This document shows, in pieces, positions 1 to 64,000 of a stretch of DNA of 64,000 bases (positions are counted from its first letter, which is position 1; the number at the start of each line of letters is the position of its first letter). This stretch comes from Bacteroidia bacterium (lineage in GTDB: Bacteria > Bacteroidota > Bacteroidia > UKL13-3). The translations under genes and the position numbers were made by a program. Below the pieces are notes generated by a model. That model searched no databases and was not told the origin of the DNA. It saw nothing but the letters and a program-made list of their open reading frames with translations. The stretch covers positions 2,936,167 through 3,000,166 of the forward strand of contig OZ257140.1 of the NCBI GenBank assembly GCA_965279165.1. The letters are read 5' to 3'.

Positions 1-1
1 C

Positions 2-1744
2 AAGTTTATGGTTGCCGGGGTTAATGCCGGTAGGCGCCGTGCATTGCCATTCATTGACGATTTTTCCGGATCGGTTCTTTACCCCGATCAGAGAAACTGG
101 TCTACCAAACATACGTATATCAACAACCATTTTCCTGTTCGTCCTCCAAGTGTAAATGTGGCGACTTTCGATGCACTGGATAAAAATGGTAACGCTTACA
201 TTACCGGTACTCGTTACAGTGATACCTTGACTTCCGTTTCCATCAATTTGTCTTCCTTAAGTGCATCCGATACCGGAGTTTATTTAAGTTTCTGGGTCGA
301 ACCGAAAGGTTTAGGCGATTCACCAAATCAATCCGATTCGTTGATACTCGAATTTCGTAATTCGGCAACAAACAATACTGCTTACCGCAATGTTTGGAAA
401 GGAGCCAGAAGTGCGTATCCAACAGATACTTTTACTTTGGTTACCATTCATTTGGATACCAATTGGTTTCATGATGATTTTCAATTTCGATTTAAGAATG
501 TAAGTACAAAATACGGTAACTTAAACCATTGGCATTTGGATTACGTGCGATTAGATAAATCAGGGCTCGCTGCCATGTCTTATTATAATGATGTGGCATT
601 GAGTGAAACACCCGGAACGATGATTACGCCTTATACTTCGATGCCGTATACGCATTTTGCTGTCAATCCCGCAGGTTTTTTAAAATCATCGCAAACAATT
701 AAAGCCTTTAATAATGCAGCAACTGCAAAACCAATTTCCTGGAGTCGCGAAATCTTTAACCCTTCGGGTGCACGTATCGATACTTTTGGAAGCGGACAAG
801 GAAATGTGATTCGTGAAATAACAGCTATTCTTCCGGGAATAAGTAACCTTAATACTGCACCAAACTCGGATTCTACTGTGTTTTCTGCTCGATATACATC
901 CACTACATTTGGTTCCGGAGATAATAATATTTTATCAAACGATACTGCTTCGGTTGTAACAGTATTCAGTAATTATTATGCTTACGATGATGGATCTGCT
1001 GAAAACGGATATGCCATTCAAAATACAACAGGAAAGGTGGCTTTGGAGTACAATTTAACCAAATCTGATACACTTTTTGGAGTTACGATGTTTTTTAACC
1101 AATCGGTATCAGATGTTAGTACACGCAATTTTGATTTGTTGGTTTGGCGTAATATCAATACCAATGGTAACGGAACGGGTGAAGATGAATTGGGAAGGTA
1201 TTCTCTTTTGTCGCCGGTGTATACCAATTCAATAAACGGATTCTATTTTTATAAGTTTGTTAACCCAATTATTTTACCTGCTGGTAAATTCTATATAGGA
1301 TGGTCGCAATCACAAATATTTAGTTTAAATATTGGGTTGGATGAAAATTATTTCGCAGGAAACAGTGCGGTAAACCCCAATATGTATTACTTTTTGGATG
1401 ATATTGGAGTGTGGCAACAAACAACACTCACCGGTGCTTTGATGCTACGTCCGGTTATTGGAAAGTGGCTTGATCCTCCTGTTTCTGTCGGAACGGTTTA
1501 TGCCAAAGAAGAACCTTCCTTATCTGTATATCCAAACCCTGCACAAGACTATATCTATATTAAAGGTTGGTCCGATAAACCTTACACAATTTGCTTATTG
1601 GATATTTCCGGACGTACCGTTGTTCAACCGATGCTGGTTAAAGATAAACTTGATTTACCCGAGTTACCTGCCGGGATGTATTTTGTGCATGTTATCGACG
1701 ACAAAGGAATTAATCGGGTAAAGAAAATTCTTATCCAGCGGTAA
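2..1744 (+). CDS. T9SS type A C-terminal sorting domain-containing secreted protein (5' partial, continues upstream of window)
   Basis: The ORF is open to the window edge and the ATG at 8 has no signal peptide after it, so the true start is probably upstream. The last ~80 aa (YPNPAQDYIYIKGW...GMYFVHVIDDKGINRVKKILI) match the Por/T9SS type A CTD pattern. The protein is rich in N/T/S, typical of adhesin-like repeat proteins. Confidence 0.75.
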   Translation, partial: KFMVAGVNAGRRRALPFIDDFSGSVLYPDQRNWSTKHTYINNHFPVRPPSVNVATFDALDKNGNAYITGTRYSDTLTSVSINLSSLSASDTGVYLSFWVEPKGLGDSPNQSDSLILEFRNSATNNTAYRNVWKGARSAYPTDTFTLVTIHLDTNWFHDDFQFRFKNVSTKYGNLNHWHLDYVRLDKSGLAAMSYYNDVALSETPGTMITPYTSMPYTHFAVNPAGFLKSSQTIKAFNNAATAKPISWSREIFNPSGARIDTFGSGQGNVIREITAILPGISNLNTAPNSDSTVFSARYTSTTFGSGDNNILSNDTASVVTVFSNYYAYDDGSAENGYAIQNTTGKVALEYNLTKSDTLFGVTMFFNQSVSDVSTRNFDLLVWRNINTNGNGTGEDELGRYSLLSPVYTNSINGFYFYKFVNPIILPAGKFYIGWSQSQIFSLNIGLDENYFAGNSAVNPNMYYFLDDIGVWQQTTLTGALMLRPVIGKWLDPPVSVGTVYAKEEPSLSVYPNPAQDYIYIKGWSDKPYTICLLDISGRTVVQPMLVKDKLDLPELPAGMYFVHVIDDKGINRVKKILIQR

Positions 1745-1781
1745 ACTTCATGTAATTGTTTTATTTTCGTATCAAACAAGG

Positions 1782-2093
1782 ATGATTATGCACGATATAA
1801 CAATTGAAGAATTGAAAGAAAGAATGGATAAAGGGGAGTCTTTAAACATTATTGATGTGCGGGAAGTGCACGAGTTTGATGAATTCAATATTGGAGCTAA
1901 ACTCATACCTTTAGGACATTTACCTGAACGCATTCACGAACTGGAAGCTTTTAAGGATAAAGAATTGATTCTCCATTGCCGTTCCGGAAACCGTAGCGGT
2001 CAAGCCAAACTTTTTTTGGAAGACCTTGGTTTTACAGGTGTTCGCAATCTGTTAGGAGGTATGCTGGCTTGGCAAGATAAATATGGGTCATAA
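1782..2093 (+). CDS. single-domain rhodanese-like sulfurtransferase
   Basis: 103 aa with the active-site loop HCRSGNRSG (Cys-X-X-Gly-X-X-Arg) of rhodanese/Cdc25-fold proteins. Confidence 0.85.
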   Translation: MIMHDITIEELKERMDKGESLNIIDVREVHEFDEFNIGAKLIPLGHLPERIHELEAFKDKELILHCRSGNRSGQAKLFLEDLGFTGVRNLLGGMLAWQDKYGS

Positions 2094-2098
2094 TCTTA

Positions 2099-4045
2099 TT
2101 GCCCATGAAAAGGATAATAAGTAAAGTACGAACTTATCCCGTAACTTCATTCCTATTAATAGCAATTTTTATTTCGGTTTTTGTAACCTTACAATGGAGT
2201 TGTAATGACAACCAATCAGTTGAAAAATCACTCTATTTAAACCACAACGATTCGGTTAAATATGTTGGTATGCAAACTTGCCAATCCTGTCATGCCGCTA
2301 TCTATAATTCATTTATACAAACCGGCATGGGTAGTTCGTTTGGGTTGGCCACACGAATAAAAAGTGCAGCTAATTTTGGAACACATCATGTTGTTTTCGA
2401 TAAGTACAACAACTTTTATTACTATCCGTTTTGGAGAAACGATTCGATGTTTATATCCGAATTCAGATTAAAAGAAAAAGATACTATTTATAAACGAACC
2501 GAATATGTAAAGTATATCATTGGATCGGGTCAACATACCAATTCACATCTAATGGAGGTAAATGGTTATATATACCAATTGCCATTAACTTGGTATTCGC
2601 AAAGCAAAAAATGGGACTTGCCTCCCGGATTTGAAAAGGGCAGAAACGTAAGGTTTAACAGAGATATTGGTTTTGAATGCATGAGTTGCCATAATGCATT
2701 ACCCGATTTTGTAGAAAATTCAACCAATAAATTCACCAATATTCCACAAGGTATTGATTGTGAAAGATGCCATGGGCCGGGCGAAATGCACGTAAAAGAA
2801 AGACTTACCGGCAGCAAAGTGGATACTTCTCAAATGCCGGATTATACGATTGTAAATCCGAAACGATTAACATGGGAATTACAAACAGATATATGTCAGC
2901 GATGCCATTTACAAGGAAATGCCGTTGTTAAGCACGGTAAATCATTTTCCGATTTTAGACCTGGAAAACATTTGTCGGATTACATGGATATTTACATGCC
3001 TAAGTACATCGGACATGAAGAAGAATTCATCATGGCAAGTCATGCACAACGTTTACAAATGAGTAAGTGTTTTATCAATGCGGATCAATCCAAAGCATTA
3101 ACCTGTATCACTTGTCATAATCCACATGTGAGTGTTAAAGTAACAGGTAAACAAATTTTTAACAATGCTTGTATACAATGCCACCAAGACAATAAAACCT
3201 GCACCGAAACAACCGCCCTACGAATGGCAAAAGAAGATAATTGCTGGGGTTGTCATATGCCTAAATCAGGTACCATTGATATTCCGCATGTAACGGTTAC
3301 CGATCACTTTATCCGAAAACCATTAAAGAAAAGAGTAAAGGATGAATTGAAAATATTTGCAGGAATATATTGCATCAATAATAAATCGAGTGACCAGGAA
3401 ACCAAGGCGAAGGCATACCTAGCTTATCGGGAAAAATTTGAAGGTGAAATGACTGCTTTGGATTCGGCAGAAAAGATCGTACAATCCTTAGGAAATACGG
3501 AAAATTCAAACATCGTATTGCGTATTCATTTGTTGTTTTTACGCAATGATTATTTGGGAATTATACGGTTAATAAAAAATATACAAATCCAAAGTTTAAA
3601 TGATCCGTGGACATGCTATCGTATCGGTCAGTCATACCAAAATGTGCAACAAAATGAAATGGCATATTCATGGTATGCAGAAGCAAATCGATTGGCACCC
3701 GAGAATCTTGATTTTGCCAATAAGCAAGGTGCAATATTAATTGCAATGGGAAAGGTGGAAGAAGGAATTCGATTGCTTGAAACATTGATAAAAACGCAGC
3801 CCAAACAACCTGAAGTATTGACAAATATTGGTTTTGGTTATGTAGTTCAGAAGCAATACGAATTGGCAATGAGATATTACGACCAGTCGCTTTCACTAAA
3901 TCCCGATATGCAACAAACCTTGTATAACAAAGCCGCCTTGTGTAATTTGTTAGGCCGAAAAATGGAAGCGAAAGCAATCCTTTTGCAATTATTGAAAAAG
4001 GATCCTACCAATAACCAACTTCAACAAATTTTAGAAACCATATAA
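2099..4045 (+). CDS. multiheme c-type cytochrome with C-terminal TPR repeats
   Basis: There is an N-terminal TM helix and seven CxxCH heme-binding motifs (CQSCH, CMSCH, CERCH, CQRCH, CITCH, CIQCH, CWGCH). The C-terminal third has TPR-like repeats (YRIGQSYQNVQQNEMAYSWYAEANRLAPEN...). Confidence 0.8.
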   Translation: MPMKRIISKVRTYPVTSFLLIAIFISVFVTLQWSCNDNQSVEKSLYLNHNDSVKYVGMQTCQSCHAAIYNSFIQTGMGSSFGLATRIKSAANFGTHHVVFDKYNNFYYYPFWRNDSMFISEFRLKEKDTIYKRTEYVKYIIGSGQHTNSHLMEVNGYIYQLPLTWYSQSKKWDLPPGFEKGRNVRFNRDIGFECMSCHNALPDFVENSTNKFTNIPQGIDCERCHGPGEMHVKERLTGSKVDTSQMPDYTIVNPKRLTWELQTDICQRCHLQGNAVVKHGKSFSDFRPGKHLSDYMDIYMPKYIGHEEEFIMASHAQRLQMSKCFINADQSKALTCITCHNPHVSVKVTGKQIFNNACIQCHQDNKTCTETTALRMAKEDNCWGCHMPKSGTIDIPHVTVTDHFIRKPLKKRVKDELKIFAGIYCINNKSSDQETKAKAYLAYREKFEGEMTALDSAEKIVQSLGNTENSNIVLRIHLLFLRNDYLGIIRLIKNIQIQSLNDPWTCYRIGQSYQNVQQNEMAYSWYAEANRLAPENLDFANKQGAILIAMGKVEEGIRLLETLIKTQPKQPEVLTNIGFGYVVQKQYELAMRYYDQSLSLNPDMQQTLYNKAALCNLLGRKMEAKAILLQLLKKDPTNNQLQQILETI

Positions 4046-4047
4046 GG

Positions 4048-5097
4048 ATGGCTAAGAAAAGTACAGGAGAGAAAAAAACGATTTTGCGCATTACATTGGT
4101 ATTGTTGCTAATTCTATTGTTTTCGGCAGGCTTAAAAATTTACGAAGAAGTTTTTGCCGATAATGTGAAAGAATCAACCGGAACAACCTATCTCTTTTAT
4201 TATACCAACAAATCAATGGATGAAAATTTTAGGGAAATTGCTACGCAAAAGGTGTTGAAGAAACCGGCCTCCTTGCAACGGATTTTATGGTTAACCGGAT
4301 ATAGCGATATGGTAAAGCCCGGAAGATACAAGCTGAAAAGTGATGATAGTAATTTGGACCTATTACGTATGATGGTAACCGGTAGGCAGGAACCTATGGA
4401 TATTGTTTTTACACAAGCAAACCGATTAAGTGATATTGCCGGTTTCTGGGGTAACCAACTGGAGGCGGATAGTTCCGAAATTGAATATTTACTTCAAAGT
4501 AATCTTTTGCAAGATTCCTTTCAACTGGATATATATAACCGTATTTCATTTTTTATTCCCAATACCTATAATTTTTACTGGAATACGTCAGCCGATAAAT
4601 TAATCAGTAGAATGATGAAGGAATACCGCAGTTTCTGGGATTCAACAAAAAAAGCCAATGCTGCACAATTGAATTTATCTATTCAGGAAATTGCAGTTTT
4701 GGCTTCTATAGTACAAAAAGAAACCAATAAGGTAAATGAAATACCTGTTGTAGCCGGTGTTTATTATAACCGTTTGGCTAAGAAAATGCCACTACAAGCA
4801 GATCCTACCATCTTGTTTGTATTAAACGATAATCGGATTAAGAGAGTAGGAGGAGAGATGTTAAAAATTAATTCGCCTTACAATACTTACACCAATGTTG
4901 GATTACCACCCGGACCAATATGCATGCCATCTGTGCAGGCAATTAATGCTGTTCTACATTTGAAAAAGCACAAGTACTTGTATTTTTGTGCGAAGGAAGA
5001 TTTCTCAGGCTACCATAATTTTGCAGTAGATTTTAATGGTCATCAGTTAAATGCAAGAAAATACCAGCGGGCATTAAACAAAAAAGGAATTAAATAG
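4048..5097 (+). CDS. mltG: endolytic murein transglycosylase MltG (YceG family)
   Basis: It has an N-terminal TM segment and the conserved YceG/MltG motifs (YYNRLAKKMPLQADPTILF ... NSPYNTYTNVGLPPGPICMPS). Confidence 0.85.
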   Translation: MAKKSTGEKKTILRITLVLLLILLFSAGLKIYEEVFADNVKESTGTTYLFYYTNKSMDENFREIATQKVLKKPASLQRILWLTGYSDMVKPGRYKLKSDDSNLDLLRMMVTGRQEPMDIVFTQANRLSDIAGFWGNQLEADSSEIEYLLQSNLLQDSFQLDIYNRISFFIPNTYNFYWNTSADKLISRMMKEYRSFWDSTKKANAAQLNLSIQEIAVLASIVQKETNKVNEIPVVAGVYYNRLAKKMPLQADPTILFVLNDNRIKRVGGEMLKINSPYNTYTNVGLPPGPICMPSVQAINAVLHLKKHKYLYFCAKEDFSGYHNFAVDFNGHQLNARKYQRALNKKGIK

Positions 5098-5611
5098 TAC
5101 TTAATGTTTTAGTTGGTGAGAATGCTGAAAAGGGGACTTCTATTTTTAAGAGGCAAGAGGCAAGAGGCATTAGACAGGAGGCAAGAGTATGTTGCCTTAT
5201 AAATTTTCATACAAATGGAAATGATTCTCCGTATTGAAGTACTAATTGTTTTAGTTACAGAGCCAATTTATTTTCTGACTTTTCAATAATTGTAGCCCTG
5301 AAAGGGCGACATATCCAAGCATCCTGCGAAGCAGGTTGATAACCGATAAAATTATTCATCACAGCCCTGAAAGGGCGACATATCTTTTTCGAAGAGTTAA
5401 GTTTTAGTACCAGATGTTTTGTGGTGCATTACATTGTAGGTAAGCTTTTTTGTTAAAAAGATGACTGACAAGGTAGTTTCTATTGTATCCAATCGCACCA
5501 CTGCACCATTCCCCATTCATAATTCATAATTCATAATTGTATCTCAAACTTCTATTAATCTGTATTATTCTACTTTAATAAACTATCTTTGATTTACAAA
5601 TAAATACCACT

Positions 5612-6244
5612 ATGAATACCAATTACGAAGAACAAATAAAAAACTGGATGTCCGATTGGCGCAAACGTTTCGAAGAAATGCAAGTACAATTTTCACTTGG
5701 TAAAATGGATGCAACCGAAACCTTTGAAAAGCAAAAGGAAATGTTGCGTAATGCAATTGTGGAATGGAAAAGTAACTTGGATAAGGCCGGCGACAAAGGA
5801 GAGGAGACGGTGACCGAAATGAAAGCGAAAATGGAATCTTTGATGTTGCAACTTAATTTAGGTAAAGCTGAAGGGAAAGATCTTTTCGAAGAACAACGCA
5901 AGAAAATCGAATTGGCTTTGCATGAAATCAAAGTATCAGCCAAAACCAATTACGATGAAAAGTTCAATGAGATGATGACTGTATTTGAAACCAGCAGCCG
6001 CGCCTTTAAAACCGGATTGGAAATTTTACAACTGCAATTTGCTTTGGCAAAAATGGATTTGAAAACAGATGCCAAAGAAATGCAAGAACAGGTAAAGGAT
6101 AAAATCGCTGAGATTACCAACTCCTACAAAGAACTGCAACAAATTGGCATGCAAAACCTCGAAGACTGGGGCAAACAAATGCAAGCCGGTTACGAAAAAA
6201 TGAAAACGATGTCGGAAGATTGGTTGAAAAAGATGAAGGGATAG
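5612..6244 (+). CDS. hypothetical alpha-helical protein with three internal ~45-aa repeats
   Basis: 210 aa, K/E/M/Q-rich, no signal peptide. The motif Q(F/L)xL(G/A)K(M/A)(D/E) recurs three times. Tandem-repeat islands flank it on both sides. Confidence 0.5.
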   Translation: MNTNYEEQIKNWMSDWRKRFEEMQVQFSLGKMDATETFEKQKEMLRNAIVEWKSNLDKAGDKGEETVTEMKAKMESLMLQLNLGKAEGKDLFEEQRKKIELALHEIKVSAKTNYDEKFNEMMTVFETSSRAFKTGLEILQLQFALAKMDLKTDAKEMQEQVKDKIAEITNSYKELQQIGMQNLEDWGKQMQAGYEKMKTMSEDWLKKMKG

Positions 6245-6249
6245 CTACA

Positions 6250-6318
6250 CTTATATCTTATAACTTATATCTTATAACTTATATCTTATAACTTATAACT
6301 TATATCTTAAACTTATCC
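6250..6318. repeat. CTTATATCTTATAA/AACTTAT tandem repeat island between convergent genes
   Basis: (cttatatcttataa)x3 plus partial units fill the whole gap between the stop of 5612-6244 (+) and the stop of 6313-7560 (-). Reverse-orientation relatives (ataagtt/ataagag) are at 50660-50697, directly after the 1606-aa gene stop. Confidence 0.85.
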
Positions 6319-7560
6319 TAAGTTAATTTTCAATCGCTGTCCGCTTTTAACCGTCTTACCTTTTAGGTGATTCCACTTACGGATTTCTTTAACGGTAACA
6401 CCATATTTATCGGCAATTTTTGCAAGGTTATCGCCACGTTTTACTTTGTAAGTTATTTTAGATCCGGATTTGGTTGTTGTAGCGTATTTGCTTCTCGAAT
6501 TATTTAGTGCGATTAATACTGAATCTTGGTTCGACTTAAAGTCGGGATTGGTTTGTAAAGTGGTAAATAATTGTGCTTTGTGGTAAGGTAAATGGATAGT
6601 AACTGCAGTATTCGACATCGGTAACATACCTCTCTTTAAGGCAGGATTATATTGTTTAAGCTCCTCCGGATTCATGGCAAGGGCTTCTGCTAAACTATTT
6701 AAGTTATATCGATTATCAACTAAAATGGTATCCATATAATAGTTGATCTGCACATTTTCGTCGGGATAAATATTGTGCTCCGAAGCATAATTCATTAAGT
6801 AAGCTGCTGCAACAAACGCAGGAACATAACCACGGGTTTCTCTTGGAAGGTATTTTTGAATTGCCCAGAAATTCTTGATTCCTCCGGCTTTGCGAATTGC
6901 TTTATTTACATTTCCCGGTCCACAGTTGTACGAGGCTATTACCAATAACCAGTCGCCATAAATACGATAAGAATTTGCCAGATATTTTATTGCAGCATCA
7001 GTCGATTTTTGAACATCCCTTCTTTCATCATAGGAAGCAGTTGTTTTTAATCCGTACATTCTGCCTGTAGGTGCCATAAACTGCCACATGCCGGCTGCGC
7101 CAACCGGTGATGTTGCCATTGGATTTAAAGCGGATTCAATAACAGCCAGATATTTTAACTCAATCGGTAAACCACTTCTATCGAGTGCTTGTTCAAATGC
7201 TGGAAAATATAATTTAGACCAGGAAAGTACTTTGGCTGATAATTTACGTCTGCGTAAGGTATATAAATCGATATATGGCCTTACAAACTCATTGTACTCT
7301 AAGGGAATTCTCGATTCTAAAATCGAAAGCCGATAAGCATAAACCGAATCTGCATAAATTGGAACATCTTGAACATCAAATCCGTATACATTTAAATCGC
7401 CTGAGGTTACTTGAGGGTATAAACGGCTGTTTAATTTCAGGGTATTGGTATCAATCAACGACAACATTTCTTCATCCGCTACAAATGTGCCTCTAACTTG
7501 GGTAAATCCAAGTTGGGTTAAGGTTAAAAGTATGCTTAAGACGAATGCGTGTTTTCTCAT
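6313..7560 (-). CDS. membrane-bound lytic murein transglycosylase (SLT domain) with C-terminal LysM domain, MltD-like
   Basis: It has a signal peptide and an SLT catalytic core (ESALNPMATSPVGAAGMWQFMAPTGR ... ASYNCGPGNV). The C-terminal LysM is YKVKRGDNLAKIADKYGVTVKEIRKWN. Confidence 0.85.
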   Translation of the reverse strand: MRKHAFVLSILLTLTQLGFTQVRGTFVADEEMLSLIDTNTLKLNSRLYPQVTSGDLNVYGFDVQDVPIYADSVYAYRLSILESRIPLEYNEFVRPYIDLYTLRRRKLSAKVLSWSKLYFPAFEQALDRSGLPIELKYLAVIESALNPMATSPVGAAGMWQFMAPTGRMYGLKTTASYDERRDVQKSTDAAIKYLANSYRIYGDWLLVIASYNCGPGNVNKAIRKAGGIKNFWAIQKYLPRETRGYVPAFVAAAYLMNYASEHNIYPDENVQINYYMDTILVDNRYNLNSLAEALAMNPEELKQYNPALKRGMLPMSNTAVTIHLPYHKAQLFTTLQTNPDFKSNQDSVLIALNNSRSKYATTTKSGSKITYKVKRGDNLAKIADKYGVTVKEIRKWNHLKGKTVKSGQRLKINLG

Positions 7561-7884
7561 ATTTTAAAATAAATGGCTTTTTTACGGGATAACTTGAAAG
7601 CCAAGATATACAAAAATAGTAAATTAGAAAAACATTTCCCAATTCCCTGCACAACCAAACGTAATTTATGTAGTATTAATTGTACAATATATCGTACCTA
7701 ACCGGTTAGAAACCATGGTATGCCTAACCAAAGCCAAACGGATGGCGCTTTTATTCCCAATGATAAGGAAGTGGTTATTTTGGTGCATTTTCAAGAAAAG
7801 CGTTTTACCGGAGAAAAGATGCCAACCAATAATTCGTAAGGGTTAGGCATTTATGGGGTGAATTAAATACTTTTGCGTTAAGAG

Positions 7885-8820
7885 ATGAAGATATACCGAA
7901 GTTTAAAAGATATTCCCAAAATCAATAATGCTGTAGTTACACAAGGAACTTTTGATGGTGTTCATGCTGCCCATCAAGTGATTATCGATAAATTAAAGTC
8001 TGTTGCTGCCAATCATCAAGGCGAAACAGTGGTAGTAACTTTTCATCCGCATCCGCGCATTGTATTGTATCCCGACGACCATGGTTTAAAATTATTACAA
8101 TCGCTTGAAGAGAAGGTGGAAGTAATGGAGCACCTCGGAATTGATCATCTGATTGTGATTCCATTTACAAGGGAGTTTTCACGATTGAGTTCCATGCAAT
8201 TTATCCGCGATATTATTGTAAATCGAATTGGTGCCCGTTATTTGGTGGTTGGGTATAACCATCGGTTTGGTAAAAACAGAGAAGGCGACCACGACCAATT
8301 AAACGAATATGCTAGGTTATATGATTTTGAAGTGATCGAAATTCCGGAACAAGATATCGATAACATAGCAGTGAGTTCTACCAAAATCAGAAAAGCACTT
8401 GAAGCAGGAGATATTATAACCGCGAATAAGTATTTACTCAAACCATTTCTGTTAAAAGGAAAAGTAATCAAAGGCAAACAATTGGGAAGAACCATTGGAT
8501 TTCCAACTGCAAATATACTGGTAGATGATTTGGATAAATTAATTCCGGCCGATGGCGTTTATGCCGTAAATATTTTTATACACAATAAGAAGTACAAAGC
8601 CATGCTTAATTCGGGATATCGCCCAACCGTAAACGGAACCCACCATGCAATTGAGGTTCATGTATTTGACTTCAACCAAGAAATTTATGGGGAAGAAATT
8701 ACCATTCAGTTTGTTGATAAACTTAGGGAGGAGTTTAAGTTTGATAGCGTGGATGAATTAAGAAATCAGCTCGAAAAAGATAAATTGCATGCCTTATCAA
8801 AATTGGTAGCTGCAAATTGA
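7885..8820 (+). CDS. ribF: bifunctional riboflavin kinase / FMN adenylyltransferase
   Basis: The N-terminus GTFDGVHAAHQ is the FAD synthetase nucleotidyltransferase motif, and the C-terminal riboflavin kinase domain is present. Length is 311 aa. Confidence 0.9.
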   Translation: MKIYRSLKDIPKINNAVVTQGTFDGVHAAHQVIIDKLKSVAANHQGETVVVTFHPHPRIVLYPDDHGLKLLQSLEEKVEVMEHLGIDHLIVIPFTREFSRLSSMQFIRDIIVNRIGARYLVVGYNHRFGKNREGDHDQLNEYARLYDFEVIEIPEQDIDNIAVSSTKIRKALEAGDIITANKYLLKPFLLKGKVIKGKQLGRTIGFPTANILVDDLDKLIPADGVYAVNIFIHNKKYKAMLNSGYRPTVNGTHHAIEVHVFDFNQEIYGEEITIQFVDKLREEFKFDSVDELRNQLEKDKLHALSKLVAAN

Positions 8821-9767
8821 AAAAGTATTTATTACGTATATCTTTTATTCTTATAGTTAGTATCTGTTCCTCTGTTGTTTCCTTGTATGCACAAGTGGAA
8901 GAAGAAGATTCAGTAATTACACTGGAGGAAGTGGAGGAAGAAATGGAAGGTGACGATATTGATCCGAATTATACCGGATACTCTGACATTACATATTGGG
9001 ATGTTTTGCGCGACCCCAATATGAAATTTGATTCCACCTTAATACCGGCAACCGAATTCTATCCTTTTGGATGGGATACTATGACCATCAATCCATATAA
9101 AGTGGATTTAAGATCCATGAATGATACGATTTTGCTGGCTCTTCGGGATAGTATGGATTGTTCTTTTCACCCACCGGCAATCGGCGATTTAACTTCAACA
9201 TTTGGATTTCGAACTTGGGGAAGAAGGGCAAAATTTCACTATGGAGTAGATGTAAGGATGGAAGTTGGCGATCCGGTTTATGCGATTTTTGATGGAGTGG
9301 TAAGAATTGCAAAGCGAAGTGCAGACTATGGTTATGTGGTACTTATCCGCCATTATAATGGTATTGAAACCTTATACGCCCATTTTAATCAATTGTTGGT
9401 TTATACCGGTAAAACCGTAAGGTCAGGAGATATTATTGGTTTGGCGGGAACCACAGGAAGATCAACCGGACCACATTTACATTTTGAAGTAAGATTTAAA
9501 GGTGAAAAAGTCGACCCTAGTAAGATTATCTATTTCCCTAATGGATCATTGATGAGCGATACCTTACAAATTGACAAGAGTTGTTTCAAACATTTGTATG
9601 AGGTAAAAGCAAAAAAATTAAAATCTCGATATCATGTGGTAAGACGAGGCGAAACATTGGGTAAAATTGCTTATCGATATGGTACAAGTGTAAAAAATCT
9701 TGCCCGACTCAATGGAATCTCAACCAAAACCAAATTAAGAGCTGGCCGGCGTATTCGGATAAGATAA
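8817..9767 (+). CDS. M23 family peptidoglycan metalloendopeptidase with C-terminal LysM
   Basis: It uses a TTG start that overlaps the ribF stop, followed by a signal peptide. M23 motifs HYGVDV and GPHLHFEV are present, and the C-terminal LysM is YHVVRRGETLGKIAYRYGTSVKNLARLNGI. Confidence 0.85.
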   Translation: MKKYLLRISFILIVSICSSVVSLYAQVEEEDSVITLEEVEEEMEGDDIDPNYTGYSDITYWDVLRDPNMKFDSTLIPATEFYPFGWDTMTINPYKVDLRSMNDTILLALRDSMDCSFHPPAIGDLTSTFGFRTWGRRAKFHYGVDVRMEVGDPVYAIFDGVVRIAKRSADYGYVVLIRHYNGIETLYAHFNQLLVYTGKTVRSGDIIGLAGTTGRSTGPHLHFEVRFKGEKVDPSKIIYFPNGSLMSDTLQIDKSCFKHLYEVKAKKLKSRYHVVRRGETLGKIAYRYGTSVKNLARLNGISTKTKLRAGRRIRIR

Positions 9768-9921
9768 ATATGGGTAAAATAGCCTTCCACTGCCTATTAC
9801 TAAAACACACAGTACAAAAACACTAAGTGCACTCCTCAACAATTCAATATATCAACAGATCTTCTTATGACAAATTGTAATAATTGTTTATTTTCGTCCA
9901 CTTTTAAAGAATTATAGAAAT

Positions 9922-11265
9922 ATGAAAATAGCGGTTGTAGGTACAGGATACGTAGGCTTAGTTACCGGTGCTTGTTTGTCGGATGTTGGTATAGATGTTA
10001 CCTGTATTGATATAGATAAGAAGAAAATTGAAAATTTAAATAATGGAATTCTCCCGATATACGAACCCGGCTTGGAGGAAATAGTGGAACGCAATGTGAA
10101 ATCAGGTCGTTTGCAGTTTTCAACCAGTTTGGCCGAAAGTATACATGGTTGTGATGTAGCATTTATTGCGGTAGGAACACCTCCTGGTGAGGATGGAAGT
10201 GCAGACCTGAAATATGTGTTGGGTGTGGCAAAGGAAATCGGCGAACATGTTGATGAATATATCGTTGTAGTTACCAAAAGTACGGTTCCTGTAGGAACAG
10301 CCATTAAAGTTAAAAAGACATTACAAGATGCATTAGATATACGTAAATCACGAACTACTTTTGATGTGGCTTCAAACCCTGAATTTTTAAAAGAAGGTGC
10401 AGCAATTGCCGACTTTCAAAAACCTGACAGAATTGTGATTGGCGTAGAATCACATCAAGCTGAAGATGTAATGCGCAAATTGTACCGTCCGTTTTTAATG
10501 AATGGTCATCCCATAATTTTTATGGATATACCATCAGCAGAAATGACTAAGTATGCTGCCAATGCTATGCTTGCTACTAAAATTAGTTTCATGAATGATG
10601 TAGCTAACTTATGTGAAATAGTAGGCGCAGATATTAACTTGGTTAGAAAGGGAATTGGATCCGACCCCCGAATCGGTAATAAATTTATTTATCCAGGAAT
10701 TGGTTATGGAGGTTCTTGCTTTCCTAAAGATGTTAAGGCTTTGGTTAGAACTGCAAAAGAAAACGGACATAACATGCGAATCCTGCAAGCTGTTGAAGAC
10801 GTGAACGAAGACCAGAAACATGTTTTGTTTAATAAAGTAACCAAGCATTATAATGGAGAGCTAAAAGGAAAAACTTTTGCGATTTGGGGACTATCCTTTA
10901 AACCTAAAACGGATGATATGCGTGAAGCACCATCTTTGGTTATTATTGATTCGATCTTAAAAGCAGGAGGGAAGGTTAAAACATTTGATCCTGTTGCCAT
11001 GCATGAGGCTAAAAAGGATTTAGGTGAACAGGTAGAATATTGCAAAGACCAATACGATACCCTTATTGATGCTGATGCTTTGTTGATTGCTACCGAATGG
11101 CCTGAATTTCGCTCACCAAACTTTAATGTGATGGCAAAACTGATGAAAGCAAAAGTGATATTTGATGGTAGAAATATTTTCGAATTGGAAGAAATGAGGG
11201 AACTTGGCTTTACTTATTATTGTATCGGAATCAACACTTCAAAAAATACCGCAAATGCCAGCTAA
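9922..11265 (+). CDS. ugd: UDP-glucose 6-dehydrogenase
   Basis: [19 protein letters not shown] is a Rossmann N-terminus, and the catalytic Cys region [10 protein letters not shown] is typical of the UDP-glucose/GDP-mannose dehydrogenase family. Confidence 0.9.
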
Positions 11266-12229
11266 ACGTATATTAATTACCGGTGCAGCCGGATTTTTGG
11301 GTTCCCATTTATGTGATCGTTTTATTAAAGAAGGTTACGAAGTATTGGGAATGGATAACCTTATAACAGGTGATTTGAATAATATTCAACATTTGTTTAA
11401 ATTAAAGGAATTTGAATTCTATAACCATGATGTAAGTAAGTTCATACATGTATCAGGAAAAATAGATTATATCCTGCATTTTGCTTCGCCGGCAAGTCCG
11501 ATTGATTATTTGAAAATTCCAATTCAAACATTAAAAGTGGGTTCGTTGGGTATTCATAATTGTCTTGGTTTGGCTAGGGTAAAGAATGCTCGTGTTTTAA
11601 TTGCCTCTACAAGCGAAGTGTATGGCGATCCATTGGTTCATCCCCAAAACGAAGAGTATTGGGGAAATGTTAATCCGGTTGGTCCTCGTGGTGTTTACGA
11701 TGAAGCCAAACGTTTTCAAGAAGCAATGACAATGGCCTACCATACTTACCATGGACTTGAAACACGGATTGTACGTATTTTTAATACCTATGGTCCACGC
11801 ATGCGATTAAATGATGGAAGGGTATTGCCGGCATTTATTGGTCAAGCATTACGTGGTGAAGATCTTACCGTATTTGGCGACGGTTCACAAACCCGTTCGT
11901 TTTGTTATGTTGATGATTTGATCGAAGGTATTTACAGGTTATTGTTAAGCGATTATGCCTATCCGGTTAATATTGGTAATCCCGATGAAATCACCATTAA
12001 ACAATTTGGTGAAGAAATTATCAAATTAACAGGTACCACCCAACAATTGATTTTGAAACCTTTGCCAAAGGATGACCCTAAACAACGCCAGCCGGATATT
12101 ACATTGGCTCGTAAAATTTTAGGATGGGAACCAAAGGTGAATCGTGCAGATGGACTAAAAATCACCTACGAGTATTTTAAAAATCTTCCTAAAGAAGAAT
12201 TATACAAATCAGCGCATCGTTTCGAATAA
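11255..12229 (+). CDS. UDP-glucuronate decarboxylase (UDP-xylose synthase), NAD-dependent epimerase/dehydratase family
   Basis: The start is placed at the internal Met ([23 protein letters not shown]), an 11-nt overlap with ugd. The 50-nt N-extension on the longer ORF looks spurious. The SDR-extended fold, the YDEAKR active site, and pairing with ugd support the call. Confidence 0.8.
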
Positions 12230-12230
12230 T

Positions 12231-13103
12231 TTATTCTTCAAGAATTATATACATCGTTATTCTTTGGTAAACCGAATCATTCACCAATGGAATGTTTTTT
12301 AGGTCCTGCAATCTTTTATAAAACCCATGTTGTGTGCGGTAGTTTATCAAAGCTTGGGATATTTTGTACTTAAAATATGGATGTGTTTTTAGCTCTTCGA
12401 TTCTTACTTTATTAAGAGAGTAGCGTCTGGCTTTATCCGGATTGACGATGATCTTTCCTTCCAAATCATACAAAAGATCAATATCAAATCCCCAAACTTC
12501 GGTAAGCTGATTTAAATGGATAAATCCACCAAGTTTGTAGCGGTAGTCAAGTATGCGATGCGTTAAAGCCGGACCAATTTTATATAAGGAAACTATTTGC
12601 GTAGAATCTGCTCCATTGAGTTCAATTGGATATTGTTGCCTGCATTTCTTAAAGGAAGTATCCAATATCTTATTATCTGTAACATTGCCAATATGTACTT
12701 GAGGAATTAATTTCGCTATCAATTCCTTTTCTAGGCCATATATTTTATTCAAATCTTTTGGAAATCGAAATTGCCCCCCTTTTTCTTTGAAATGTTGTAT
12801 GGTTTGGATGTTTGATTCTGACATTCCTAATTTCCTGAAAGTCTTGTCAGTTGCCGTATTCGGATCGAATTTCAAGTTTTCGATATCCGTTAATACTAAC
12901 GAATCACTACTTTTCTTAATAGAATCATCGCGCAGGTAAAATATTTTCAAATCCGCAACCGGAGGCGGAAACACCATGCTGTAAAGGTCGGGAAGGAAAA
13001 TTACAAATGCGATGAGGATGAGTAGAGCAGTAAATCCTTTTCTTTCCTGGTTATTGAAATAGAAAAAGGATTTGAATAAGTTTTCAATCTTTTTTGGTTT
13101 CAT
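12231..13103 (-). CDS. helix-hairpin-helix DNA-binding membrane protein, ComEA-like
   Basis: It has an N-terminal TM helix and three HhH-like repeats (e.g. KISQALINYRTQHGFYKRLQDLKNIPLVNDSVYQRITMYI). Confidence 0.55.
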   Translation of the reverse strand: MKPKKIENLFKSFFYFNNQERKGFTALLILIAFVIFLPDLYSMVFPPPVADLKIFYLRDDSIKKSSDSLVLTDIENLKFDPNTATDKTFRKLGMSESNIQTIQHFKEKGGQFRFPKDLNKIYGLEKELIAKLIPQVHIGNVTDNKILDTSFKKCRQQYPIELNGADSTQIVSLYKIGPALTHRILDYRYKLGGFIHLNQLTEVWGFDIDLLYDLEGKIIVNPDKARRYSLNKVRIEELKTHPYFKYKISQALINYRTQHGFYKRLQDLKNIPLVNDSVYQRITMYIILEE

Positions 13104-13212
13104 TAGGCTTCTTCTGTTTGTAAACGAAGAAGTAATATAGTAAAACAGCTACGAAAATCCCAAAAAAAGTTTCAGTTGCCATCCAAACCCAGAAGTTTTC
13201 TCCCCAATTCAT
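13084..13212 (-). CDS. possible small membrane protein (42 aa) overlapping the ComEA-like start
   Basis: I translated it by hand as MNWGENFWVWMATETFFGIFVAVLLYYFFVYKQKKPNETKKD. It has a single hydrophobic helix and overlaps the downstream gene start by ~19 nt in another frame. It is below the length cut-off of the ORF track. Confidence 0.25.
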   Translation of the reverse strand: MNWGENFWVWMATETFFGIFVAVLLYYFFVYKQKKPNETKKD

Positions 13213-13430
13213 GTTGTTTTTAATTTATTAAAGTGAGAAATGCACCAATTTTTCATAAAGCAATTCAACACTATACCGCAAATATAATCATGGCTGTTGG
13301 TAATCTGATTATCTTTTATTGAAAGTACCCATGAACCCATTCATCCAATCATTCATAATCCATTCCCGCATGTAAAAACTACGTCGTGCCTCCTTGTTTT
13401 TATCGCGCGGGATTGATTCGCCTAGCGTCT

Positions 13431-13480
13431 CATCAACATCCATCCAATCATTCATCATTCATAATTCATCATTCACATCG
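13431..13480. repeat. CATTCAT/CATCCAT heptamer tandem repeat island
   Basis: The sequence catcaacatccatccaatcattcatcattcataattcatcattcacatc has a second block at 13335-13363. The same family is at 38681-38710, 5515-5540 (cataatt), and in reverse orientation at 51344-51430. Confidence 0.85.
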
Positions 13481-13520
13481 TTTTCATCTCAATAAGAAAA
13501 TCCTTACTTTTGTTTATTCC

Positions 13521-14294
13521 ATGGGCAATCGGTTTCTTTTTTTATATATTATATTCACGCCAATCTATCTGGTTGCTCAGGTACCTTCTTCAAAAATGGA
13601 TTATATGGAAGGAGGAAACCGTATTCTTGATTTTAAAATAACCTACACGTATCAATATGTTGAAGGAGATATGGCTCAACGTTTTGGTAATCTTAACCAT
13701 GTTGGTGGTGGTATTGTATATAAAACCAAAAAAAACTGGGCAGCTGAGTTAGAGTTGGGATACCAGTTTGGAAATGAAGTAAAAGAACCGGGGTTATTGT
13801 ATTTTCTCACCAACAGCAGTGGTGTAGTAATGAACAGCGGAGGTTATCCTGCTAATTATACGTTAGGCGAAAGAGGGTTTAATTTCACCGTTAAAATGGG
13901 GAAGGTATTTGCACTTTCAGATTATAACCGAAACTCAGGTATAATGGTAATGGTCGGAGCCGGATATTATATGCATAAAATTAATATCCAGAATAAAGCC
14001 AACGATATTCCAATGCTAACAGAGGACTTAAAGAAAGGATACGACAGATTAAGTGGCGGTTTTGGTCTAACTGAATTTATAGGTTATATGTTTCATAGCC
14101 AGAACCGCTTTATTAATTTTTATATAGGATTTGATTTTGTACAATCGTTTACCAAAAGTATTCGCGGTTATAATTACGATCAAATGCAATTCGATACTAA
14201 AAAGCGAATGGATGTTACCAATGGATTGAGGGTTGGTTGGTTAATACCTGTATATTTAAATGCAGCCGACGAAGACGAATTTGATTTTAAATGA
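13521..14294 (+). CDS. hypothetical secreted/outer-membrane protein (start corrected to internal Met with signal peptide)
   Basis: The ORF-track start at 13386 reads through the CATTCAT repeat island and would give a His-rich N-terminus. MGNRFLFLYIIFTPIYLVAQV is a plausible signal peptide. The gene overlaps waaA by an ATGA junction, which suggests an operon. Confidence 0.6.
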   Translation: MGNRFLFLYIIFTPIYLVAQVPSSKMDYMEGGNRILDFKITYTYQYVEGDMAQRFGNLNHVGGGIVYKTKKNWAAELELGYQFGNEVKEPGLLYFLTNSSGVVMNSGGYPANYTLGERGFNFTVKMGKVFALSDYNRNSGIMVMVGAGYYMHKINIQNKANDIPMLTEDLKKGYDRLSGGFGLTEFIGYMFHSQNRFINFYIGFDFVQSFTKSIRGYNYDQMQFDTKKRMDVTNGLRVGWLIPVYLNAADEDEFDFK

Positions 14295-15541
14295 GCAAAA
14301 TTGTTGGTTTAGTAGTATATGTAATCGGCTTGAAGTTGTATCAAACTGCAATAAGAGTGCTGTCGCCTTTTAATACGCGTGCCTCAAAAATGCGCGAGGG
14401 AAGAAAGGGTGAATTTGAAAGGATAAAAACTACTTTGCAACCGGAAAATCGCAAAAGAATTTGGTATCATTGCGCATCACTTGGCGAATTCGAACAGATT
14501 CGTCCAATATTAGAGAGATTGAGACAAATGAAATCGGATTTTGCAGTTGTTGTAACCTTTTTCTCTCCTTCCGGTTTTGATCAACGTAAAAATTATCCGT
14601 TGGCAGATTATGTATTTTATCTGCCATTCGACAGCAAGACGAATGCTAAAAGAATGGTTGATTTGGTAAATCCAACACAGGTGTTTTTTGCCAAATATGA
14701 TTTATGGTACTTCTATCTCAATGAATTAAAAAATCGGGGGATACCAGTGTATTTGGTGTCGGCAAATTTTCGCCCAACCCAGATCTATTTCAAATGGTAT
14801 GGTGCTTTTTTTAAAGAAATACTATTTGCATTTACCCATATTTTCTCCCAATTCAAAACCAGCACCGAATTATTACATGCAATTGGGTTAAAGCAAGCAT
14901 CGACCAGTGGTGATACTAGATTCGACAGGGTATTGGAATTGGCAAAAAATGCAACCGACAACATGATATTGGATGGTTTTACCAAAGATTCATTTGTTTT
15001 GGTTTTAGGTAGTTCGTATGATAAAGAAGATTTAATTGCAGCAGGTTTGAAACTTCGGGATTTAAATCTCAAGCTAATTGTTGCGCCTCACCATATTGGA
15101 GAAAAGAGAATTGCAGAGTGTGAAAATAATTTCGGGATTACTAATGTTTTACGTTATTCAAAAGCAAATAACAGCAATATACAAGAAGCCCGGATTTTGA
15201 TACTGGATAATATGGGAATGTTAGGCAATTCATATAGGTATGCCGACGCTGCATTTGTTGGTGGAGGATTTGGCAATAATGGCATTCATAATATCCTTGA
15301 ACCGCTAGCTCATGGTGTTCCGGTTTTATTTGGGCCGAATAACCATGCTAAATATCCGGAAACAATTTTAGCCATGAATAATAAGGTTGGATTTTGTATT
15401 ACAGGAACCAACGAATTAGATGAATTTATAAAAAAATCTATTCTACCCAAGAAGGAAAGAGAAAATTTACAGTTGCTTTGTGCCGAGTATGTAAATAGCC
15501 AATGTGGTGCCACCGACCGAATAATAAAGGCACTGAATTAA
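14291..15541 (+). CDS. waaA: 3-deoxy-D-manno-octulosonic acid (Kdo) transferase
   Basis: WYHCASLGEFEQIRPILERL is the classic KdtA/WaaA N-terminal motif, and a glycosyltransferase GT30 C-terminal domain follows. Confidence 0.9.
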   Translation: MSKIVGLVVYVIGLKLYQTAIRVLSPFNTRASKMREGRKGEFERIKTTLQPENRKRIWYHCASLGEFEQIRPILERLRQMKSDFAVVVTFFSPSGFDQRKNYPLADYVFYLPFDSKTNAKRMVDLVNPTQVFFAKYDLWYFYLNELKNRGIPVYLVSANFRPTQIYFKWYGAFFKEILFAFTHIFSQFKTSTELLHAIGLKQASTSGDTRFDRVLELAKNATDNMILDGFTKDSFVLVLGSSYDKEDLIAAGLKLRDLNLKLIVAPHHIGEKRIAECENNFGITNVLRYSKANNSNIQEARILILDNMGMLGNSYRYADAAFVGGGFGNNGIHNILEPLAHGVPVLFGPNNHAKYPETILAMNNKVGFCITGTNELDEFIKKSILPKKERENLQLLCAEYVNSQCGATDRIIKALN

Positions 15542-15678
15542 AATAGATTCCGGTTCTTCTTTTGGTATTTGAAAGGAGTGTTATTAGCAATTACATGGCA
15601 AAGGTATGGTATAACAAAAAACCGCTATGTAAATGGAATATCAATAAGTATACTTGCAGTTCGTATCGATAAGTAAAA

Positions 15679-16836
15679 ATGGAAGAATTGAATATCAGTT
15701 TCAAAGAGACAGAAAACCAGCAGATGGTAAAGCAAATGGCAAAGGATTTTGCAGAAAAATATATCCGACCTTTTGTGATGGAATGGGATGAAGCACAAAA
15801 ATTCCCTAAAGAAACAATGCAGGAAATGGGAAAACTGGGATTACTAGGGGTTTTGGTTCCTGAAAAATACCAGGGCGCAGGATTGGGTTATTATGAATAT
15901 GTTGCGGCTATACAAGAAATTACGAAAGTGTGCAGTTCTGTTGGTTTATCCATGGCTGCGCATAACTCTTTGTGTACCGGACATATTTTGCAATTTGGAA
16001 ATGAAGAACAGAAAGAAAGATGGCTTCCTAAACTTGCAACAGGCGAATGGATTGGAGCCTGGGGTCTAACGGAGGCCAATACCGGTAGCGATGCATTGCG
16101 AATGAAATGTGTAGCTAAGCAAGATGGAGATCATTGGATTTTAAACGGCGCTAAAAATTGGATTACACATGGTATTTCGGGAGAAGTTGCCGTGGTGTTA
16201 GCGCGTACAGGCGACTTATTGGATTCGAATGGCATCACCGCATTTGTGGTTGAACGTGGAACACCCGGATTCAGGGGTGGAAAAAAGGAAAATAAATTAG
16301 GAATGCGTGCTTCAGAAACGGCAGAAATGATTTTTGAAGATTGCCGTATACCCGCTACCCAAATTTTGGGAAAAGTAGGAGAGGGTTTTAAACAAGCAAT
16401 GAAGGTATTGGATGGAGGACGCATATCGATTGCTGCACTCTCTTTGGGTATTGCAAAGGGAGCATATGAAGCTGCGAAAAAATATGCACAGGAAAGGGAA
16501 CAATTCGGACAGCCAATTGCTAATTTTCAAGCGATTTCTTTCAAACTTGCCGACATGGCTACACGCATTGAAGCTGCTGAATTATTGACTTATCAAGCTG
16601 CTGATCTAAAAATGAAAGGCAAGCCTATGACCAAAGAGTCGGCAATGGCAAAATACTATGCCAGTGAAGTTGCAGTTTTTGCATCCAATGAGGCCGTTCA
16701 AATATTTGGAGGATATGGATATACAAAAGATTTTCCGGTAGAGAAATTTTATCGCGATTCAAAACTGTGTACCATCGGTGAAGGAACAAGTGAAATTCAG
16801 AAGCTGGTTATAGCCAGAGCGATATTGAAGGACTGA
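15679..16836 (+). CDS. acyl-CoA dehydrogenase (short/branched-chain type)
   Basis: 385 aa with the ACAD signature ([14 protein letters not shown]), an FAD-binding region, and a C-terminal catalytic Glu region ([15 protein letters not shown]). Confidence 0.9.
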
Positions 16837-16842
16837 AGGGAG

Positions 16843-16887
16843 GGGGTGATGGCTAATGGGTAATGGCTGAAGGGTAATGGCGCATGG
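16843..16887. repeat. GGGTAATGG-type tandem repeat island, left arm of an inverted-repeat pair flanking the four-helix-bundle gene
   Basis: The sequence ggggtgatggctaatgggtaatggctgaagggtaatggcgcatgg begins 7 nt after the acd stop. It is the reverse complement of the CCATTACCC island at 17723-17780. Confidence 0.8.
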
Positions 16888-17331
16888 TCGCATAATAACA
16901 ATCATCATACGAATTCAATAATTGAAGTTAAAAATGTATTCACCGAAAAAGCTTTGAATTATTTCTGTTTATTGTAAAAATTTCCTAAGCATACCAAAAG
17001 AAAGTTTATCAAAGATTTCTAATTGTAGTTTACTCTGCAGATGGATCAAAAGTTGAAAAGTAAATACCTACAATAATTTGGCATTGATAGTATTTACTGC
17101 CATTAACAGGCTTAGTCAAGAACAATGCTATTTACAGCCTAAAATTGATTTTGGTATATTTGCAAATAAACATGTTTCGAATAGGCATTGTGCTTCAACT
17201 CCCTACTATTGCCAATTCTGATACCGTTAAACACTATTTAATTTCTGCATAAAGAAACAAGAATCACAATAGCTTTCTATTAGTAGTTACTTCATTTTTG
17301 GGCTTTATTTGTCTTTCTAACCTATGAAATC

Positions 17332-17688
17332 ATGAGAAATTTCAGAGAACTCAAAATATGGGATAATTCAATGCAGATTATCATTCCTATTTATATAATC
17401 ACCAGCAAATTTCCATTGGAAGAGCGATTTGGATTGACTTCGCAAATGCGAAGAGCGTCTGTTTCAATTGCCTCTAATATTGCAGAAGGTTGCAGCAGAA
17501 ACAGCAACAAAGAATTCAGAAGATTTCTTGAAATATCCTTAGGTTCCGCCTACGAACTCGAAACCCAATCCATTATAGCCGGAGAGCTTGGCTATATATC
17601 CAAAGAACAATTAGCCGGCTTCCTTCTGAATTTTGTTGCGTTACAAAAACAAATCAACACACTAATTAATAAACTAAAAATCGAATGA
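17332..17688 (+). CDS. four-helix-bundle protein (23S rRNA intervening-sequence protein family, TIGR02436-like)
   Basis: 118 aa. The motifs FRELKIWDNSMQI ... RASVSIASNIAEGCSRNSNKEFRRFLEISLGSAYELETQ are characteristic of this family. A paralog is at 51946-52296. Confidence 0.85.
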   Translation: MRNFRELKIWDNSMQIIIPIYIITSKFPLEERFGLTSQMRRASVSIASNIAEGCSRNSNKEFRRFLEISLGSAYELETQSIIAGELGYISKEQLAGFLLNFVALQKQINTLINKLKIE

Positions 17689-17722
17689 CCAATTTCTCTT
17701 CCAAATTTGGAATCTTCGCAGC

Positions 17723-17780
17723 CCCATTACCCATTACCCATCTGCCATTACCTATTACCCATAAGCCATTACCCATCAGC
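17723..17780. repeat. CCATTACCC-type tandem repeat island, right arm of the inverted-repeat pair
   Basis: The sequence cccattacccattacccatctgccattacctattacccataagccattacccatcagc is the reverse complement of the 16843-16887 island. Confidence 0.8.
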
Positions 17781-17876
17781 TATAAGCTACATTCCTTGCT
17801 TAATCCAAATATTTCCCCTAATATTGCATCCCCCTTAAAATAAGAAGGGAGACTTAGGGAAAGGAGGTGTATAAAA

Positions 17877-18074
17877 ATGATATTCGTAAACGTAAAAGAA
17901 AATGAATCTTTAGACAGAGCGCTAAAGAAATTTAAAAAGAAGTTTGAGAAGACCGGAGTTGTAAAAGAACTGCGCGAGCGTCAATCATTCACCAAACCTT
18001 GTATTAAGAAACGACAAGAGAAAATTCATGCATCCTATAAGTTGTTTTTACAACAACAGGAAAGCAATGCTTAA
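17877..18074 (+). CDS. rpsU: 30S ribosomal protein S21
   Basis: 65 aa with VNVKENESLDRALKKFKKKFEKTGVVKELRERQSFTKP, matching the bS21 family. A strong Shine-Dalgarno-like GGAAAGGAGGTG lies 8 nt upstream of the ATG. Confidence 0.9.
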   Translation: MIFVNVKENESLDRALKKFKKKFEKTGVVKELRERQSFTKPCIKKRQEKIHASYKLFLQQQESNA

Positions 18075-18110
18075 TGCAGTAATTTCTAACTTATAACAAG
18101 CAATTATTAA

Positions 18111-18145
18111 ACCCTGTAGCTATTAGTTACAGGGTTTTTTGTTTT
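18111..18145 (+). terminator. rho-independent terminator after rpsU
   Basis: accctgta-gctattag-tacagggt is an 8-bp stem, followed by tttttgtttt. Confidence 0.8.
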
Positions 18146-18175
18146 ACGGAATATTGTGGTAATTTTGAATAGAGA

Positions 18176-19081
18176 TTGTTGGGTATGATAACCGAAAAGA
18201 CTGAAAAATTTGTTCAATTCCTTACCTACGAAAAGAAATTTTCTCCGCATACCATAAGCAACTATTCTTCAGATATTCTACAATTCACTCAATTTCTGGA
18301 ATTAACTTATGGAATAAGCCAAGTAACCGCTATTACACATTTACAAATTCGTTCGTGGATTGTATCACTCATGAATGAAAAAATTTCGGCCCGTTCTGTT
18401 GCCCGAAAAATTTCGACACTTAGATCCTTTTTCAAATTCCTGAACAGGGAGGGCGATTTAACTTTTAATCCTTTACAAAAAGTGAATTTGCCTAAAACGG
18501 TAAAAAGACTTCCGGTTTTTGTTGAAGAAAAACCAATGAATCGCTTGTTTGATCAGGTTTTGTTACAAACTGAAGGAGATACCTTGGAAATGCAACGCAA
18601 TCGATTAATTCTATTGTTATTCTATTCAACAGGAATACGTTTATCTGAGTTAATTGGGATTAAAAAGCAGGATGTCGACCAGAGTAGGGGGACCTTAAAA
18701 GTACTGGGTAAACGTAATAAAGAACGGATTATCCCGTTAACTTTAGAGGTTCTTGTCGAGATTAAGAAATTTCTGGATTTGGAGGAGCAACTAAAATTTA
18801 ACAGCGAATACTTGTTTTTAACAAATAAAGGAGAGAAATTGTATCCTAAATTGGTATACCGGATAGTAAATAGTAGTTTGGATATGGTGACATCGATCGA
18901 AAAAAGAAGTCCGCATGTTTTGCGCCACACATTTGCAACCCATTTATTGAATAAAGGAGCCGATTTAAATGCAATAAAGGAGCTCTTGGGACATGCAAAT
19001 CTGGCAGCCACGCAAGTTTATACCCACAATAGTATCGAACGATTAAAACAAGTTTACAAGAAAAAGCACCCACGTGCCTGA
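18176..19081 (+). CDS. tyrosine-type site-specific recombinase (XerC/XerD-like integrase)
   Basis: The C-terminal catalytic region HVLRHTFATHLLNKGADLNAIKELLGHANLAATQVYTH has the R..H..R..Y tetrad spacing of tyrosine recombinases, and there is an N-terminal SAM-like core-binding domain. It sits between rpsU and hpf. Confidence 0.85.
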   Translation: MLGMITEKTEKFVQFLTYEKKFSPHTISNYSSDILQFTQFLELTYGISQVTAITHLQIRSWIVSLMNEKISARSVARKISTLRSFFKFLNREGDLTFNPLQKVNLPKTVKRLPVFVEEKPMNRLFDQVLLQTEGDTLEMQRNRLILLLFYSTGIRLSELIGIKKQDVDQSRGTLKVLGKRNKERIIPLTLEVLVEIKKFLDLEEQLKFNSEYLFLTNKGEKLYPKLVYRIVNSSLDMVTSIEKRSPHVLRHTFATHLLNKGADLNAIKELLGHANLAATQVYTHNSIERLKQVYKKKHPRA

Positions 19082-19158
19082 TAAAATTCCTGTCAAAACA
19101 AAATAACAGAGGCTAGTGGTTAGGACAGGTAACTGCTACTTCGCAAACGAAACATACC

Positions 19159-19467
19159 ATGAAAATAAACATTCAATCCATCCATTTTGATGCCGACCAA
19201 AAGTTACTTGAATTTATCAACCGAAAAATTGAAAAGGTATTGACTTTTTTTGATGATATTAAAAGTGCAGATGTGTACTTGCGGGTTGAAAAGGATAGTG
19301 AAAAAGAAAATAAGACCATAGAAGTAAAATTAAATATCAATGGAAATCCGATTTTTGCTACCGAAAAAAGCAGCACATTTGAAACCGCAACAGATATGAT
19401 TGTAGATAAACTGGTGGCCCAAGTAAAAAAGCACAAAGATAAATTATACGAAAAAGCATCTTCTTAA
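19159..19467 (+). CDS. hpf: ribosome hibernation promoting factor (short HPF/RaiA)
   Basis: 102 aa; MKINIQSIHFDADQKLLEFINRKIEKV ... VYLRVEK matches the sigma-54 modulation/ribosome-associated inhibitor family. Confidence 0.85.
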   Translation: MKINIQSIHFDADQKLLEFINRKIEKVLTFFDDIKSADVYLRVEKDSEKENKTIEVKLNINGNPIFATEKSSTFETATDMIVDKLVAQVKKHKDKLYEKASS

Positions 19468-19488
19468 TAATTGATATTCAAATAGAAA

Positions 19489-19520
19489 GGTCCGGAATAA
19501 TTAATTCCGGACCTTTTTTT
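19489..19520 (+). terminator. rho-independent terminator after hpf
   Basis: ggtccggaat-aatta-attccggacc is a perfect 10-bp stem, followed by ttttttt. Confidence 0.85.
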
Positions 19521-19628
19521 ATACTAAATTTGGTAATGTTCAAATAATCCCCCAACTTCGCGCCCCTGTTACGCTTCCAACATCTCTTTAAATAATTTTA
19601 CAAAAAGTTTGCTTCCTATTTGCATTCA

Positions 19629-19659
19629 TCCTGCAAAACACTACATTTGCAGTCCTTTT
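19629..19659 (+). promoter_or_regulatory. candidate Bacteroidota sigma-A promoter (-33 TTTG / -7 TAnnTTTG) for the tRNA-tuf operon
   Basis: TTTG at 19629-19632 and TACATTTG at 19652-19659 have a 19-nt spacing that matches the Bacteroidetes consensus. It lies ~55 nt upstream of tRNA-Thr. Confidence 0.4.
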
Positions 19660-19712
19660 TTAAGGATAGTGTGGTGTTGGTAGTTCTTTGCAGTGAAAGC
19701 AATATAAAAAAA

Positions 19713-19785
19713 GCCACTTTAGCTCAGCTGGTAGAGCAACTGATTTGTAATCAGTAGGTCGCTGGTTCGATCCCGGCAAGTGGCT
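19713..19785 (+). tRNA. tRNA-Thr (anticodon TGT)
   Basis: I folded the cloverleaf by hand: acceptor gccactt/aagtggc, D-arm gctcagctggtagagc, anticodon stem ctgat/atcag with loop ttTGTaa, T-arm gctgg-ttcgatc-ccggc. Confidence 0.85.
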
Positions 19786-19850
19786 CAGTGGTCTGTTGTG
19801 GTTTGGAAGCCAATCAAGATTTTGAATAAGGTAGTTGCCTTATTTTGAAC

Positions 19851-19933
19851 GGGGAGATACCAAAGTGGCCAACTGGGACGGACTGTAAATCCGTTGTCTT
19901 ACGACTTCAAAGGTTCGAATCCTTTTCTCCCCA
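19851..19933 (+). tRNA. tRNA-Tyr (anticodon GTA), long variable arm
   Basis: Acceptor ggggaga/tctcccc, anticodon stem acgga/tccgt with loop ctGTAaa, a long variable arm, and T-loop ggttcgaatcc. Confidence 0.85.
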
Positions 19934-20059
19934 CATCGTCCACCATAGCTTGGCGAAGGTGGACAACAAAGCAACCCGGGTTGCTGATAATATTGCTTTC
20001 AAACGGAATTGGATTTCGGGAAAGTAAAATCATCTTGGTTAAACCCAAGGTAAAAAAAT

Positions 20060-20132
20060 GCGAGAGTAGCTCAGTTGGTAGAGCGACAGCCTTCCAAGCT
20101 GTAGGTCGCGGGTTCGAGCCTCGTCTCTCGCT
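20060..20132 (+). tRNA. tRNA-Gly (anticodon TCC)
   Basis: Acceptor gcgagag/ctctcgc, anticodon stem acagc/gctgt with loop ctTCCaa, and T-loop ttcgagc. Confidence 0.85.
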
Positions 20133-20207
20133 CGAAATGATAGGACATTGGACTTGGTCATTGGTGCATTACCAATGACCAATCGCCATTGACCAATGAC
20201 TTAAAAA

Positions 20208-20507
20208 GCCGTTGTAGCTCAGTGGTAGAGCATCCGCCGGTTGGCGGAGAAGAGGTTGAGAAGATAGGAAGTGAAGAAATAAGCCGTTGTAGCTCAGTGG
20301 TAGAGCATCCGCCGGTTGGCGGAGAAGAGGTTGAGAAGATAGGAAGTGAAGAAATAAGCCGTTGTAGCTCAGTGGTAGAGCATCCGCCGGTTGGCGGAGA
20401 AGAGGTTGAGAAGATAGGAAGTGAAGAAATAAGCCGTTGTAGCTCAGTGGTAGAGCATCCGCCGGTTGGCGGAGAAGAGGTTGAGAAGATAGGAAGTGAA
20501 GAAATAA
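20208..20507 (+). repeat. tandem array of four identical 75-bp units, each a 3'-truncated tRNA-Thr(GGT) copy with the anticodon arm replaced by a perfect GC hairpin
   Basis: The unit gccgttgtagctcagtggtagagca|tccgccggttggcgga|gaagaggttgagaagataggaagtgaagaaataa starts at 20208, 20283, 20358 and 20433. Its first 25 nt equal the 5' acceptor strand and D-arm of the tRNA at 20508. The next segment is a 6-bp/4-nt hairpin (tccgcc ggtt ggcgga), and the tail is purine-rich. The T-arm and 3' acceptor strand are absent. All three frames are open on both strands, so the ORF-track entries here are artefacts. Confidence 0.85.
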
Positions 20508-20579
<72 letters not shown>

Positions 20580-20837
20580 CAAGTAGTTGGGGAAGAAGGT
20601 CAAGGGTACTTCCGATTAATATCGGAACCGAAAGCTTTCAAGTTCTTTCAACCACAAAGATTTGGAAGGAAAAATAGCAAGTATAGGTGAATAAGGTTGC
20701 TATTTCGGTCAAAAAACTATACAAAGGGTGTAGTTAACGTGAGGAGAGAAGGGTTAATAAAGCAGAAACTAAAATGCAATCGATTAACCAATGAAAAAGG
20801 AAACTCAATATAAATAAAACATAAAAATTAAATCAGT

Positions 20838-22025
20838 ATGGCAAAAGAAAAATTCGACCGCAGCAAACCGCACGTAAATATCGGTACTATCGGTCACGTT
20901 GATCACGGGAAAACTACCTTAACAGCTGCTATTACAAAAGTATTATCAGATGCAGGTCTTTCTGAGGCACGTTCATTTGAATCTATTGACTCTGCGCCGG
21001 AAGAAAAAGAGCGTGGTATCACTATTAACACTGCTCACGTAGAGTATTCAACAGCAAGCCGTCACTACGCACACGTAGATTGCCCGGGTCACGCGGATTA
21101 TGTAAAAAACATGGTAACAGGTGCTGCCCAAATGGATGGCGCTATACTTGTTGTTGCATCAACAGACGGACCTATGCCGCAAACACGTGAGCATATCCTT
21201 TTGGCTCGCCAGGTTGGAGTTCCTCGTATCGTTGTATTCATGAATAAAGTGGATATGGTTGACGACGAAGAATTATTAGAAATCGTTGAAATGGAAATCC
21301 GTGATTTGTTAAGCAAATACGAATTCCCTGGACAAGAAATTCCTATTATCCGTGGATCTGCCTTAGGTGGATTAAACGGAGAAGCTAAATGGGTTGAGAA
21401 AATCATGGAATTGATGAATGCAGTAGATACTTACATTCCGGTTCCTCCTCGTGCAACTGAACTTCCTTTCTTGATGCCGGTAGAAGATGTGTTCTCGATT
21501 ACAGGTCGTGGAACTGTTGCTACAGGACGTATCGAGCGCGGAATCATCAACTCTAACGAAGGTGTTGAAATCATCGGTCTAGGTGCTGAAAAATTAACAT
21601 CAACGGTAACAGGTGTTGAAATGTTCCGCAAAATTCTTGACCGTGGTGAAGCTGGAGATAATGTTGGTTTATTGTTACGTGGTATTGAAAAAGAAGCTAT
21701 CCGTAGAGGGATGGTTATTTGCAAACCGGGTTCAGTAACACCGCATACAAAATTCAAAGCTGAAATTTACGTATTGTCAAAAGACGAAGGTGGACGTCAC
21801 ACTCCGTTCTTTAACAAATACCGTCCACAGTTCTATTTCCGTACTACAGACGTAACTGGCGAAACCCAATTACCTGAAGGAATGGAAATGGTTATGCCTG
21901 GTGATAACGTTACGATTACTGTGCAGTTAATCGCACCAATCGCAATGGAGAAAAACTTACGTTTCGCTATCCGTGAAGGTGGTAGAACAGTAGGTGCCGG
22001 ACAGGTAACTGAAATTTTAGACTAA
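20838..22025 (+). CDS. tuf: translation elongation factor Tu
   Basis: 395 aa with [18 protein letters not shown] and NKVD GTPase motifs and the canonical EF-Tu sequence throughout. Confidence 0.97.
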
Positions 22026-22088
22026 TCATAGTTTAAGTAGATACTGAATGTTGGGTAATTTGATTATCCAACATTTGGTGTCTCATAA

Positions 22089-22322
22089 ACGAGTGTAGTT
22101 CAAGGGTAGAATAGTCCCGCACGTGCGGGATTGATGGGAGTTCGGTAGAGGAAAAAATTGATGTTGGTTTTAAAAGTTGAATAATGAAAAAGTTAAAACC
22201 AATAAACGAGTGTAGTTCAAGGGTAGAATAGTCCCGCACGTGCGGGATTGATGGGAGTTCGGTAGAGAAAAAAATTGATATTGGTTTTAAAAGTTGAATA
22301 ATGAAAAAGTTAAAACCAATAA
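22089..22322 (+). repeat. two tandem 117-bp units, each a 3'-truncated tRNA-Trp copy with the anticodon arm replaced by a palindromic GC hairpin
   Basis: Units start at 22089 and 22206 and differ at 2 positions. Each is acgagtgtagttcaagggtagaata (= the tRNA-Trp 5' acceptor strand and D-arm), then gtcccgcacgtgcgggat (cccgcacgtgcggg is a perfect palindrome), then tgatgggagttcgg (variable loop and 5' T-stem), then an AT-rich tail containing the 10-bp hairpin ttggttttaa...ttaaaaccaa. The ORF-track entry 22033-22431 (-) is an artefact of this. Confidence 0.85.
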
Positions 22323-22393
22323 ACGAGTGTAGTTCAAGGGTAGAATAGCGGTCTCCAAAACCGTTGATGGGAGTTCGAATCTCTCCACTCGTG
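22323..22393 (+). tRNA. tRNA-Trp (anticodon CCA)
   Basis: Acceptor acgagtg/cactcgt, anticodon stem gcggt/accgt with loop ctCCAaa, and T-arm gggag-ttcgaat-ctctc. It sits between tuf and secE, the conserved position. Confidence 0.85.
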
Positions 22394-22459
22394 CAAAAGT
22401 AACTTGGGAGTTCGAATGGCATCAATAGCAAGGAGTTCGCCCATGTAATTGCAAAAGCA

Positions 22460-22657
22460 ATGAATAAAATAAGAGAATATATAAAATTATCTACGGATGA
22501 GCTTGTTAATAAAGTAACATGGCCTACCTGGGAAGACCTTCAGGAAAGTACCATCATTGTGATGATTGCTTCCTTGTTAATTGCCCTTGTAATCTATGTA
22601 ATTGATATAATAAGCAGCGGATCACTGGGTTTTTATTACCAACTGTTCCAAAGCTAA
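22460..22657 (+). CDS. secE: preprotein translocase subunit SecE
   Basis: 65 aa; the N-terminus YIKLSTDELVNKVTWPTWEDLQESTIIV is followed by a single TM helix. It occupies the conserved position between tRNA-Trp and nusG. Confidence 0.85.
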   Translation: MNKIREYIKLSTDELVNKVTWPTWEDLQESTIIVMIASLLIALVIYVIDIISSGSLGFYYQLFQS

Positions 22658-22664
22658 GATTAAG

Positions 22665-23222
22665 ATGGAAACGAATACAACACAGGATCAATTTAAATGG
22701 TACGTAGTGCGTGCAATAACCGGACAAGAAAAGAAGGTGAAAGCACAAATCGAATCTGAACTCGAGCGATTGGGTTTATTGAAGCATGTACCACAAATAT
22801 TGATTCCTACGGAGAAGGTTTACCAGATTAAAAATGGTAAGAAAACTACAAAGGAGAAAAGTTATCTGCCGGGATATATACTAATTCAGGCGGAATTGTC
22901 GGGTGAAGTGCCGCATACTATTGCTTCTATTAATGGAGTAGTTGGATTTTTAGGCGGTAAGGATATGCCTACTCCTTTGCGTCAGGCAGAAGTGAGTAGA
23001 ATTCTTGGTAATGTAGATGATATCTCTACACAAGGAGAAACAATGGTTGAGCCTTTCATCCTGAATGAACCGGTTAAGGTAATCGACGGTCCATTCAGCG
23101 GGTTTAGTGGAGTGATAGAAGAAGTGATGGAAGACAAAAAGAAATTAAAGGTAATGGTAAAAATCTTCGGAAGAAGAACCCCGCTTGAATTGAATTTCAT
23201 GCAGGTTGAAAAAGAAAGTTAA
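22665..23222 (+). CDS. nusG: transcription termination/antitermination factor NusG
   Basis: An NGN domain (KWYVVRAITGQEKKV) and a C-terminal KOW (VIDGPFSGFSGVIEEV) are present, in the conserved gene order. Confidence 0.92.
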   Translation: METNTTQDQFKWYVVRAITGQEKKVKAQIESELERLGLLKHVPQILIPTEKVYQIKNGKKTTKEKSYLPGYILIQAELSGEVPHTIASINGVVGFLGGKDMPTPLRQAEVSRILGNVDDISTQGETMVEPFILNEPVKVIDGPFSGFSGVIEEVMEDKKKLKVMVKIFGRRTPLELNFMQVEKES

Positions 23223-23270
23223 AAGAAAAGACAAATAGTTCGCCTTGGGTGGACATAAAAAACAAGAGTT

Positions 23271-23711
23271 ATGGCTAAAGAATTAACAGGATTTATTAAA
23301 TTACAGATTAAAGGCGGCGCAGCTAATCCGGCACCTCCAATCGGACCTGCATTGGGTTCAAAAGGGGTTAATATCATGGAATTTTGCAAGCAGTTTAATG
23401 CGCGCACCCAAGATAAAGGCGGAAAAGTATTGCCTGTTGTAATCTCCGTATACAGCGATAAATCTTTTGATTTTGTAATCAAAACACCTCCTGTTGCATC
23501 CCAATTACTGGAAGCAGCTAAGGTTCAGAAAGGTTCTGCTGAATCGAACCGTAAAAAAGCGGGTTCGGTAACCTGGGAACAGGTGAAGAAAATTGCAGAA
23601 GATAAAATGCAAGACATGAATTGCTTTAAGGTAGAATCAGCCATGAAAATGGTAGCAGGTTCTGCTCGTAGCATGGGTATCACAGTTACGGGTGATGCTC
23701 CGGTGAATTAA
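23271..23711 (+). CDS. rplK: 50S ribosomal protein L11
   Basis: [34 protein letters not shown] is the canonical L11 sequence. Confidence 0.95.
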
Positions 23712-23729
23712 TATAATAATAAAGACACA

Positions 23730-24428
23730 ATGACCAGAATAACAAAGAAAAGAAAAGCGGTGATAGGCAAGGTAGATGTTGCAAAGCAATATGCCCTGAC
23801 CGAAGCTTCTAAACTGGTGAAGGAAATTACCTACACAAAATTTGATTCGTCGGTAGACATCGATATCCGTTTGGGTGTTGATCCTAAGAAGGCAAATCAA
23901 ATGGTACGTGGCGTGGTATCTCTTCCTCACGGAACAGGTAAAGATGTAAAGGTATTGGCTCTGGTAACTCCGGAGAAAGAAGCCGAAGCAAAAGAAGCAG
24001 GAGCTGATTTTGTAGGATTGGATGAATACATCGAAAAAATATCCAAAGGTTGGACCGATATCGACATCATTGTTACCCAGCCTAACGTAATGGCTAAACT
24101 GGGTAAATTGGGTAAAATACTCGGACCTCGTAACTTGATGCCAAATCCTAAATCAGGTACCGTTACCCTCGAAATTGGTAAAGTAGTACGTGAAGTAAAG
24201 GCCGGGAAAATCGACTTTAAAGTAGATAAAGAAGGCGCTATCCATACTTCTATCGGAAAAGCATCGTTTGCCCCTGAAAAGTTATACGACAATGCGGTTG
24301 AGTTAATTCAAACCATTGTTAAACTTAAGCCTTCATCAGCTAAAGGAACTTATCTTAAAGGTGTAAGCATTTCAAGTACCATGAGTCCGGGAATTTCAGT
24401 TGACACTAAATCTGTTCCAGGCATTTAA
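23730..24428 (+). CDS. rplA: 50S ribosomal protein L1
   Basis: 232 aa with conserved L1 sequence (VDVAKQYAL ... [15 protein letters not shown]). Confidence 0.95.
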
Positions 24429-24439
24429 AAAATACCCTT

Positions 24440-24973
24440 ATGAATAAAGTAGAAAAAGGAGCAATTATAGAGCAACTCACTCAGAAGCTGAATGAGTACA
24501 AATTCATCTATTTAACGGATGTATCAAGCTTAAATGCAAAGAAAACAAGTGACCTGAGAAGGGCGTTTTTTAAAGATGGTATCAAAATGGAAGTAGCAAA
24601 AAATACTTTGATTGAAAAAGCCATACAAAAAACAGATAGAGATTTTGGTGGATTAGTAGATACATTAACCGGAAATACCGCTTTGTTATTTGCTCAAGAC
24701 AGCAAATCACCTGCAAAAATTATTAAAGCATTCCGTAAAGATAGCAAAGACCCTCAACCTAAACCTCAATTAAAAGGAGCATTAATCGATACCGATATTT
24801 TTATTGGCGATAACCAATTGGATGCTCTGATTTCATTGAAATCGAAAAACGAATTAATCGGTGATATCATCGGATTATTACAATCACCAGCTCAAAATGT
24901 TATTTCAGCATTACAAAGCAGCGGTGGAAAACTTGCAGGTATCGTTAAAACATTAAGCGAAAAGCCTGAATAA
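24440..24973 (+). CDS. rplJ: 50S ribosomal protein L10
   Basis: 177 aa with L10 family features, located between rplA and rplL. Confidence 0.9.
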   Translation: MNKVEKGAIIEQLTQKLNEYKFIYLTDVSSLNAKKTSDLRRAFFKDGIKMEVAKNTLIEKAIQKTDRDFGGLVDTLTGNTALLFAQDSKSPAKIIKAFRKDSKDPQPKPQLKGALIDTDIFIGDNQLDALISLKSKNELIGDIIGLLQSPAQNVISALQSSGGKLAGIVKTLSEKPE

Positions 24974-25019
24974 AATTTAACAATTCAATAAAAACAATAA
25001 CAATTAAAACCCTAAAATT

Positions 25020-25397
25020 ATGTCAGATTTAAAAGCGTTTGCTGAACAACTAGTAAGCTTGTCAGTAAAAGATGTAAATGAGTTAGCTAAAATCCTTAAA
25101 GATGAATACGGTATCGAACCCGCAGCAGCAGCAGTAGCAGTAGCAGCAGCACCGGCAGGTGGTGGAGCAGCAGCAGCTGAAGAGAAAACTTCATTTGATG
25201 TTATCTTGAAAAGTGCAGGACAACAAAAATTAAACGTGGTAAAAATCGTTAAAGATTTAACCGGTTTAGGATTAAAAGAAGCTAAAGAATTGGTTGATGG
25301 AGCTCCAAAACCAATTAAAGAAGGCGTTGATAAAGCAACTGCTGAAGACCTTAAAGCTAAGCTTACTGAAGCAGGAGCAGAGGTTGAAGTTAAGTAA
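25020..25397 (+). CDS. rplL: 50S ribosomal protein L7/L12
   Basis: An Ala/Pro-rich hinge ([23 protein letters not shown]) and the C-terminal domain [28 protein letters not shown] are present. Confidence 0.95.
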
Positions 25398-25421
25398 TTT
25401 GCTTCAATACACATTTAGGAA

Positions 25422-25457
25422 TTTGACCCCGGTTTTACCGAGGGTCAATTTTCTATT
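25422..25457 (+). terminator. hairpin plus T-run after rplL (terminator/attenuator 1)
   Basis: ttgaccc-cggttttaccga-gggtcaa is a 7-bp stem, followed by ttttctattt. Confidence 0.55.
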
Positions 25458-25503
25458 TATGTAAACCGAGGTTTTGTCAGCCAGCTGGCTGATGATACCC
25501 AAC

Positions 25504-25532
25504 CACCTGTGCGCAGGTGTTTTTGAATTTTT
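25504..25532 (+). terminator. rplL-rpoB intergenic attenuator/terminator 2
   Basis: cacctgtgcgcaggtg is a perfect palindrome, followed by tttttgaattttt. A partial terminator between rplL and rpoB is a conserved bacterial feature. A further palindrome cagccagctggctg lies at 25479-25492. Confidence 0.65.
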
Positions 25533-25589
25533 AAAAAGACCGGTCCGATGACCGGTTAGTTCAGGTCAAAATCATTAAAAAACAACATC

Positions 25590-28500
25590 TTGGCTAAAAA
25601 GAACATATTAACAGACGAAAGAATAAACTTTTCCTCTGTAAAGAAAGTGATCGATTATCCGGATTTTCTGGATGTTCAAATCGAATCATTCAAAGAATTT
25701 TTTCAATTAGATACCACATCCGAAAGTCGCGAAAATGAAGGCTTGTATAAAGTTTTTCAAGAAAATTTCCCGATCAGCGATACCAGAAACATATTTGTGC
25801 TGGAATTCTTGGATTATTTTGTGGATCCGCCACGTTATTCCATCGACGAATGTATCGAACGTGGATTAACTTACAGCGTACCTTTAAAGGCAAAATTAAA
25901 ACTGTCGTGTAACGATCCGGAACACGAAGATTTTCAAACCATCGTTCAGGATGTATACTTGGGAACTATCCCGTATATGACACCTAGCGGAACTTTTTGT
26001 ATCAATGGTGCAGAAAGGGTTATCGTTTCCCAATTACACCGTTCACCAGGTGTATTCTTTGGTCAGTCTTACCATACCAACGGAACCAAGTTGTATTCGG
26101 CCCGTGTTATCCCTTTTAAAGGATCATGGATTGAATTTGCAACTGACGTTAATAACGTAATGTATGCGTATATTGATCGTAAAAAGAAATTCCCTGTTAC
26201 AACCCTGCTTCGTGCAATTGGTTACGAAACAGATAAAGAAATTTTGAATCTGTTCGACCTTGCCGAGGAAATTAAAGTAAGTAAATCCGGTTTGAAGAAA
26301 GTTGTGGAGCGTAAGCTTGCTGCAAGGGTTCTTAAAACTTGGGTGGAAGACTTTGTGGATGAGGATACAGGTGAAGTGGTTTCCATCGAAAGAAATGAAG
26401 TAATCATCGAACGCGATACCGTGTTGGAAGATGAACACATTGACTTGATTCTGGAAGCAGATGTTAAAACAATATTATTACATAAAAATGAAGCAAGTCA
26501 AAACGACTTTGCTATCATTTTAAATACCTTACAAAAGGATACAGCAAATACCGGAAAAGAGGCGCATGAACATATTTATCGCCAATTGCGTAATGCAGAT
26601 CCACCGGATGAAGAAACAGCAAAAGGAGTTATCGATAAATTATTTTTCTCCGATAAACGCTATGATTTAGGTGAAGTAGGAAGATACCGTATCAATCGCA
26701 AATTGGAACGAAATGTTTCTAGCGAGGTTCGCGTATTAACCAAAGATGATATCGTTGCTATCATAAAATATCTTATCGAATTATCTAATTCGCGTGCAGA
26801 TGTGGATGATATTGACCACTTAAGTAACCGTCGTGTACGTACTGTTGGCGAACAATTGTATTCACAGTTTGGTGTAGGACTTGCCCGTATGGCTCGTACC
26901 ATCCGCGAACGTATGAATATCCGCGACAACGAAGTGTTTACACCGGCAGATTTGATCAATGCCAAAACGTTGTCTTCTGTAATTAACTCTTTCTTTGGAA
27001 CCAACCAATTATCCCAGTTTATGGATCAAACCAATCCATTGGCTGAGATTACACATAAGCGCCGTATGTCGGCACTTGGTCCCGGTGGTCTTTCCCGCGA
27101 GAGAGCAGGATTTGAGGTGCGCGACGTTCATTATACCCATTATGGACGTTTATGTACTATCGAAACTCCGGAAGGTCCGAATATCGGTTTGATTTCTTCT
27201 CTGTGCGTTCATGCTAAAATTAATGGCATGGGATTCATTGAAACTCCTTATTTAAAGGTTGACAATGGAAAAGTTCAGGTAAATACTCCTGTTACGTATT
27301 TAAGTGCAGAAGATGAAGATGGAAAAACCATCGCACAATCTAATGCCGTTTACGACGAAAAAGGAAACTTTAAAGACGATAAAATTAAGGCACGTTTCGA
27401 AGGCGATTTTCCGATGTTAGAACCGGAAAAAATCGACTTTATGGATATTGCTCCTAATCAAATTGTATCGATTGCAGCGTCAATGATTCCATTCTTGGAA
27501 CATAACGATGCGAATCGTGCTTTGATGGGTTCGAATATGCAACGCCAGGCAGTTCCTTTGTTGCGTCCGCAAGCACCAATTGTTGGTACCGGACTGGAAG
27601 GTAAAATTGCACGTGATTCGCGTACCTTAGTTGTTGCAGAAGGAAAAGGTGTGGTAGATTATGTTGATGCAAACCGTATTACCATTCGCTACGAACAATC
27701 GGAATCCGATAAACTGGTAAGTTTCGGAAACGATATGAAAACGTATAACCTGATTAAGTTCCGTAGAACCAACCAAAATACCTGTATCAACTTAAAGCCT
27801 ATTGTTAGCAGAGGCGAATCGGTTGAAAAAGGTCAAGTACTTTGTGAAGGTTATGGAACAGAAGGTGGAGAATTGGCTTTGGGTCGCAATTTAAAAGTAG
27901 CATTCATGCCTTGGCAAGGATTTAACTTTGAGGATGCGATTGTAATTTCTGAAAAAGTTGCCAAAGAAGATATTTTTACCTCTATACATGTTACCGAATA
28001 CGAATTGGAAGTTCGTGATACCAAGCGTGGTGAGGAAGAATTAACCAACGATATTCCTAATGTAAGTGAAGATGCAACTAAAAATCTCGACGAAAACGGA
28101 TTGATACGCATTGGATGTGAAGTTGGAGAAGGTGATATCTTAATTGGTAAAATTACCCCTAAAGGAGAAACTGAACCATCTCCGGAAGAGAAATTGTTAC
28201 GTGCCATTTTTGGAGACAAAGCCGGCGATGTGAAAGATGCTTCATTAAAGGCACCTCCATCATCATCCGGTGTAGTAATCGAAAAGAAATTATTTGCACG
28301 TACCAAAAAGGAAAAAGCCGCAAAAGCAGAGGACAAAACCAAAATTGCCAAACTTTCTGACGAAAACGAAAAGAATATCAAAGCAATTAAAGGACAATTA
28401 GCCGAAAAATTATTTACTGTTTTATCGGGTAAAACATCCCAAGGTGTGTTCAATGTATACAACGAAGAGTTAATTCCAAAGGGAACCAAATTTACTTTGA

Positions 28501-29405
28501 AGAATTTACTGGAAATGGATTACGACCATATCAATGCGAATAACTGGACTACCGACGCAGAGAAGAACGAAATGGTTAGACAAATTCTTTCTAATTATAA
28601 AAACAGATTAAACCAAGAGATTGCTGATTTCCGCCGCAAGGAATATGCTATAACTGTAGGTGATGAATTACCAACCGGTATTCTGAAACTGGCAAAAGTA
28701 TATATCGCCAACAAGCGTAAGTTGAAAGTGGGTGATAAGATGGCCGGTCGTCACGGAAACAAGGGAATTGTGGCACGTATCGTTCGCGAGGAAGATCTTC
28801 CGTTCCAGGAAGATGGTACTCCGGTTGATATCGTGTTAAATCCATTGGGTGTGCCTTCGCGTATGAACTTGGGTCAGATTTATGAAACTGTTTTAGGATG
28901 GGCCGGAAAAGAATTAGGGTTGAAATTTGCAACTCCGATTTTTGATGGTGCTTCTGAGGAACAAGTATTAGAATATTGCCGTCAAGCAGGAATTCCTGAA
29001 TACGGTAAAACCTATTTATACGATGGTTTATCGGGTGAGCGTTTTGACCAACCGGTTACGGTAGGGGTTATTTATATGCTTAAACTAGGACATATGGTGG
29101 ATGATAAGATGCATGCGCGTTCGATCGGACCTTATTCATTAATTACGCAACAACCATTGGGTGGTAAAGCCCAGTTTGGAGGTCAGCGTTTTGGTGAGAT
29201 GGAGGTTTGGGCACTCGAAGCGTTTGGTGCAGCTAATATCTTACAGGAAATCCTAACCATTAAGTCGGATGATATTATTGGACGTGCCAAAACGTATGAG
29301 GCAATCGTAAAAGGCGATAACCTTCCACAACCTGGTATTCCGGAATCGTTCAATGTATTGGTACATGAATTAAGAGGTTTAGGTTTAGATTTAACATTGG
29401 AATAA
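25590..29405 (+). CDS. rpoB: DNA-directed RNA polymerase subunit beta
   Basis: 1271 aa with canonical RpoB sequence throughout (e.g. the rifampicin cluster region [33 protein letters not shown]). The longest ORF uses a TTG at 25590 and there is no nearby in-frame ATG, so the exact start codon is uncertain. Confidence 0.95.
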
Positions 29406-29498
29406 AAGTTATTGCGTTATCGGAAATCAACTTATTTAAAACAATAATCTGAAACCCTTTAACAGTAACTATTAACCCATAACTAATAACAAAGCAAA

Positions 29499-32400
29499 AT
29501 GTCGAAAAAAGATATAAAATTAAAAAGCAATTTCACCCGTATTCGTATTGGATTGGCATCGCCTGAATCCATCTTACAGCGTTCACATGGTGAAGTAACC
29601 AAACCGGAAACCATTAATTACCGTTCCTTTAAACCGGAAATGGGTGGATTATTCTGCGAAAGAATTTTTGGACCAATTAAGGATTACGAATGCCATTGCG
29701 GAAAATACAAACGTATCCGTTACAAAGGAATCGTTTGCGATCGTTGCGGTGTAGAAGTTACAGAAAAGAAAGTGCGTCGCGAACGCATTGGACATATCAA
29801 CCTGATTGTGCCCGTTGCACACATCTGGTACTTCCGTTCGTTGCCTAATAAAATTGGTTACTTATTGGGAGTTCCTTCCAAGAAATTGGATATGGTTGTT
29901 TATTACGAACGTTATATCGTTTGTCAACCAGGTATCAAAACAGCGGATGGGGTTCAAAACCTGGATTTATTAACTGAAGAAGAATACCTGGATATTCTGG
30001 ATTCGTTACCAAAGGATAACCAACATTTAGATGATAACGATCCTAACAAATTTATCGCCAAAATGGGTGGTGAAGCATTATGGTTCTTATTGTCGCGTAT
30101 CGAACTGGATTCTTTGTCATACGACCTGCGTTTAAAAGCATCAACCGAAACTTCCCAACAACGTAAACAAGAAGCGTTAAAGCGTCTTAAAGTTGTTGAA
30201 GGTTTCCGTGCTTCACAGGTACATGGTGAAAACCGTCCGGAATGGATGGTAGTGAAAATACTACCGGTTATTCCACCGGAATTACGTCCACTCGTTCCAT
30301 TGGAAGGTGGTCGCTTTGCAACTTCCGATTTAAATGATTTATACCGTCGTGTTATTATCCGTAATAACCGTTTGAAACGTTTAGTTGAAATCAAAGCACC
30401 TGAAGTAATTTTACGTAACGAAAAACGTATGTTACAGGAAGCTGTTGATTCGTTGTTCGATAATACCAGAAGAGTAAGTGCAGTAAAAACAGAAGGTAAT
30501 CGTCCATTGAAATCTTTAAGCGATATGCTCAAAGGTAAACAGGGTCGTTTCCGTCAGAATTTATTAGGTAAACGTGTCGATTATTCAGGTCGTTCCGTAA
30601 TTGTGGTTGGACCGAATTTAAAATTACACGAATGCGGTATTCCAAAGAATATGGCTGCCGAATTATTTAAGCCGTTTATCATTCGTAAATTATTAGAGCG
30701 CGGAATTGTAAAAACAGTAAAATCAGCGAAAAAACTGGTTGATCGCAAGGAAGCGGTTATCTGGGATATCCTAGAAAATATTTTAAAAGGACATCCCGTT
30801 TTATTAAACCGTGCTCCTACACTCCATAGATTAGGTATTCAATCTTTCCAGCCAAAATTGGTAGAAGGAAAAGCAATACAATTACATCCTTTGGTTTGTA
30901 CCGGCTTTAATGCGGATTTTGACGGGGATCAGATGGCGGTACACGTTCCATTAGGAAATGCTGCAATCTTGGAAGCCCAAATGTTGATGCTTGCATCGCA
31001 TAATATTTTAAATCCTGCTAATGGTGCTCCAATTGCTGTTCCTTCACAGGATATGGTTTTGGGTCTTTATTACATTACCAAAGCACGTCCTTCAACCAAA
31101 GAACATTTTGTAAAAGGGGAAGGGTTAACATTCTATTCTCCGGAAGAAGCAATTATTGCTTACAACGAGAAGATTGTTGATTTGCATGCAGTTGTGAAAT
31201 GTAAAGTAAGTATCAAAGAAGATGGTCAGTTGGTAAATAAAATTATCGAAACTTCGATGGGTAAAATCCTGTTTAATCAGGTTGTGCCTACTGAATATGG
31301 TTTCATCAACGAATTATTAACCAAGAAAAATCTTCGTGATATCATTGGAAGTATCATCAAAGAATGCGGCATGGACAAATGTGCTAAATTCCTGGATGAA
31401 ATCAAGAGTCTTGGATACCATTACGCATTCAAAGGAGGTTTGTCCTTCAATTTGTCTTATGTAATGATTCCTGCCGAGAAAGAGAAATTTGTGAAGCAGG
31501 CAATGGCTGAAGTAGATGATATCTGGAGTAACTATAACAATGGTTTTATTACCAACAATGAGCGTTACAACCAGGTTATTGATATCTGGACCCGTATTAA
31601 CTCACGTTTGGCAGATACATTATTAAAACAATTAAAGGAAGACCAACAAGGATTCAATCCGATTTATATGATGTTGGATTCGGGTGCACGTGGTTCGAAA
31701 GAACAAATTCGTCAGTTAGGCGGTATGCGTGGATTGATGGCAAAACCTCAGAAAAACCTTTCAGGAGGAACTGGGGAAATCATCGAGAATCCAATTCTTT
31801 CCAACTTCAAGGAAGGTTTATCCGTTATCGAGTACTTTATTTCTACCCACGGTGCGCGTAAAGGTTTGGCCGATACCGCGTTAAAAACTGCGGATGCAGG
31901 TTATTTAACACGTAGGTTACACGACGTTGCGCAAGATGTAGTGGTAAATGAAGAAGATTGCGGAACCTTACGTGGAATTCCAATTTCAGCTCTGAAGGAT
32001 AATGAAGAAATAGTTGAAACATTATACGAGCGTATTTTAGGTCGTACCAGTGTGCATGATATTTATGATCCATTAACAGCAGAATTATATTGTACTTCAG
32101 GCGAAGAAATCACAGAAGATATTGCAACCAAAATTGATTCATCTCCTTTAGAGACAATCGAAATTCGTTCGGTATTAACTTGTGAAACCCGCTTGGGAAC
32201 TTGTTCTAAATGTTATGGAAGAAATCTTGCAACAGGCAGAAAAGTTCAAAGAGGAGAAGCAGTTGGTGTTATTGCTGCACAATCTATTGGTGAGCCGGGT
32301 ACACAGTTAACCCTTCGTACTTTCCACGTGGGTGGTACAGCTTCCAATATTGCTGCTGAATCACAAATGAATGCGAAGTTTGCCGGTATTCTTGAGTTCG

Positions 32401-33794
32401 AAGAAATTCGTACGACAGATATGAGTAACGAAGAAGATGGTAATTTCCAGGTGGTATTAGGTCGTCAAGGCGAAATTCGTATCCTCGATGAAACTACCCG
32501 TCAAACAATTGTTACCATGAATATTCCTTATGGAGCGCATTTGATGGTGAAGAACGGTCAAAAGGTTGCTAAAGGAGATAGAATCTGTAAATGGGATCCA
32601 TACAATGCGGTTATCATTTCGGAACTTGCAGGACAAATTAAGTTCGAAAACATTATTGAGAATGTAACATTCAAAGATGAGTCTGATGAGCAAACCGGTC
32701 ACAAAGAAAAAGTTATTATCGAATCCAAAGACAAGACGAAGATTCCTTCTATCCTTGTTGTAGATAAAAAAGGTAACCCATTACGCGAATACAATATTCC
32801 GGTAGGGTCGCATATTATCGTAGAGAATAAAGATAATATTACTGCCGGACAGATTATGGTGAAACTTCCACGTATCATTGGTAAAACAAGAGATATTACA
32901 GGAGGATTACCACGTGTAACGGAATTATTTGAAGCACGTAATCCTTCTAACCCTGCAGTAGTAACCGAAATCGATGGTGTTGTTAGCTTTGGTGGTATCA
33001 AACGTGGTAACCGTGAGGTAGCAATTACATCAAGAGACGGTGAAACCAAAAAATACCTGGTATCATTATCGAAACATATCTTGGTACAAGAGAATGATTT
33101 TGTGAAAGCAGGATCTTCTTTATCCGATGGTTCTATTTCTCCTCAAGATATCTTGAGAATTGAAGGTCCATTAGCTGTACAACGTTATATTTTGAATGGT
33201 ATCCAAGAAGTTTATCGCTTACAAGGGGTAAAAATCAACGACAAACATATTGAAACTATCGTGCGTCAGATGATGCAGAAAGTGGAAGTAGAAGATGCCG
33301 GTGATACTTTATTCTTAGAAGGCGAAGCGGTTGATAAATGGAACTTTAAATTAACCAACGACTGGATTTACGACAAGAAGGTAGTAATGGATGCGGGCGA
33401 TTCGACCAACTTAAAAGCAGGTCAGATTGTACACGTTCGTAAATTACGCGACGAGAACTCCATGCTAAAACGCCAAGATAAAAAACTGGTTCAAGTGCGT
33501 GATGCAGTTCCGGCAACTTCGAGCCAGGTGATTATGGGTATTACCAAAGCTTCTTTGGGTACACATAGTTTCATGAGTGCTGCATCGTTCCAGGAAACAA
33601 CCAAAGTATTGAACGAAGCTGCTATCTCAGGTAAAGTAGATAACATGCTTGGATTAAAAGAAAACGTAATTGTTGGACATTTAATTCCTGCCGGTACCGG
33701 TATGCGTGATTACGAAAAACTAGTTGTAGGATCAAGAGAAGAATATGAAATGTTGATGGCTTCCAAAGCGGAAAACTTAGCAAATCAGAACTAA
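29499..33794 (+). CDS. rpoC: DNA-directed RNA polymerase subunit beta'
   Basis: 1431 aa with a zinc-binding [20 protein letters not shown] and the catalytic NADFDGD motif. Confidence 0.97.
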
Positions 33795-33814
33795 TCTTAT
33801 AACCTTATAATATA

Positions 33815-33854
33815 AAGCCCTTCCTGAGTTTCAGGAGGGGCTTTTTGTTTTTTT
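33815..33854 (+). terminator. rho-independent terminator after rpoC
   Basis: gcccttcctga-gtt-tcaggaggggc is an 11-bp stem with 1 mismatch, followed by tttttgttttttt. It is preceded by a cttataa repeat (33795-33815) directly after the stop. Confidence 0.8.
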
Positions 33855-33918
33855 AAGGGGATCTAAATTTATTCTTTGAAACTCCGCATTTCCATTAAAT
33901 GGACTTTTTGAGGAACGA

Positions 33919-34260
33919 CTAATTAATTTCTAAACAGCCTGTATCAACGTAGTTATTGTCGGTTAGAAAGGCTTTTATTATATCCGAATGGGTATGAATG
34001 ACCTTTATTAAATTGTCTGTTGATGTATTTCCCATCCTCAGCCAAATTACTTTAGGTGGATGTCCATATAGAGTTACAAGGTCATAAAAATCAGCATCAA
34101 AGGTCACAATCGAATAATGCTCCCTTTTTGCGAAATCCCATATTTCACGGTCACTCTTATTTTCCAAGCCTAATTCTCTAACTTGGCCGCATTCGGGGAA
34201 TGTAAGTTTGAGATTTAATGCAACTCGGAATGAAATATTTTGATCGAATAAGAGTTTCAC
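33919..34260 (-). CDS. DUF5615-family PIN-like putative toxin
   Basis: 113 aa; MKLLFDQNIS ... DREIWDFAKREHYSIVTFDADF ... HPPKVIWLRMGN matches the DUF5615 pattern. Its start overlaps the upstream DUF433 gene by ATGA. Confidence 0.7.
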   Translation of the reverse strand: MKLLFDQNISFRVALNLKLTFPECGQVRELGLENKSDREIWDFAKREHYSIVTFDADFYDLVTLYGHPPKVIWLRMGNTSTDNLIKVIHTHSDIIKAFLTDNNYVDTGCLEIN

Positions 34261-34481
34261 GAAGCAATGAGAATTTTATGCTCCCTGTCAGCTGCATAGG
34301 AAAGGGCTGCTTGAATGTCTTCTAATTTCAATTCAGGAAAGTCTTTAAGTATCTCTTGAGTTGTCATTCCTGAAGCAAACCAGCTCAAAATATCATAAAC
34401 GCTAATTCTCATTCCACGAATGGTTGGACGACCGAATCTGGTCTGCGCATCAATGGTGATTCTTTCTGAATAGTGTTCCAT
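34257..34481 (-). CDS. DUF433-family putative antitoxin
   Basis: 74 aa; FGRPTIRGMRISVYDILSWFASGMTTQEILKDFPELKLEDIQAALSYAA matches the DUF433 consensus. Confidence 0.7.
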   Translation of the reverse strand: MEHYSERITIDAQTRFGRPTIRGMRISVYDILSWFASGMTTQEILKDFPELKLEDIQAALSYAADREHKILIAS

Positions 34482-34720
34482 TCCGCTAATTTAATGAAAA
34501 AGCATTTAGTTTCATAATTGATGTATATGGCATTACAACGACGTTCTCGCCGACGTCTCGTCCGTGAACCTATCGTTTAATACAATTCCCAAAAATAGCC
34601 ACCATAATTTCGATTTAGATTGGCTTCACTTTATGGACCAATTAAGGCTTTAGCAATACTATAAACTTATTTAAATAATCACGGACGTGACGTTAGCGAG
34701 AACGGTTTTAAAAAGCAAGC

Positions 34721-35605
34721 CTATCGCGACTGTTCATAAATTTCTACCAAATTGGCTTTTAATTTAGAATGTTGGAAAAACCCGGGTTCGTTTAAGATAG
34801 AATTGTAGTAAATTTCTTGTTGAAGTTCCGGTTCTTCTGCTAAACTGTTGTAATGTGCCAATAAAACATCGTATAGTTTATCAATGTGTCGATCATAGTA
34901 AAATTCCATTTTTTCATAACCCATTATTTCGAAATCTGCCATATTGAAACTCTTAAAATAATAATAGTAGTTGTTGTTAAAAGTTGGCAAACGATTGCAA
35001 TAAGAAACAATTCTTTGTGGATTTTTAATTTGAATCAACGTTTGAAAACGGGCTGCAACCAATGCTTCTAATAGGTTTACAAAAAATATGGTACGCTCGG
35101 TAGAATCTTTTAATCCATAGGAATCTATGTCGATATTGGTGGCACTTAAATCGGTATTGGTAATTAAGTTGCCTAGTCCACCATTTATCCGATAATAGTA
35201 ATTGTCGAGCAACCAACGTTCGTCTATTTGTTTGGTTAAAGTTTCTTTCGCCACATCCATATCGGGTCTAGGTTTTTTTGTTTTACTGATGCGGTTATAA
35301 TGTATTTCTCTTACAACATACCATAGCAACATTTCAAATCGTTCGGGTCTTTGCATAAAAGTGGAAGTAAATAATGCAGGAGTTCCTTTGTTCGAAAGAA
35401 TCATGGCATCGGCAAGTTTATTGAGTAATGGTGTTCTTAACGAATCTATCGATTTAGCAAAATGGTCGTTTTTTGCAACCATATTGCCCGAATAAAATTG
35501 GCTCATGGCAACCAAGTTTTGTATATCTGCATAAGCAAATTTTACTTGGGCATTAATAGTGGTTGCCAATAGAAGGCAAAAAATGGACAGGGATTTTCTA
35601 GACAT
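34721..35605 (-). CDS. hypothetical secreted protein
   Basis: 294 aa with an N-terminal signal peptide (MSRKSLSIFCLLLATTINAQ). It is Tyr/Asn-rich and I do not recognise any domain. Confidence 0.55.
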   Translation of the reverse strand: MSRKSLSIFCLLLATTINAQVKFAYADIQNLVAMSQFYSGNMVAKNDHFAKSIDSLRTPLLNKLADAMILSNKGTPALFTSTFMQRPERFEMLLWYVVREIHYNRISKTKKPRPDMDVAKETLTKQIDERWLLDNYYYRINGGLGNLITNTDLSATNIDIDSYGLKDSTERTIFFVNLLEALVAARFQTLIQIKNPQRIVSYCNRLPTFNNNYYYYFKSFNMADFEIMGYEKMEFYYDRHIDKLYDVLLAHYNSLAEEPELQQEIYYNSILNEPGFFQHSKLKANLVEIYEQSR

Positions 35606-35800
35606 GGATGTATGGTTTGGATGGAACTTTTAATACCTGCACAATTTATCAAAAAAAATGAATTTTGCTAATTCTACAAACATTTGCTTAATCGCAATAA
35701 CTATTACCACGTATTTGATCCGATTATCTTTATTCCTCTCCCGTTGCAATCCATTGAAAATTCGATTTGAAAAATATACATTTGTTTAAACTTCAATCCC

Positions 35801-36499
35801 ATGAAAAGATTATTCCTCATTGCTTTCGGATTTGTAATTACTTCCAATACATTGATTGCACAGGTTAAAAGTGGCATCACTTCTTTAACTTTTAATGGCT
35901 ATGCCAGGGCCATGACAGTAGGTGATGACAAAGATGAGATTGACTTGCGTTTTGTTGGTTCTACCTCTACCCGCATAGGGGATAGTTTATTGTCGGATAT
36001 GATATTAACTTATTCGGAACAGGAAATCGGAAAATTTCTAGGGCATGATTTGTTACCGGTATCCCGTGTTAGAAGTAAAAATACCCCGGATGATTTAAAT
36101 GGATCCTTGTTTGTGATGGAAACCATCACTGAAAAGAAGGCATTTAAAGAACTTGATTACGACGAAGTAATTACCATACAATGTAGTATTAACCGAAATA
36201 GCTCGAAAACGGTGAAAGGCAACAAAATGTATGAACCGATCATTACATTGAATATTCGCATTACAGGAAGAGACGGAGAAAAAATTTATAAGAAAAGTGA
36301 GTCGTTAAAATTGAAAGATCAATGGATAGCTGCAGCATTAATTGAAGAAAAACAGGCGGATGGAAAGTTCGACGTGTCGTTAAAAAATCTAAAAACCGTT
36401 ACCGTGGATACCGGTGGCAGCGATATGGCAAAAGGTGTGAGTGCCGTTGAATTACTTGACTGGTATAAACAAGTTTTAGGGAATGCGCTTATTCGATAG
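35801..36499 (+). CDS. hypothetical secreted protein
   Basis: 232 aa with a signal peptide (MKRLFLIAFGFVITSNTLIAQ). No domain recognised. Confidence 0.55.
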   Translation: MKRLFLIAFGFVITSNTLIAQVKSGITSLTFNGYARAMTVGDDKDEIDLRFVGSTSTRIGDSLLSDMILTYSEQEIGKFLGHDLLPVSRVRSKNTPDDLNGSLFVMETITEKKAFKELDYDEVITIQCSINRNSSKTVKGNKMYEPIITLNIRITGRDGEKIYKKSESLKLKDQWIAAALIEEKQADGKFDVSLKNLKTVTVDTGGSDMAKGVSAVELLDWYKQVLGNALIR

Positions 36500-36576
36500 T
36501 GTTGAAGTGTTGCCCACCTTCGCTAAAGCTACGGTGGACGAGTGTTGAAGTGTTAAGGTGTTAAGGTGTTGAAGTA
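36500..36576. repeat. GTGTTRAG octamer tandem repeat island
   Basis: The sequence gtgttgaagtgttgcc ... gagtgttgaagtgttaaggtgttaaggtgttgaagtac starts at the stop codon of 35801-36499. The repeats bracket a short hairpin ccacc-ttcgctaaagctac-ggtgg. Confidence 0.8.
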
Positions 36577-36712
36577 CGGGTAGTAGAGACCACTCAACAG
36601 TTTTCGTGACTAGGCCTAATTACGTATTTACTCAATTACTTAATTACTTCTTTCATGTTTTTTGTCACAAATGACCTAAGTCATCTTTAATAAGCCAGTT
36701 ATGGGTTAACCT

Positions 36713-38545
36713 TTGCTGCAAATGAATGAAATAACAACTAAAGGTCATACCTTTCATATACCGGTAATGGGATTGGCATATACCATTGACACTCCTTTAA
36801 AAGTAGCGAAATACGGAATATCTTCAGTAATTTCTATTGTGGAAGATGTATTGATAGAACAAATGCGGGAATTCCACGCCAAACAGGCCGGAATAGTATT
36901 TAATCCAATACCAATAGATTCAAAAGATTGTCGTGCAAATCGCATTACTGCATACCTAAATTTGGTGCATCAATTGGTGAACGAACAAATCTCTGCCTTA
37001 AAAATTTCTGATTTTTCAAAAGGGTCGGAATTACATAAATACTTTGAATTGTTACCTGAAAATGCTGCACTCAAATTAGTTTATAACAATATGTTAGTTA
37101 TGCAAGAGGGTAAGGATAAAGAAGCTTTGCAAACTTATTTAAAGGATAATATTGTTGCCGGCGATATTGATGTAAACATTATGTCGAAGGCCGATCGGTT
37201 TACCTTTACCAAAGCCGGTGATGCAATTATCGACGAAAATTCGATGGCACTTGCTGCCTTACGCGGTTTTGCCAATAGCAATCTTACCTCTTCTGTGGTA
37301 TTATCAGCAGGATTTAATCCACGGTTGTATGCCTACCTCGAAAATTTCAAAGATTTTTTTCCGGATGCAAAAGGACAAGTAAAAAAGAAGATCATTTTAA
37401 AAGTAAGTGATTACCGTTCGGCATTAACACAAGGAAAATTACTGGCAAAGAAAGGGGTATGGATTTCAGAATATAGGATTGAATCCGGTTTGAATTGCGG
37501 AGGTCATGCCTTTGCTACAGATGGAATTTTACTTGGGCCGATTTTAGAAGAATTTAAAAGGAACCGCGATTCCTTGCAAAAGGAATTGTATACGATGTGT
37601 AATCTTGCGCTTGAAGCAAAAGGAGCAATTCCATTTGCAGGTATTCCTATTATGAAAATATCAGTACAAGGTGGTGTTGGTACTTCTTTGGAAAACGATT
37701 TATTACTCGATTATTATAAAGCCGATAGCATTGGATGGGGAAGTCCGTTTTTGCTGGTTCCGGAAGCTACCAATGTAGATGAAGAAACATTGAATCAATT
37801 GGCAAATGCACAAAAAGAGGATTATTACTTGAGTCATTCATCACCTTTCGGAATACCATTTAATAATTTTCATCCTTCATCCTCACAGCAACAACGTTTA
37901 CAAAGAATAGAAAAAGGTGTTCCCGGAAGTCCTTGTTATAAAAAAGGCCTGGCTAGCAATACCGAATTTACAAAGGAACCTATTTGCACTGCTTCAAGGG
38001 AATACCAGCATCTAAAGATTAAACAGTTGCAAAGTGCAGGATTGCCTGAAGCTGAATATTTAGATGCTTATAACGCTGTTATCGAAAAGGAATGCCTTTG
38101 TGAAGGACTTGCAGCATCTGCTATTATTAAGAATGACATCAAACCATTGCATAAATTAAAAGCAGTTGCTATTTGCCCTGGACCAAACCTTGCCTTTTTC
38201 TCCGGTAAATTTACCCTTGCAGAGATGGTAGGACATATTTATGGTCGTTTTAATATTCTAAACCAGGAAAGAAGACCACATATGTTTGTTAACGAACTCA
38301 AGTTGTATGTAGATTATTATAAGAATGAATTAAATAAGAATGTGCAGGAATTAACAGCAAATAAAGCACGTCAACTCAAATCATTCCAAACCAACCTGCT
38401 CGAAGGAATTGACTACTACAATAAACTAATTGGTGAGTTGAAAATTGATGCGGAAAAATTTGTTGAAGACATGAAACAGGATTTGCTTGAATTAGAAGCG
38501 GTTTTGAGGCATCTTACGTACGACAAAGAAATGAGTAGAATTTGA
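36713..38545 (+). CDS. hypothetical protein (610 aa), unrecognised family
   Basis: It is a long ORF with coding-like composition and no signal peptide. It contains ESGLNCGGHAF and Cys-containing segments (KECLCEGLAASAII, AVAICPGPN), and the C-terminus is coiled-coil-like. I could not assign a family from the sequence. Confidence 0.6.
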   Translation: MLQMNEITTKGHTFHIPVMGLAYTIDTPLKVAKYGISSVISIVEDVLIEQMREFHAKQAGIVFNPIPIDSKDCRANRITAYLNLVHQLVNEQISALKISDFSKGSELHKYFELLPENAALKLVYNNMLVMQEGKDKEALQTYLKDNIVAGDIDVNIMSKADRFTFTKAGDAIIDENSMALAALRGFANSNLTSSVVLSAGFNPRLYAYLENFKDFFPDAKGQVKKKIILKVSDYRSALTQGKLLAKKGVWISEYRIESGLNCGGHAFATDGILLGPILEEFKRNRDSLQKELYTMCNLALEAKGAIPFAGIPIMKISVQGGVGTSLENDLLLDYYKADSIGWGSPFLLVPEATNVDEETLNQLANAQKEDYYLSHSSPFGIPFNNFHPSSSQQQRLQRIEKGVPGSPCYKKGLASNTEFTKEPICTASREYQHLKIKQLQSAGLPEAEYLDAYNAVIEKECLCEGLAASAIIKNDIKPLHKLKAVAICPGPNLAFFSGKFTLAEMVGHIYGRFNILNQERRPHMFVNELKLYVDYYKNELNKNVQELTANKARQLKSFQTNLLEGIDYYNKLIGELKIDAEKFVEDMKQDLLELEAVLRHLTYDKEMSRI

Positions 38546-38578
38546 GTAGGAGGCAGGAGGCAGGAGGCAAGAGGCAGG
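38546..38578. repeat. GGCARGAG purine-rich tandem repeat
   Basis: ggaggcaggaggcaggaggcaagaggcagg starts right after the stop of 36713-38545. A relative, agaggcaagaggcaagaggcattagacaggaggcaagag, is at 5149-5187 after mltG. Confidence 0.8.
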
Positions 38579-38700
38579 TGTGGGATATTTGAATCTGTTT
38601 TGGTATAAAGTACCATGCAAGAATTCAATCGCCGCATGTAAAAAGGTATCGTACCTCCTTGTTTTTATCTTGCGGGATTAAAACATTCATCATTCATCAT

Positions 38701-39084
38701 TCATCCCTCATAAAACTCAATAGGCAAATGATCCGGATCTGCAATAAAGGTAAATCGTTTGCCGGTAGTTTCATCCGTGCGAATTGGTTCAGGTAGGATA
38801 TTCTTTGCTTTTAAATAGTCAATCCAGTTGTCGAGATTGTCAACTGTAAATGCAATATGTCGTAAGCCCATTGCTTCGGGGTAGGAGGGTCGAGCCGGGG
38901 CTGAAGGGAAAGTAAAAAGTTCAAGTCTATAATTTCCATCTAACGAAAGGTCAATTTTATGGCTATTTCGGTCTGCCCGATACGTTTCATTCACCAATTT
39001 AAATCCTAGAATTTCGATATAAAATTTACGGGACAACGCAAGATTGGAACAAATAATGGCAACATGATGGATTCCTTTTAGCAT
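38701..39084 (-). CDS. VOC family protein (glyoxalase/bleomycin resistance/dioxygenase fold)
   Basis: 127 aa; GIHHVAIICSNLALSRKFYIEILGF ... LRHIAFTVDNL are the paired beta-alpha-beta-beta-beta modules typical of VOC proteins. Confidence 0.75.
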   Translation of the reverse strand: MLKGIHHVAIICSNLALSRKFYIEILGFKLVNETYRADRNSHKIDLSLDGNYRLELFTFPSAPARPSYPEAMGLRHIAFTVDNLDNWIDYLKAKNILPEPIRTDETTGKRFTFIADPDHLPIEFYEG

Positions 39085-39090
39085 ATCATT

Positions 39091-39939
39091 TCAATGGTTA
39101 AAACGATAGGAATCGGACTTAAAAGGAGTATCTAAATATCGTTTAACCGTTGTATTAAATAAGTCGGGGTTTTGCCTGCAAATAAAATGGGTTTCGCCGG
39201 GAAGTATGCACAAATTGGCTTTGGGGATATTTTTATAAATGTATAAAGAATGTTCTTCCTTTATCAGGTCTCTGTCGCACGACATAACCAATACCGGTAT
39301 TTTAATTTTTTGTAATTGTTCTTTAGAAATATGGGGTTGGAATTCCATCATACGGTACCGAAGCGCTATGGTTTTCCAATCCGATGAGGTATCCTTTAAT
39401 CCGATATTAAACTCTGCTTTTTCTCTGATTGATTTCATTTCTTCAACTGTTCTTGGATGCAAGGCAGTTGTGTCGGGAACTATATTGGCACCAAAAGCTA
39501 CAATTTTTTGTATATGCTCAGGGAAGTAAACGCCAAGCAAAAGGCCGAGAATTCCACCATCACTTTTACCTATTACCAATACGGAATCTAATTGCATCAC
39601 TTTAATAAATGCAGCAACATCTTCAGCCAATTGAATATAACTGAGCGTATCCTTACCAAGGGATGATTTTCCTCTACCTCTGTTATCCAAGGCAAAAACT
39701 TTATAGTATCTTGAGAAGTAAGCTATTTGTGGACCCCATCCACTAATTCCAGTGCCATTACCATGCAATAAAAGTAATGGTTGACCGGCACCATATGTTT
39801 CGTAGTAATGATTGACGCCATGAATGGAAATATATTGACCGGCATTTTTATTGTTACCATAAGGCAAAGGATTTTGTGCCAATGCAATGCAATGCACGAA
39901 TACAAAAGTTAATATGACTAACAGAATTTTGGGTTTCAT
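39091..39939 (-). CDS. alpha/beta-fold hydrolase
   Basis: It has a signal peptide, the oxyanion-hole motif LLLLHGNG, and a nucleophile elbow GKSDGG. Confidence 0.75.
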   Translation of the reverse strand: MKPKILLVILTFVFVHCIALAQNPLPYGNNKNAGQYISIHGVNHYYETYGAGQPLLLLHGNGTGISGWGPQIAYFSRYYKVFALDNRGRGKSSLGKDTLSYIQLAEDVAAFIKVMQLDSVLVIGKSDGGILGLLLGVYFPEHIQKIVAFGANIVPDTTALHPRTVEEMKSIREKAEFNIGLKDTSSDWKTIALRYRMMEFQPHISKEQLQKIKIPVLVMSCDRDLIKEEHSLYIYKNIPKANLCILPGETHFICRQNPDLFNTTVKRYLDTPFKSDSYRFNH

Positions 39940-39942
39940 ATT

Positions 39943-42102
39943 TTACTTTTCAAAAGTGACAATACCTGTTCCCGTATCATAGAATGCAGCAACTATTTTT
40001 AGGTCATTATTTTTTATTCTGGTATGCAGGTATTCACTACCGGATAATATATCTTGGATGGAGTTTGTTGCGTTTAACTTGATTACCTTATCAAAAATAT
40101 GTTTGTCGGAAGTGATTCCTGACCTGTCGGCATTACAAGCAGAAATTGCTCTTTCAATTTTGTCGGCAACCGATGTAATTAATTCGCCGTGATCTTTGTG
40201 GTTGATGGTGTAAGCAACCGCCCCACAGTTTGAATGACCCAGAACTACAATTAATTTTGTGCCTAATTCTTTGCAGGATAATTCGATGCTTTCAATAATT
40301 TCTTTGTTGATGATATTGCCGGCAATACGAATAGAAACAACATCTCCTAAACCAACATCAAAAATTAATTCAGGACTGGTTCGCGAATCGATACAACTAA
40401 CCACAGCCGCGATTGGACTTTGGTTATAGGTTGTTTCATGCATTTGTAGTTTGAAGTATTTCTCAGTTGATTTACCATGCACAAATCTATCGTTACCTGC
40501 TTGAAGAAATCCGATAATTTCGTTTGGTGTAAGTTTTTGTTGCGTTTCTTTATTTAAGGCATTCGAAAATTGAATTTGATTGTCGAGATCATAATGGTCT
40601 TTTACTCCAATAATATTCAATTGGATATTTTTTTCGAAAGCAACTGTATTCTTAAAATCCTTCAAAAGTTCCAGCACATCATCGTCAATAAAGTCGGAAT
40701 AGGTAGCATCAATAATTACTTTAGAATCTTCGGGTATATTCCATAACGTTTCTTTTATTTTGTCTTTGCTAAAAAAAGAAACCTGGCTTGAAAGCTCAAT
40801 TCGAATTGTATCTCCAATACTTAGCTTTTCAATATCAACCGTAAATGGATTTTTGAAATTGCTTTTCAAGAGATAGAAGATACTGACTACAGATCCAATT
40901 ACTATTCCGATAAGCAAATCTGTAAACACAATACCAACAACAGTTGCAATAAACGGTATAAACTGATTTGCTCCTTTTTTGTACATTTCAACAAAAAGTT
41001 TCTTTTGCGCAAGTTTGTATCCAGTAAAAATTAAAATAATAGCAAGTGAAGCGAGGGGAATGAAGTTAAGGATCGGACCTAAAAACAATAAACTAACCAA
41101 TAAAAATATACCATGTAAAATGGTTGATACTTTTGTTTGTCCGCCAGCATTAATATTTACAGAGCTTCTTACGATAACCGAAGTAATCGGAATTCCACCC
41201 AAAAACCCGGATGTCATATTTCCGATACCTTGTGCAATTAATTCCTTGTTTGGGGATGCCACCCGTTTATGTGGGTCTATATTTTCTACTGCTTCAAGAT
41301 TTAATAAGGTTTCGAGTGAAGCAATAATGGCAATCGTAATTGCTGTTAACCAGACATTATAATTGGTTATGCTTGTGAAATCAGGTAAAGTTATTAGTGA
41401 ACCCACACTTTCAAACTTTGGGATATTAACGGTATGTGAAGCTTCAATGAATAAACCGGGAATAAAATATTCGAAGAATAAATTGAGCAATGCACCGAGT
41501 ATAACAATAAATAGAGAAGCCGGTAGAAATTTTAATTTGTGAAGAGGTGTTTTTTCCCACGCAACCATAACACCCATTGAAATTAAAGATACAATTAAGG
41601 CTCCCCATTGGAAGTAATTAAGCATAAAAAACAGTTCTGAAAAAGTATTGTGTCCATCCTTTTGGATGAAAGTAAAATCTTCTTCAATATCCTGGTCATA
41701 TCCTACCGCATGTGGAATTTGTTTTAATATTAAAATAATACCAATCGCAGCAAGCAAACCTTTGATAACATTGGAAGGGATATAATTAGCAATAAAACCT
41801 GCTTTTAAAATACCACTAACCAATTGAATGGAACCTGCAATAACAACTGCAAGTAAAAATATTTCAAAGCTGCCAAGGTTGGTGATTGCGGATAACACAA
41901 CTGCTGCTAAACCCGCTGCCGGTCCGCTAACACTGGTATGCGAATCGCTAACGAAACCAACCAATATTCCACCTATAATTCCTGCAATTACGCCTGCTAA
42001 TAAAGGAGCTCCACTTGCAAGGGCCACACCCAAGCATAAAGGCAGGGCAACTAAGAATACTACTAATCCTGCGGGTAAATCGTGTTTGAGTTTTGAAAAC
42101 AT
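39943..42102 (-). CDS. SulP-family anion transporter fused to a C-terminal beta-class carbonic anhydrase
   Basis: The N-terminal ~480 aa are polytopic SulP (GLVVFLVALPLCLGVALASG ...), followed by a STAS-like region. The C-terminal ~200 aa carry beta-CA motifs (SCIDSRTSPE ... GHSNCGAV). Confidence 0.8.
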   Translation of the reverse strand: MFSKLKHDLPAGLVVFLVALPLCLGVALASGAPLLAGVIAGIIGGILVGFVSDSHTSVSGPAAGLAAVVLSAITNLGSFEIFLLAVVIAGSIQLVSGILKAGFIANYIPSNVIKGLLAAIGIILILKQIPHAVGYDQDIEEDFTFIQKDGHNTFSELFFMLNYFQWGALIVSLISMGVMVAWEKTPLHKLKFLPASLFIVILGALLNLFFEYFIPGLFIEASHTVNIPKFESVGSLITLPDFTSITNYNVWLTAITIAIIASLETLLNLEAVENIDPHKRVASPNKELIAQGIGNMTSGFLGGIPITSVIVRSSVNINAGGQTKVSTILHGIFLLVSLLFLGPILNFIPLASLAIILIFTGYKLAQKKLFVEMYKKGANQFIPFIATVVGIVFTDLLIGIVIGSVVSIFYLLKSNFKNPFTVDIEKLSIGDTIRIELSSQVSFFSKDKIKETLWNIPEDSKVIIDATYSDFIDDDVLELLKDFKNTVAFEKNIQLNIIGVKDHYDLDNQIQFSNALNKETQQKLTPNEIIGFLQAGNDRFVHGKSTEKYFKLQMHETTYNQSPIAAVVSCIDSRTSPELIFDVGLGDVVSIRIAGNIINKEIIESIELSCKELGTKLIVVLGHSNCGAVAYTINHKDHGELITSVADKIERAISACNADRSGITSDKHIFDKVIKLNATNSIQDILSGSEYLHTRIKNNDLKIVAAFYDTGTGIVTFEK

Positions 42103-42167
42103 AGTTGCAATTTATTCAATAAAGATAAAGTTATGAAATGTGGAAGTTGATTTTAGTTTTTTTACCG

Positions 42168-43430
42168 CTAATGCTGCCGAGAAATAAATTTCCTGGCACC
42201 AACTAGTTCATCAAACTTAAATTGTATATTTTTATGGTAGATAAGTATCAAGTATTCATTTTCGGTATTGGCATGACATCCTTCCAGGGTAACTTCATCT
42301 GGGGCACCATCTTCGTTTTTAATGGCATAAATATATTCGTATCTGCCTTGTTTCAACAGTACATTACAATCATAGCGACCTCTGTTTTTATTGTAGTACA
42401 TCTTGAATTCCGGTAATAATTTCCAATCTGTCAATTCACCATAAACATAAACATCTCCGGCTTCAATCGGCATCATACTCATCAGATAAAAATTAACATC
42501 TGCATAATCCCCATCGACCACCGGATTTATGCCGTCCTTGTTATCTATTATCCTCCTTCCATTGTTATCAAGATATTGAAAATATTGCTTACTCCCTCTT
42601 TCTTCATCGTAGTTTAAGTAAACATGATAGATACTGTCGCGGGTTTTGGTACGAACATTTACACTTAATTGTCGCAAACTACGAAAATCAAAGAACCTGA
42701 ATTCGTTTCCTCCCGGGTATAATCCATCTTCATAGGAATTATATTCCAGAATATTGTCGTGTATAAATTTGGGTTTAAGTTTGGTAAGTGCATTGTCCCA
42801 TCTGCTGTTTTGCATTACCACTGCTGTTACAGCTCCAAATGGATCAATAATTTGATATCCTTTATGATCAACCGAAAAGATTACTTCTTGCTTGCTATAG
42901 CGGTATTGAGCAAGGGTTGAATTTGTAATTTTTGCATCTATCGTAACTGCAGATTTTAAAACCATAAAACGACGGGTTAATACCAGATCTGTTTCGTCAA
43001 AATTGCGGAATACCTTTAACAGATAGTTCCCTGCAATCATTAACTTCATATTGTCGTTTGGTAAAACCAGGTTATAATGAACATATCTCTGATAAGTATT
43101 GGTCGAAAATTTCCAATCATTGATATTGTCTAATGTCATTCCCTGAATATATTCGGTTTGTTGCATTGGAGTTGGGTTCCAGTTAGCGTCGCAATGCACA
43201 ACCGTATATTGAAAATATTCGTTTTTATTTCCAAGCATATCAAATCCAAGTGATAAAAGTTCATCCGATTGTAAATTTATAATAGGATAACGGTCATCAA
43301 TATTCAATTTAGAAAATACAACAGATTTTATTCTCGGATCATAAATAATATTATCATACACCAAATCTTGTTGAGAATAGACGATTTGACTGAAGAAAGT
43401 AAAGACAAGAAAGAGTAAGTATTTATACAT
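42168..43430 (-). CDS. hypothetical secreted protein
   Basis: 420 aa with a signal peptide (MYKYLLFLVFTFFSQIVYSQ). No domain confidently recognised. Confidence 0.55.
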   Translation of the reverse strand: MYKYLLFLVFTFFSQIVYSQQDLVYDNIIYDPRIKSVVFSKLNIDDRYPIINLQSDELLSLGFDMLGNKNEYFQYTVVHCDANWNPTPMQQTEYIQGMTLDNINDWKFSTNTYQRYVHYNLVLPNDNMKLMIAGNYLLKVFRNFDETDLVLTRRFMVLKSAVTIDAKITNSTLAQYRYSKQEVIFSVDHKGYQIIDPFGAVTAVVMQNSRWDNALTKLKPKFIHDNILEYNSYEDGLYPGGNEFRFFDFRSLRQLSVNVRTKTRDSIYHVYLNYDEERGSKQYFQYLDNNGRRIIDNKDGINPVVDGDYADVNFYLMSMMPIEAGDVYVYGELTDWKLLPEFKMYYNKNRGRYDCNVLLKQGRYEYIYAIKNEDGAPDEVTLEGCHANTENEYLILIYHKNIQFKFDELVGARKFISRQH

Positions 43431-43504
43431 GATTTGTAATCGTTAACGCAAAATACGAATTATTATGATAGATGCGAACGACTAACAACAATCAATTGGT
43501 GTGT

Positions 43505-45436
43505 TTATGTTAATCGGGTAAGTTCCTCAAAGATTGTTTCGTATTCTTTTTCTAACTGCGTTAAAGTTAATTTGTTGTGATCATAAATTGATCGCAATGT
43601 TTCCAGTTTCTTAGTATCGGCGGTAATATGGGGGTTTCCGAAATCTGATTCATTTGCGCTTATTTGATTTTTTAATGCAGCAATTTCGGCCTCAATGTCT
43701 TCGAATTTCTTATTTAAATTAGCGATATAATTATTGGAAACTTTTTTGTCCTTGTTTTCTTGTTTTTTTTCTTCTTGCTTAACTATAGACTTTGGCTTCT
43801 CGTTTTTTTTTGAAGGATTATTTTTTGTCTGTTCAGCAAGCAATTGTTGAGAACGCCAATATTCGTATTCGGCATAGGTTCCGGGGTATTCCTTTAGTTC
43901 GTGATTCTCAATCCACCATATTTTATTTGCAACACTGCTAACAAAATGGCGATCGTGGCTAACTACTAAAAAGGAACCTTCATATTGTTGCAGGGATTGA
44001 ATCAGAATATTGATGGAACGCATATCCAAGTGGTTGGTAGGTTCATCCAGAAGCAGAAAATTAGCTTCTTCTAGTAAAGTTTTAGCCAAGGCTACCCTTG
44101 CTTTTTCGCCACCTGAAAGTACTTTTATCTTTTTGAATACCTCATCGCCCGCAAACAAAAAACAGCCCAATAAAGTTCTTAATTCATTATCGGTGCGCAT
44201 TCCGGCATACAAACGTAATTCGTCGAGTATTTCATTTTCGATATTCAACGATTCTAATTGGTGCTGTGCATAAAATGCCTGGTTTACATTATGCCCTTTG
44301 ATAATTTCACCTTCATAGGGTTCAACGCCTGCTATCATTCTTAACAGGGTAGATTTACCTTTACCATTGGCTCCGATTAATGCAATTTTATCTCCTTTTA
44401 ATAAATGACGTTCTGCATTTTTAACAATCTCTACATCCGGAAAAGATTTAGAAGTATGTTTTAAATCGGCTATAACCTTACCGGATTGTCTCGCAATTCT
44501 GAATTGAATATTTATTTCTCTGTTATCATCTTCGGGAGCTTCAATGCGATCTAATTTATCCAGCATTTTTACCCGACTCTGCGCCGCAGTTGCTTTGGAT
44601 GCCTTTGCTTTAAATCGGTTAATGAATTGTTCCTGTTGTTTAATAAATTGTTGTTGGTTGTCGAATTGACGTTGGTGCATCTCTGATCGCTCCGCCTTTT
44701 GAATCAAATAATTTGAATACGTACCGGGATATTCGGTTAGTTTCGACATGGCAACTTCTACAATTTTAGTTACCATTTTATCCAAAAACTGCCTGTCGTG
44801 GGAAACAACAATTACAGTTCCATCATAAGTTCTTAAATAGTCTTCGAGCCACTCTATGGTAGGTAGATCCAAGTGATTTGTTGGCTCATCCAGCATTAAT
44901 AAATTTGGATTTTGCAATAACATTTTTGCCAACAAAACCCGCATGCGCCATCCGCCGGAGAATTTTTTATATGGCTGTGTTAATTGTTCCGTGGTAAATC
45001 CTAATCCCTCTAATACTTTTTCTGTTTTATGGTGCAAATTGTAGCCATCCAATTGCTCAAATTCATGCTGTTTATCGCTAAGAAGATTGATGATAGCATC
45101 TGAATGGTCTGTTTCCATCTTGTGCAAAATCACTTCGATTTCTTTTTCTAATTCTAACGCTCTTTCAAATGCACCAAGGGCTACATTGAGAATACTATCT
45201 TCAGTTTCAAAGGAAAGTTGATCCTGATTTAAGAATCCAATGGTTAAACCTCTTGGTTTGGAAATACTGCCCGCACTTACTTGGTACTCTCCATTTATAA
45301 CCCTTAATAGGGTTGATTTTCCGGTACCGTTCATGCCTATTAAACCGATTCGTTCGCCCGGTTTAATATGCCAATTGGCGTTATCATAAAGGTATCTGCC
45401 TCCAAATTCAAAAGAAATATTATTTATGGATATCAT
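43505..45436 (-). CDS. ABC-F family ATPase (tandem ABC domains, no TM domain)
   Basis: There are two Walker A motifs (GMNGTGKST; GANGKGKST) and two ABC signatures (LSGGWRMR; LSGGEKAR), with a linker and C-terminal coiled-coil typical of Uup/EttA-like ABC-F proteins. The start is placed at Met8 (MISINNISFEFGG). Confidence 0.85.
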   Translation of the reverse strand: MISINNISFEFGGRYLYDNANWHIKPGERIGLIGMNGTGKSTLLRVINGEYQVSAGSISKPRGLTIGFLNQDQLSFETEDSILNVALGAFERALELEKEIEVILHKMETDHSDAIINLLSDKQHEFEQLDGYNLHHKTEKVLEGLGFTTEQLTQPYKKFSGGWRMRVLLAKMLLQNPNLLMLDEPTNHLDLPTIEWLEDYLRTYDGTVIVVSHDRQFLDKMVTKIVEVAMSKLTEYPGTYSNYLIQKAERSEMHQRQFDNQQQFIKQQEQFINRFKAKASKATAAQSRVKMLDKLDRIEAPEDDNREINIQFRIARQSGKVIADLKHTSKSFPDVEIVKNAERHLLKGDKIALIGANGKGKSTLLRMIAGVEPYEGEIIKGHNVNQAFYAQHQLESLNIENEILDELRLYAGMRTDNELRTLLGCFLFAGDEVFKKIKVLSGGEKARVALAKTLLEEANFLLLDEPTNHLDMRSINILIQSLQQYEGSFLVVSHDRHFVSSVANKIWWIENHELKEYPGTYAEYEYWRSQQLLAEQTKNNPSKKNEKPKSIVKQEEKKQENKDKKVSNNYIANLNKKFEDIEAEIAALKNQISANESDFGNPHITADTKKLETLRSIYDHNKLTLTQLEKEYETIFEELTRLT

Positions 45437-45840
45437 ATTAGGGCCGCAAAGATACAATACCTTTGGGATAGTACAAAGTAACGAGTAACATCCTAATCAA
45501 ACTTGATTTTAATATATGGAATGGCACCATATATGCAACTTTTTATGGAAAGGGTTATGTTTTTTTTTTATCATTTAATTTATTATATGATTACTGACTG
45601 TTTTATCTCAAAAGTCTCTTCCCGACTCGATTTTAGTGGTTCGAAAGCGTATAAATTAATATAAAATTACGTTAATAATATGGAGGTTTTGGAGCTTTTG
45701 ATTTTGTTTTTTTTCTTCAAATAGTCCATTTTACTGGCATTTGCGGTTTTTTGCAGTTTTTTCACACAATTCTTAAGCAAATTTTAGGTTTACTGTTTTT
45801 AAATTAGGTTGTATCTTTCCACTGTAAAAACGAGAAAATC

Positions 45841-48800
45841 ATGACTAAAATGATTACAACAATTGGCAGATTTATAGTGGTGCTCTTAATGTGCCTGTCT
45901 TTTCAAAATTTATATGCTACCCATATGGTTGGTAGTGATATCACGTATAAATGTTTGGATGCAAATGGAAACTATAAAGTTACCCTTGTTTATTACCGCG
46001 ATTGTTCGGGAGTTCCAACCTGCGGAGGAAATTGCAGTGCAATTGCATCTTGTACCAAAAATGTTTCGGTTCGTGGAGCCGACCCATCTTGTAATGGTAC
46101 GTTGTTTTTGAACTTTACAGTAACAGGTGTAAGTGTTCGTGATGTTAACCCAAATCCACGTTGTGCAAATGCAAAAATGATTTGCGATAATATGGGATGT
46201 GTTTCACCGGGAAGTTTAACTCCCGGGATTGAACGATACGAATTTCAAGGTATCGTAAATATTGGTCCTTCATCTGGTATTCCTGCCACATGTTGTAATG
46301 TTGTGTTTTCATTTGAGGAATGTTGTCGTAATGGAGCCATTCAAAATATTTCGCCACAAAATTTTTATACCGAAGCAACGGTAAACCGTTGTGCGGCTAC
46401 TTATCCGGATTGTAACTCTCCGGATTTAACCAACGACCCTTATGCTGTTTTATGTGCAGGTCAAGGATTTATTTTTAACAATGGTGCTTTTGATCCGGAT
46501 TTGGATTCGTTGGTATATTCATTTACTGCTTCTTTATACGGTTACGGCGTTTCGGCAACTTATATTGCTCCATACTCGTATGATATACCAATGCCATACA
46601 AACCACCGTTGAGTGGAAATTATCCATTTGGTATCAAAGTAGACGCATTAACCGGAGATATTATGTTTACCCCAAATGCATTTCCTTTTACCGGATGTTT
46701 GGCATTACGCATGGAACAGTGGAGATTAATCAATGGGGTATATGTGGTCGTCGGGGTTACACGAAGGGATTTGCAGATGTATATCAAATACTGCGACCCG
46801 AATACGCCACCTACACTTCGAACCGATCCACCCGGGATTCCGCCGCTCAAACCCAAAACAAAATATGAGGTCTGCGCGGGGGATCAGGTATGCTTTGATG
46901 TGATTGCAAAAGATACCGATTTTAATCCACCAACCATTTCGGATACTACTTTCCTTTCGTGGAATAAAGTAATGGAAAACTTCGGTGCTACTTTTATTCC
47001 AAATTATAATCCTGCTGCCCGTAAGGTATTAGGACCGAGAGAAGATACCTACAAAGTTTGCTGGACACCGCAAGATATCCATTGCAAACGCGGACAACCA
47101 ACAACCTATCCGTTTACCATTAAGGCAGTGGATAGCCGCTGTCCGTATCCCGGAATTATCACCCAGGCATTTTCGATACGAGTCTTGCCACGGGCAGATG
47201 TTTCGGTTGATAAAGTGGATAACCAATGTGGCCGATGGGTGGTCAGGTACTTGAAGAATCCTGCCCTTGTGCCGGCTCAAACTTTCCAGTCTACCACCAT
47301 TATGATTGCCAAAAATCCGGAGGATTATTCCTTTATGGGTGGCGCGTATACCTACGCCAATGTGCAATCAAGTCCTGTTTTGTATTTCCCTAAAGGAGGA
47401 AAATACCTCATTGAGGTAACCATTAATATGCTTGGTCCATCCACCGGAGGATTTTGCTCTCGCACTTACCGCGATACGTTGTATGTAATCACACCGGTTA
47501 CTTCCATTATACGCGATACGTTTACTTGTAAAAATGTTAGCATGACCATCAGTGCATCGGGCCAATTCGGAAGTGCACCGTATACCTACCGTTGGTACAA
47601 CAATATAAAAGATACCCTAACCCCATTAAATGGTCCGGTTTATACCAGTGCCAATTACAATGTATCACCAACATCAACCCGCCATTATACTTTGCAGATA
47701 AGGGATATCAACGGATGCCGGAGCTGGGATTCGATAGCCGTGCAGGTAAAACAATTGCCGGTAGGATTGCTTGCCGATTCGGCTCGTATCTGTTTTGGCG
47801 ATACTTTCCTGCTGGATCCCGGAAATAATAACGGCAATATCCGCAGTTATTTATGGAATACAGGAGATACCACAGCCACCATTGCTCGAAAAGATTCCAA
47901 TACATTTACGGTAATCATGACCGATACATTTGGCTGCGTTAATCCGGATAGTTTAAAATTATTTGTAAATGCAAAAATTAATGCCCGTGCGGGATTGGAT
48001 ACCTTCATTTGTCAGAAAGATACAACCTTGCTGATGGGCGAAGGCGGCAGCCAGTATATGTGGAAGAACCTTGCCAACGGACAAACCATATCGGCAAAAA
48101 GTTATATTCCATTTGTAAAGGTAAATCCAACCAATACGGCAGCAGCTACCAAATACCAGGTAACGGTTTACCAGAGTTACCCCGATACCACCAATAAAAA
48201 TTTGGAATGTAGTGCCGTGGATACGGTAGCCATATCGGTACGTCCATTGCCAACCTTAAGCAAACCATCCACCCCAACCATTGCTTGTTATGGAAGTTTG
48301 GTTGCAAACTTATATCCGTTTAATACTCCTGTACCGGGCCAACAAGGTGGAACAGGTGTGTGGAGTTATCCAAAAGCACCGGGTGCAGTAGTGTTCCCAA
48401 ATACCGGACCAAGCATTACTTCACAACCTGCCGTAAAACTGGATAGCTTAAAAAATAAACCAAGCGGGGATAGTTTTAATACACACGATAACTATGTAAA
48501 CTTTACCTATACCGAACCGGTTTATGGATGTAAAAATACCGACTCTGCCATTGTACGTATATATGGCCGTCCACCGGTAGATGCAGGAACAAGATTAACC
48601 GTATGTGAGAACATCACCGGAACGATAGATTTACAGACAACCGCTTATCAGGGGCTTCCACCAAACGGACATAATGTACAACCAAAGTACAACTCGGGTT
48701 TATCGGCACAGTATAACTGGATAGGAAACGGAATTGATTCGGTGATGAGTCCGGTGAAGAAGTTTTACTTTAATCCGAGCAAAGCAGGCGTACTTAAATT

Positions 48801-50661
48801 ACCTGCAGTAAATGTGATTACCTATAAGTATTATCAGAGCTACGGACCATGGACCTATAATTTTGTGCCATATACCACCCAATGTGTAAACAGCGATACT
48901 ACGATATTTGCCGTAACAGCGATACCACAAATTAATGCAGGCAGCGAGATTAGTGTATGCAAGAATGAACCGGTATTTAATATTGCTACCAAAACAGGCG
49001 CAACCATCTCGCCAATTACAGGAGAATCGTATTGGATAGCAAAAAATGCAAACACCACCGGCAAAGGAATAGTAAATGCAGGGGTTGACTTTGATGCATC
49101 ACAACCGGGTGTACCATACTCGGCAAGCAAGGAGATGATTATTTTCAAAGATTCATCCACCGGATGTTTGGTATCGGATACCACCTATTTAACCATTGTT
49201 GGATATCCAAAAGTAGATGTAAGCTTCTCGTTGAATGATAAAAACGATAGTGCACATACGATGTGTTTGTCGACCGGAAATTACGATGTGTATACTTGGA
49301 TTAACGATACCTTAAAGGCAGGATATACCAATAGTGCAGCACCGGAGTATTCGTATTTGGGAACACCGGCATGGCATCCGAAAAACATAGGAACTATAAA
49401 TGATGGTTTACCTAAAGCTGAATTTAACAGCAACGAATCAGGACTAACCGCAGGAACGCATGATTTAATATTTAAATACTCGCAATCCAATGGAGTAATC
49501 ACTTGTTCCAATACCGATGTAGCGAAAATGACCGTAGAACAACCTCCTGTTGTAAACGTAACACCGGGAGGAGCCATTTGTGCTTACGACAATGATATCC
49601 CGGTATCGGTGGATGTTCAACCAACTACGTATACCATTAACTGGAGCACCGCACCGGGAGCAGGAACTTTTGGCAACAATGCAGCTACCAACACTACCTT
49701 TACCCCATCGCAAGCATCAAAAGATGCAGGCACAGTTTGGGTATATGCCACTACTTTGCAAACAGGAACCTGTGTACCACAAACCGATTCAACCACCGTG
49801 CGCATCGACAAAGTTCCGGTGGCAGGATATAACTGTCCGGATTGCGATGGTTGCGAACCATTAACTTCTAACCTGAATGCATTACCAACAGGTGTATCGA
49901 ATGCTAAATTCAATTGGGTATGGATAGATGGATATGGCAACAACAACAGCGATTCGGCCTTTACCAGAACGATACCATTTTATGGAACCGATGGAGAACA
50001 TCCATTTAGTTTAATCGTTGAGAGTGGGGAGTCGACTGCTTGTAGAGATACGATAGAAGGTAAGATGGTAGTGAGAGCAAAACCGCAAGCCGGCTTTACG
50101 TTTGATCCACCGTACACCACGATTGCAAAACCATTCTTTACTTTTACCAATACATCAACCGTAAAAGACAATACCATATTAAGTTATATCTGGGATATGG
50201 GCGATTTACCGGGAGTAGATCCTGCATCGCGCATCATGACCGATCCGAATCCTGCAGGTGTGCCGTTTAAGGAAGACACTACCTTGATTAAACTAAGGGT
50301 AACAAGCGAGTACCAATGTTGGGATACCACATCGCATATCATGAAAGTAGAGCCGGACATTACGGTATTTACACCGAATGCATTTTACCCGAACAGCAGT
50401 GTTCCTTGTCCGGATGGAAATGAAGATTGTAACCGCAGTTTCCAAATTGCAGCAACCGGTTATGCATCGGTAGAGATATTTGTATTTAACCGTTGGGGAC
50501 AACAGGTATATTATTCGAATGTAGCGGAAGAGGGATGGAACGGAAGGATTAACAACAAAGGGGATGAGTGTCCGCAGGATGTATATATTTATCAGGTGAA
50601 TGCAACGAGCTTCAATGGTAAGTTGTATAAATACTCGGGATCGATAACGTTACTACGATAA
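45841..50661 (+). CDS. very large secreted protein with T9SS type B (gliding-motility-associated) C-terminal domain
   Basis: 1606 aa with a signal peptide and a Cys-rich N-terminal ~200 aa. The body is Thr/Asn/Gly-rich and beta-rich. The C-terminus VFTPNAFYPNSS ... NRWGQQVYYSN ... GWNGR ... YIYQVNATSFNGKLYKYSGSITLLR matches the type B CTD pattern. Confidence 0.8.
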   Translation: MTKMITTIGRFIVVLLMCLSFQNLYATHMVGSDITYKCLDANGNYKVTLVYYRDCSGVPTCGGNCSAIASCTKNVSVRGADPSCNGTLFLNFTVTGVSVRDVNPNPRCANAKMICDNMGCVSPGSLTPGIERYEFQGIVNIGPSSGIPATCCNVVFSFEECCRNGAIQNISPQNFYTEATVNRCAATYPDCNSPDLTNDPYAVLCAGQGFIFNNGAFDPDLDSLVYSFTASLYGYGVSATYIAPYSYDIPMPYKPPLSGNYPFGIKVDALTGDIMFTPNAFPFTGCLALRMEQWRLINGVYVVVGVTRRDLQMYIKYCDPNTPPTLRTDPPGIPPLKPKTKYEVCAGDQVCFDVIAKDTDFNPPTISDTTFLSWNKVMENFGATFIPNYNPAARKVLGPREDTYKVCWTPQDIHCKRGQPTTYPFTIKAVDSRCPYPGIITQAFSIRVLPRADVSVDKVDNQCGRWVVRYLKNPALVPAQTFQSTTIMIAKNPEDYSFMGGAYTYANVQSSPVLYFPKGGKYLIEVTINMLGPSTGGFCSRTYRDTLYVITPVTSIIRDTFTCKNVSMTISASGQFGSAPYTYRWYNNIKDTLTPLNGPVYTSANYNVSPTSTRHYTLQIRDINGCRSWDSIAVQVKQLPVGLLADSARICFGDTFLLDPGNNNGNIRSYLWNTGDTTATIARKDSNTFTVIMTDTFGCVNPDSLKLFVNAKINARAGLDTFICQKDTTLLMGEGGSQYMWKNLANGQTISAKSYIPFVKVNPTNTAAATKYQVTVYQSYPDTTNKNLECSAVDTVAISVRPLPTLSKPSTPTIACYGSLVANLYPFNTPVPGQQGGTGVWSYPKAPGAVVFPNTGPSITSQPAVKLDSLKNKPSGDSFNTHDNYVNFTYTEPVYGCKNTDSAIVRIYGRPPVDAGTRLTVCENITGTIDLQTTAYQGLPPNGHNVQPKYNSGLSAQYNWIGNGIDSVMSPVKKFYFNPSKAGVLKLPAVNVITYKYYQSYGPWTYNFVPYTTQCVNSDTTIFAVTAIPQINAGSEISVCKNEPVFNIATKTGATISPITGESYWIAKNANTTGKGIVNAGVDFDASQPGVPYSASKEMIIFKDSSTGCLVSDTTYLTIVGYPKVDVSFSLNDKNDSAHTMCLSTGNYDVYTWINDTLKAGYTNSAAPEYSYLGTPAWHPKNIGTINDGLPKAEFNSNESGLTAGTHDLIFKYSQSNGVITCSNTDVAKMTVEQPPVVNVTPGGAICAYDNDIPVSVDVQPTTYTINWSTAPGAGTFGNNAATNTTFTPSQASKDAGTVWVYATTLQTGTCVPQTDSTTVRIDKVPVAGYNCPDCDGCEPLTSNLNALPTGVSNAKFNWVWIDGYGNNNSDSAFTRTIPFYGTDGEHPFSLIVESGESTACRDTIEGKMVVRAKPQAGFTFDPPYTTIAKPFFTFTNTSTVKDNTILSYIWDMGDLPGVDPASRIMTDPNPAGVPFKEDTTLIKLRVTSEYQCWDTTSHIMKVEPDITVFTPNAFYPNSSVPCPDGNEDCNRSFQIAATGYASVEIFVFNRWGQQVYYSNVAEEGWNGRINNKGDECPQDVYIYQVNATSFNGKLYKYSGSITLLR

Positions 50662-50980
50662 TAGTTATAAGTTATAAGATATAAGAGATAAGAGAGCAAA
50701 GTCTATAAAAGTTTAAGGTTAGGAAAATTTTCTCGAAGCAGGATAACGGGCAGGGGGTGAGCGGCATGTTTGAGCTCCTTTTTATTTGACTTGGATGAAG
50801 TTTTAAAAATATAGCAGCCTCAGGTGGTTACAAATGACTTGAAGCAAGGTGAAAATAAAAAGAGCGAGTAGCGAACACCCGGCCATGTAGTAATGCGAAG
50901 AAAATAATAATTTGAAATACGTGAGCTAGCCGCATTTACTACATGGGGCCCGCATAAAAAAATAAAGAGAAAATTATTGT

Positions 50981-51343
50981 TTAGTGTTTGTGGTCGTCCC
51001 CAAACACATTTAATTTATGTCCTAAGGCATGCGAAAAATCACGAATATCTTCGGCAACTTCTTTGTTATCGGTTGCGCGTTCAAAGGTGTCTGCAAGGGT
51101 TGCTATGGTTTGAAATAGGAACAAATTCATTTCTTCCACATTCATGTCTTTTGTCCATAGGTCGATGCGCAATGCATTTTGTTGCAGCCCATCCCATAAA
51201 GATAAAATTACTGATTTTGCTTCTTGTTTACCATCCACATCTGCATCATCCGCCTCCCATTGAATGGATAACGGTAGATTGTCTTTGTCTAAATGAATAC
51301 TGAAATTTATGTGTGATGATTTTACGATTTCCGGAGTTGACAT
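50981..51343 (-). CDS. possible gliding motility protein GldC (tentative)
   Basis: 120 aa, soluble. The motifs SLWDG ... LRIDLWTKDM ... EEMNLF are as I remember them from the GldC family; this call is not verified. Confidence 0.4.
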   Translation of the reverse strand: MSTPEIVKSSHINFSIHLDKDNLPLSIQWEADDADVDGKQEAKSVILSLWDGLQQNALRIDLWTKDMNVEEMNLFLFQTIATLADTFERATDNKEVAEDIRDFSHALGHKLNVFGDDHKH

Positions 51344-51430
51344 GATGAATTATGAATTATGAATTATGAATTATGAATGATGAATGATGAATGATGAATG
51401 ATGAGTTATGAGTTATGAGTTATGAGTTAT
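51344..51430. repeat. ATGAATT/ATGAATG/ATGAGTT heptamer tandem repeat island
   Basis: It has (atgaatt)x3, (atgaatg)x4 and (atgagtt)x4 in tandem, directly abutting the GldC-like start codon. It is the reverse complement of the CATTCAT islands at 13431-13480 and 38681-38710. Confidence 0.85.
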
Positions 51431-51461
51431 GAGTTATTGGGTATAATTGACTGCAAATATA

Positions 51462-51791
51462 TTATTTAGGAAGGGCATTTTTTAATTCCTTCAGAAAAGC
51501 TTTCAGGTTGGTTAATTTTTCCAGTAAAACTGCCTGTGGTTCAATATGGGGTTGGGTTTTTAAGTATGCTTTTGCGCCTTCTAAGGTCATGCCTTTTTCT
51601 TTAACCAGGTGATGAATGAGTTTGATTATTTGAATATCTTTTTCGGTATATTTTCGTGTACCTTTTTCTGATTTATAAGGTTTAATCTGTTTAAATTCTT
51701 TCTCCCAAAACCGAATCAAAGAAGGAGCTTCGCTTATTAAAGAGGCAACTTCGGAGATGGAGAAGAGGGTTTTGGTTGGTGGATTTTGCAT
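51462..51791 (-). CDS. MerR-family transcriptional regulator
   Basis: 109 aa; the N-terminal HTH FSISEVASLISEAPSLIRFWEKEF is followed by a short helical C-terminus. Confidence 0.7.
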   Translation of the reverse strand: MQNPPTKTLFSISEVASLISEAPSLIRFWEKEFKQIKPYKSEKGTRKYTEKDIQIIKLIHHLVKEKGMTLEGAKAYLKTQPHIEPQAVLLEKLTNLKAFLKELKNALPK

Positions 51792-51945
51792 TTAAAGCTA
51801 CTTTAATTGGTTGAAGGCAATTGGTCAAAAGCGATCGGTCCAAAGCATTCTGTTGAAATTAAATGGTCGAAAGTTATCGATTCAAAGTTATTGGTTAAAA
51901 CTAAATTAGAAAGCGCAATTTGAATAATTGACATGAAAATTTTAT

Positions 51946-52296
51946 TCATAAACTTTTTCTTAAGGCTTGAATTGAAATAATCAGTCTGGATGTTTTCTCA
52001 TAATAAATTACAAATTGCTCCTCATTAATTCTATTCCGTCCTTTCGCAAGATACAAACAACTTAATACCTCAATTCCGAATCGCAAGGCATACCCAAGAA
52101 ATCTTCTAAATTCAGGTGTTGATTGACCTGTTGAACCTTCTGCTATATTCAATGATATGGAATCACTTGCGCGTTGAATTTGAGATGTAAGGATGTAAAG
52201 TTCTTCTTTTGGGAAACTTTGCGTTAAAAAATATATATTATTGGAAAGTTCAATTGCTTCTTTCCAAACCCGTAGATTTTCAAATTTGAATTGCAT
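51946..52296 (-). CDS. four-helix-bundle protein (23S rRNA IVS protein family), second paralog
   Basis: 116 aa; LRVWKEAIELSNNIYFL ... RASDSISLNIAEGSTGQSTPEFRRFLGYALRFGIEV is the same family as 17332-17688. It is flanked by the inverted repeats 51821-51846 and 52375-52400. Confidence 0.85.
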   Translation of the reverse strand: MQFKFENLRVWKEAIELSNNIYFLTQSFPKEELYILTSQIQRASDSISLNIAEGSTGQSTPEFRRFLGYALRFGIEVLSCLYLAKGRNRINEEQFVIYYEKTSRLIISIQALRKSL

Positions 52297-52409
52297 AAAA
52301 TTAGGCTAGTATTACATACAATAATAATAAACATTACATAAATAAGCTTTATTTCATCAATCATTTGACTGATTGCTTTGGACCGATCGCTTTGGACTGA
52401 TTGCTACAT

Positions 52410-53372
52410 CTAGTCAAACGACTGCGCCGGTCTTTCCGCCATTTCTCGCATCGAGGCATAATCGGCTTCCGTTAAATCGTTGAAGAAATAATTGATTGGA
52501 TTGATTTTGTTTTTACCGCGAATAACTTCATAATGTAAATGTGGTGCAGCTGATAATCCCGTATTACCAACAAATCCAAGTAATTGGCCGCGTTTAATGG
52601 TTTGTCCCGGTCTTACTTTTACCCGCGACATATGTGCATATAAAGTTTGGTATCCGAAACCATGGTTAACTACCACATGATTTCCATATCCACGATGTCC
52701 TAATTCTACCAACGCGATTCGGCCATTGCCGGTGGCATAAATTGGAGTGCCGGTTGGTGCCGTAAAATCAATACCGGTATGCATCTTATATGTTTTGTAA
52801 ATAGGATGTAAACGATAGCCGAATCCGGATGCCATATGTTTAAGCTGACGGTTGGTGATGGGTTGGATTGCCGGAATTGCAGCAAGGAAATCGCTTTTGC
52901 GAGCTGCCAACCTTGCCAATTGATCAAAAGAAACGGATTGTAAATTAAGGTCGGAAGTTAATTTATCCATCTTTTTTGATAAATCAATTACAATGTCTGA
53001 ATGATCAAATCCTTTTAGCTTTTCATAATTGTCGTTGATATAAGCTGGTTTAGTGCGTTTAATTGGGTCGGTTTCAAAAATTGCACGGTAAATGGAGGCA
53101 TCTTTATCTTGTAAATCAATTAATTGTCGGTTCATCCGCTCGAGCCGTTGGTTCATTCGTTGGGTTTGCAGTTGATAATCTTCAATTTCCCTTCTTAATA
53201 TTTTTTCTTTGGGAGAGTCGATATAATTATAAGCCAATAAAAGTATTGCAGAACCCGCTACGATTGAAGCGGACAAAAAACCAAACACCCGCAAAATCAC
53301 CACCCTAACGCTTGTGGTCACTTTTTCGAAATCAAGACTATGAGGATTATAAAAGTATTTTATTTTTGCCAT
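52410..53372 (-). CDS. M23 family peptidase with N-terminal TM and coiled-coil (EnvC-like)
   Basis: It has a TM helix, a coiled-coil (LQTQRMNQRLERMNRQLIDLQDK), and the M23 motifs HTGIDF and APHLHYEV. Confidence 0.85.
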   Translation of the reverse strand: MAKIKYFYNPHSLDFEKVTTSVRVVILRVFGFLSASIVAGSAILLLAYNYIDSPKEKILRREIEDYQLQTQRMNQRLERMNRQLIDLQDKDASIYRAIFETDPIKRTKPAYINDNYEKLKGFDHSDIVIDLSKKMDKLTSDLNLQSVSFDQLARLAARKSDFLAAIPAIQPITNRQLKHMASGFGYRLHPIYKTYKMHTGIDFTAPTGTPIYATGNGRIALVELGHRGYGNHVVVNHGFGYQTLYAHMSRVKVRPGQTIKRGQLLGFVGNTGLSAAPHLHYEVIRGKNKINPINYFFNDLTEADYASMREMAERPAQSFD

Positions 53373-53479
53373 CCGTTTGATGAAGTATCATATGCAGGAA
53401 GTAAGAGAATAGTATCCTACTTTTGCCACTCCATTACCACGAAAATAAGGTTTTATTTGAATAAGAATAATTAAGCACC

Positions 53480-56110
53480 ATGACGGCAGCAGAAGTAAGA
53501 GAAACATTTTTAAGATTTTTTGAAAGCAAAGGCCATACCATTGTAGGTTCTGCACCCATTGTTGTGAAAGACGATCCAACACTTATGTTTACCAATGCAG
53601 GTATGAACCAGTTTAAAGATTGGTTTTTAGGAAATGAGCCGGCCAAGTATAAAAGGGTTGTAGATACACAGAAATGCTTAAGGGTTAGCGGTAAGCACAA
53701 TGATTTGGAGGAAGTAGGAGTAGATACATACCACCATACCATGTTTGAAATGTTAGGGAACTGGAGCTTTGGAGATTATTTTAAAAAAGAAGCAATTGAA
53801 TGGGCATGGGAACTGTTAACCAAAGTATACAAGTTACCAAAAGACCGTTTGTATGTTACGGTTTTTGAAGGTGACAAAAAAGAAGGACTAGCGTTTGATC
53901 AGGAAGCTTATGATAACTGGGCTTTGTATATTGCAGTAGACCGGATTTTAAATGGCAACAAGAAAGATAATTTCTGGGAAATGGGTGATACCGGACCATG
54001 CGGACCCTGTTCAGAAATTCATATCGATTTGCGTTCTGATGCCGAAAGGGCATTGGTTGATGGAGCTACCTTGGTAAACAACGACCATCCTCAGGTTATC
54101 GAAATATGGAACAATGTGTTCATGGAATTTAACCGAAAAGCCGATGGCAGTTTAGAAAAATTGCCTGCACAACATGTGGATACCGGTATGGGTTTTGAGC
54201 GTTTGGTAAGAGCCTTGCAATGTGCTAAAGATGGAAAAAGTTCCAATTATGATACCGATGTTTTTGTACCAAGTATTCAGTTTATTGAAAAACATGCAGG
54301 GATTAACTATGGTTTCGGTGATTCGAAAACCGATATAGCGATGCGTGTGCTTGCCGATCATATAAGGGCAATTTCTTTTGCTATTGCTGATGGACAATTA
54401 CCTAGCAACAATGGCGCAGGATATGTAATTCGGAGGATTTTACGCAGGGCAGTAAGATACCAATACCAGTTTTTGAATTTGAAAGAACCGTTTTTGTGTA
54501 AACTAGCCGGTTTGATAGCCGAAAGTTTTAAACAGGTTTTTCCGGAATTACATGCGCAAAAGGAATTTGTGGCAAAGGTGATTAAAGAAGAAGAAATTGG
54601 CTTTTTAAAAACGTTGGAAAAGGGGATTTCTAAAATAGAAGATCTGGTTAAAATGAATACCGATTCAAAGTTATTAACCGGTATTGTATCTTTTGAACTG
54701 TATGATACTTTTGGATTTCCGATTGACCTTACCTGTTTAATTGCAAAAGAAAATGGATGGGAAGTAGATTTGAAAGGATTCGAGGAAGAACTGCAAAAGC
54801 AAAAAGCACGTTCCAGAAAAGCTACCGAGTTAACCACCGACGATTGGATGGTGATTGGAGAGGAAAATCCAACAGTGTTTTTAGGATACGAGCAAACGGA
54901 AGCTGAAATTAAGGTTATAAAATACCGTAAAGTTAAAGCAAAAGGTAAGGAAAGTTACCAGGTTGTATTTAACCAAACGCCATTTTATCCGGAAGGTGGA
55001 GGACAAATTGGAGATAGTGGATATCTGTTACATGCCAATGAAAAAATTGCCATATACGATACAAAGAAGGAAAATAATCTGATTATCCATTTTTTACAGA
55101 CTCTTCCTGAAAATTTAAATGCAGAATTTACTGCTATTGTTGATAAGGAGAAACGGAGATTAACTGAGAATAACCATTCTGCTACCCATTTATTACATGC
55201 GGCATTAAGATTGGTATTAGGAATCCATGTGCAACAAAAAGGAAGTTTGGTTAATGACAAACATTTGCGTTTCGATTTTTCCCATTTTTCTGCCATGACG
55301 GATGAGGAAATCGCTTCAGTGGAACATATTGTAAATCGAAAAATCAGAGAAAATATCACTTTAGATGAACGTCGTTCGGTTGCAATAGAAGAAGCCAAAA
55401 CATTAGGGGCAATGATGTTATTTGGTGAGAAATATGGAGAAACAGTTAGGGTTATAACTTTTGATCCTAAATATTCAAGAGAATTATGCGGAGGTACTCA
55501 TGTAAAAGCTACCGGAGAAATTGGGTACTTTAAGATTGTTTCGGAAAGTGCTGTAGCTGCCGGTGTGAGAAGGATTGAAGCAATTACGGCGGATGGGGTG
55601 GATCAGTTGGTTGCATCAAATTGGTTAGCCGTTCAACAAATAAAAAAATTATTAGGTAGCCAGGATATTATTAAATCAGTTGAACAACTTATTGCAGACA
55701 AATTAGAATTAAGTAAAAAACTTGATTTGTTCGAAGGAGAAAAAACCATTGTTATAAAGGAAAATTTAAAATCGAAGGTGTCTACCAACAATGGTATTAA
55801 TTGTGTTGTGGAAGAAATAGAAATCGCAACTGCCGAGCAATTAAAAAACCTATCTTTTCAGTTAAGGACAGAAATCGAAAATTTATTTTGTGTTCTGGCT
55901 TGTGTGATTGATGGTAAACCAATGTTGAGTATCATTATTGCTGATAATCTTGTAAAAGATAGAAAATTACATGCCGGTAATATTATCCGCGATTTAGCAA
56001 AGGAAATACAAGGTGGAGGCGGCGGACAACCTTTCTATGCCACAGCAGGAGGAAACAATAAAGCCGGAATAAAAAATGCTTTGGAAAAAGCATATCAATT
56101 GGTGCAATAG
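53480..56110 (+). CDS. alaS: alanine--tRNA ligase
   Basis: 876 aa with class II aaRS motifs (FTNAGMNQFK), an editing domain with HSATHLLH, and a C-terminal DHHA1 GGGGG motif. Confidence 0.95.
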   Translation: MTAAEVRETFLRFFESKGHTIVGSAPIVVKDDPTLMFTNAGMNQFKDWFLGNEPAKYKRVVDTQKCLRVSGKHNDLEEVGVDTYHHTMFEMLGNWSFGDYFKKEAIEWAWELLTKVYKLPKDRLYVTVFEGDKKEGLAFDQEAYDNWALYIAVDRILNGNKKDNFWEMGDTGPCGPCSEIHIDLRSDAERALVDGATLVNNDHPQVIEIWNNVFMEFNRKADGSLEKLPAQHVDTGMGFERLVRALQCAKDGKSSNYDTDVFVPSIQFIEKHAGINYGFGDSKTDIAMRVLADHIRAISFAIADGQLPSNNGAGYVIRRILRRAVRYQYQFLNLKEPFLCKLAGLIAESFKQVFPELHAQKEFVAKVIKEEEIGFLKTLEKGISKIEDLVKMNTDSKLLTGIVSFELYDTFGFPIDLTCLIAKENGWEVDLKGFEEELQKQKARSRKATELTTDDWMVIGEENPTVFLGYEQTEAEIKVIKYRKVKAKGKESYQVVFNQTPFYPEGGGQIGDSGYLLHANEKIAIYDTKKENNLIIHFLQTLPENLNAEFTAIVDKEKRRLTENNHSATHLLHAALRLVLGIHVQQKGSLVNDKHLRFDFSHFSAMTDEEIASVEHIVNRKIRENITLDERRSVAIEEAKTLGAMMLFGEKYGETVRVITFDPKYSRELCGGTHVKATGEIGYFKIVSESAVAAGVRRIEAITADGVDQLVASNWLAVQQIKKLLGSQDIIKSVEQLIADKLELSKKLDLFEGEKTIVIKENLKSKVSTNNGINCVVEEIEIATAEQLKNLSFQLRTEIENLFCVLACVIDGKPMLSIIIADNLVKDRKLHAGNIIRDLAKEIQGGGGGQPFYATAGGNNKAGIKNALEKAYQLVQ

Positions 56111-56189
56111 TTATTGTTGTTATCCAATCATGACGAATGTCGTTTGTTTCCTTAAGGGTATTTCATTATACTTGTATGGGGCCTTTGAT

Positions 56190-58373
56190 ATGATTAGACG
56201 TTTGTTTGTTTTGATTCTTTTAGTTGTTCTAATAACAACAAATTGTTTGGCCCAAAAGCCAAAGGTCGCATTTGTGTTGAGTGGTGGAGGAGCCAAAGGA
56301 TTTGCCCACGTTGGTGCATTAAAAGTACTAGAAGAAGCGGGTATCAAGCCTGATATTATTACTGGAACAAGCATGGGAAGCGTTATTGGATCCATGTATG
56401 CCGTTGGTTATCGCACCGATTCACTTCAAAAAATTATTAGTCAAACCGATTGGGATGATGTGGTGTATGATGGGGTTTCGCGAACTACCTTAAATGGAAT
56501 TGAACGCGCACGATACGATATGTATTTTGTAAAGTTGAATTTTGAAAAGACAAAATTTCAATCTATTAGTGGAATGGTTAAAGGAACCAAAGTACACAAT
56601 CTATTATCATCTCTTTGTTTACCTGTTTCTAACATACGCGATTTTAATAAATTCCCAATTCCGTTTGCCTGCATTGGAACCGATATTCAGACCGGCAATA
56701 AAGTAGTACTGGATAGTGGTTATTTACCGGATGCCGTGCGGGCAAGTATGGCAATTCCAACTTTATTTACTTCTATTGAATTAGAGGATAAAATCCTAGT
56801 AGATGGTGGATTAACTCAAAATTATCCATTAATAGAAGCTAAAAATATGGGAGCCGATATTATTATCGGAATCGATGTTGCAACAAAATCTAATCGTGCT
56901 GAGTTAGGTTCATTTGTAAATATTATGATGGAAGCTATATTTTTACATGGATATCAGTTTTATGAACAGGAAAAACATTTACTCGATTTAAATATTAAGC
57001 CCGACCTCACCCATATCAGTCCACTTGATTTTGCTTTAGGTGATAGCATTATGCGCATTGGAGAGTTTGCTGCTCGTAAACAATGGGATGAGATATTGGC
57101 ACTTAGTCATCGCATTAACGGTAATTCAAAACTAGATACGCCAATCGTTACCAATAAAAAGTGGTTGCATAAAAGCTATAAAGTAAAGAATATAAATATT
57201 GTAGGTCTTAAAACTATACCCTTGTTTCAATTGAATCATATTACCGAAGAAGCAAAGGGCAAAACAATGTATGTAGAAGGAATTGAAGCTTTGATTGAAA
57301 AATATAGAAGTACCGATTTGTTTAAAGACATTACTTTCAGGTTTGATGATTATAATGATTTAGGATTATTGAATATTTATGTGAATGAGAAACCTCCGGG
57401 AGAGTTTGATGTAGGATTAAATTATAATGTTTACCATGAAGCGAGTCTTTTGCTTGGGTTATCTTATCGTAATTTATTGTTTAAAGGTTCTATCTTAGAA
57501 ACCAATATACGTTTGTCGTCCATGCCTAGATTTGATGTTAGTTATTATTATCAAACATCTTTCAAGCCACTTATAGGTATTGAAGTTTCTTCTTCAAACA
57601 TTATACAAGGTTTATATTCAAATTCAGTAAAGCAAACGGATGTGAATAGTGTTTTAACTACTTTTTACATTAAGTCGAAATTCCCGCTAACTAAAAACCA
57701 ATTATTGGGTGTTGGTTTTGGATCAGAGTTTGCAAGTTATGAATCGGATTTGATCTTTAATTTTGATGAGTCATTTAAGTTGTCAAATTCGAAACGTTCA
57801 GAGAATTTTGTGTTGTTTTACATGGCAGATAACCGTGATGATGCTTACATTTCAACCAAAGGTAGTATGCTGAAAACAGATTTGTATGTAGCCAGTAATG
57901 ATTTTGACGTGAGTAAAGTTTGGATAAATTTTACTTTGAAGGCTGAAAATCATTTACCACTTGCAAGATTCATCAGCGTTAGCAATTCGTTTTATTTGGG
58001 TTTTAATGCAGCCAACTATCAAAAAGGTAATTATCAGTTTTTGTATTCAATGGGAGGGATGTTAGATATGAAATTCAGGAATTATTTGCCATTTAGCGGA
58101 GTTGAGTTTGCGCAGGAATTAAGCAGAAATGTAGCTCAGTACAGGCTTCGAATACCGGTACGGCTGGCTAAGAACAATTATCTTTCACCCAATTTAGATT
58201 TAGCGAAAACTGCTGAATACTTTGAGGATATGGTAAATTTAACCGACTTTATGCTTGGATATGGATTATCGTATGAATACAGAAGTCCAATTGGGCCAAT
58301 TGTATTTAACTACAACCGTTCCAACCGCAATTATCTGAACTATTTCTATCTGAATATCGGTTACTGGTTCTAA
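56190..58373 (+). CDS. patatin-like phospholipase fused to an Omp85-type beta-barrel (PlpD-like, type Vd autotransporter candidate)
   Basis: The start is placed at MIRRLFVLILLVVL (signal peptide). The patatin motifs GGGAKGFAHVG and GTSMGS are present, and the catalytic DGG is in VDGGLTQNYP. The C-terminal ~350 aa are a beta-strand-rich surface-antigen-like barrel ending in an aromatic residue. Confidence 0.65.
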   Translation: MIRRLFVLILLVVLITTNCLAQKPKVAFVLSGGGAKGFAHVGALKVLEEAGIKPDIITGTSMGSVIGSMYAVGYRTDSLQKIISQTDWDDVVYDGVSRTTLNGIERARYDMYFVKLNFEKTKFQSISGMVKGTKVHNLLSSLCLPVSNIRDFNKFPIPFACIGTDIQTGNKVVLDSGYLPDAVRASMAIPTLFTSIELEDKILVDGGLTQNYPLIEAKNMGADIIIGIDVATKSNRAELGSFVNIMMEAIFLHGYQFYEQEKHLLDLNIKPDLTHISPLDFALGDSIMRIGEFAARKQWDEILALSHRINGNSKLDTPIVTNKKWLHKSYKVKNINIVGLKTIPLFQLNHITEEAKGKTMYVEGIEALIEKYRSTDLFKDITFRFDDYNDLGLLNIYVNEKPPGEFDVGLNYNVYHEASLLLGLSYRNLLFKGSILETNIRLSSMPRFDVSYYYQTSFKPLIGIEVSSSNIIQGLYSNSVKQTDVNSVLTTFYIKSKFPLTKNQLLGVGFGSEFASYESDLIFNFDESFKLSNSKRSENFVLFYMADNRDDAYISTKGSMLKTDLYVASNDFDVSKVWINFTLKAENHLPLARFISVSNSFYLGFNAANYQKGNYQFLYSMGGMLDMKFRNYLPFSGVEFAQELSRNVAQYRLRIPVRLAKNNYLSPNLDLAKTAEYFEDMVNLTDFMLGYGLSYEYRSPIGPIVFNYNRSNRNYLNYFYLNIGYWF

Positions 58374-58379
58374 TATTTA

Positions 58380-59504
58380 TCAGGCCGATTTCTTTAACGC
58401 AAGTGACGTTTCACTTTCTTCTCTTCCAAATCGATACATCACTCTGAAATGGGCTCTTAACGCATCGTACAAAGTTTCATTTACCAAATATGGAATATCA
58501 AATTCACGTGCTGTTTCTTCTACTATTTTTGATATGGCTGGATAATGCACATGACATACCTGAGGAAATAAATGATGTTCAACTTGATAATTTAAACCTC
58601 CTACATACCAGGTTATAATCGGATTTCTTCTCGAAAAATCCATGGTTGTATTCATTTGATGAATGGCCCAATCGTTTTCAATTACTCCTTCGGCATTAGG
58701 TAACGGGTGCGTGGTGCCTTCAACCGTATGGGCAAGTTGAAATACCACTGTTAAGATAATACCGGAAACAAAATGCATCAACATAAATCCGGCTAAAATC
58801 TGGTAAAAAGGAATTCCTAAAACGGCAACCGGTAAAACAAACATCAGGGTAAAATAAAATAGCTTCACCCCAATAATTTTCAATAAATTTATTCTGTTTT
58901 CTTGAGAAGAATATGGATTGACGCCATTTTTGACATGTTTGTTGAATTGAACAAAATCTTTGGCCATTGCCCAATAAAAAGTAAGTAAACCATAGAACAG
59001 TATCGCATAAATCCATTGAAATGCATGGAAGAACTTTAGTTTGGTATGTGGTGAAAAGCGCAATACCAAACGGTCTTCAATATCTTCATCTACATTGGCA
59101 ATATTGGTATAGGTATGATGCAAGATATTGTGTTGCAGTTTCCAATTCATTACTGATCCACCAATTAGATTTAAGGTATGTCCCATTAGAAAGTTAACGG
59201 TTCCGTTTGATGAATAAGCTCCATGGTTTGCATCATGCATTACGCTCATACCAATTCCGGCAATTGCAAAACCCATGATTGTCCATAATACTAAACTAAT
59301 TCCGAAAGAGGGTTGGAGGTTTAAAATAAGTATAAAAGGCAATATGTATCCGATTAACATGGTTATACTTTTAAAAACCATCATACCGTTGGCGTGTGAT
59401 TCGATGCCATTTTCTTCAAAATACCTGTCAACCCTTTTTTTTACCGTTGGATAGAATTGGCTTTTTATTGGAGCATTAAATTTTACCTTCTGTTTTAATT
59501 GCAT
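58380..59504 (-). CDS. membrane fatty-acid desaturase
   Basis: Three histidine boxes (HDANHG, HNILHH, QVEHHLFP) and multiple TM helices. Confidence 0.85.
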   Translation of the reverse strand: MQLKQKVKFNAPIKSQFYPTVKKRVDRYFEENGIESHANGMMVFKSITMLIGYILPFILILNLQPSFGISLVLWTIMGFAIAGIGMSVMHDANHGAYSSNGTVNFLMGHTLNLIGGSVMNWKLQHNILHHTYTNIANVDEDIEDRLVLRFSPHTKLKFFHAFQWIYAILFYGLLTFYWAMAKDFVQFNKHVKNGVNPYSSQENRINLLKIIGVKLFYFTLMFVLPVAVLGIPFYQILAGFMLMHFVSGIILTVVFQLAHTVEGTTHPLPNAEGVIENDWAIHQMNTTMDFSRRNPIITWYVGGLNYQVEHHLFPQVCHVHYPAISKIVEETAREFDIPYLVNETLYDALRAHFRVMYRFGREESETSLALKKSA

Positions 59505-59651
59505 TTAATCAGTTGATTTAATTGGTAAAACTAAGTAATAGTTGCAAGATTATTCAAATTGATGTGCAATATCATAAAACTTAATATTTTGATAAAATGG
59601 AAAATTGCGTAATATTTATATGCCTGCATCGTTAACATTGCCTGAATCCGC

Positions 59652-62426
59652 ATGGTGGTAAAACAATTTACACTTATTTGTCTGTTCATCTTGTTAACCG
59701 GCTTCGGGCTTTCTGCTCAAAGTGTAATTAAAGGTAATTTAAAAGATACCGTTAATTACAAACCCATGGCTTATTCAGCTGTTGCCCTTTTGCGGTATCA
59801 AGATTCAACCATGGTAAAATTTGTTTGGGTGAACGATAAAGATGCCTTTCGATTCGACAACTTACAGCAGGATACCTATTACCTACAAATTACACGACCG
59901 ACCTTTGCAGATTATTTCGAAAAGATAGTGTTGGGAATGGAAGTTGAAAAAGACCTGGGCACTATTGTAATGATTTCAAAGTCGAATTTACTGAAAGAAG
60001 TACTGATAAAAGAGAAATCAAATGCAATTCGAATTAAAGGTGATACCACCGAGTTTTTGGTAGATAGTTTTTTAACCAACAAAAATGCAAATGTCGAAGA
60101 TTTACTTAAAAAGCTTCCCGGAATTCAGGTGGATAAGGATGGAAAGATTATGGCACAAGGCCAAGAAGTAAAAAAGGTACTTGTAGATGGAGAAGAATTT
60201 TTTGGAGAAGATCCAACAGTAGCAACACGAAACTTAAGAGCCGACAATGTTGAAAAAGTACAGGTATTTGATAAAAAAAGCGAACAAGCTACCTTTAGTG
60301 GAATTGATGATGGGGTAAAAGAAAAGACCATTAACCTGCAACTAAAAGAAGATGCTAAGAAAGGATACTTTGGTAAAGTAAGTGTAGGTGCAGGAACAGA
60401 TCAAAGATACGAGAATGATGCGATGGTAAATATGTTTAAAAACAAACGCAAGTTTTCGGCCTATGGTGCGATGAGTAATACCAATAAAACCCGTTTAAGC
60501 TGGGATGATGCCAATAAATTTGGTGGAGGTAATGGGGATAATTATGAAGTGGATGATGCATCCGGCTATATGTACTTTTATAGTACAGGAGATAACATGA
60601 ATTTCGATGGGGTTGGTATTCCTCAAACTTGGTATACAGGAGTACATTATTCGGATAAGGTGCTTGGTGATCGCCATAATTATGCGCTAAATATTACCAG
60701 AAAGGATTTATCGACGGAAGGTTTGGACCGAAACAATACCAAATATATTTTACCCGACACCTTATATTACGTTAACCAATTAAAGAATGTTATTAACCAA
60801 CGCATGCAAACTGCCATGTCGGGATCGTACGAATGGAAAGTAGATTCTTTCTCCACTTTAAAGTTTAAACTGTCAATTAAGGAAGGACAAAATATTTCAA
60901 AGGTATTTACACTTGCTGATAATTTAAACGAAAACAACGAATTGGTAAATAGCAATATTAGAACCAATACCTATGATACAAGAAACCAGAATGAAAATTC
61001 CTCTTTAAGCTGGAATCGTAAATTTAGGACAACAGGAAGAAGTTTGACCATGCAGTTTAATCAGACATTTACAAAGAATACAGGAGAAGAATTTGTGCAA
61101 TCGATAGTAAATTTATACGATACTTCCGGGGCTATTTTTAGCAGCAACGTCATCGACCAAAAGAAAGTTACCAATGCCCTTACCAATACCTATTCGGGCA
61201 AAGGAACGTATACCGAACCGCTTTCAAAATATTGGTTTATAAGTGGCGATTACGATGTAACGGCAACTTTAAGTACTTCCGATAGAAATACAAATGCAAA
61301 GCAAAATGGGGAATATACACTGCATGTAGATAGCTTAAGCAATAACCTGGATTATGATATTTTGGTAAACAAAGGAGGTCTTGCTATTCGTTACGTAAAG
61401 AAAAAATTGAATATTTCGTTCGGTGCTAAAACCTCCTATACCGATATGCGGCAAACCGAAATTTCAACCAACAAAACATTCAACCAATATTTTTTCAATC
61501 TTTTTCCATCGGCTTCGTTTAATTATAAACCCAAAACTACAGCCAATTTAAATTTTGGATATAATGGAAGTACAAGGCAGCCAAGTGTGCAGCAAATTCA
61601 GCCAATTCAAGATAATTCTAATCCGCTTGATATATACATTGGAAATCCTGATCTGGAACAAAGTTTTCGAAATAGTTTTAATTTTTCATACAATACATAT
61701 AAACCGATTTCCGGACAAAGTTTTTATACTTCGGCACAATTTTCATTTACCGAAGATGATTTTACCTCCTTCGATCAAGTGGATAATTATGGAAGAAAGA
61801 CCCATAAAACCGTAAATGTGGATGGAAACAGCAGTTTTTGGGGAGTGGCTTATTATTACTTTTCTATCAAGAAATACCATCTTCGTTTCGGCTCCAATTT
61901 AAATCCGTATGTTTCTACCAATGTTAATTATATCAATGGATTAAAGAATACCAACAAATCGCAACGAATTGGTTTCGGACAAAATATGTCGTACGAACTC
62001 GAGAAGAAAGCCGAATTTACAGTAGATGCAGATTGGACTTTTAACAACGGAACTTCTTCGTTGCGACCGGATGTAGTTACCCGTTACTGGTTGCAAACCT
62101 ATACGCTTTATGCCAAACTTTTCTTGCCGTCTAAATTTGAATTAAATGCCGATTGTGCTTTTAATATTCGTCAGAAAACAAGTGATTTTGATAACGATGT
62201 AAATGTTATTATGCTAAATGCCGGCGTATCGAAAAAGTTCTTGAAAAGTGAAGCTTTGGTTGCAGGCATTTCGGCATATGATTTGTTAAACCAAAATTTA
62301 GGATTCGATAGAAATGTGAGCAGTAATTATATTAATGAACATACGTATACGGTGTTGAAACGATATATACTTTTTACCTTAACATGGAATTTTACCAAAG
62401 GAGCAGTTGAACAAGATGAAGATTAA
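59652..62426 (+). CDS. TonB-dependent-receptor-like outer membrane beta-barrel protein with N-terminal carboxypeptidase-regulatory-like domain
   Basis: It has a signal peptide, an N-terminal beta-sandwich-like region (VIKGNLKDTVNYKPMAYSAV), a plug-like segment, and then ~700 aa of amphipathic beta strands ending in an aromatic-rich C-terminus. Confidence 0.7.
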   Translation: MVVKQFTLICLFILLTGFGLSAQSVIKGNLKDTVNYKPMAYSAVALLRYQDSTMVKFVWVNDKDAFRFDNLQQDTYYLQITRPTFADYFEKIVLGMEVEKDLGTIVMISKSNLLKEVLIKEKSNAIRIKGDTTEFLVDSFLTNKNANVEDLLKKLPGIQVDKDGKIMAQGQEVKKVLVDGEEFFGEDPTVATRNLRADNVEKVQVFDKKSEQATFSGIDDGVKEKTINLQLKEDAKKGYFGKVSVGAGTDQRYENDAMVNMFKNKRKFSAYGAMSNTNKTRLSWDDANKFGGGNGDNYEVDDASGYMYFYSTGDNMNFDGVGIPQTWYTGVHYSDKVLGDRHNYALNITRKDLSTEGLDRNNTKYILPDTLYYVNQLKNVINQRMQTAMSGSYEWKVDSFSTLKFKLSIKEGQNISKVFTLADNLNENNELVNSNIRTNTYDTRNQNENSSLSWNRKFRTTGRSLTMQFNQTFTKNTGEEFVQSIVNLYDTSGAIFSSNVIDQKKVTNALTNTYSGKGTYTEPLSKYWFISGDYDVTATLSTSDRNTNAKQNGEYTLHVDSLSNNLDYDILVNKGGLAIRYVKKKLNISFGAKTSYTDMRQTEISTNKTFNQYFFNLFPSASFNYKPKTTANLNFGYNGSTRQPSVQQIQPIQDNSNPLDIYIGNPDLEQSFRNSFNFSYNTYKPISGQSFYTSAQFSFTEDDFTSFDQVDNYGRKTHKTVNVDGNSSFWGVAYYYFSIKKYHLRFGSNLNPYVSTNVNYINGLKNTNKSQRIGFGQNMSYELEKKAEFTVDADWTFNNGTSSLRPDVVTRYWLQTYTLYAKLFLPSKFELNADCAFNIRQKTSDFDNDVNVIMLNAGVSKKFLKSEALVAGISAYDLLNQNLGFDRNVSSNYINEHTYTVLKRYILFTLTWNFTKGAVEQDED

Positions 62427-63165
62427 AATATTAACTATTTGGATTGGTATTTTGTTGCAGGTAGTTTCGGTGTCTGCGCAACAACTTTTGTTTCAAGGGA
62501 AAATTCTATTTGAAAGAAAGGAGAACATGCATAAACAACTCGATGAAGAAGGAGGGAACTGGGCATTGGAGATGAAAAAAAGATTACCAAAGTATCGCAC
62601 AGATATTTTTCAATTGGCATTTAATAAAACCAAATCAATTTATACGCTGTATCAAGAAGATGAGAATACCATGGTAGCTAATTCGTTTTGGAGAGTTGCC
62701 TGGAATAATACTGTTGTTACGGATATTGCATTAAAGGAACAATCGTCAGAGAAGGCGGTTTACGACAGAAACTACCATGTAAAAGATTCTTTGCCTGTTT
62801 ATCAATGGAAGTTAACCGGCGAATACCGCGAGATTGCCGGTCATACTTGCCGTAAAGCTACTACTGTTGTCATGGATTCGTTATATGTAATTGCATTTTA
62901 TACCGATGAAATTCCGGTTAGTGCAGGACCAGAATCATTTCAAGGTCTTCCGGGTATGATACTTGGGTTGGTGGTGCCAAAAATTCATTTTACAATCTTT
63001 GCTACCAAAGTGGAATCGGCTGTGATGGATGAAAAGCAGTTTATACCTACGCCTTTTAAGAAACCAAAAAATATTAATCGGCCAGGGTTGTTCAAAGAAA
63101 TCGAAGAAGCCCTTGAAGACTGGGGTAAATGGGGTAGGAAGATTTACTGGAGGGTAGTTATTTGA
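62407..63165 (+). CDS. GLPGLI family protein
   Basis: It has a signal peptide and the diagnostic GLPGMILGL motif. It overlaps the upstream beta-barrel gene by 20 nt. Confidence 0.75.
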   Translation: MNKMKIKILTIWIGILLQVVSVSAQQLLFQGKILFERKENMHKQLDEEGGNWALEMKKRLPKYRTDIFQLAFNKTKSIYTLYQEDENTMVANSFWRVAWNNTVVTDIALKEQSSEKAVYDRNYHVKDSLPVYQWKLTGEYREIAGHTCRKATTVVMDSLYVIAFYTDEIPVSAGPESFQGLPGMILGLVVPKIHFTIFATKVESAVMDEKQFIPTPFKKPKNINRPGLFKEIEEALEDWGKWGRKIYWRVVI

Positions 63166-63244
63166 TGCGATATGTATCCATCATTCAGCCATCGATTGAT
63201 AACAACCTTTTTCAATCCACAACCAGAAATACTATATTCGTCGG

Positions 63245-64000
63245 GTGCGAAACCCCAATTTAAATCCCGATGAAGAAAACCTGAATGGTGCTGAAAAAGA
63301 ATTTGAGCGTGTTTTACGTCCAAAAACATTTGAAGACTTTACCGGACAGGGAAAAATTATTGAAAACCTTCGGGTATTTGTAATGGCTGCCCGCCAAAGG
63401 GAAGAGGCGCTTGATCATGTTCTATTACACGGACCTCCGGGATTGGGTAAAACGACCTTGTCCTATATCATTGCAAATGAATTGGGGTCTAAAATTAAAA
63501 CTACTTCCGGTCCGGTACTCGAAAAACCGGGCGACTTGGCAGGATTGCTAACCAATCTGGAAAAAGGGGATGTATTATTTATTGATGAAATTCATAGGCT
63601 CAGTCCGGTAATCGAAGAGTTTCTTTATTCGGCTATGGAAGACTACCGCATTGATATCATGATTGATTCAGGTCCTAATGCACGAAGTATCCAATTGGAA
63701 GTAAATCCTTTTACTTTAATTGGTGCAACGACGCGCTCCGGTTTATTAACATCTCCTTTGCGTGCCCGTTTTGGAATCAATGCCCGTTTAGAATATTACG
63801 ATAGGAAATTGATGGAAAAAATCATCGAACGTTCAGCTGATATTATTCAAACCCGTATCGACCCAAAAGCAACGGCTGAAATCGCCAAAAGAAGCAGGGG
63901 TACACCACGAATCGGAAATGCTTTGCTGCGTCGTACAAGGGATTTTGCACAAATAAAAGGCGATGGAACCATCAACCTCGAAATAGCCAAATATGCCCTA
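63245..64000 (+). CDS. ruvB: Holliday junction branch migration ATPase RuvB (3' partial, runs off window)
   Basis: Walker [13 protein letters not shown] and Walker [11 protein letters not shown] are present, with strong RuvB similarity throughout. The frame has no in-frame ATG after the upstream stop at 63200, so I place the start at GTG 63245, giving (M)[12 protein letters not shown]. The frame is open to the window end. Confidence 0.85.

What the first reader, a model, noticed from the sequence alone, without database searches (positions are those of the whole stretch)
5149..52403. Pervasive heptamer/octamer tandem-repeat islands that abut stop codons, in several sequence families and both orientations
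At least a dozen intergenic spots are short tandem arrays built from word-like 7-9-mers:
- CATTCAT / CATAATT at 5515-5540, 13335-13363, 13431-13480 and 38681-38710, and its complement ATGAATG / ATGAGTT at 51344-51430
- AACTTAT / CTTATAA at 6250-6318, 18088-18097 and 33795-33815, and its complement ATAAGTT at 50660-50697
- GGGTAATGG and its complement at 16843-16887 and 17723-17780
- GGCARGAG at 5149-5187 and 38546-38578
- GTGTTRAG at 36500-36576
- GACCAATG at 20146-20200
- TTGGTCNAAAGC at 51801-51900 and 52364-52403

They start within a few nt of stop codons, often filling the whole gap between convergent genes. They even sit between the rpoC stop and its terminator.

They are neither CRISPR arrays, nor REP hairpins, nor long-unit classical VNTRs. 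Their position at gene 3' ends and their dyad-partner families suggest a role in transcript 3'-end definition or in transcriptional insulation. Alternatively they could be footprints of a repeat-generating process.

This is the most conspicuous non-genic signal in the window. It seems to characterise the genome, but from this window alone I cannot tell whether these islands are genome-wide.
Basis: seen in the sequence. Interest (0 to 1): 0.6.

Follow-up and report, generated by a model that had tools for sequence, protein, structure and literature searches.

The report
Hypervariable seven-base repeats between genes
The gaps between genes in this freshwater Bacteroidota genome are studded with short tandem runs of 7-base words that change length between strains, a known but poorly understood kind of bacterial microsatellite, and some of them form the paired arms of hairpins that enclose a small selfish-looking gene.

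Summary
Tandem Repeats Finder and my own lag scan find about 15 arrays. Almost all have period 7 (a few 8, 14 or 21), against 0.13 expected by chance. All are intergenic and cover about 10% of intergenic DNA. Half of the 14 that face a stop codon begin within 10 nt of it (P = 0.0007).

They are heptanucleotide simple-sequence repeats. This class is already described in cyanobacteria (STRR), Xanthomonas, Beggiatoaceae and a few Bacteroidetes.

- Metagenome contigs of the same species carry 19 units where the window has 13, and about 10 where it has about 5.
- 470 kb from related genera hold almost none.
- Direct arrays do not fold. The real terminators after rpoC and rpsU are separate hairpins, and several arrays lie in 5' leaders or promoter regions. 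A role in 3'-end definition is therefore not supported.
- The "dyad partner" families are real hairpins. Two pairs bracket PF05635 (S23p/Avd-like, 23S-rRNA-IVS-type) genes. 11 of 14 such genes examined, from Bacteroidia and cyanobacterial plasmids, had inverted heptamer arms.
- Still unexplained: the G-richer strand points away from the nearest gene, and arrays have a modal length of 4-5 units.

Verdict: new member of a known kind, moderate interest.

The parts
5148..5187 (.). AAGAGGC x5.7 direct array, 50 nt after the stop of the YceG/MltG gene (4048-5097)
   Evidence: TRF; lag scan; Pfam; same word family as 38548-38578 (D8)
5515..5538 (+). (C/A)ATTCAT x3.4 array, 73 nt upstream of the start of gene 5612-6244; C-containing, G-free on the sense strand
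   Evidence: TRF; pattern match; position
6249..6316 (.). CTTATAT/CTTATAA x9.9 array (higher-order period 14) that fills the whole gap between convergent genes 5612-6244(+) and 6313-7560(-)
   Evidence: TRF (D6)
13447..13475 (+). CATTCAT x4.1 array in the divergent region upstream of the gene whose true start is ATG 13521. It is preceded by one copy of a dispersed motif of about 50 nt (13366-13414)
   Evidence: TRF; start corrected by tblastn to L031; motif
16844..16887 (+). Left arm (GGGTAAT/GGCTAAT heptamers) of the hairpin that brackets the first PF05635 gene. It begins 7 nt after the stop of the acyl-CoA dehydrogenase gene
   Evidence: (44 nt, 80% complementary to 17724-17767)
17332..17688 (+). 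PF05635 (23S rRNA IVS protein / four-helix-bundle, Avd-like) gene enclosed by the arms 16844-16887 and 17723-17787
   Evidence: Pfam (E 2e-36); second-highest flank-complementarity score among 49 genes
17723..17787 (+). Right arm (CCCATTA heptamers, higher-order period 21), complementary to 16844-16887
20146..20200 (.). Solo hairpin made of inverted CATTGGT/ACCAATG heptamers (13-bp perfect stem), between tRNA-Gly and the pseudo-tRNA repeats
   Evidence: TRF; fold -24.7 kcal/mol, z -5.6
33792..33815 (+). Marginal 2.4-copy 8-mer (TAACCTTA) between the rpoC stop and its terminator. The terminator itself is the separate hairpin 33814-33844
   Evidence: TRF score 31; fold; terminator scan
36500..36575 (+). 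GTGTTRAG octamer array starting 1 nt after the stop of gene 35801-36499, interrupted by a 24-nt hairpin element (36514-36537)
   Evidence: TRF
36617..36649 (+).
   Evidence: TRF
38548..38578 (+). AGGAGGC x4.4 array starting 2 nt after the stop of gene 36713-38545
   Evidence: TRF
38684..38711 (-). CATTCAT x3-4 array. On the minus strand it reads ATGAATG and supplies the TGA stop of the glyoxalase gene 38701-39084. It is preceded by the second copy of the dispersed motif (38632-38679)
   Evidence: TRF
50663..50697 (+). AGTTATA/AGATATA array of about 5 units overlapping the stop of the 1606-aa T9SS protein gene; about 10 units in strain contig L034
   Evidence: TRF
51345..51437 (-). 13-unit array (5 AACTCAT + 4 CATTCAT + 4 AATTCAT on the sense strand). 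It lies between a Bacteroidetes-type -7 box (TATATTTG) and the gldC ATG, so it makes up the gldC leader. Strain contig L033 has 19 units
   Evidence: TRF; unstructured
51801..51900 (-). Downstream arm region of the second PF05635 cassette (core 51817-51853, GGTCNAAAGCNATC 14-mers), between the PF05635 stop and the MerR start
   Evidence: 37 nt, 86% complementary to 52368-52404
51946..52296 (-). Second PF05635 gene, inserted between the M23 peptidase and MerR genes. The same site is empty in most related genera and occupied in L013 and L155
   Evidence: Pfam (E 8e-30); PDB 2GSC match; synteny; top flank-complementarity score of 49 genes
52364..52405 (-). Upstream arm of the second PF05635 cassette (period 14), starting 4 nt after the M23 peptidase stop
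   Evidence: TRF

Best explanation
The islands are heptanucleotide simple-sequence repeats: bacterial 'long SSRs' of the kind called STRR in cyanobacteria.

- How they change: units are gained and lost by strand slippage or unequal exchange in DNA that carries no coding constraint. Unit number and unit variants therefore turn over between strains (shown). Whole arrays appear and vanish between genera (shown).
- Where they persist: placement is filtered by selection on neighbouring signals (inferred). Arrays can sit flush against stop codons, and often supply the stop themselves. Those next to start codons are the G-free, AUG-free orientation.
- Function: they are not terminators.
- The hairpin subset: some arrays occur as inverted pairs that form long hairpins. 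One is solo (20146-20200). Two bracket PF05635/S23p genes, an architecture like the RNase III-processed intervening sequences of 23S rRNA but placed between protein genes. The stem is shown; RNase III processing is inferred.
- Open questions: why the unit is 7 nt, why 4-5 units is the commonest size, and why the G-rich strand points away from the nearest gene.
For: - Period-7 specificity and intergenic restriction.
- Strain polymorphism with conserved flanks: the gldC leader has 13 units in the window and 19 in L033/L034. The array after the 1606-aa gene has about 5 units against about 10. L032 has a different word upstream of rpsU.
- Block structure of variants, and higher-order periods 14 and 21.
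- Orthologous gaps in 30 related genomes (470 kb) hold only 2 arrays. Gaps of similar size there contain no repeats.
- Direct arrays are unstructured, and the real terminators are separate.
- The same kind of array is widespread. 120 metagenome contigs with GC 26-69% carry 264 period-7 arrays, against 1-16 for each other period.
- Orientation depends on position. Within 30 nt of stops the sense strand reads ATGARTK 33:11. Near starts it reads MAYTCAT 23:12. Fisher P = 5e-4.
- Published precedent: heptamers are the dominant long SSR in bacteria (Mrazek 2007, as cited in PMC4679880). Xanthomonas and Nostoc heptamers are 89-93% intergenic, lie on average 28 nt from the 5' neighbouring ORF, include inverted pairs and vary in length (PMC4692102). 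TAACTGA repeats occur in Beggiatoaceae, cyanobacteria and 5 Bacteroidetes (PMC4679880).
- Hairpins. The two PF05635 genes have the two highest flank-complementarity scores among 49 window genes.
Against: - Simple slippage predicts array lengths that decline monotonically. Instead, 123 metagenome arrays peak at 28-35 nt, and Xanthomonas arrays peak at 4 units (PMC4692102).
- The strand polarity relative to the nearest gene holds whatever that gene's orientation (11 of 15 in the window; 43 vs 21 in metagenomes). A purely neutral model does not predict this.
- The same words (CATTCAT, CTTATAA, TAACTGA) recur in unrelated organisms.
- Only three sites could be compared between strains.
- The genome-wide distribution was not seen.
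Confidence: 0.7

Rival explanations
1. The arrays are functional cis-elements read at the RNA or DNA level. They could be binding platforms for a protein that measures 7 nt per subunit (for example cold-shock/S1-type OB folds), or tuned untranslated-region spacers that set translation or mRNA stability.
For: - Modal size of 4-5 units.
- The polarity rule, replicated in three data sets (PMC4692102).
- The G-free, unstructured array directly abuts the gldC ATG.
- In Nostoc, deleting heptamer repeats changed recF/recO reporter expression (bioRxiv 10.1101/2022.06.06.494920).
- A translational role has been proposed for TAACTGA repeats (PMC4679880).
Against: - Unit number at the gldC leader differs by 6 units between conspecific contigs.
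- Arrays are absent from the same gaps in related genera.
- There are many unrelated words within 64 kb, with no conserved word per gene class.
- No candidate binding protein was identified here.
Confidence: 0.15
2. The arrays are the ends, or the dispersed footprints, of a mobile S23p (PF05635) cassette family. This would resemble REP sequences dispersed by the RAYT gene that they flank. Orphan arrays and solo hairpins would be derivatives lacking the gene.
For: - 11 of the 14 PF05635 genes examined have inverted heptamer-periodic arms. Two more have heptamer arrays in another arrangement: direct on both sides in L165, and on one side in L167.
- This holds even in heptamer-poor relatives (L010, L013).
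- L155 has solo hairpins of the same GTCCACR heptamers 1 kb from its cassette.
- The cassette is present or absent at the M23|MerR site among genera.
- PF05635 genes sit inside cas, cmr and nrd operons in cyanobacterial plasmids.
- The Coxiella IVS stem contains strain-variable GACAGAT heptamers (PMC4990558).
Against: - The two window cassettes have unrelated arm words, and neither word occurs elsewhere in the window.
- Orphan arrays use other words.
- PF05635 density is no higher in heptamer-rich contigs (1 in 640 kb) than in heptamer-poor relatives (2 in 470 kb).
- PF05635 has no known nuclease or recombinase activity.
- No target-site duplications were seen.
Confidence: 0.1
3. The arrays define transcript 3' ends or insulate neighbouring transcription units, as intrinsic or Rho-dependent terminators.
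For: - Enrichment next to stop codons and in convergent gaps.
- Only two strong intrinsic terminators occur in the scanned regions, so other termination signals must exist.
Against: - Direct arrays contain no hairpin or T tract.
- The rpoC and rpsU terminators are separate from the arrays.
- Sense strands next to stops are G-rich and C-poor, unlike rut sites.
- Arrays also occupy 5' leaders and a divergent promoter region.
- Array length varies between strains.
Confidence: 0.04
4. The arrays are an assembly or sequencing artefact local to this window.
For: Metagenome contigs tend to break inside long arrays: L032 and L034 start within arrays.
Against: - Three independent assemblies (JGI 3300009527, ENA ERZ27245432, Logan ERR14064761) contain arrays at the same sites with near-identical flanks.
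- The same architecture occurs in finished cyanobacterial plasmids.
Confidence: 0.01

Closest known systems
Heptanucleotide long simple-sequence repeats of bacteria (Mrazek et al. 2007; GGGAATC in Xanthomonas and GGGGA(C/T)T in Nostoc, Rehm et al. 2015, PMC4692102)
   Same: - 7-nt unit, tandem, about 90% intergenic, typically 4-5 units.
- Closer to the gene on the 5' side of the G-rich strand, whatever that gene's orientation.
- Some occur as inverted pairs.
- Length varies between close relatives.
   Different: - The host is a freshwater Bacteroidia lineage.
- Words are AT-rich and non-G4-forming, and at least eight different word families occur within 64 kb rather than one dominant word.
- None of the published words occurs even as a dimer here.
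STRR (short tandemly repeated repetitive) heptamers of heterocystous cyanobacteria (Mazel et al. 1990; from my own knowledge, and cited in PMC4692102)
   Same: - Tandem heptamers of several families scattered through intergenic DNA, and variable between strains.
- A TTGGTC core like STRR2 appears in 20146-20200 and 51801-51900.
   Different: - The host is not a cyanobacterium (GldC, CHU_C/T9SS, single 1431-aa rpoC).
- The STRR consensus words are not tandemly repeated here.
TAACTGA intergenic direct repeats of Beggiatoaceae, cyanobacteria and five Bacteroidetes (MacGregor 2015, PMC4679880)
   Same: - Heptamer direct repeats in intergenic DNA, sometimes directly upstream of start codons, as at gldC.
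- Sporadic phylogenetic distribution that includes Bacteroidetes.
- Other heptamer words occur alongside them.
   Different: - TAACTGA itself is never repeated in the window.
- Here the bias is towards stop codons rather than start codons.
23S rRNA intervening sequences carrying an S23p ORF (Leptospira, Coxiella; PMC4990558)
   Same: - A PF05635 ORF enclosed by terminal inverted repeats that form a stem of about 28-44 bp.
- Heptamer repeats in the stem, with strain-variable number in Coxiella.
   Different: The window cassettes lie between protein-coding genes (acyl-CoA dehydrogenase|rpsU and M23 peptidase|merR), not inside 23S rRNA. RNase III cleavage was not tested.
REP/BIME elements and REPtrons (REP sequences flanking a RAYT gene)
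   Same: - Intergenic, hairpin-forming, often next to stop codons.
- A small gene flanked by inverted copies of the repeat.
   Different: - There is no shared REP consensus: each array has its own word.
- Arrays are tandem microsatellites rather than dispersed copies of a 20-40-nt palindrome.
- The enclosed gene is a four-helix bundle, not an IS200-like transposase.

Membership tests
Heptanucleotide long SSR (LSSR / STRR-type) | Head-to-tail tandem copies of a 7-nt unit, far above chance | tested here: met
   TRF. Lag scan: 9 arrays against 0.13 expected, with other periods at about 0-2. Autocorrelation peaks at 7, 14, 21 and 28.
Heptanucleotide long SSR (LSSR / STRR-type) | Located in intergenic DNA | tested here: met
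   With the manual gene model all arrays are intergenic; a few overlap a stop codon by a few nt. In metagenome contigs 209 of 264 lie outside the crude ORF calls.
Heptanucleotide long SSR (LSSR / STRR-type) | Unit-number polymorphism between close strains | tested here: met
   13 vs 19 units, and about 5 vs about 10 units, between the window and contigs encoding an identical GldC.
Heptanucleotide long SSR (LSSR / STRR-type) | Genome-wide distribution at many loci | not testable with these tools
   The source record (3.28-Mb contig) cannot be fetched. Within the window, arrays span 5-52 kb.
Heptanucleotide long SSR (LSSR / STRR-type) | Polarity: closer to the ORF on the 5' side of the G-rich strand (Rehm 2015) | tested here: met
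   Window 11 of 15. Metagenome arrays 43 vs 21, P = 0.008.
Cyanobacterial STRR sensu stricto | Consensus words CCCCAGT, TTGGTCA or CAACAGT in tandem, in a heterocystous cyanobacterium | tested here: not met
   No tandem dimer of any of these words. The gene content is Bacteroidota.
TAACTGA repeat family | TAACTGA as the repeated unit | tested here: not met
   8 singletons and 0 dimers.
Intrinsic terminators | GC-rich hairpin followed by a T tract | tested here: not met
   Direct arrays do not fold better than shuffles. The terminator scan hits only separate hairpins at 18109-18137 and 33814-33844.
CRISPR array | 24-48-nt repeats separated by unique spacers of similar length | tested here: not met
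   Units are 7-14 nt and contiguous, with no spacers.
REP/MITE dispersed repeats | Many dispersed copies of one consensus element | tested here: not met
   Arm words occur only at their own cassette. Only a two-copy motif of about 50 nt and a two-copy 24-nt hairpin are dispersed.
S23p-type intervening sequence (IVS) cassette | ORF of family PF05635 | tested here: met
   E = 2e-36 and 8e-30. PDB 2GSC XCC0516, E = 1e-14.
S23p-type intervening sequence (IVS) cassette | Terminal inverted repeats forming a long stem around the ORF | tested here: met
   44 nt at 80% and 37 nt at 86%. The minimum-energy fold of the whole gap keeps the stem, z = -5.8. Own-arm duplexes average -47 against -25 kcal/mol for cross pairs.
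S23p-type intervening sequence (IVS) cassette | Inserted in a 23S rRNA helix | tested here: not met
   Both cassettes lie between protein genes. There is no rRNA in the window.
S23p-type intervening sequence (IVS) cassette | Excised from the transcript by RNase III | not testable with these tools
   Needs RNA end mapping or an in vitro cleavage assay.
Phase-variation (contingency) SSR | The repeat lies within an ORF or between promoter elements, so that unit number switches expression | tested here: inconclusive
   The gldC array lies between a putative -7 box and the ATG. The 13447 array lies upstream of a putative -7 box. Promoters are inferred from sequence only.

The most novel reading that the evidence does not exclude
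Tandem heptamers may be the cis-component of a widespread selfish cassette built around the S23p/Avd-like four-helix-bundle gene (PF05635).

Under this reading the cassette lives not only in 23S rRNA but also in the spacers of ordinary operons, enclosed by arms of about 35 nt (about 5 heptamers) that co-evolve to stay paired. The orphan heptamer arrays and solo heptamer hairpins seen in cyanobacteria, Xanthomonas, Bacteroidia and many uncultured bacteria would be products of the same heptamer-specific process. That would explain the 7-nt unit, the 4-5-unit mode and the strand polarity.
Probability: 0.12. Interest if true: 0.7.

Novelty: new member of a known kind. Interest (0 to 1): 0.4.

Why it matters
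Heptamer repeats are the commonest long microsatellite in bacteria, yet nobody knows why the unit is seven bases or what the repeats do.

This window shows the phenomenon in a freshwater Bacteroidia lineage whose sister genera lack it. It shows real strain-to-strain length changes. It also reproduces two odd regularities, strand polarity and a preferred size of 4-5 units, that a neutral slippage model does not predict.

The repeated pairing of heptamer arms around S23p/Avd-like genes in Bacteroidia and cyanobacteria, together with a published case in Coxiella, gives a concrete and testable lead. It may link these repeats to the unexplained 'intervening sequence' elements of ribosomal RNA.

On the practical side, the arrays break short-read assemblies and would make good strain-typing markers.

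Tried and rejected
- Exact-protein look-ups failed for the 610-aa protein, tuf, both PF05635 genes, glyoxalase, MerR and genes 5612 and 35801. Only S21 and GldC gave conspecific contigs.
- A viral-contig scan with a PF05635 profile found nothing.
- Rfam found nothing on any island, at gathering thresholds or at E <= 1; only the 5 tRNAs matched.
- The sigma-70 promoter scan was uninformative, with fewer hits than in shuffles, as expected for Bacteroidota.
- A bias of CATTCAT-type words towards the sense strand was rejected overall (21 vs 24). Orientation matters only in combination with position.
- Local enrichment of PF05635 genes in heptamer-rich contigs was rejected.
- A CRISPR reading and a REP-consensus reading were rejected.
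- The idea that arrays are rut sites for Rho was rejected on composition.
- I considered whether the lack of arrays in relatives is a MAG assembly artefact. The finished genome CP012155 and contigs longer than 400 kb also lack them at this locus.

Full report
**What the window is.** The gene order is tRNA-Thr/Tyr/Gly/Thr, tuf, tRNA-Trp, (secE), nusG, rplKAJL, rpoB (1271 aa), then a single rpoC (1431 aa). Together with GldC, a CHU_C/T9SS protein and 37% GC, this places the window in Bacteroidota. The closest genome in the species-representative collection is an uncultured Bacteroidia MAG with 92% GldC identity. Other relatives include Bacteroidetes bacterium UKL13-3 and lake MAGs. The source is a 3.28-Mb contig in NCBI that the tools do not return.

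**Checking the observation.**
- Tandem Repeats Finder reports period-7 arrays at 5148, 5515, 6249, 13447, 16844, 17723, 20171, 38548, 38684, 50663 and 51345. It reports period 8 at 36541 and 36617, and period 14 at 52367.
- A lag-match scan finds 9 period-7 arrays against 0.13 expected in dinucleotide shuffles. It finds 0-2 for every other period from 4 to 12.
- Intergenic DNA shows autocorrelation peaks at 7, 14, 21 and 28, while coding DNA shows only period 3.
- The arrays add up to about 760 nt, roughly 10% of the 7.8 kb of intergenic sequence.
One listed site (18088-18097) is a single word, and three sites are degenerate.

**Position relative to genes.**
- Of the 14 arrays that face a stop codon, 7 start within 10 nt of it. 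Random placement within the same gaps gives 2.5 (P = 0.0007).
- All four convergent gaps of 20 nt or more hold arrays, against one of six divergent gaps. The claim that the arrays abut stop codons therefore holds statistically.
- It is not the whole picture. The 13-unit array at 51345-51437 runs from a Bacteroidetes-type -7 box to the gldC ATG. 5515-5538 lies 73 nt upstream of a start. 13447-13475 lies upstream of a gene whose true start is ATG 13521.

**What the arrays are.** They are hypervariable microsatellites.
- Two metagenome contigs encode an identical GldC and have near-identical flanks. They carry 14 AACTCAT + 1 CATTCAT + 4 AATTCAT units where the window has 5 + 4 + 4.
- The array after the 1606-aa gene has about 10 units there against about 5 in the window.
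- A third contig has an AATTCAT/AACTCAT array upstream of rpsU where the window has the CCCATTA arm.
- Arrays consist of blocks of identical variant units with higher-order periods of 14 and 21. This is the signature of local duplication and deletion.
- 30 syntenic loci from related genera (470 kb) hold only two period-7 arrays. The merR-gldC gap is of similar length in several of them but is not repetitive.
- The trait is therefore recent and specific to this lineage.

**Not terminators.** The gldC leader array folds at -0.5 kcal/mol, and the other direct arrays fold no better than shuffles, or only weakly. The terminators after rpoC (33814-33844) and rpsU (18109-18137) are ordinary GC hairpins with T tracts, distinct from the adjacent words. 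Arrays next to stops are G-rich and C-poor on the sense strand, the opposite of a Rho loading site.

**The dyad partners.**
- 20146-20200 is a 13-bp perfect hairpin of inverted heptamers (-24.7 kcal/mol, z = -5.6).
- The GGGTAAT/CCCATTA pair and the GGTCCAAAGC pair each bracket a PF05635 gene. This family is the 23S-rRNA intervening-sequence protein, also called four-helix bundle or Avd-like; its solved relative is XCC0516, PDB 2GSC.
- Among 49 window genes, these two have the highest complementarity between their flanks.
- The minimum-energy fold of the whole M23-to-merR gap keeps the long stem.
- The cassette at the M23|merR site is absent from most related genera. It is present in L013 and in the L155 group, with diverged but still paired arms.
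- Own-arm duplexes are much stronger than cross-cassette ones, averaging -47 against -25 kcal/mol.
- In eight cyanobacterial plasmids the same gene sits in operon spacers: cas6|cas4 (twice), cmr2|cmr3 and nrdB|nrdA among them. It is flanked by inverted heptamer arrays in five plasmids, by direct arrays on both sides in one, on one side in one, and by none in one.
- The Coxiella 23S IVS, which encloses an S23p ORF in an RNase III-cleaved 28-bp stem, also contains strain-variable GACAGAT heptamers (PMC4990558).

**How general the phenomenon is.**
These contigs carry 264 period-7 arrays, against 1-16 for each other period. Many form inverted pairs.
- Arrays near stops read ATGARTK on the sense strand (33:11). 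Arrays near starts read MAYTCAT (23:12). Fisher P = 5e-4.
- Put another way, arrays lie closer to the gene on the 5' side of their G-richer strand, whatever that gene's orientation: 43 vs 21, with medians of 12.5 and 68.5 nt. The window's mixed word families follow the same rule, 11 of 15.
- Array lengths peak at 28-35 nt rather than declining monotonically.
- Both regularities were reported for GGGAATC repeats in Xanthomonas (PMC4692102). Neither has an explanation.

**Comparison with what is known.** The islands meet the defining features of bacterial heptanucleotide long SSRs. They resemble cyanobacterial STRR and the TAACTGA repeats, but they use none of the published words and sit in a different phylum. 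This makes them a new member of a known kind. The PF05635 cassettes match the IVS architecture except for their location.

**Best explanation (confidence 0.7).** The arrays are slippage-driven heptamer microsatellites, tolerated in unconstrained intergenic DNA and filtered by selection on translation signals. A subset serves as, or evolved within, the stems of hairpins around S23p genes.

The rivals are functional protein- or RNA-level elements (0.15), footprints of a mobile S23p cassette system (0.10), terminators (0.04) and artefact (0.01).

Noticed in passing
window 20203-20507 and 22085-22318: There are tandem pseudo-tRNA units: 75 nt x4 at 100% identity before the intact tRNA-Thr(GGT), and 117 nt x2 at 98% before the intact tRNA-Trp. 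Each unit keeps the tRNA 5' half. The anticodon arm is replaced by a GC tetraloop hairpin (CCGCCGGTTGGCGG or CCCGCACGTGCGGG). Neither ARAGORN nor Rfam recognises the units as tRNA.
   Followed up: partly
L163, L164, L165, L169 (cyanobacterial plasmids), PF05635 ORF at about 1480-1850 in each: PF05635 'four helix bundle' genes sit in the spacers of operons. They lie between cas6 and cas4 of type I-D CRISPR-Cas in Anabaena sp. 90 and Pseudanabaena galeata. They also lie between cmr2 and cmr3 in Picosynechococcus PCC 7003, and antisense between nrdB and nrdA in Nostoc edaphicum. All 17 plasmid records with a hit are cyanobacterial.
   Followed up: partly
window 13366-13414 and 38632-38679: A two-copy dispersed motif of about 50 nt (CCGCATGTAAAAA..CCTCCTTGTTTTTATCNNGCGGGATT, about 90% identical) lies immediately upstream of a CATTCAT array in both places. 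At least some arrays may therefore travel as part of a larger small element.
   Followed up: partly
window 36514-36537 (-) and 19940-19962 (+): Two copies of a 23-24-nt hairpin element (CCACC-N13/14-GGTGG) are present. One is inserted inside the GTGTTRAG octamer array. This recalls, from my own memory and unverified, the small dispersed repeats nested in heptamer arrays of Nostoc punctiforme.
   Followed up: partly
L155 4300-4490: There are two solo hairpins whose arms are the same GTCCACR heptamers as the arms around that genome's PF05635 gene 1 kb upstream.
   Followed up: no
L001 9300-9530: In the closest relative the M23|merR gap holds, instead of the cassette, three copies of a different hairpin repeat (GCGATTCATCGCGTCTC-type) plus two inverted partners.
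   Followed up: no
metagenome loci L035-L154: Heptamer-array hairpins such as (AGTGATG)n-loop-(CATCACT)n occur in contigs of 57-69% GC, where these AT-rich words are compositional outliers. L105 carries TAACTGA arrays, and L064 carries (CCCTAAT)n/(ATTAGGG)n hairpins.
   Followed up: partly
window 33919-34260 (-): A DUF5615 gene (PIN-like toxin family) lies directly after the rpoC terminator, in a conserved ribosomal/RNA polymerase region. From my own knowledge it is often paired with DUF433.
   Followed up: no
window 51817-51853 and 52368-52404: The 14-mer arms contain GCGATCG/CGATCGC cores. From my own knowledge these resemble the cyanobacterial HIP1 palindrome GCGATCGC.
   Followed up: no

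Follow-up and report, generated by a model that had tools for sequence, protein, structure and literature searches.

The analysed DNA, a stretch of 64 kb that is called the window below, carries two copies of a short hairpin element, designated A and B, both on the + strand. Copy A is located in a 308-nt intergenic region between divergent genes. To its left, on the - strand, lie a 42-codon membrane ORF and a ComEA-like gene, and to its right, on the + strand, lie the genes for a hypothetical protein with a signal peptide and for a Kdo transferase. Copy B occupies a 155-nt region between convergent genes, which code for a 610-aa protein (+) and a glyoxalase (-, 38701-39084). A previous inspection of the letters (the sequence-only reading) had placed one copy upstream of a hypothetical-OMP/waaA operon and the other between convergent genes, and both the positions and the gene contexts were found to be correct. 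The 26-nt 3′ half of the hairpin (CCTCCTTGTTTTTATCNNGCGGGATT) is present at 13389-13414 and 38654-38679 of the + strand and nowhere else in the 64 kb, and no occurrence was expected on the basis of 100 shuffles. The coordinates of the element and of its surroundings are collected in Table 1.

Table 1. Features of the two copies of the hairpin element in the window
Feature	Position	Strand	Remarks
Copy A left block AAAGTACCCATG	13322..13333	+	Common to copy B; includes the ATG of a 14-codon ORF (13331-13375)
CATTCAT-like heptamer units upstream of copy A hairpin	13337..13363	+	Insertion relative to copy B
Left ATCCAT direct repeat	13358..13363	+	Abuts the 74-nt unit of copy A; candidate target-site duplication
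Copy A hairpin core	13364..13412	+	Lower stem TCCCGC/GCGGGA, upper stem GTAAAAAC/GTTTTTA-C, 16-nt loop; model R1, 86 bits
Copy A 3′ block TTGATTCGCCTAGCGTCTCATCAAC	13413..13437	+	21/25 matching in metagenome copy L036; absent from copy B
Right ATCCAT direct repeat	13438..13443	+	Abuts the 74-nt unit of copy A; candidate target-site duplication
CATTCAT heptamer array 3′ of copy A	13441..13476	+	
AGGAGGC heptamer array upstream of copy B	38548..38578	+	Complementary to loop CCTCCT; context only, similar arrays elsewhere (5148-5187)
Copy B left block AAAGTACCATG	38607..38617	+	Includes the ATG of an 8-codon ORF (38615-38641)
Copy B hairpin	38627..38679	+	Outer AAUC/GAUU extension, CCGCA/UGCGG and A/T upper stem; without the 3′ block; model R1, 73.7 bits
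CATTCAT heptamer array 3′ of copy B	38684..38711	+	Extends over the stop codon of the glyoxalase gene (- strand)

Alignment of the two copies showed that they have in common CCGCATGTAAAAA, a variable stretch of 5-6 nt, CGT(G/A)CCTCCTTGTTTTTATC, two variable bases, and GCGGGATT. The hairpin is 49-53 nt long. Each copy folds into a G+C lower stem, a 2x2 internal loop, an A/T upper stem, and a 16-nt loop, the 3′ half of which is CCTCCTT (13389-13395 in copy A and 38654-38660 in copy B). The folding energy was -18.7 kcal/mol for copy A (z -3.2) and -15.4 kcal/mol for copy B (z -2.9), with z of about -3 for either strand. The stem with a CCTCCTT loop that had been predicted from the letters is borne out by these values. 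The shared three-part layout, which begins with the left block, was also confirmed, as were the two tiny ORFs, whose peptides are MNPFIQSFIIHSRM in copy A and MQEFNRRM in copy B.

Both copies are accompanied by short tandem repeats. Tandem Repeats Finder detected about ten intergenic heptamer arrays in the window, which differ in their units (AAGAGGC, ATTCATA, ACTTATA, GGGTAAT, CCCATTA, ACCAATG, AGGAGGC, CATTCAT, AGTTATA, and ATGAATT). The window is unusually rich in such arrays, which were seen at 5148-5187, 5515-5538, 6249-6316, 16844-16881, 17723-17787, 20171-20200, 38548-38578, 50663-50693, and 51345-51437. At the last of these sites, three unit types fill the whole 5′ leader, from the TATATTTG promoter box to the ATG of a GldC-like gene. 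It had been proposed that the element is embedded in CATTCAT repeats; CATTCAT islands do flank both copies, but they are not special to the element, since arrays of the CATTCAT type occur without any hairpin at 5507-5538 and 51345-51437. The heptamer repeats are thus a property of the genome and not of the hairpin element. Intergenic arrays of directly repeated heptamers are documented, and unexplained, in some Bacteroidota, Cyanobacteria, and Beggiatoaceae (PMC4679880). To this class belong the arrays around the hairpins (CATTCAT, AGGAGGC, and others), which are intergenic and often immediately precede a start codon, as at 51345-51437. The hairpin does not have the structure of a heptamer array, and the arrays are hairpin-free at 5507, at 51345, and in relatives. 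Another intergenic region with arrays (AAGAGGC and ATTCATA), 514 nt long, also holds two direct copies of AGCCCTGAAAGGGCGACATATC on the + strand (~5295-5316 and ~5361-5382), which are 66 nt apart and each contain a small GCCC-TGAA-GGGC hairpin.

Further copies of the element were sought in several collections. A scan of metagenomes with the pattern GTAAAAAN{5,12}CCTCCTTGTTTTTA returned 21 loci, only one of which is a true copy. This third copy, L036, lies on a 1,564-bp metagenome contig, and the identical sequence is present in the ENA contig L044. Its alignment with copy A spans 93 nt at 87% identity, with two changes in the 55-nt hairpin region and four in the next 25 nt (TTGATTCGCCTNGNGNCTCANCAAC), that is, in the block missing from copy B. 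The L036 element is also intergenic. It is preceded by CATTCAC/TCATTTC repeats and is placed between a methylmalonyl-CoA-epimerase-like gene and a convergent gene with a vWA domain and a T9SS tail, neither of which is related to the genes that flank copies A and B. L036 may be a third copy inside the source genome rather than a copy in another species; the conclusions hold either way. The pattern CCTCCTTGTTTTTATN{1,5}GCGGG gave 15 matches in 185,579 species genomes, and no true copy was recognised among them: the three matches in Bacteroidota proved on reading to be chance matches in coding DNA, and the other 12 were dismissed on phylum alone, as they come from unrelated phyla. No real match to the element was found in the viral contigs, plasmids, and phages searched. 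A covariance model, R1, was built from the three copies and run unfiltered on the window and nine loci. It returned no further full copies, only weak matches to a hairpin in pseudo-repeats of a tRNA-Trp gene. The known copies therefore number three, two in the window and one from a metagenome.

The pseudo-repeats are an observation in their own right. The tRNA-Trp(cca) gene (22323-22394) is adjoined by 2.3 copies, with a period of 117, of its 5′ two-thirds (22085-22348, +), in which the perfect palindrome TCCCGCACGTGCGGGA takes the place of the anticodon arm. Together with its flanks (AGTCCCGCAC on the left and GTGCGGGATTGA on the right), this palindrome agrees with the hairpin element at 19/22 positions of the latter's lower stem and flanks, as though the inner 33 nt had been left out. 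The likeness is suggestive and, with a model R1 E-value of about 0.007, could be due to chance. A comparable arrangement adjoins the tRNA-Thr(ggt) gene (20508-20580), where 4.4 perfect tandem copies of the 5′ half of the gene, with a period of 75, extend over 20206-20532 (+). Here, the G+C hairpin TCCGCCGGTTGGCGGA stands in place of the anticodon arm and is followed by a GA-rich spacer, and the real gene is the last unit. A literature search on tRNA pseudo-repeats yielded nothing relevant, and we know of no described equivalent of the tRNA-Thr arrangement. The window also holds a long imperfect hairpin at ~50884-50947 (+), CCATGTAGTAATGCG ... CCGCATTTACTACATGG, with a stem of about 14 bp, a 33-nt loop, and z of -2.3, which is followed by CCCGCATAAAAAAA and lies between a convergent 1606-aa gene and the GldC-like gene. 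A 460-nt stretch at 34261-34720, which adjoins a DUF5615 gene (33919-34260, -), contains no ORF of at least 90 aa, yet it is coding-like and may be a decayed or frameshifted partner gene.

The homology between copy A and L036 defines a 74-nt unit, TCCCGC...CAAC (13364-13437), which consists of the hairpin and the 25-nt 3′ block. The unit begins with TCCCGCATG and ends with TCTCATCAAC; it has no terminal inverted repeats, and its only inverted repeat is the hairpin at the 5′ end. A conserved fold or consensus structure (a second hairpin) was sought in the 3′ block of copy A and L036, and none was found. Short direct repeats border the unit in both copies. In copy A they abut it exactly (Table 1), and in L036 a TTTCTT stands immediately before the unit and another one after it, behind one extra G. 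Shuffling of the right flank gave p of 0.005 for copy A and 0.0015 for L036; the value for copy A is optimistic, because its direct repeats lie inside repetitive heptamer DNA, and shuffling therefore overstates their significance. The flanks of copy B contain no clear direct repeats. In addition, the copy A unit is located between two near-identical 18-nt stretches, CATCCAATCATTCAT(A/C)AT, which is the outcome expected from insertion into a pre-existing array like that at 5485-5540.

Outside the hairpin, copies A and B show weak collinear similarity, which is marginal for each block (p 0.02-0.05). The left block concerned is AAAGTACC(C)ATG; the right one, CTCAATARGMAAAT, comes behind the CATTCAT array. 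Comparison with a related contig, L043, showed that the right block of copy B is native coding sequence of the glyoxalase gene. As one of the blocks shared by A and B belongs to that gene, recombination or segmental copying is an alternative route by which copy B could have arisen.

The sites of copy B and L036 were compared with syntenic loci of relatives. The best homologue of the 610-aa protein next to copy B (68% identity) is encoded on contig L043, where the gene order (rpoB-rpoC, a 602-aa gene, and a convergent glyoxalase gene) is the same as at the copy B locus. No element is present at this site in L043, and the 602-aa and glyoxalase genes abut. At the epimerase locus of L036, the relatives (82% and 75-77% identity) have no hairpin, and the epimerase gene is followed by another gene, by heptamer arrays, or by no spacer at all. 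The arrays directly 3′ of this gene are of the AGATTTC type in L045 (505-566) and of the CTACCGA/CTACGGA type in L046 (2330-2420), without a hairpin in either case. The lack of the element at matching sites in relatives indicates that it was added at these loci and is not a conserved cis-element of the flanking genes.

Properties expected of an RNA or a regulatory signal were then considered. With Rfam 15 at curated thresholds, only tRNAs passed in the window, so that the comparison with Rfam motifs suggested by the sequence-only reading produced no matching family. Permissive Rfam scans of both loci and L036 gave chance-level matches, the best of which, to CRISPR-DR2, reached 19.6 bits against a threshold of 37 bits (E 0.31); the resemblance to a CRISPR repeat was accordingly rejected. 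None of the 14 stem pairs shows a compensatory change and 12 of them never vary, in a comparison of only three sequences, and the differences near the stem fall only in the internal loop. A covariation check on more copies had been proposed; it could draw on one additional copy, and the result fits a repeat-associated sequence. Many genes in the window are preceded by a clear Bacteroidota -7 box (TAnnTTTG). The intergenic region of copy A contains only two such boxes, at 13505-13512 (+) and 13279-13286 (-), both of which face away from the element. There is none in the intergenic region of copy B or in the L036 spacer, none is aimed at any copy, and no excess of sigma-70-like sites was detected.

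No terminator-like site follows the hairpin at either locus of the window, and there is no U-tract on either strand. On the + strand, the stem is followed by ATTGATT (A) and ATTAAAA (B); on the - strand, it is followed by AATGGAT or CGATTGA. Canonical terminators with a hairpin and a U-tract do exist in the window after rpoC, hpf, and rpsU (e.g., ~33810-33845, 19486-19525, and 18109-18145). The element resembles intrinsic (Rho-independent) terminators in that a stable hairpin is placed between convergent genes in two of the three copies. It differs from them by the missing U-tract, by the 16-nt loop, and by copy A, which is not 3′ of any gene, and it was not accepted as a terminator. Coding on the - strand, where AAGGAGG is followed after 16-17 nt by ATG, was rejected as well, since the spacing is too long, the ATG is replaced by TTG in L036, and the peptides are unrelated. 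On the + strand, tiny ATG-initiated ORFs of 14, 8, and 27 codons (A, B, and L036) end at a common TAA in the 5′ arm, with the endings SRM, RRM, and SRK. Their peptides, including MASSFTTQVISISSFTHFPIHSFLSRK in L036, are not conserved beyond the residues forced by the hairpin DNA. Taken together, none of the features expected of an independent small RNA, leader, or terminator is present, which does not disprove an RNA function.

The loop deserves separate attention. It had been described as identical to the anti-Shine-Dalgarno (anti-SD) tail of 16S rRNA; this is true of the sequence, and all three copies have CCTCCTT(G) without change, whereas they differ in the 5′ half of the loop. In Bacteroidota, the anti-SD is normally sequestered, and strong SD sites are kept only on a few ribosomal genes. 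To our knowledge, no RNA that mimics or titrates the anti-SD has been described in this phylum. The rpsU gene for bS21 (17877-18074, +) has a perfect SD, AAGGAGGTG, at 17861-17869, 9 nt before the ATG, and it is the only SD noted upstream of the window genes that were read. This agrees with the model in which bS21 regulates its own synthesis through the sequestered anti-SD (PMC7797042), which means that the organism has an SD/anti-SD circuit for the loop to touch. The element could accordingly be read as a structured RNA whose exposed loop mimics the 16S tail (ACCUCCUU, + strand) or offers a decoy SD (AAGGAGGU, - strand) and acts on a few SD-dependent mRNAs or on bS21-free ribosomes. The invariance of the loop, its predicted unpaired state in copy A, and the rpsU site speak for such a role. 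Nevertheless, we consider it improbable: the element has no promoter box, terminator, covariation, or Rfam family, the promoters on either side of copy A fire away from it, the minimum-free-energy fold of copy B pairs part of ACCUCC with GGUA, and absence from all sampled relatives is unlike a core regulatory RNA. Pairing between the loop and the rpsU leader was rejected as a specific interaction, as it is predicted to be no better than that of about 11% of arbitrary 41-nt windows. The most specific form of the proposal is that the hairpin would be transcribed, by read-through or from an unrecognised promoter, that its loop would pair with rare strong SD sites such as that of rpsU, and that the opposite strand would serve as a decoy SD for bS21-free ribosomes. 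We regard this version as very doubtful.

The tiny ORFs raise the question of a leader-peptide attenuator, in which a terminating or stalled ribosome would open the hairpin, as the ORF stops inside the 5′ arm. The shared TAA in all three copies fits this scheme, but repeats of the CATTCAT type are stop-free in every frame of the + strand, so open frames are to be expected, and the peptides are alike only where the hairpin DNA dictates the residues. Moreover, copies B and L036 have no downstream gene on the strand of the element, and there is no upstream promoter; an attenuator is hardly credible. A palindrome that acts at the DNA level, recognised as a duplex or a cruciform and serving as an operator or as a site for a nucleoid or recombination protein, would account for the length, near-perfection, and sequence-invariant arms of the inverted repeat, for the position of copy A, centred between two divergent promoters, and for the recurrence of the lower stem and flank in the tRNA-Trp pseudo-repeats. 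This, too, is improbable in our opinion. Copies B and L036 lie downstream of convergent genes with no obvious operator target, the flanking genes have no common functional theme, the element is absent from relatives, and dimeric operators do not typically have an asymmetric spacer of 16 nt between their arms. The element could also be functionless debris of segmental duplication or ectopic recombination between heptamer-rich intergenic regions, without dedicated mobility, in which case the hairpin would persist only because the events were recent. The collinear similarity of A and B outside the hairpin and the native origin of the right block of copy B are in line with this explanation, and the heptamer arrays could provide the homology for recombination. 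We nonetheless think it rather unlikely, although it has to be taken seriously. The flank similarities are individually marginal, and the hairpin is far better conserved than the adjoining homology: the stems of A and B are 100% identical and their flanks about 70%, and A and L036 differ by two changes per 55 nt in the hairpin region versus four per 25 nt beside it. Furthermore, L036 has no flank in common with A or B beyond the 74-nt unit.

Among the three options offered by the sequence-only reading, that of a mobile or repeated element is best supported, by the unrelated contexts of the copies, their absence in relatives, the direct repeats, and the lack of covariation, whereas the small RNA and the leader received no positive support. 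We therefore favour a reading of the element as an intergenic palindromic repeat akin to REPs and MITEs, non-coding, present in few copies, and lineage-restricted; in our estimate, this reading stands about midway between doubt and confidence. A discrete unit, the 49-nt hairpin with or without the 25-nt 3′ block of the fuller form, would be copied into new intergenic sites by a trans-acting enzyme or by recombination, neither of which was seen. It would preferentially land in regions that already carry slippage-prone heptamer arrays and leave short direct repeats behind. The element would not be an independent gene, and at the convergent sites (B and L036) it would enter transcripts only within a 3′ untranslated tail. 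There, the 14-bp hairpin could serve as a REP-like barrier to 3′ exonucleases; this role is inapplicable to copy A and makes no sense there, because that copy is placed between two outward-facing promoters. The CCTCCTT of the loop would be a passenger. A pure passenger model, however, does not predict the pattern seen in the loop, where the 3′ half (CCTCCTTG) shows as little variation as the stems, in contrast to the variable 5′ half.

The element is not a member of the REP or MITE classes as these are defined. REP and MITE families normally comprise tens to hundreds of copies, and REP/REPIN elements are mobilised by RAYT (Y1) transposases. No transposase or RAYT was found among the 16 ORFs of the window that were scanned against Pfam. 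The palindromes of REPs carry a GTAG or CGTC tetranucleotide tag at one end (PMC3733652). Such an end tag is absent here: the ends are TCCCGC and GCGGGA, CTAC and CGTC are confined to the loop in A and L036, and B has neither of them. The element is similar to REP/REPIN in being a short extragenic imperfect palindrome, in which inverted arms and a spacer form one long hairpin, as in a REPIN; it is likewise intergenic, including convergent sites, conserved in sequence and not only in structure, and lineage-restricted. It differs in the missing tag, in having three known copies versus typically more than 100, in that no RAYT was seen among the scanned ORFs, in its 15-nt arms, which are shorter than those of a typical REPIN, and in the additional non-palindromic 25-nt 3′ block of the fuller form. 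With MITEs it shares the character of a small non-coding unit found at unrelated intergenic sites and absent at syntenic ones, with candidate 6-bp target-site duplications in two copies. It departs from them in that terminal inverted repeats are missing from the 74-nt unit (its one inverted repeat is internal and restricted to the 5′ end), in that no parent IS is known, and in the very low copy number seen.

If the favoured interpretation is true, the element represents another family of small palindromic repeats, from a Bacteroidota lineage that has been sampled poorly. Its main use would be to mark intergenic plasticity, and it might offer a handle on the gain of DNA in heptamer-rich intergenic regions. 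The importance would be much greater if the invariant anti-SD-like loop were functional, for which the support so far is its conservation in three copies. Whether as a mimic of the 16S rRNA tail or as a decoy SD, such a loop would introduce a further, RNA-based level into the proposed bS21/anti-SD autoregulatory circuit.

Follow-up and report, generated by a model that had tools for sequence, protein, structure and literature searches.

Inverted heptamer arrays around a four-helix-bundle gene between acd and rpsU suggest a cassette resembling an rRNA intervening sequence

Introduction

Why does a gene of the family carried by 23S rRNA intervening sequences (IVSs) lie between two protein-coding genes of a Bacteroidia bacterium, bracketed by complementary repeats? 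The family, PF05635, is very large and its function is unknown. One of its settings is the 23S IVS of Coxiella, which comprises an S23p ORF, a 28-bp terminal inverted-repeat stem and tandem GACAGAT heptamers in the 5' arm; RNase III has been found to cleave it in vitro, with RACE mapping of the cleavage (PMC4990558). An earlier note on the locus studied here, which lies in a 64-kb stretch of genomic DNA (the window), had proposed that an IVS-like architecture exists outside any rRNA. Here we examine the repeats, the gene and its neighbours, and compare them with related sites and with 4HB (four-helix-bundle) loci of other genomes.

Results

The repeats flanking the gene between acd and rpsU stand out from the rest of the window. 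GGGTAATGG has five exact matches in the 64 kb against 0.41 expected, a number reached in 0 of 100 shuffles, and all of them lie at 16858-16880 (+) and 17724-17774 (-), within a pair of arrays of opposite orientation, 16837-16887 and 17723-17790, on either side of the 4HB gene. No such island occurs elsewhere in the window, in keeping with the tie to the gene that the earlier note had asserted. That note had described complementary arms built from a 9-mer; the complementary arrays are confirmed, but they are built of degenerate heptamers (GGNTAAT). Likewise, its arm limits (16843-16887 and 17723-17780) were right as to location but too narrow, the paired region running from about 16837 to 16887 and from 17723 to 17790. 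The 5' arm consists of the units GGGTGAT GGCTAAT GGGTAAT GGCTGAA GGGTAAT GGCGCAT, and the 3' arm of CCATTAC CCATTAC CCATCTG CCATTAC CTATTAC CCATAAG CCATTAC CCATCAG CTATAAG; Tandem Repeats Finder reports a period of 7 for both (16844-16880, GGGTAAT x5.3; 17723-17776, CCCATTA x7.7). Both therefore meet the criterion of the STRR, TAACTGA and GGGAATC class of repeats, namely head-to-tail 7-nt intergenic units. A spurious ORF (17685-17843, PLPITHLPLPITH...) overlies the 3' arm region.

Arm-to-arm pairing was assessed at several levels. A window-wide scan for inverted repeats with arms up to 2.5 kb apart ranked 19 pairs, of which the pair around this gene (cassette 1) came second, behind the pair around the window's other 4HB gene (cassette 2). 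The cassette 1 repeat spans 44 nt at 80% complementarity (16844-16887 / 17724-17767), or 60 nt at 70% when extended. Folding of 16830-17800 as RNA bears out the long-range stem that had been proposed: arm-arm pairing closes the minimum free energy structure (-229.8 kcal/mol, z = -4.0), and the arm-arm duplex reaches -63.3 kcal/mol, compared with -45.5 +/- 4.5 in dinucleotide shuffles, although the stem is imperfect and includes a 7-nt bulge. The inverted-repeat scan found no complementary pair among the 11 further short-period arrays at gene boundaries in the window, and these have no unit in common with cassette 1 or cassette 2.

Table 1. Features of the two cassettes and of the host genes around cassette 1 (window positions).
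Feature	Position	Strand	Evidence and remarks
acyl-CoA dehydrogenase (acd), upstream host gene	15679..16836	+	PF00441/PF02771/PF02770, E = 1e-53 to 1e-23
cassette 1 5' arm	16837..16887	+	G-rich degenerate heptamers; TRF, inverted repeats I1/I2, predicted MFE pairing with 17723-17790
AT-rich non-coding spacer	16888..17331	+	promoter-like site inside; no Rfam match; no conserved ORF
four-helix-bundle (4HB) gene, 118 aa	17332..17688	+	PF05635/TIGR02436 profile matches
cassette 1 3' arm	17723..17790	+	C-rich heptamer array, reverse complement of 5' arm; TRF, inverted repeats, duplex energy
native rpsU upstream region	17791..17876	+	TAATATTG -7-like box; matches whole 48-73 nt spacer of empty-site relatives L090-L159
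rpsU (ribosomal protein S21), downstream host gene	17877..18074	+	PF01165, E = 7e-19
cassette 2 3' arm	51817..51853	-	GCAATTGGTCAAAAGCGATCGGTCCAAAGCATTCTGT on + strand; inverted repeat I1
second 4HB gene, 116 aa	51946..52296	-	tblastn 40% identity, E = 5e-16; TIGR02436 E = 6e-27, 94 bits
cassette 2 5' arm	52357..52405	-	GACTGATTGCTTTGGACCGATCGCTTTGGACTGATTGC on + strand; TRF period 14 x2.8; inverted repeat I1

The 118-aa ORF had been assigned to the four-helix-bundle family from its sequence alone, and profile searches agree: the protein matches PF05635 (E = 2e-36; 124.8 bits against a 33.8-bit cut-off) and TIGR02436 (E = 2e-36; 124.7 bits, cut-off 24), as well as PDB 2GSC (Xcc0516; E = 5e-23). 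By homology to 2GSC, we infer that it forms a pentameric ring of four-helix bundles. In the 4HB alignment R41, S45, N49 and E52 are invariant and G34 nearly so, which fits the conserved motif GxxRxxxSxxxNxxE described previously, also for Xcc0516 (PMC3936711); QxxRAxxSxxxNIAEG is an invariant motif of the same alignment. Estimates of dN/dS lie between 0.04 and 0.12 in six of the seven 4HB pairs that yielded one (dS 1.3-2.9, saturated), and the value against the orthologous cassette gene of a relative (L085) is 0.07; on these ratios, the gene is under strong purifying selection. Related protein clusters numbered 2,690 in one search and 3,829 in another, and no 4HB homologs were found in a phage collection. 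The best homologs come from Bacteroidota, which, like the GldC gene in the window, makes that phylum the probable source of the DNA.

Cassette 1 as a whole (arm, spacer, gene, arm) measures about 950 bp and sits between the acd stop codon, which directly abuts the left arm, and the native rpsU promoter region, in a neighbourhood of genes for KdtA, Acd, S21, an integrase and HPF. The 4HB ORF is co-directional with acd and rpsU, that is, sense to the host transcript. A terminator scan predicts the first intrinsic terminator after acd at 18109-18137 and none between acd and the end of rpsU; acd read-through RNA should thus contain both arms. At 444 nt the spacer is unusually long (in the family, arm and ATG are a median of 42 nt apart), and only its last ~110 nt, beside the ATG, can be aligned with that of ortholog L085. 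No conserved ORF was found in it, a 54-aa ORF of the ortholog being missing from the window's spacer. A promoter-like site (17131-17162, TTTACA-18-TATATT; TATATTTG) could yield a 4HB transcript without the 5' arm. Rfam searches in and around cassette 1 gave no match even at E <= 1, and in the window as a whole they found tRNAs only and no rRNA; insertion into a 23S helix, a criterion of an IVS, is not met.

If the arms belonged to the gene, paralogs should possess inverted repeats of their own, as the earlier note had suggested. The window's second 4HB gene does: its pair (I1) extends over 37 nt at 86%, with a predicted duplex energy of -51.9 kcal/mol (z = -8.2), and its arm sequences are unrelated to those of cassette 1. 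This gene lies on the minus strand, as do its two neighbours, an M23 peptidase gene (52410-53372) and a MerR-family gene (51462-51791), and the wider neighbourhood encodes an adhesin-like protein, GldC, MerR, the M23 peptidase and AlaRS.

In related genomes the unit behaves as one block that is either there or missing, a pattern the note had proposed to test. Eighteen related metagenomic contigs have an empty acd-rpsU site with a spacer of 48-73 nt, one relative (L085) has the site occupied by an orthologous cassette, and 7 of 80 relatives carry ORF-less heptamer hairpins at the same spot. With all three states seen, the sporadic presence and absence expected of an IVS is met. Heptamer arms are kept in both the window and L085 though most of the spacer sequence no longer aligns.

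We then surveyed 80 loci from other genomes, the 80 best matches and mostly from Bacteroidota, with 86 4HB genes and 342 control ORFs. A flank-inversion score of at least 14 was attained by 56 of the 86 4HB genes (65%) and by 6 of the 342 controls (1.8%; p = 3e-32). About one third of the 4HB genes score weakly, and at two loci (L064 and L069) the arrays are in direct rather than inverted orientation. Period 7 characterizes 46 of 62 surveyed arms, the median paired length is 27 nt, and short-period arrays are 17 times denser near 4HB genes than in the remainder of these loci. Because the number of tandem units varies from arm to arm and precludes reliable alignment, self-versus-cross pairing scores were used instead of alignment covariation; the best partner of the left arm was the right arm of its own locus in 43 of 80 loci. 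The survey shows that the arms are real and locus-specific and, going by the inversion scores of this largely Bacteroidota sample, that the arm-gene-arm architecture is the rule for the 4HB family across phyla. The left arm starts a median of 6 nt past the upstream stop codon, and the right arm begins a median of 14 nt past the 4HB stop and ends 13 nt before the downstream start. Both neighbours are co-directional with the 4HB gene in 71 of 81 cases. Cassettes are also found within operons: the Xcc0516 gene of Xanthomonas, with GGGAATC arms, lies between accB and accC, and a cassette of Pseudanabaena between cas6 and cas4.

Arm similarity follows protein identity (Mantel test, 0/2000 permutations), and among the 28 4HB pairs with at least 70% protein identity, both neighbours are common in 13 and neither in 11. 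One syntenic position, located after the thiolase gene, holds different cassette lineages with different arms; we rejected the possibility that these form one orthologous set, as the proteins are 44-60% identical and have their nearest relatives at other sites, and hence the group shows turnover rather than compensatory change. These comparisons show that arms and gene are inherited, and appear at new sites, as one block.

Discussion

We consider it somewhat better than even (a probability of roughly 0.55) that we are dealing with an IVS-like cassette located outside rRNA, the arms of which base-pair in read-through transcripts and are cleaved there by RNase III; both cleavage and mobility are inferred. 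The 4HB gene would occupy the loop of a long hairpin with inverted arrays of degenerate heptamers as its arms. Pairing of these arms in read-through RNA would give an imperfect stem of about 40 bp (-63 kcal/mol) and, at its base, place the stop codon of acd next to the leader of rpsU. By analogy with the 23S rRNA IVS, which has the same ORF family, the most probable fate of the stem is cleavage by RNase III; the cut would free the 4HB mRNA and part it from the host messages, such that the insertion would cost the host little. Cleavage has been shown for rRNA IVSs only, and its extension to non-rRNA cassettes, cassette 1 included, remains an analogy because there are no RNA data for any such cassette. 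As to how the block may move, the simplest guess is that it recombines into heptamer hairpins already in place.

The IVS-like architecture claimed for this locus is supported in that the arms pair, an S23p-family ORF lies in the loop and no rRNA is detected by Rfam. Like cassette 1, 23S IVSs (Coxiella burnetii helix 45; Leptospira) have a PF05635 ORF in the loop and terminal inverted repeats closing a stem. They share tandem heptamers in the arm, the copy number of these heptamers varying between strains; many have no ORF, which parallels the ORF-less hairpins at acd-rpsU; and, as for the cassettes, their presence varies by lineage and no mobility gene is known (PMC4990558). They differ in lying within an rRNA helix, whereas the cassettes lie between genes or within mRNAs (acd-rpsU; in Xanthomonas, accB-accC) and have arms that are longer arrays of locus-specific sequence. 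The Coxiella IVS ORF is decaying, in contrast to the ORF of cassette 1 with its strong purifying selection. Processing stalks of rRNA operons are another parallel, in which long-range complementary sequences that RNase III cuts bracket a gene, but these enclose rRNA rather than protein-coding cargo. Our literature search turned up no account of non-rRNA 4HB genes flanked by inverted heptamer arrays, though an earlier one is not excluded, as subscription journals were outside its scope.

It is possible, if less probable, that the inverted arrays act as DNA, either as mobility ends or homology arms or as hairpin/cruciform targets, leaving the RNA stem as an unselected by-product; the cassette might, for instance, home by recombination into ORF-less heptamer hairpins. 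Such hairpins, and empty sites, are found at the exact acd-rpsU position, close cassette relatives occupy non-syntenic sites, and the mixture of lineages at the thiolase-gene site fits as well. Among arm mismatches, changes compatible with sense-strand G·U wobble were not enriched (80 against 104, p = 0.09) and transversions dominate; without such a bias, selection could act on DNA, or recombination or slippage could keep the arms alike. However, the unit encodes no transposase or recombinase (a trans-acting enzyme is not excluded), and because the arms of one genome's two cassettes are unrelated, a single sequence-specific enzyme could not serve both. Neither is any target-site duplication evident at the cassette 1 arm borders, and the strong co-orientation of neighbours and the exact fit of the cassettes into the space between genes indicate a transcript-level constraint. 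Action as DNA is nonetheless compatible with the preferred IVS-like reading rather than exclusive of it. A transposon or MITE with terminal inverted repeats does not fit either, its criteria failing on the unrelated arms, the missing duplication and the lack of a transposase in the unit.

The arms also invite comparison with published intergenic heptamer arrays, namely GGGAATC in Xanthomonas, GGGGA(C/T)T and STRR in Nostoc, and TAACTGA in Beggiatoaceae, Cyanobacteria and some Bacteroidetes, which are likewise 7-nt tandems at gene boundaries and often G-rich. Those arrays are mostly single, unlike the paired cassette arms; in Xanthomonas, however, there are 70-75 convergent (inverted) pairs, and the Xcc0516-type gene is flanked by the same GGGAATC unit (PMC4692102; PMC4679880). 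The studies concerned favour G-quadruplex or translational readings and make no link to 4HB genes (PMC4692102; PMC4679880). A G-quadruplex is possible for the G-rich arm of cassette 1; G3 tracts are absent from most arms in the family survey.

We think it quite unlikely that the arrays are binding sites of the 4HB protein, by which it would regulate or protect its own message, or maintain arrays genome-wide as RAYTs do REPINs. The co-variation of arm and protein sequences would suit such binding, but common descent explains it equally well. The GGGAATC heptamer of the Xanthomonas arms is reported at about 186 sites, with 70 convergent pairs (PMC4692102), yet the other 11 arrays of our window contain no unit of either cassette, and ORF-less hairpins are present in 409 kb of contigs without any 4HB gene. 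The related Avd protein binds stem-loop RNA in DGRs (bioRxiv 10.1101/2023.10.23.563531) and the QxxRAxxSxxxNIAEG motif is invariant, but no catalytic fold is known for the family. REPIN-RAYT systems resemble the cassettes in placing a single gene between inverted copies of a short repeat that is also dispersed as hairpins; the 4HB protein, however, is not an HUH/Y1 transposase, and the arms differ between the cassettes of one genome.

Homologous inversion of the gene as an on/off switch is very improbable: a gene flanked by inverted repeats of 30-60 nt could in principle be inverted, but orientation is fixed relative to the neighbours (co-directional upstream in 81/85 and downstream in 76/83), and three independent samples of one locus (L001-L003) are oriented identically. 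Barely credible is an origin in coincidentally complementary heptamer microsatellites, which the other boundary arrays of the window might have suggested had any been paired and had enrichment over controls and own-locus pairing not been so marked, or in the stranded Avd of a decayed DGR, for although PF05635 is the commonest family of DGR accessory proteins (PMC10053308) and Avd shares the homologous four-helix-bundle fold, the pentameric ring and binding to structured RNA, cassette 1 has no adjacent reverse-transcriptase gene and no template-repeat/variable-repeat (TR/VR) direct repeats, and PF22296, the bAvd model, reaches 20.2 bits, short of its cut-off of 40 bits. The earlier statement that a DGR reverse transcriptase is lacking holds for the surroundings of both cassettes; the whole window was not profile-scanned for one.

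Returning to the IVS-like reading, most PF05635 members may be cassettes of this kind in mRNA contexts, including essential operons such as accB-accC. For annotation, the arms account for spurious ORFs (such as 17685-17843) and for C-terminal read-through extensions of 4HB proteins. If the reading is true, avoidance of harm to the host, RNase III processing and the role of the protein would be testable in Xanthomonas campestris, Flavobacterium and Nostoc. Through this association, the intergenic heptamer repeats of Xanthomonas, Cyanobacteria, Beggiatoaceae and Bacteroidetes, which lack an explanation, also gain a first concrete partner. An unlikely but not excluded extension would join 4HB genes and intergenic heptamer arrays as the two partners of a single widespread system; on the same tentative footing, the proteins of each 4HB lineage would recognise the heptamer unit specific to them and would generate, maintain or propagate hairpins made of it in a REPIN-RAYT-like manner, with no known nuclease fold. 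How rRNA intervening sequences arose and spread has been unresolved since about 1990; were this extension true, rRNA IVSs, cyanobacterial STRR, Xanthomonas GGGAATC and DGR Avd would be faces of one system.

Results

Opposed repeat arrays around two genes in the window

The earlier note's description of cassette 1, in which opposed repeats bracket a four-helix-bundle (4HB) gene, holds at the level of sequence. The ORF between the repeats (17332-17688) belongs to PF05635 (E = 2e-36) and TIGR02436 by profile match, its product has Xcc0516 (PDB 2GSC) as its nearest solved structure, and the flanking genes are those for acyl-CoA dehydrogenase (acd) and rpsU. The 64-kb window has five copies of GGGTAATGG versus 0.41 expected (0/100 shuffles reach five), and all are confined to 16858-16880 (+) and 17724-17774 (-). 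The repeat unit is not the 9-mer that had been proposed: Tandem Repeats Finder identified a degenerate heptamer, and because both arms are heptamer arrays, the 9-mer represents one unit plus the beginning of the next. The arms are complementary at 80% across 44 nt and 70% across 60 nt, with a duplex energy of -63.3 kcal/mol versus -45.5 ± 4.5 in shuffled arms. Folding 16830-17800 as RNA paired them at closure (z = -4.0), consistent with the long-range stem that had been suggested. There is no rRNA in the 64-kb window, and the first intrinsic terminator predicted after the acd stop lies at 18109-18137, already past rpsU. The 3' arm also creates a spurious 52-aa ORF (17685-17843, containing PLPITHLPLPITHKPLPIS) that resembles hypothetical proteins and the C-terminal extensions of some 4HB entries, such as the protein entry P0051.

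The arms of cassette 2 are unrelated in sequence to those of cassette 1 and have a duplex energy of -51.9 kcal/mol (z = -8.2). In an unbiased whole-window scan for inverted repeats with arms up to 2.5 kb apart, the two cassettes occupy ranks 1 and 2 of 19. Eleven further short-period arrays lie at gene boundaries, and the scan detected no complementary pairing among them.

Features of the window outside the cassette 1 gene
Feature	Position	Strand	Description	Method
Cassette 1 left array	16844-16880		GGGTAAT x5.3, degenerate heptamer	Tandem Repeats Finder
Cassette 1 right array	17723-17776		CCCATTA x7.7, degenerate heptamer	Tandem Repeats Finder
Second 4HB gene (cassette 2)	51946-52296	-		tblastn
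Cassette 2 inverted pair	51817-51853 / 52368-52404		37 nt at 86% complementarity	
Other heptamer/octamer arrays	5148-5187, 5515-5538, 6249-6316, 13447-13475, 36539-36577, 36617-36653, 38548-38578, 38684-38705, 50663-50693, 51345-51437			
Hairpin-forming element	13362-13412, 38632-38676		~45 nt, CCGCATGTAAAAA...CCTCCTTGTTTTTATC..GCGGG; no Rfam match	
CAGCCCTGAAAGGGCGACATATC	5291-5315, 5362-5385		two copies, 70 nt apart	
Partial tRNA-Thr(GGT) repeat	20206-20532		75-nt unit x4.4, 100% identity: tRNA 5' part + 30-nt spacer; complete tRNA only in last copy (20508-20580)	
Repeat ending in tRNA-Trp (22323-22394)	22085-22348		117-nt unit x2.3 (98%)	

The heptamer and octamer arrays at gene boundaries have a consistent polarity: G-rich arrays (AAGAGGC, AGGAGGC, GTGTTAAG) directly follow stop codons and G-poor ATTCAT-type arrays immediately precede start codons, with 13 such units abutting that of gldC at 51343. 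Each copy of the hairpin-forming element is set between two heptamer arrays, and the gene-free stretch holding both CAGCCCTGAAAGGGCGACATATC copies is flanked by AAGAGGC and ATTCATA arrays. Both tRNA-associated repeats are tandem partial-tRNA duplications.

Paired arms across the family

A 13-sequence 4HB alignment was searched against one genome per species, and the best 80 matching loci were examined. Most are from Bacteroidota, the others from Fibrobacteres, Desulfobacteraceae, KSB1, Chloroflexi, Elusimicrobiota, Clostridia, Ignavibacteria and Bryobacteraceae. When upstream flanks are set beside reverse-complemented downstream flanks, inverted arrays are visible at nearly all loci. Local alignment of these flanks gave an arm score of at least 14 for 56/86 4HB genes versus 6/342 other ORFs of the same loci (Mann-Whitney p = 3e-32); together with cassette 2, this supports the proposal that paralogs carry inverted pairs of their own. 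The pairing is locus-specific, in that the left arm's best partner is its own right arm in 43/80 loci and the two arms of a locus pair above the 95th percentile of cross-locus combinations in 66/80. Chance pairing of the arms is contradicted by this specificity, by the enrichment and by the ranking in the window.

Among 62 arms the period is 7 in 46, 8 in 10 and 6 in 3; paired length has a median of 27 nt (range 15-77), and G exceeds C in the 5' arm at 49 loci, the reverse at nine. Around 4HB genes, the density of short-period arrays is 17 times that in the rest of the survey loci. The pattern also occurs on cyanobacterial and Riemerella plasmids. A Pseudanabaena plasmid (L167, 1286-1966) has its 4HB gene between cas6 and cas4, where the arrays are very long (AGCTTTT / AAAAGCT / AAAAGCC) and include an extra upstream hairpin. 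In Faecalibacter (L064) and Flavobacterium (L069), the arrays within the scored flanks are direct, not inverted.

At 71/81 survey loci the 4HB gene is co-directional with both neighbours, which contradicts an invertible switch. Median distances are 6 nt from the upstream stop codon to the left arm, 42 nt from the end of that arm to the 4HB ATG, 14 nt from the 4HB stop to the right arm and 13 nt from its end to the downstream start codon; thus, the hairpin occupies the intergenic gap, and the two host genes meet at its base. Most cassettes have no room between arms and gene for a separate promoter or terminator, and any 4HB transcript from these should therefore include both arms.

The Xanthomonas orthologs of Xcc0516 (L170-L173, ~2001-2381) share 86-90% identity with the solved chain. 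They separate accB from accC within the operon of these two genes and have arms made of GGGAATC (in X. citri, 30 nt at 87%). This unit is the published Xanthomonas "G4 repeat". Arm mismatches fall at every seventh base in X. campestris, and in X. citri the 4HB ORF extends across the 3' arm and into the start of accC.

Inheritance and the acd-rpsU site

Purifying selection on the 4HB ORFs is strong (dN/dS 0.04-0.12; dS saturated, 1.3-2.9, in six of the seven pairs yielding estimates). Arm similarity increases with protein identity (Mantel test, 0/2000 permutations), and arms are cross-compatible in 67% of pairs at ≥70% protein identity and 1% below 50%, indicating that arms and gene travel together. 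Both neighbours are common to 13 of the 28 pairs at ≥70% identity, and neither to 11. At syntenic loci, own-arm pairing scores 17.9 versus 11.0 across loci (49 pairs higher, eight lower); this set includes a post-thiolase-gene site at which the cassettes seem to be of different lineages.

A metagenome scan with Acd yielded 80 related loci, in which empty, occupied and hairpin-only acd-rpsU sites were found; the earlier note had proposed a presence/absence comparison of this kind. The spacer is only 48-73 nt, with an rpsU promoter box, in 18. The single occupied ortholog, L085 (Acd 94% and 4HB 73% identical to the window), has arms that have diverged without losing complementarity, and alignment is lost over most of its spacer; a 54-aa hydrophobic ORF in that spacer (439-603) has no counterpart in the window's. 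Seven loci (L105, L106, L132, L138, L150, L154 and L162) have an ORF-less heptamer-array hairpin directly after the acd stop. These hairpins occupy the window cassette's position and differ in unit (CTAGTAA, GGTTTAT, GAATNNC, GGGTAGA/AAGGTAG and others). The 3' end of acd seems to be a hot spot for them. The 409 kb of contigs bearing them contain no 4HB gene; heptamer hairpins thus exist independently of it.

Discussion

The best-supported reading of cassette 1 is an IVS-like cassette outside rRNA, and the earlier proposal to this effect is upheld as far as sequence analysis reaches. Read-through RNA from acd would carry both arms, which may pair into a ~40 bp stem; RNase III would then cut the stem and free the 4HB message from the host messages, although cleavage is inferred. 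RNase III cleaves long double-stranded RNA, and because such RNA is its substrate and the homologous rRNA element is cut, the cassette 1 stem should be cut as well. That element, the Coxiella burnetii IVS in 23S rRNA helix 45, contains an S23p (PF05635) ORF and is closed by a 28-bp terminal inverted-repeat stem, with two to three tandem GACAGAT heptamers in its 5' arm, depending on strain; RNase III cleavage within the stem was demonstrated in vitro, and RACE located it (PMC4990558). Most rRNA IVSs are ORF-less, as are the acd-site hairpins.

Two observations count against RNase III processing of cassette 1. The arm mismatches gave no sign of selection at the RNA level (80 G·U-compatible in sense RNA versus 104 in antisense only), and the window copy is atypical, with a 444-nt spacer and a promoter-like site at 17131-17162. 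A DNA-level role of the arms, through recombination into existing hairpins or structure-specific mobilisation, therefore remains a serious rival. A further possibility is that the 4HB protein binds the heptamer arrays. Descent of the cassette 1 4HB gene from a decayed diversity-generating retroelement is contradicted by gene content, repeat and profile searches at the locus.

Parts of this pattern have been described. The GGGAATC repeats of Xanthomonas, 70-75 convergent pairs among them, were presented as candidate G-quadruplex elements (PMC4692102), and intergenic heptamer repeats are known in Beggiatoaceae, Cyanobacteria and five Bacteroidetes (PMC4679880); neither study connects them to 4HB genes. 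Earlier work also placed such genes between cas genes (PMC3936711) and, under the description functionally uncharacterised, within rRNA insertions of CPR bacteria. We found no published account of inverted heptamer arrays flanking 4HB genes outside rRNA, with most subscription journals outside our coverage.

Location in rRNA is one defining feature of an IVS, and since cassette 1 fails this criterion we do not class it as one; it is a variant of the IVS kind. In a very large protein family whose function is unknown, the architecture of arms plus gene appears to be the usual condition.

Follow-up and report, generated by a model that had tools for sequence, protein, structure and literature searches.

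Two arrays of partial tRNA genes around tuf

We analysed a 64-kb stretch of DNA, referred to throughout as the window, in which two tandem arrays lie on either side of the tuf gene, one ahead of an intact tRNA-Thr and the other ahead of an intact tRNA-Trp (Table 1). Each unit of the Trp array is built from an ATAA leader, nucleotides (nt) 1-26 of tRNA-Trp, the palindrome TCCCGCACGTGCGGGA, nt 42-55 of the tRNA and a 61-nt AT-rich tail. The tRNA-derived parts are exact copies: nt 1-26 recur at 22089-22114 and 22206-22231 (26/26 identical), and nt 42-55 (TTGATGGGAGTTCG) recur at 22131-22144 and 22248-22261 (14/14 identical). Between them, 15 nt of the true anticodon arm, CGGTCTCCAAAACCG, are swapped for the perfect 16-nt palindrome TCCCGCACGTGCGGGA (22115-22130 and 22232-22247), and the breakpoints coincide with stem-loop boundaries, at nt 26/27, 41/42 and 55/56. 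The tail contains a further perfect hairpin (TTGGTTTTAA / TTAAAACCAA), of 10 bp in unit 1 and 12 bp in unit 2. Two G-to-A changes, at 22151 and 22163, are all that separates the units, and a third copy of the ATAA leader (22319-22322) precedes the intact tRNA-Trp. Between this gene and secE, the T-arm scrap is without a hairpin, and a second GGAGTTCG lies about 30 nt 3' of it.

Much of this anatomy had been described in an earlier, sequence-only reading of the same DNA, and that description holds but for one small correction: the copied 5' acceptor strand and D-arm, the resumption through the variable loop and the 5' side of the T-stem, the perfect palindrome, the 10-bp tail hairpin, the two differences between units, the start of the real tRNA-Trp at 22323 and the recurrence of a T-arm fragment downstream, here delimited as a 13-nt scrap. 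The exact replacement of a 17-nt anticodon arm stands as a replacement and fails as to size, with 15 nt exchanged for 16 in the Trp units and about 13 nt for 16 in the Thr units.

Table 1. Features of the tuf region and its surroundings, in window positions.
Feature	Position	Strand	Remarks
Tyrosine recombinase gene	18176-19081		Sole recombinase gene noted in the window
Thr sister array	20206-20532	+	Tandem Repeats Finder: 75 bp x 4.4, 100% identical
Intact tRNA-Thr(GGT)	20508-20580		After the Thr array
Decayed 3' fragment of tRNA-Thr(GGT)	20590-20640	+	3' of the intact gene; intact hairpin TTCCGATTAATATCGGAA at 20610-20627
tuf (EF-Tu) CDS	20838-22025	+	395-aa ORF; upstream neighbour of the Trp array
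Conserved hairpin after tuf	22039-22083	+	Inverted repeat AATGTTGG...CCAACATT, then GTCTCATAA
Trp array	22085-22318		Two 117-bp units ahead of intact tRNA-Trp; Tandem Repeats Finder: 22085-22348, period 117, 2.3 copies, 98% matches
Trp unit 1	22085-22201	+	Leader ATAA 22085-22088; tail from 22145; hairpin arms 22164-22173 and 22193-22202
Trp unit 2	22202-22318	+	Leader ATAA 22202-22205; tail from 22262; hairpin arms 22279-22290 and 22310-22321
Intact tRNA-Trp(CCA)	22323-22394	+	ARAGORN; Rfam RF00005, 65.7 bits
T-arm scrap of tRNA-Trp	22405-22417	+	nt 46-58, 13 nt, TGGGAGTTCGAAT; direct repeat

The Thr array follows the same design, as the sequence-only reading had proposed. Its four identical 75-bp units (starting at 20208, 20283, 20358 and 20433) each consist of tRNA-Thr(GGT) nt 1-25, the hairpin TCCGCCGGTTGGCGGA (20233-20248 in the first unit and equivalent positions in the others), GAAGAGGT and a purine-rich tail. 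The contrast that had been drawn between identical Thr units and slightly diverged Trp units is real (100% identity versus 2 differences); it had been taken to mean that the arrays differ in age, which is only one possible reading, as the identity of the Thr units could also reflect recent amplification or homogenisation. The pattern TCCSSSNNNNSSSGGA occurs six times in the 64-kb window, with all occurrences inside the two arrays, compared to 0.09 expected.

The Trp units duplicate only part of the tRNA-Trp gene, from leader position -4 to nt 55, and are presumably non-functional; they are not tRNAs. We took a tRNA (RF00005) to have a paired acceptor stem, a 7-nt anticodon loop, a T-arm and a covariance score of at least 29 bits; the units lack nt 56-72 (the 3' T-stem and 3' acceptor strand) and carry, in the position of the anticodon arm, a 6- to 8-bp stem whose loop does not exceed 4 nt. 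A cmscan search of 19000-23500 with the Rfam tRNA model (E<=10) returned only five intact tRNAs and no match to the units, which rules out their being alternative tRNAs, and ARAGORN called the same five genes and neither Trp unit.

When the Trp and Thr tails were aligned locally with the spacers on either side, no match reached significance (p = 0.13-0.78), and an ungapped, in-register comparison of the Trp tail with the ancestral tuf-tRNA spacer gave a weak likeness (29/61 identical, p about 0.01). On consensus matches only, a sigma-70-like TTGATA-16-AATAAT is present at 22275-22302 in unit 2, with a weaker one at 22158-22185 in unit 1. A global fold of 22026-22459 is uninformative, since it pairs one palindrome with the other simply because each is self-complementary. 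The window as a whole is rich in short tandem repeats prone to slippage.

The tuf-tRNA-Trp junction and tRNA-fragment units in relatives

The gene order tRNA-Thr/Tyr/Gly/Thr - tuf - tRNA-Trp - secE - nusG is kept in relatives wherever these genes are covered. Exact matching of the window's SecE, NusG and EF-Tu proteins against the collection searched gave no hit. Inspection of this junction in related genomes had been suggested along with the first reading, and none of 58 related Bacteroidia loci in which both tRNAs were resolved carries extra sequence of array size between tuf and tRNA-Trp. The spacer between the two genes measures 297 nt in the window, compared to 16-212 nt in the 58 relatives; subtracting the array leaves 63 nt (297 - 234), and the relatives' modal value is 61-64 nt. 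The Trp array is apparently a lineage-specific insertion, because the array-free spacer equals the clade norm and the 58 relatives are without the array. In loci L001 to L010 the post-tuf hairpin stands immediately 5' of tRNA-Trp, whereas in the window unit 1 begins there instead; the spacers of the window and L001-L004 have diverged so far that MAFFT could not position the hairpin indel, and they were compared by eye. L001 has a tRNA-Trp to secE spacer of only about 15 nt, without the T-arm scrap.

Fragment units of the same kind occur elsewhere in the phylum. Among 80 relative loci obtained through NusG, and hence sampled independently of the hairpin, 12 bear tRNA-fragment units, at tRNA-Gly, -Thr or -Trp, and barring isolated short word matches and scraps all of these units are hairpin-substituted. 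Position follows fragment type in every locus examined: copies of the 5' part precede the intact gene and copies of the 3' part come after it. The window's Trp units, both of them upstream 5' fragments, obey this polarity. The hairpins in relatives have the ends 5'-TCC(C)G…C(G)GGA-3' and replace the D-loop, anticodon arm or T-loop. We define this class of unit as an exact partial copy of the adjacent tRNA that obeys the polarity rule and has a 15- to 32-nt hairpin in place of a stem-loop, and the Trp units show all three features. An element aimed at anticodon loops in particular, one of the possibilities first raised, does not fit these data, as D-loops (nt 15-17) and T-loops (nt 58-60) are replaced equally.

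The hairpins themselves form a family. The 7-bp stem of the window's Trp hairpin, TCCCGCA/TGCGGGA, also replaces the anticodon arm in tRNA-Ala fragments (L184 and L378) and takes the place of the T-loop in tRNA-Thr fragments (L003), while the Thr-type stem TCCGCC/GGCGGA recurs in a tRNA-Gly fragment of L003. The first hairpin pair, T-A, is invariant (24/24), and pairs 2 to 5 are preserved by compensatory changes. The idea that the hairpins of both arrays represent one shared small palindromic element is borne out as to family membership; the window's hairpins are variants (TCCCGCA.. and TCCGCC..) that differ from the canonical 18-mer. Hosts of the hairpin are redundant or partial tRNA copies and three full-length tRNA-like sequences in tRNA clusters, uncalled by ARAGORN; genes called as intact tRNAs showed none. 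It also occurs at the tips of unrelated hairpins and within heptamer repeats. At sites orthologous to the window's decayed Thr fragment, L002, L003, L004, L010 and L030 hold TCCCGATAGCTATCGGGA or variants of it in the T-loop of a better preserved Thr fragment, and the TTCCGATTAATATCGGAA-site hairpin is missing from the closest relative, L001. Orthologous tRNA-Gly units in L005, L006 and L007 have conserved tRNA-derived parts and hairpin bases, with diverged tails and hairpin tips. An attempt to read the hairpin as the permuted acceptor stem or T-stem of another tRNA gave a fit of 5-6 nt only and was dropped.

The commonest form, TCCCGATAGCTATCGGGA, is dispersed widely in metagenomes and enriched next to tRNAs. 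In a metagenome scan for TCCCGATANNTATCGGGA, 12 of 130 palindromes lay within 100 nt of a tRNA, compared to 2.06 expected, and the free centre was GC in 101 of the 130 copies (4-nt centre AGCT). Most copies lie away from tRNAs, with 22% at the tip of another hairpin compared to 11% in controls, and L030, L124 and L357 contain nested self-insertions. The recurrent centre, the enrichment near tRNAs and the nested insertions argue for copying rather than convergence. A scan of viral contigs for TCCCGCA-N(2-6)-TGCGGGA returned mostly unrelated matches (2/122 near tRNAs); one was a tRNA-Gly/tRNA-Gly junction, so acceptor strands are another source of the TCCCGCA stem. In no case do two lone half-sites enclose an ORF, as they would in a larger transposon bounded by half-palindromes, and the ORFs between nearby palindromes looked ordinary on inspection, with no apparent RAYT-like gene among them.

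GIY-YIG genes beside displaced tRNA copies

In other genomes the hairpin-bearing copies are linked to ORFs for stand-alone GIY-YIG proteins of the UPF0213/YhbQ type, 83-100 aa in length, that match Pfam PF01541 with E values of 2e-8 to 7e-16. Such an ORF lies by a duplicated segment in L143, L158, L162, L184, L368-L372 and L378-L388, and in the first four of these it stands between the intact tRNA and the hairpin-bearing copy. Seven distinct places were fetched by protein homology alone (L368, L369, L371, L372, L378, L379 and L381); among the bearers of the element are Flavobacterium cerinum and F. ammonificans (L368 and L369). All seven present an intact tRNA, a terminator, the ORF and then a displaced copy of the same tRNA with a hairpin, and in 7/7 the hairpin lies within that copy, no more than 30 nt from the nuclease stop codon. 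The final codons and stop of the ORF are often inside the displaced tRNA copy. L378 and L379 each have two upstream units built like those of the window with the ORF in cis, the unit consisting of tRNA-Ala nt 1-26, an 18-nt hairpin for the anticodon arm, the variable loop, the 5' T-stem and a tail. Within a single lake population the ORF module occurs in one or in two or more tandem copies, a copy-number polymorphism that reflects ongoing dynamics. The association with GIY-YIG genes was not anticipated by the sequence-only reading.

A six-frame HMM scan (E<=1) found no GIY-YIG ORF in the 64-kb window, and an HMM scan at the same threshold found none in the 80 NusG-ascertained relatives. Given that no nuclease gene is present in cis, the link between the window's array and such a gene rests on the shared hairpin stems and the identical unit design. 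None of the curated family models matched the stand-alone UPF0213/YhbQ-type proteins, and solved homologues have been deposited as hypothetical proteins. A literature search covering the palindrome, tRNA-fragment repeats and GIY-YIG proteins with tRNA in Bacteroidetes returned nothing relevant and no description of the arrangement.

Origin of the arrays

We lean towards the reading that the Trp and Thr arrays belong to a selfish tRNA-gene system of Bacteroidota, composed of the hairpin family and the 83- to 100-aa GIY-YIG nuclease gene. The nuclease activity and its target, the copying of the hairpin and the connection of this array to the nuclease are elements that we infer. A break or insertion in a tRNA gene would be repaired in such a way that the intact gene is regenerated beside a displaced partial copy, whose stem-loops would be replaced by the hairpin. 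The hairpin may remove a tRNA-like or target structure and chop the direct repeat below the length for efficient recombination; hairpin-carrying copies would then persist because the remaining repeat stretches are too short to recombine efficiently. The number of units, two for Trp and four for Thr, could then change through slippage at the 30-nt direct repeats (ATAA plus nt 1-26) or through their unequal recombination. Since the window has no nuclease gene, its arrays would either be relics from which the ORF has gone or have been made in trans by a nuclease whose gene lies elsewhere in the genome. The units would presumably be transcribed with tuf and tRNA-Trp and removed by the RNase P cut at the 5' end of the real tRNA. 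A simple homing model leaves one point unaccounted for: the intact tRNA beside the element ought to stay a target.

A bolder proposal, which we regard as possible and hold only tentatively, is that the arrays were made in trans by an undescribed two-part mobile system consisting of a bare UPF0213/YhbQ-type GIY-YIG protein and a 16- to 18-nt palindrome copied into hairpin loops. The nuclease, or repair of the breaks it makes, would copy the palindrome into loops, and the system would specialise on tRNA genes, where it would restore the essential gene and overwrite loops (D, anticodon and T) in the displaced copy. If true, this would provide a testable role for the widespread stand-alone UPF0213/YhbQ-type proteins, introduce a novel class of tiny mobile DNA (an 18-nt palindrome aimed at hairpin loops) and explain the tandems of pseudo-tRNA fragments that flank many Bacteroidota tRNA genes, including those in the rRNA spacer and the tuf operon. 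Such tandems break short-read assemblies and can mislead tRNA annotation. Even as a selfish hairpin in dead tRNA copies, the palindrome would offer a natural read-out of accessible DNA or RNA structures at tRNA genes, because nt 15-17, the anticodon arm or nt 58-60 are replaced precisely and repeatedly.

Several known systems resemble parts of this arrangement. Free-standing GIY-YIG homing genes include the seg genes of phage T4, with segB in a tRNA cluster, and mitochondrial examples such as that of Allomyces atp6; mobile mitochondrial GIY-YIG ORFs bring a replacement 3' gene end and displace the original. The loci described here are similar in that a small ORF lies in or by an essential gene, the gene is regenerated, a displaced partial copy adjoins the ORF, the ORF frame enters that copy and copy number is polymorphic. 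Known homing cases come from phages and organelles and have an extra DNA-binding domain, whereas here a bare 83- to 100-aa UPF0213-type domain is found on bacterial chromosomes, the displaced copy is always marked by the palindrome and ORF-less fragment arrays exist. The window itself lacks a GIY-YIG ORF by the duplicated target.

In REP/RAYT systems a transposase is flanked by repeats that reach hundreds of copies per genome, and one small nuclease-type gene is likewise flanked by a repeat here. REPs and the very small dispersed repeats (SDR) of cyanobacteria, reportedly described by Elhai and colleagues in 2008, are also alike in being short (16-32 nt), dispersed, intergenic hairpin repeats, often at terminator-like hairpins and with nested insertions. 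To our knowledge, a strong tropism for three loops of redundant tRNA copies is unreported for REPs. REPs are defined as imperfect palindromes of 20-40 nt, one end of which carries a conserved tag, GTAG or CGTC (PMC3733652), whereas the present hairpins start with T, end with A and have no such tag; the GTAG near the window's hairpins is only that of the tRNA D-loop, 5-6 nt away. RAYTs are IS200/IS605-type Y1 transposases associated with REPs (PMC2817692). The neighbouring gene here is instead of the GIY-YIG type, and no Y1 transposase was seen beside the palindromes inspected. Under the bolder proposal, the two-part system would form the GIY-YIG counterpart to REP/RAYT. Mitochondrial genomes contain repetitive hairpin-forming elements, GC clusters and double-hairpin elements, small hairpins that likewise spread into intergenic DNA and genes for structural RNAs, and mobile GIY-YIG ORFs are present in these genomes too. 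We know of no systematic coupling between such elements and partial tRNA gene duplication. Elements of this kind are treated in one report (PMC2800124); they are organellar and their sequences differ from those found here.

The Escherichia coli tyrT/tyrV region (rttR/tpr) is like the window in that a tandem array (178 bp x 3.1) with a partial tRNA copy in each unit directly flanks an intact tRNA. Read from the sequence, the unit runs ...CAAGGTTCGA, then some 70 nt of insert that by eye, without folding, looks GC-rich and self-complementary, and then AATCCTTCCCCCACCACCA; this is the 3' part of tRNA-Tyr with a hairpin-forming insert dividing its T-loop, comparable to the T-loop hairpins of L002, L003, L051 and L186. 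In E. coli the copied part is the 3' end of the tRNA, placed downstream in agreement with the polarity rule and interrupted by a long insert that is not a palindrome, whereas the window has upstream 5' fragments with the anticodon arm replaced; moreover, tyrT/tyrV has neither a dispersed 16- to 18-nt palindrome family nor a GIY-YIG gene. What the two share, a tandem of hairpin-interrupted partial tRNAs by an intact gene, is a likeness of architecture only, with no sequence relationship. Egan and Landy (in 1978) and Bosl and Kersten (in 1991) are said to have found that this region yields stable RNA, as the record annotation also has it. The mechanism proposed above would be worth re-testing on the tyrT repeat puzzle of 1978.

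Alternatively, local tandem duplications that ended inside a tRNA gene could have been colonised later by an independent REP-like mini-palindrome able to enter any dispensable hairpin loop, with the GIY-YIG gene merely occupying the same niche. One breakpoint within the gene is expected to give the observed 5'-upstream, 3'-downstream polarity; the majority of palindromes are off tRNAs, with their excess at hairpin tips and some in heptamer repeats; the Trp tail resembles the ancestral spacer weakly, in register and at similar length (61 versus 63 nt); and the nuclease gene is absent from the window and the 80 relatives. We nevertheless consider this origin unlikely, as the hairpin-independent sample shows no "young and empty" fragment unit, the likeness to the intact gene's flanks ends 0-4 nt past the tRNA ends in the single-fragment cases inspected, and the window's tails match no neighbouring spacer. 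The proximity of hairpin and nuclease stop codon in all seven protein-fetched places is also hard to square with independence.

It is distinctly less probable that the units act as functional RNA modules of the tuf-tRNA-Trp transcript, whether as a processing signal, a stabiliser or a leader-derived small RNA. Such a role would account for stems held by compensatory changes where the flanking tRNA-like sequence has decayed (for example, TTCCGATTAATATCGGAA), for the conserved tRNA-derived parts and hairpin bases of the tRNA-Gly units in L005-L007, and for two hairpin loops that are GNRA (GAAA and GTAA) on the sense strand; E. coli RttR, an RNA given by the tyrT/tyrV 3' repeats, would be a parallel; its annotated span begins 8 nt beyond tyrV and closes at the CCA belonging to the first of the repeated tRNA-like 3' ends. 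However, the array is missing at the junction in 58 relatives and copy number varies freely, the palindromic 4-nt centre of the canonical palindrome is unneeded for RNA structure, and the units match no Rfam family and contain nothing that RNase P or tRNA enzymes need for recognition.

Replication template switching at tRNA hairpins could in principle yield the duplication together with the palindrome in a single event that needs no mobile element. Breakpoints at stem-loop boundaries, perfect palindromes typical of strand switching and a window full of slippage-prone repeats would all suit this explanation, which is very improbable all the same: fold-back uses local sequence, yet the same stems and 18-mer recur across tRNAs, species and non-tRNA sites, and the Trp palindrome has no sequence in common with the arm it replaced. 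Pure template switching does not account for a constant 18-nt sequence across many taxa.

Attachment-site leftovers (attL/attR) of tRNA-using integrative elements are a still poorer candidate and are largely refuted by the conserved recombinase and the array-free junctions of relatives. Tyrosine integrases do recombine within anticodon and T-loops, with tRNA fragments left behind, L380 has an integrase-bearing insert at the anticodon loop of tRNA-Ala, and the window contains a tyrosine recombinase gene. That gene, however, is kept in place in 46 relatives and looks like a housekeeping Xer-type recombinase, no island is present, and integrase remnants are 3' fragments bounding an island rather than tandem 75- to 117-bp 5' fragments with a substituted arm. 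Random decay of a tandem tRNA-Trp duplication, or a repetitive protein-coding ORF, has next to no probability: although the two repeat lengths (117 and 75) are each divisible by 3 and both arrays are crossed by ORFs (22033-22431 and 20158-20574 on the minus strand, 20189-20677 on the plus strand), these ORFs overlap tRNA genes and gave only low-complexity noise against Pfam, with no domain passing, and the precise swap that the sequence-only reading had set against random decay is upheld by the recurrence of the same 7-bp stem in tRNA-fragment loops and arms elsewhere and by a match to the parent gene at 40/40 tRNA-derived positions beside 15 adjacent nt that are wholly exchanged.

Anatomy and setting of the arrays

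Tandem Repeats Finder resolved two head-to-tail units upstream of tRNA-Trp(CCA) (period 117, 2.3 copies, 98% matches), which mismatch only at 22151 and 22163. Each unit opens with the 4-nt leader ATAA, followed by tRNA-Trp nt 1 to 26 (the D-arm and the 5′ acceptor strand), copied exactly. Then comes the palindrome TCCCGCACGTGCGGGA, perfect over its 16 nt and taking the place of 15 nt (CGGTCTCCAAAACCG) in the real gene; behind it lie nt 42 to 55 (variable loop, 5′ T-stem, and TTCG), again copied exactly, and an AT-rich tail of 61 nt that holds a perfect 10- to 12-bp hairpin. This repeat, tRNA, and hairpin analysis fully confirmed what the sequence-only reading had observed here, namely truncated tRNA-Trp units whose anticodon arm is replaced by a hairpin. 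The possibility that they are alternative tRNAs fell away, because neither ARAGORN nor the Rfam tRNA model (even at E ≤ 10) called any Trp or Thr unit, and the units lack the 3′ T-stem and the 3′ acceptor strand. The Trp units are dead partial tRNA copies.

The sister Thr array follows the same plan, its units consisting of tRNA-Thr(GGT) nt 1 to 25, a TCCGCCGGTTGGCGGA hairpin, GAAGAGGT, and a purine-rich tail; the tRNA-Gly to tRNA-Thr spacer is 374 nt in the window versus 8 to 276 nt in relatives. All six TCCSSS-N4-SSSGGA hairpins in the 64 kb lie within the two arrays (0.09 expected). Downstream of the intact tRNA-Thr gene, the hairpin of a decayed 3′ fragment is still perfectly paired despite the decay around it, and TCCCGATAGCTATCGGGA-type hairpins occupy orthologous sites in five relatives (L002, L003, L004, L010, and L030); the closest relative, L001, is without it.

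Coordinates of the features described, by locus
Locus	Position	Feature	Detail
Window	22085-22318	Trp array	two 117-bp units
Window	22323-22394	intact tRNA-Trp(CCA)	start is the third repeat of ATAA + nt 1-26
Window	22405-22417	tRNA-Trp T-arm scrap	13 nt, 3′ of intact tRNA-Trp
Window	20206-20532	sister Thr array	four 75-bp units, 100% identical, upstream of intact tRNA-Thr(GGT)
Window	20590-20640	tRNA-Thr(GGT) 3′ fragment	decayed, downstream of intact gene
Window	20610-20627	hairpin of Thr 3′ fragment	TTCCGATTAATATCGGAA
Window	18176-19081	tyrosine recombinase	Phage_integrase + SAM-like domains
Window	13386-14294, 34721-35605, 35801-36499, 36713-38545	ORFs of 232-610 aa	no Pfam family at E ≤ 0.001
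Window	45841-50661	1606-aa ORF	G+C-richer stretch (0.43 vs about 0.36)
Window	51345-51437, 6249-6316, 17723-17787, 5148-5187, 20171-20200, 38548-38578, and others	heptanucleotide tandem repeats	
L001, L048	1-130; 3150-3270	tRNA-Gly 3′ fragments	repeated downstream of tRNA-Gly
L094, L165, L198	~1059-1076; ~200-217; ~3430-3447	palindrome in otherwise full-length tRNA-like sequences	atypical tRNA clusters, metagenome contigs
L380	1-700	GIY-YIG ORF + downstream flank	as in L379
L367 (E. coli K-12)	NC_000913.3 1286705-1287263	repeats directly after tyrV	178 bp x 3.1

The window's gene order (rpsU, Xer-like recombinase, hpf, tRNA-Thr/Tyr/Gly/Thr, tuf, tRNA-Trp, secE, nusG) is, from rpsU to nusG, common to uncultured, mostly freshwater Bacteroidia, with a top NusG match of 92% identity. 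In 58 relatives with both tRNAs resolved, the spacer between tuf and tRNA-Trp measures 16 to 212 nt, with a mode of 61 to 64. It is 297 nt in the window, which minus 234 gives 63, and unit 1 begins exactly at the point occupied in relatives by the start of the real tRNA, immediately behind a conserved hairpin and a GTCTnATAA motif. The Trp array is therefore a lineage-specific addition; its tails resemble the ancestral spacer only weakly, in register. The tyrosine recombinase encoded immediately 5′ of the tRNA operon, flanked by rpsU and hpf, keeps its position in 46 related loci and is thus probably a housekeeping Xer-type gene and no island integrase. Given this conservation, and with no island present, integrase remnants were excluded as a reading of the arrays. 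Coding repeats were excluded too.

A recurrent class of tRNA-fragment units

In a sample of 80 loci fetched through NusG, drawn without hairpin-based selection, 12 have partial tRNA-Gly, -Thr, or -Trp copies beside the intact gene. With scraps and isolated short word matches left aside, three rules hold in these 12: fragments upstream of the intact gene are 5′ and those downstream are 3′ (polarity), tRNA-derived stretches are identical or nearly so to the parent gene (exactness), and at least one stem-loop is swapped for a hairpin ending 5′-TCC(C)G...C(G)GGA-3′ (substitution). Replacement affects D-loop nt 15 to 17 (L003, L005 to L007, and L030), the anticodon arm (the window and L003), or T-loop nt 58 to 60 (L002, L003, L004, L010, L030, and L051), and a TCTCGT...ACGAGA variant occurs in L001 and L048. 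Across 24 hairpins compared, the first base pair is always T-A, and compensatory changes maintain pairs 2 to 5. Fragments of tRNA-Thr in L003 and of tRNA-Ala in L184 and L378 share the window's Trp stem TCCCGCA/TGCGGGA, and L003 also has the Thr-type stem TCCGCC/GGCGGA in a tRNA-Gly fragment.

The Trp units are thus members of a recurrent class. Random decay of a duplicated tRNA can be ruled out, since it cannot yield this pattern. The core intuition of the sequence-only reading was right; targeting of anticodon loops alone was not supported, because D-loops and T-loops are also replaced.

The repeated tRNA-Gly 3′ fragments of L001 and L048 carry a hairpin that differs from this family (TCTCGTTCTTAAAAACGAGA in L001 and TCTCGTCATAGGACGAGA in L048). 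The L001 hairpin loop resembles a possibly boxA-like motif, GTTCTTTAAAAAC, which lies close in front of tRNA genes in L003, L184, and L378.

A dispersed palindrome coupled to a GIY-YIG nuclease gene

We scanned metagenomes with TCCCGATANNTATCGGGA, leaving its two center bases free, and all counts refer to the 130 copies among the matches listed. The center is GC in 101 of these, giving the perfect 18-nt palindrome TCCCGATAGCTATCGGGA, so this sequence has been copied, not reinvented. The window hairpins belong to a copied family. None of the papers searched contains the sequence. The listed copies span GC contents of 0.31 to 0.52 and originate from soil, freshwater, and marine samples. Twelve of the 130 have an intact tRNA within 100 nt, where 2.06 would be expected for these loci, and they sit in partial copies of the neighboring tRNA (Phe, Ala, Met, Val, Leu, Ile, or Asn), including 16S-23S spacer tRNAs. 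Elsewhere, among the matches listed, the palindrome sits on the tip of an unrelated hairpin (22% versus 11% in controls), and it also occurs within heptamer tandem repeats (L099, L161, and L188) or nested in itself.

At six loci (L323, L333, L349, L364, L089, and L095) its flanks form a recurrent composite, CCTCACCCC-[palindrome]-CTCTCC...GGAGAGGGGA, whose sequence suggests a second small hairpin-repeat family hosting the nested 18-mer. The palindrome also sits in tRNA-like sequences of three metagenome contigs (L094, L165, and L198) that ARAGORN did not call; it replaces the whole D-arm in L165 (anticodon arm TCCCGA-CTGTCTC-TCGGGA) and lies in the T-loop in L198. These may be dead genes or unusual RNAs.

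In L184, an 83-aa ORF lies between an intact tRNA-Ala and its hairpin-bearing copy. Pfam identified this ORF and those of L143 and L162 as GIY-YIG domains (PF01541, E 2e-8 to 7e-16), and an HMM built from the three found a further one in L158. To remove hairpin ascertainment, we searched for homologous proteins and then fetched their contigs. All seven distinct places recovered (L368, Flavobacterium cerinum; L369, F. ammonificans; L371, a Chitinophagaceae MAG; L372, metagenomes; L378, Agriterribacter; L379, a Chitinophagales MAG; L381, a 3.6-Mb contig) share one layout: an intact tRNA (Asn, Met, or Ala), a terminator, the GIY-YIG ORF, a hairpin at most 30 nt from the stop codon and inside a copy of the same tRNA, and the remaining tRNA 3′ end, often closed by a second terminator copy. 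The reading frame enters the tRNA copy, the stop codon being GTTAA of the tRNA-Asn anticodon loop in L368 and L369 and TAG of the D-arm in the Ala elements. L378 and L379 each carry, upstream of intact tRNA-Ala, two tandem units of exactly the window's design (nt 1 to 26, an 18-nt hairpin for the anticodon arm, variable loop, 5′ T-stem, and a 35- to 45-nt tail). The post-ORF hairpin of L378, TCCCGCAGGCTTGCGGGA, shares the window's stem, and L379 has near-identical hairpins in its upstream unit (TCCCGAAAGCATTCGGGA) and downstream copy (TCACGAAAGCATTCGGGA). The hairpin family and partial tRNA copies are therefore physically coupled to a small GIY-YIG gene in other Bacteroidota.

The module can be single or at least two in tandem within one lake population. 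Its protein is a bare UPF0213/YhbQ-type domain that matched no NCBIfam family; the nearest solved structures, 1zg2 and 1ywl, were both deposited as "hypothetical UPF0213 protein." In L380, the tRNA-Ala 5′ half is replaced, at the anticodon loop, by DNA with a tyrosine integrase gene, so a second, different mobile element uses the same tRNA.

Origin of the arrays and known precedents

The nuclease, or repair of its breaks, may make the partial tRNA duplication and install the hairpin, which would strip the tRNA-like or target structure and split the direct repeat, allowing element and fragments to persist; unequal recombination between 30-nt repeats would set unit number. Because an HMM scan of the window and of the loci from the 80 relatives found no GIY-YIG ORF, the window arrays are either relics or products made in trans.

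The main alternative is that a REP-like hairpin independently colonized ordinary tandem duplicates. This would account for fragment polarity and for the many non-tRNA palindrome copies, but it leaves unexplained the lack of hairpin-free units and the hairpin-ORF coupling at all seven places. That the units act as functional RNA fits the covariation in hairpins, the conserved tRNA-derived parts of orthologous units in L005 to L007, and the E. coli precedent described below, but the units are lineage-specific, free in copy number, and palindromic in the loop. Pure template switching could not produce one constant sequence across taxa.

The nearest architectural precedent is the E. coli tyrT/tyrV locus. 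Its repeat unit (...GGTTCGA, an insert of about 70 nt, then AATCCTTCCCCCACCACCA) is a tRNA-Tyr 3′ fragment with the T-loop (TTCGA/AATCC) split by an apparently hairpin-forming insert, which by eye looks GC-rich and self-complementary. These repeats share the architecture of the Bacteroidia T-loop hairpin fragments; in the annotation, the RttR RNA terminates with the CCA of the first pseudo-3′ end. Mechanistically, the nearest precedents are free-standing GIY-YIG homing endonuclease genes, such as the T4 seg genes and the mobile ORFs of mitochondria that push aside the 3′ end of a gene, together with REP/RAYT pairs. Unlike each of these, the present system combines a bare nuclease domain, a location in bacterial chromosomes, a specific mini-palindrome, tropism for all three tRNA loops, and ORF-less arrays. 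The Trp array is best regarded as a variant of the selfish DNA already known from tRNA genes; there is a fair, though less than even, chance that it marks an undescribed mobile system of nuclease plus palindrome.

The window is also rich in heptanucleotide tandem repeats reminiscent of cyanobacterial STRR repeats, among them ATGAATT x13, ACTTATA x10, CCCATTA x8, and, immediately before the Thr array, ACCAATG x4.
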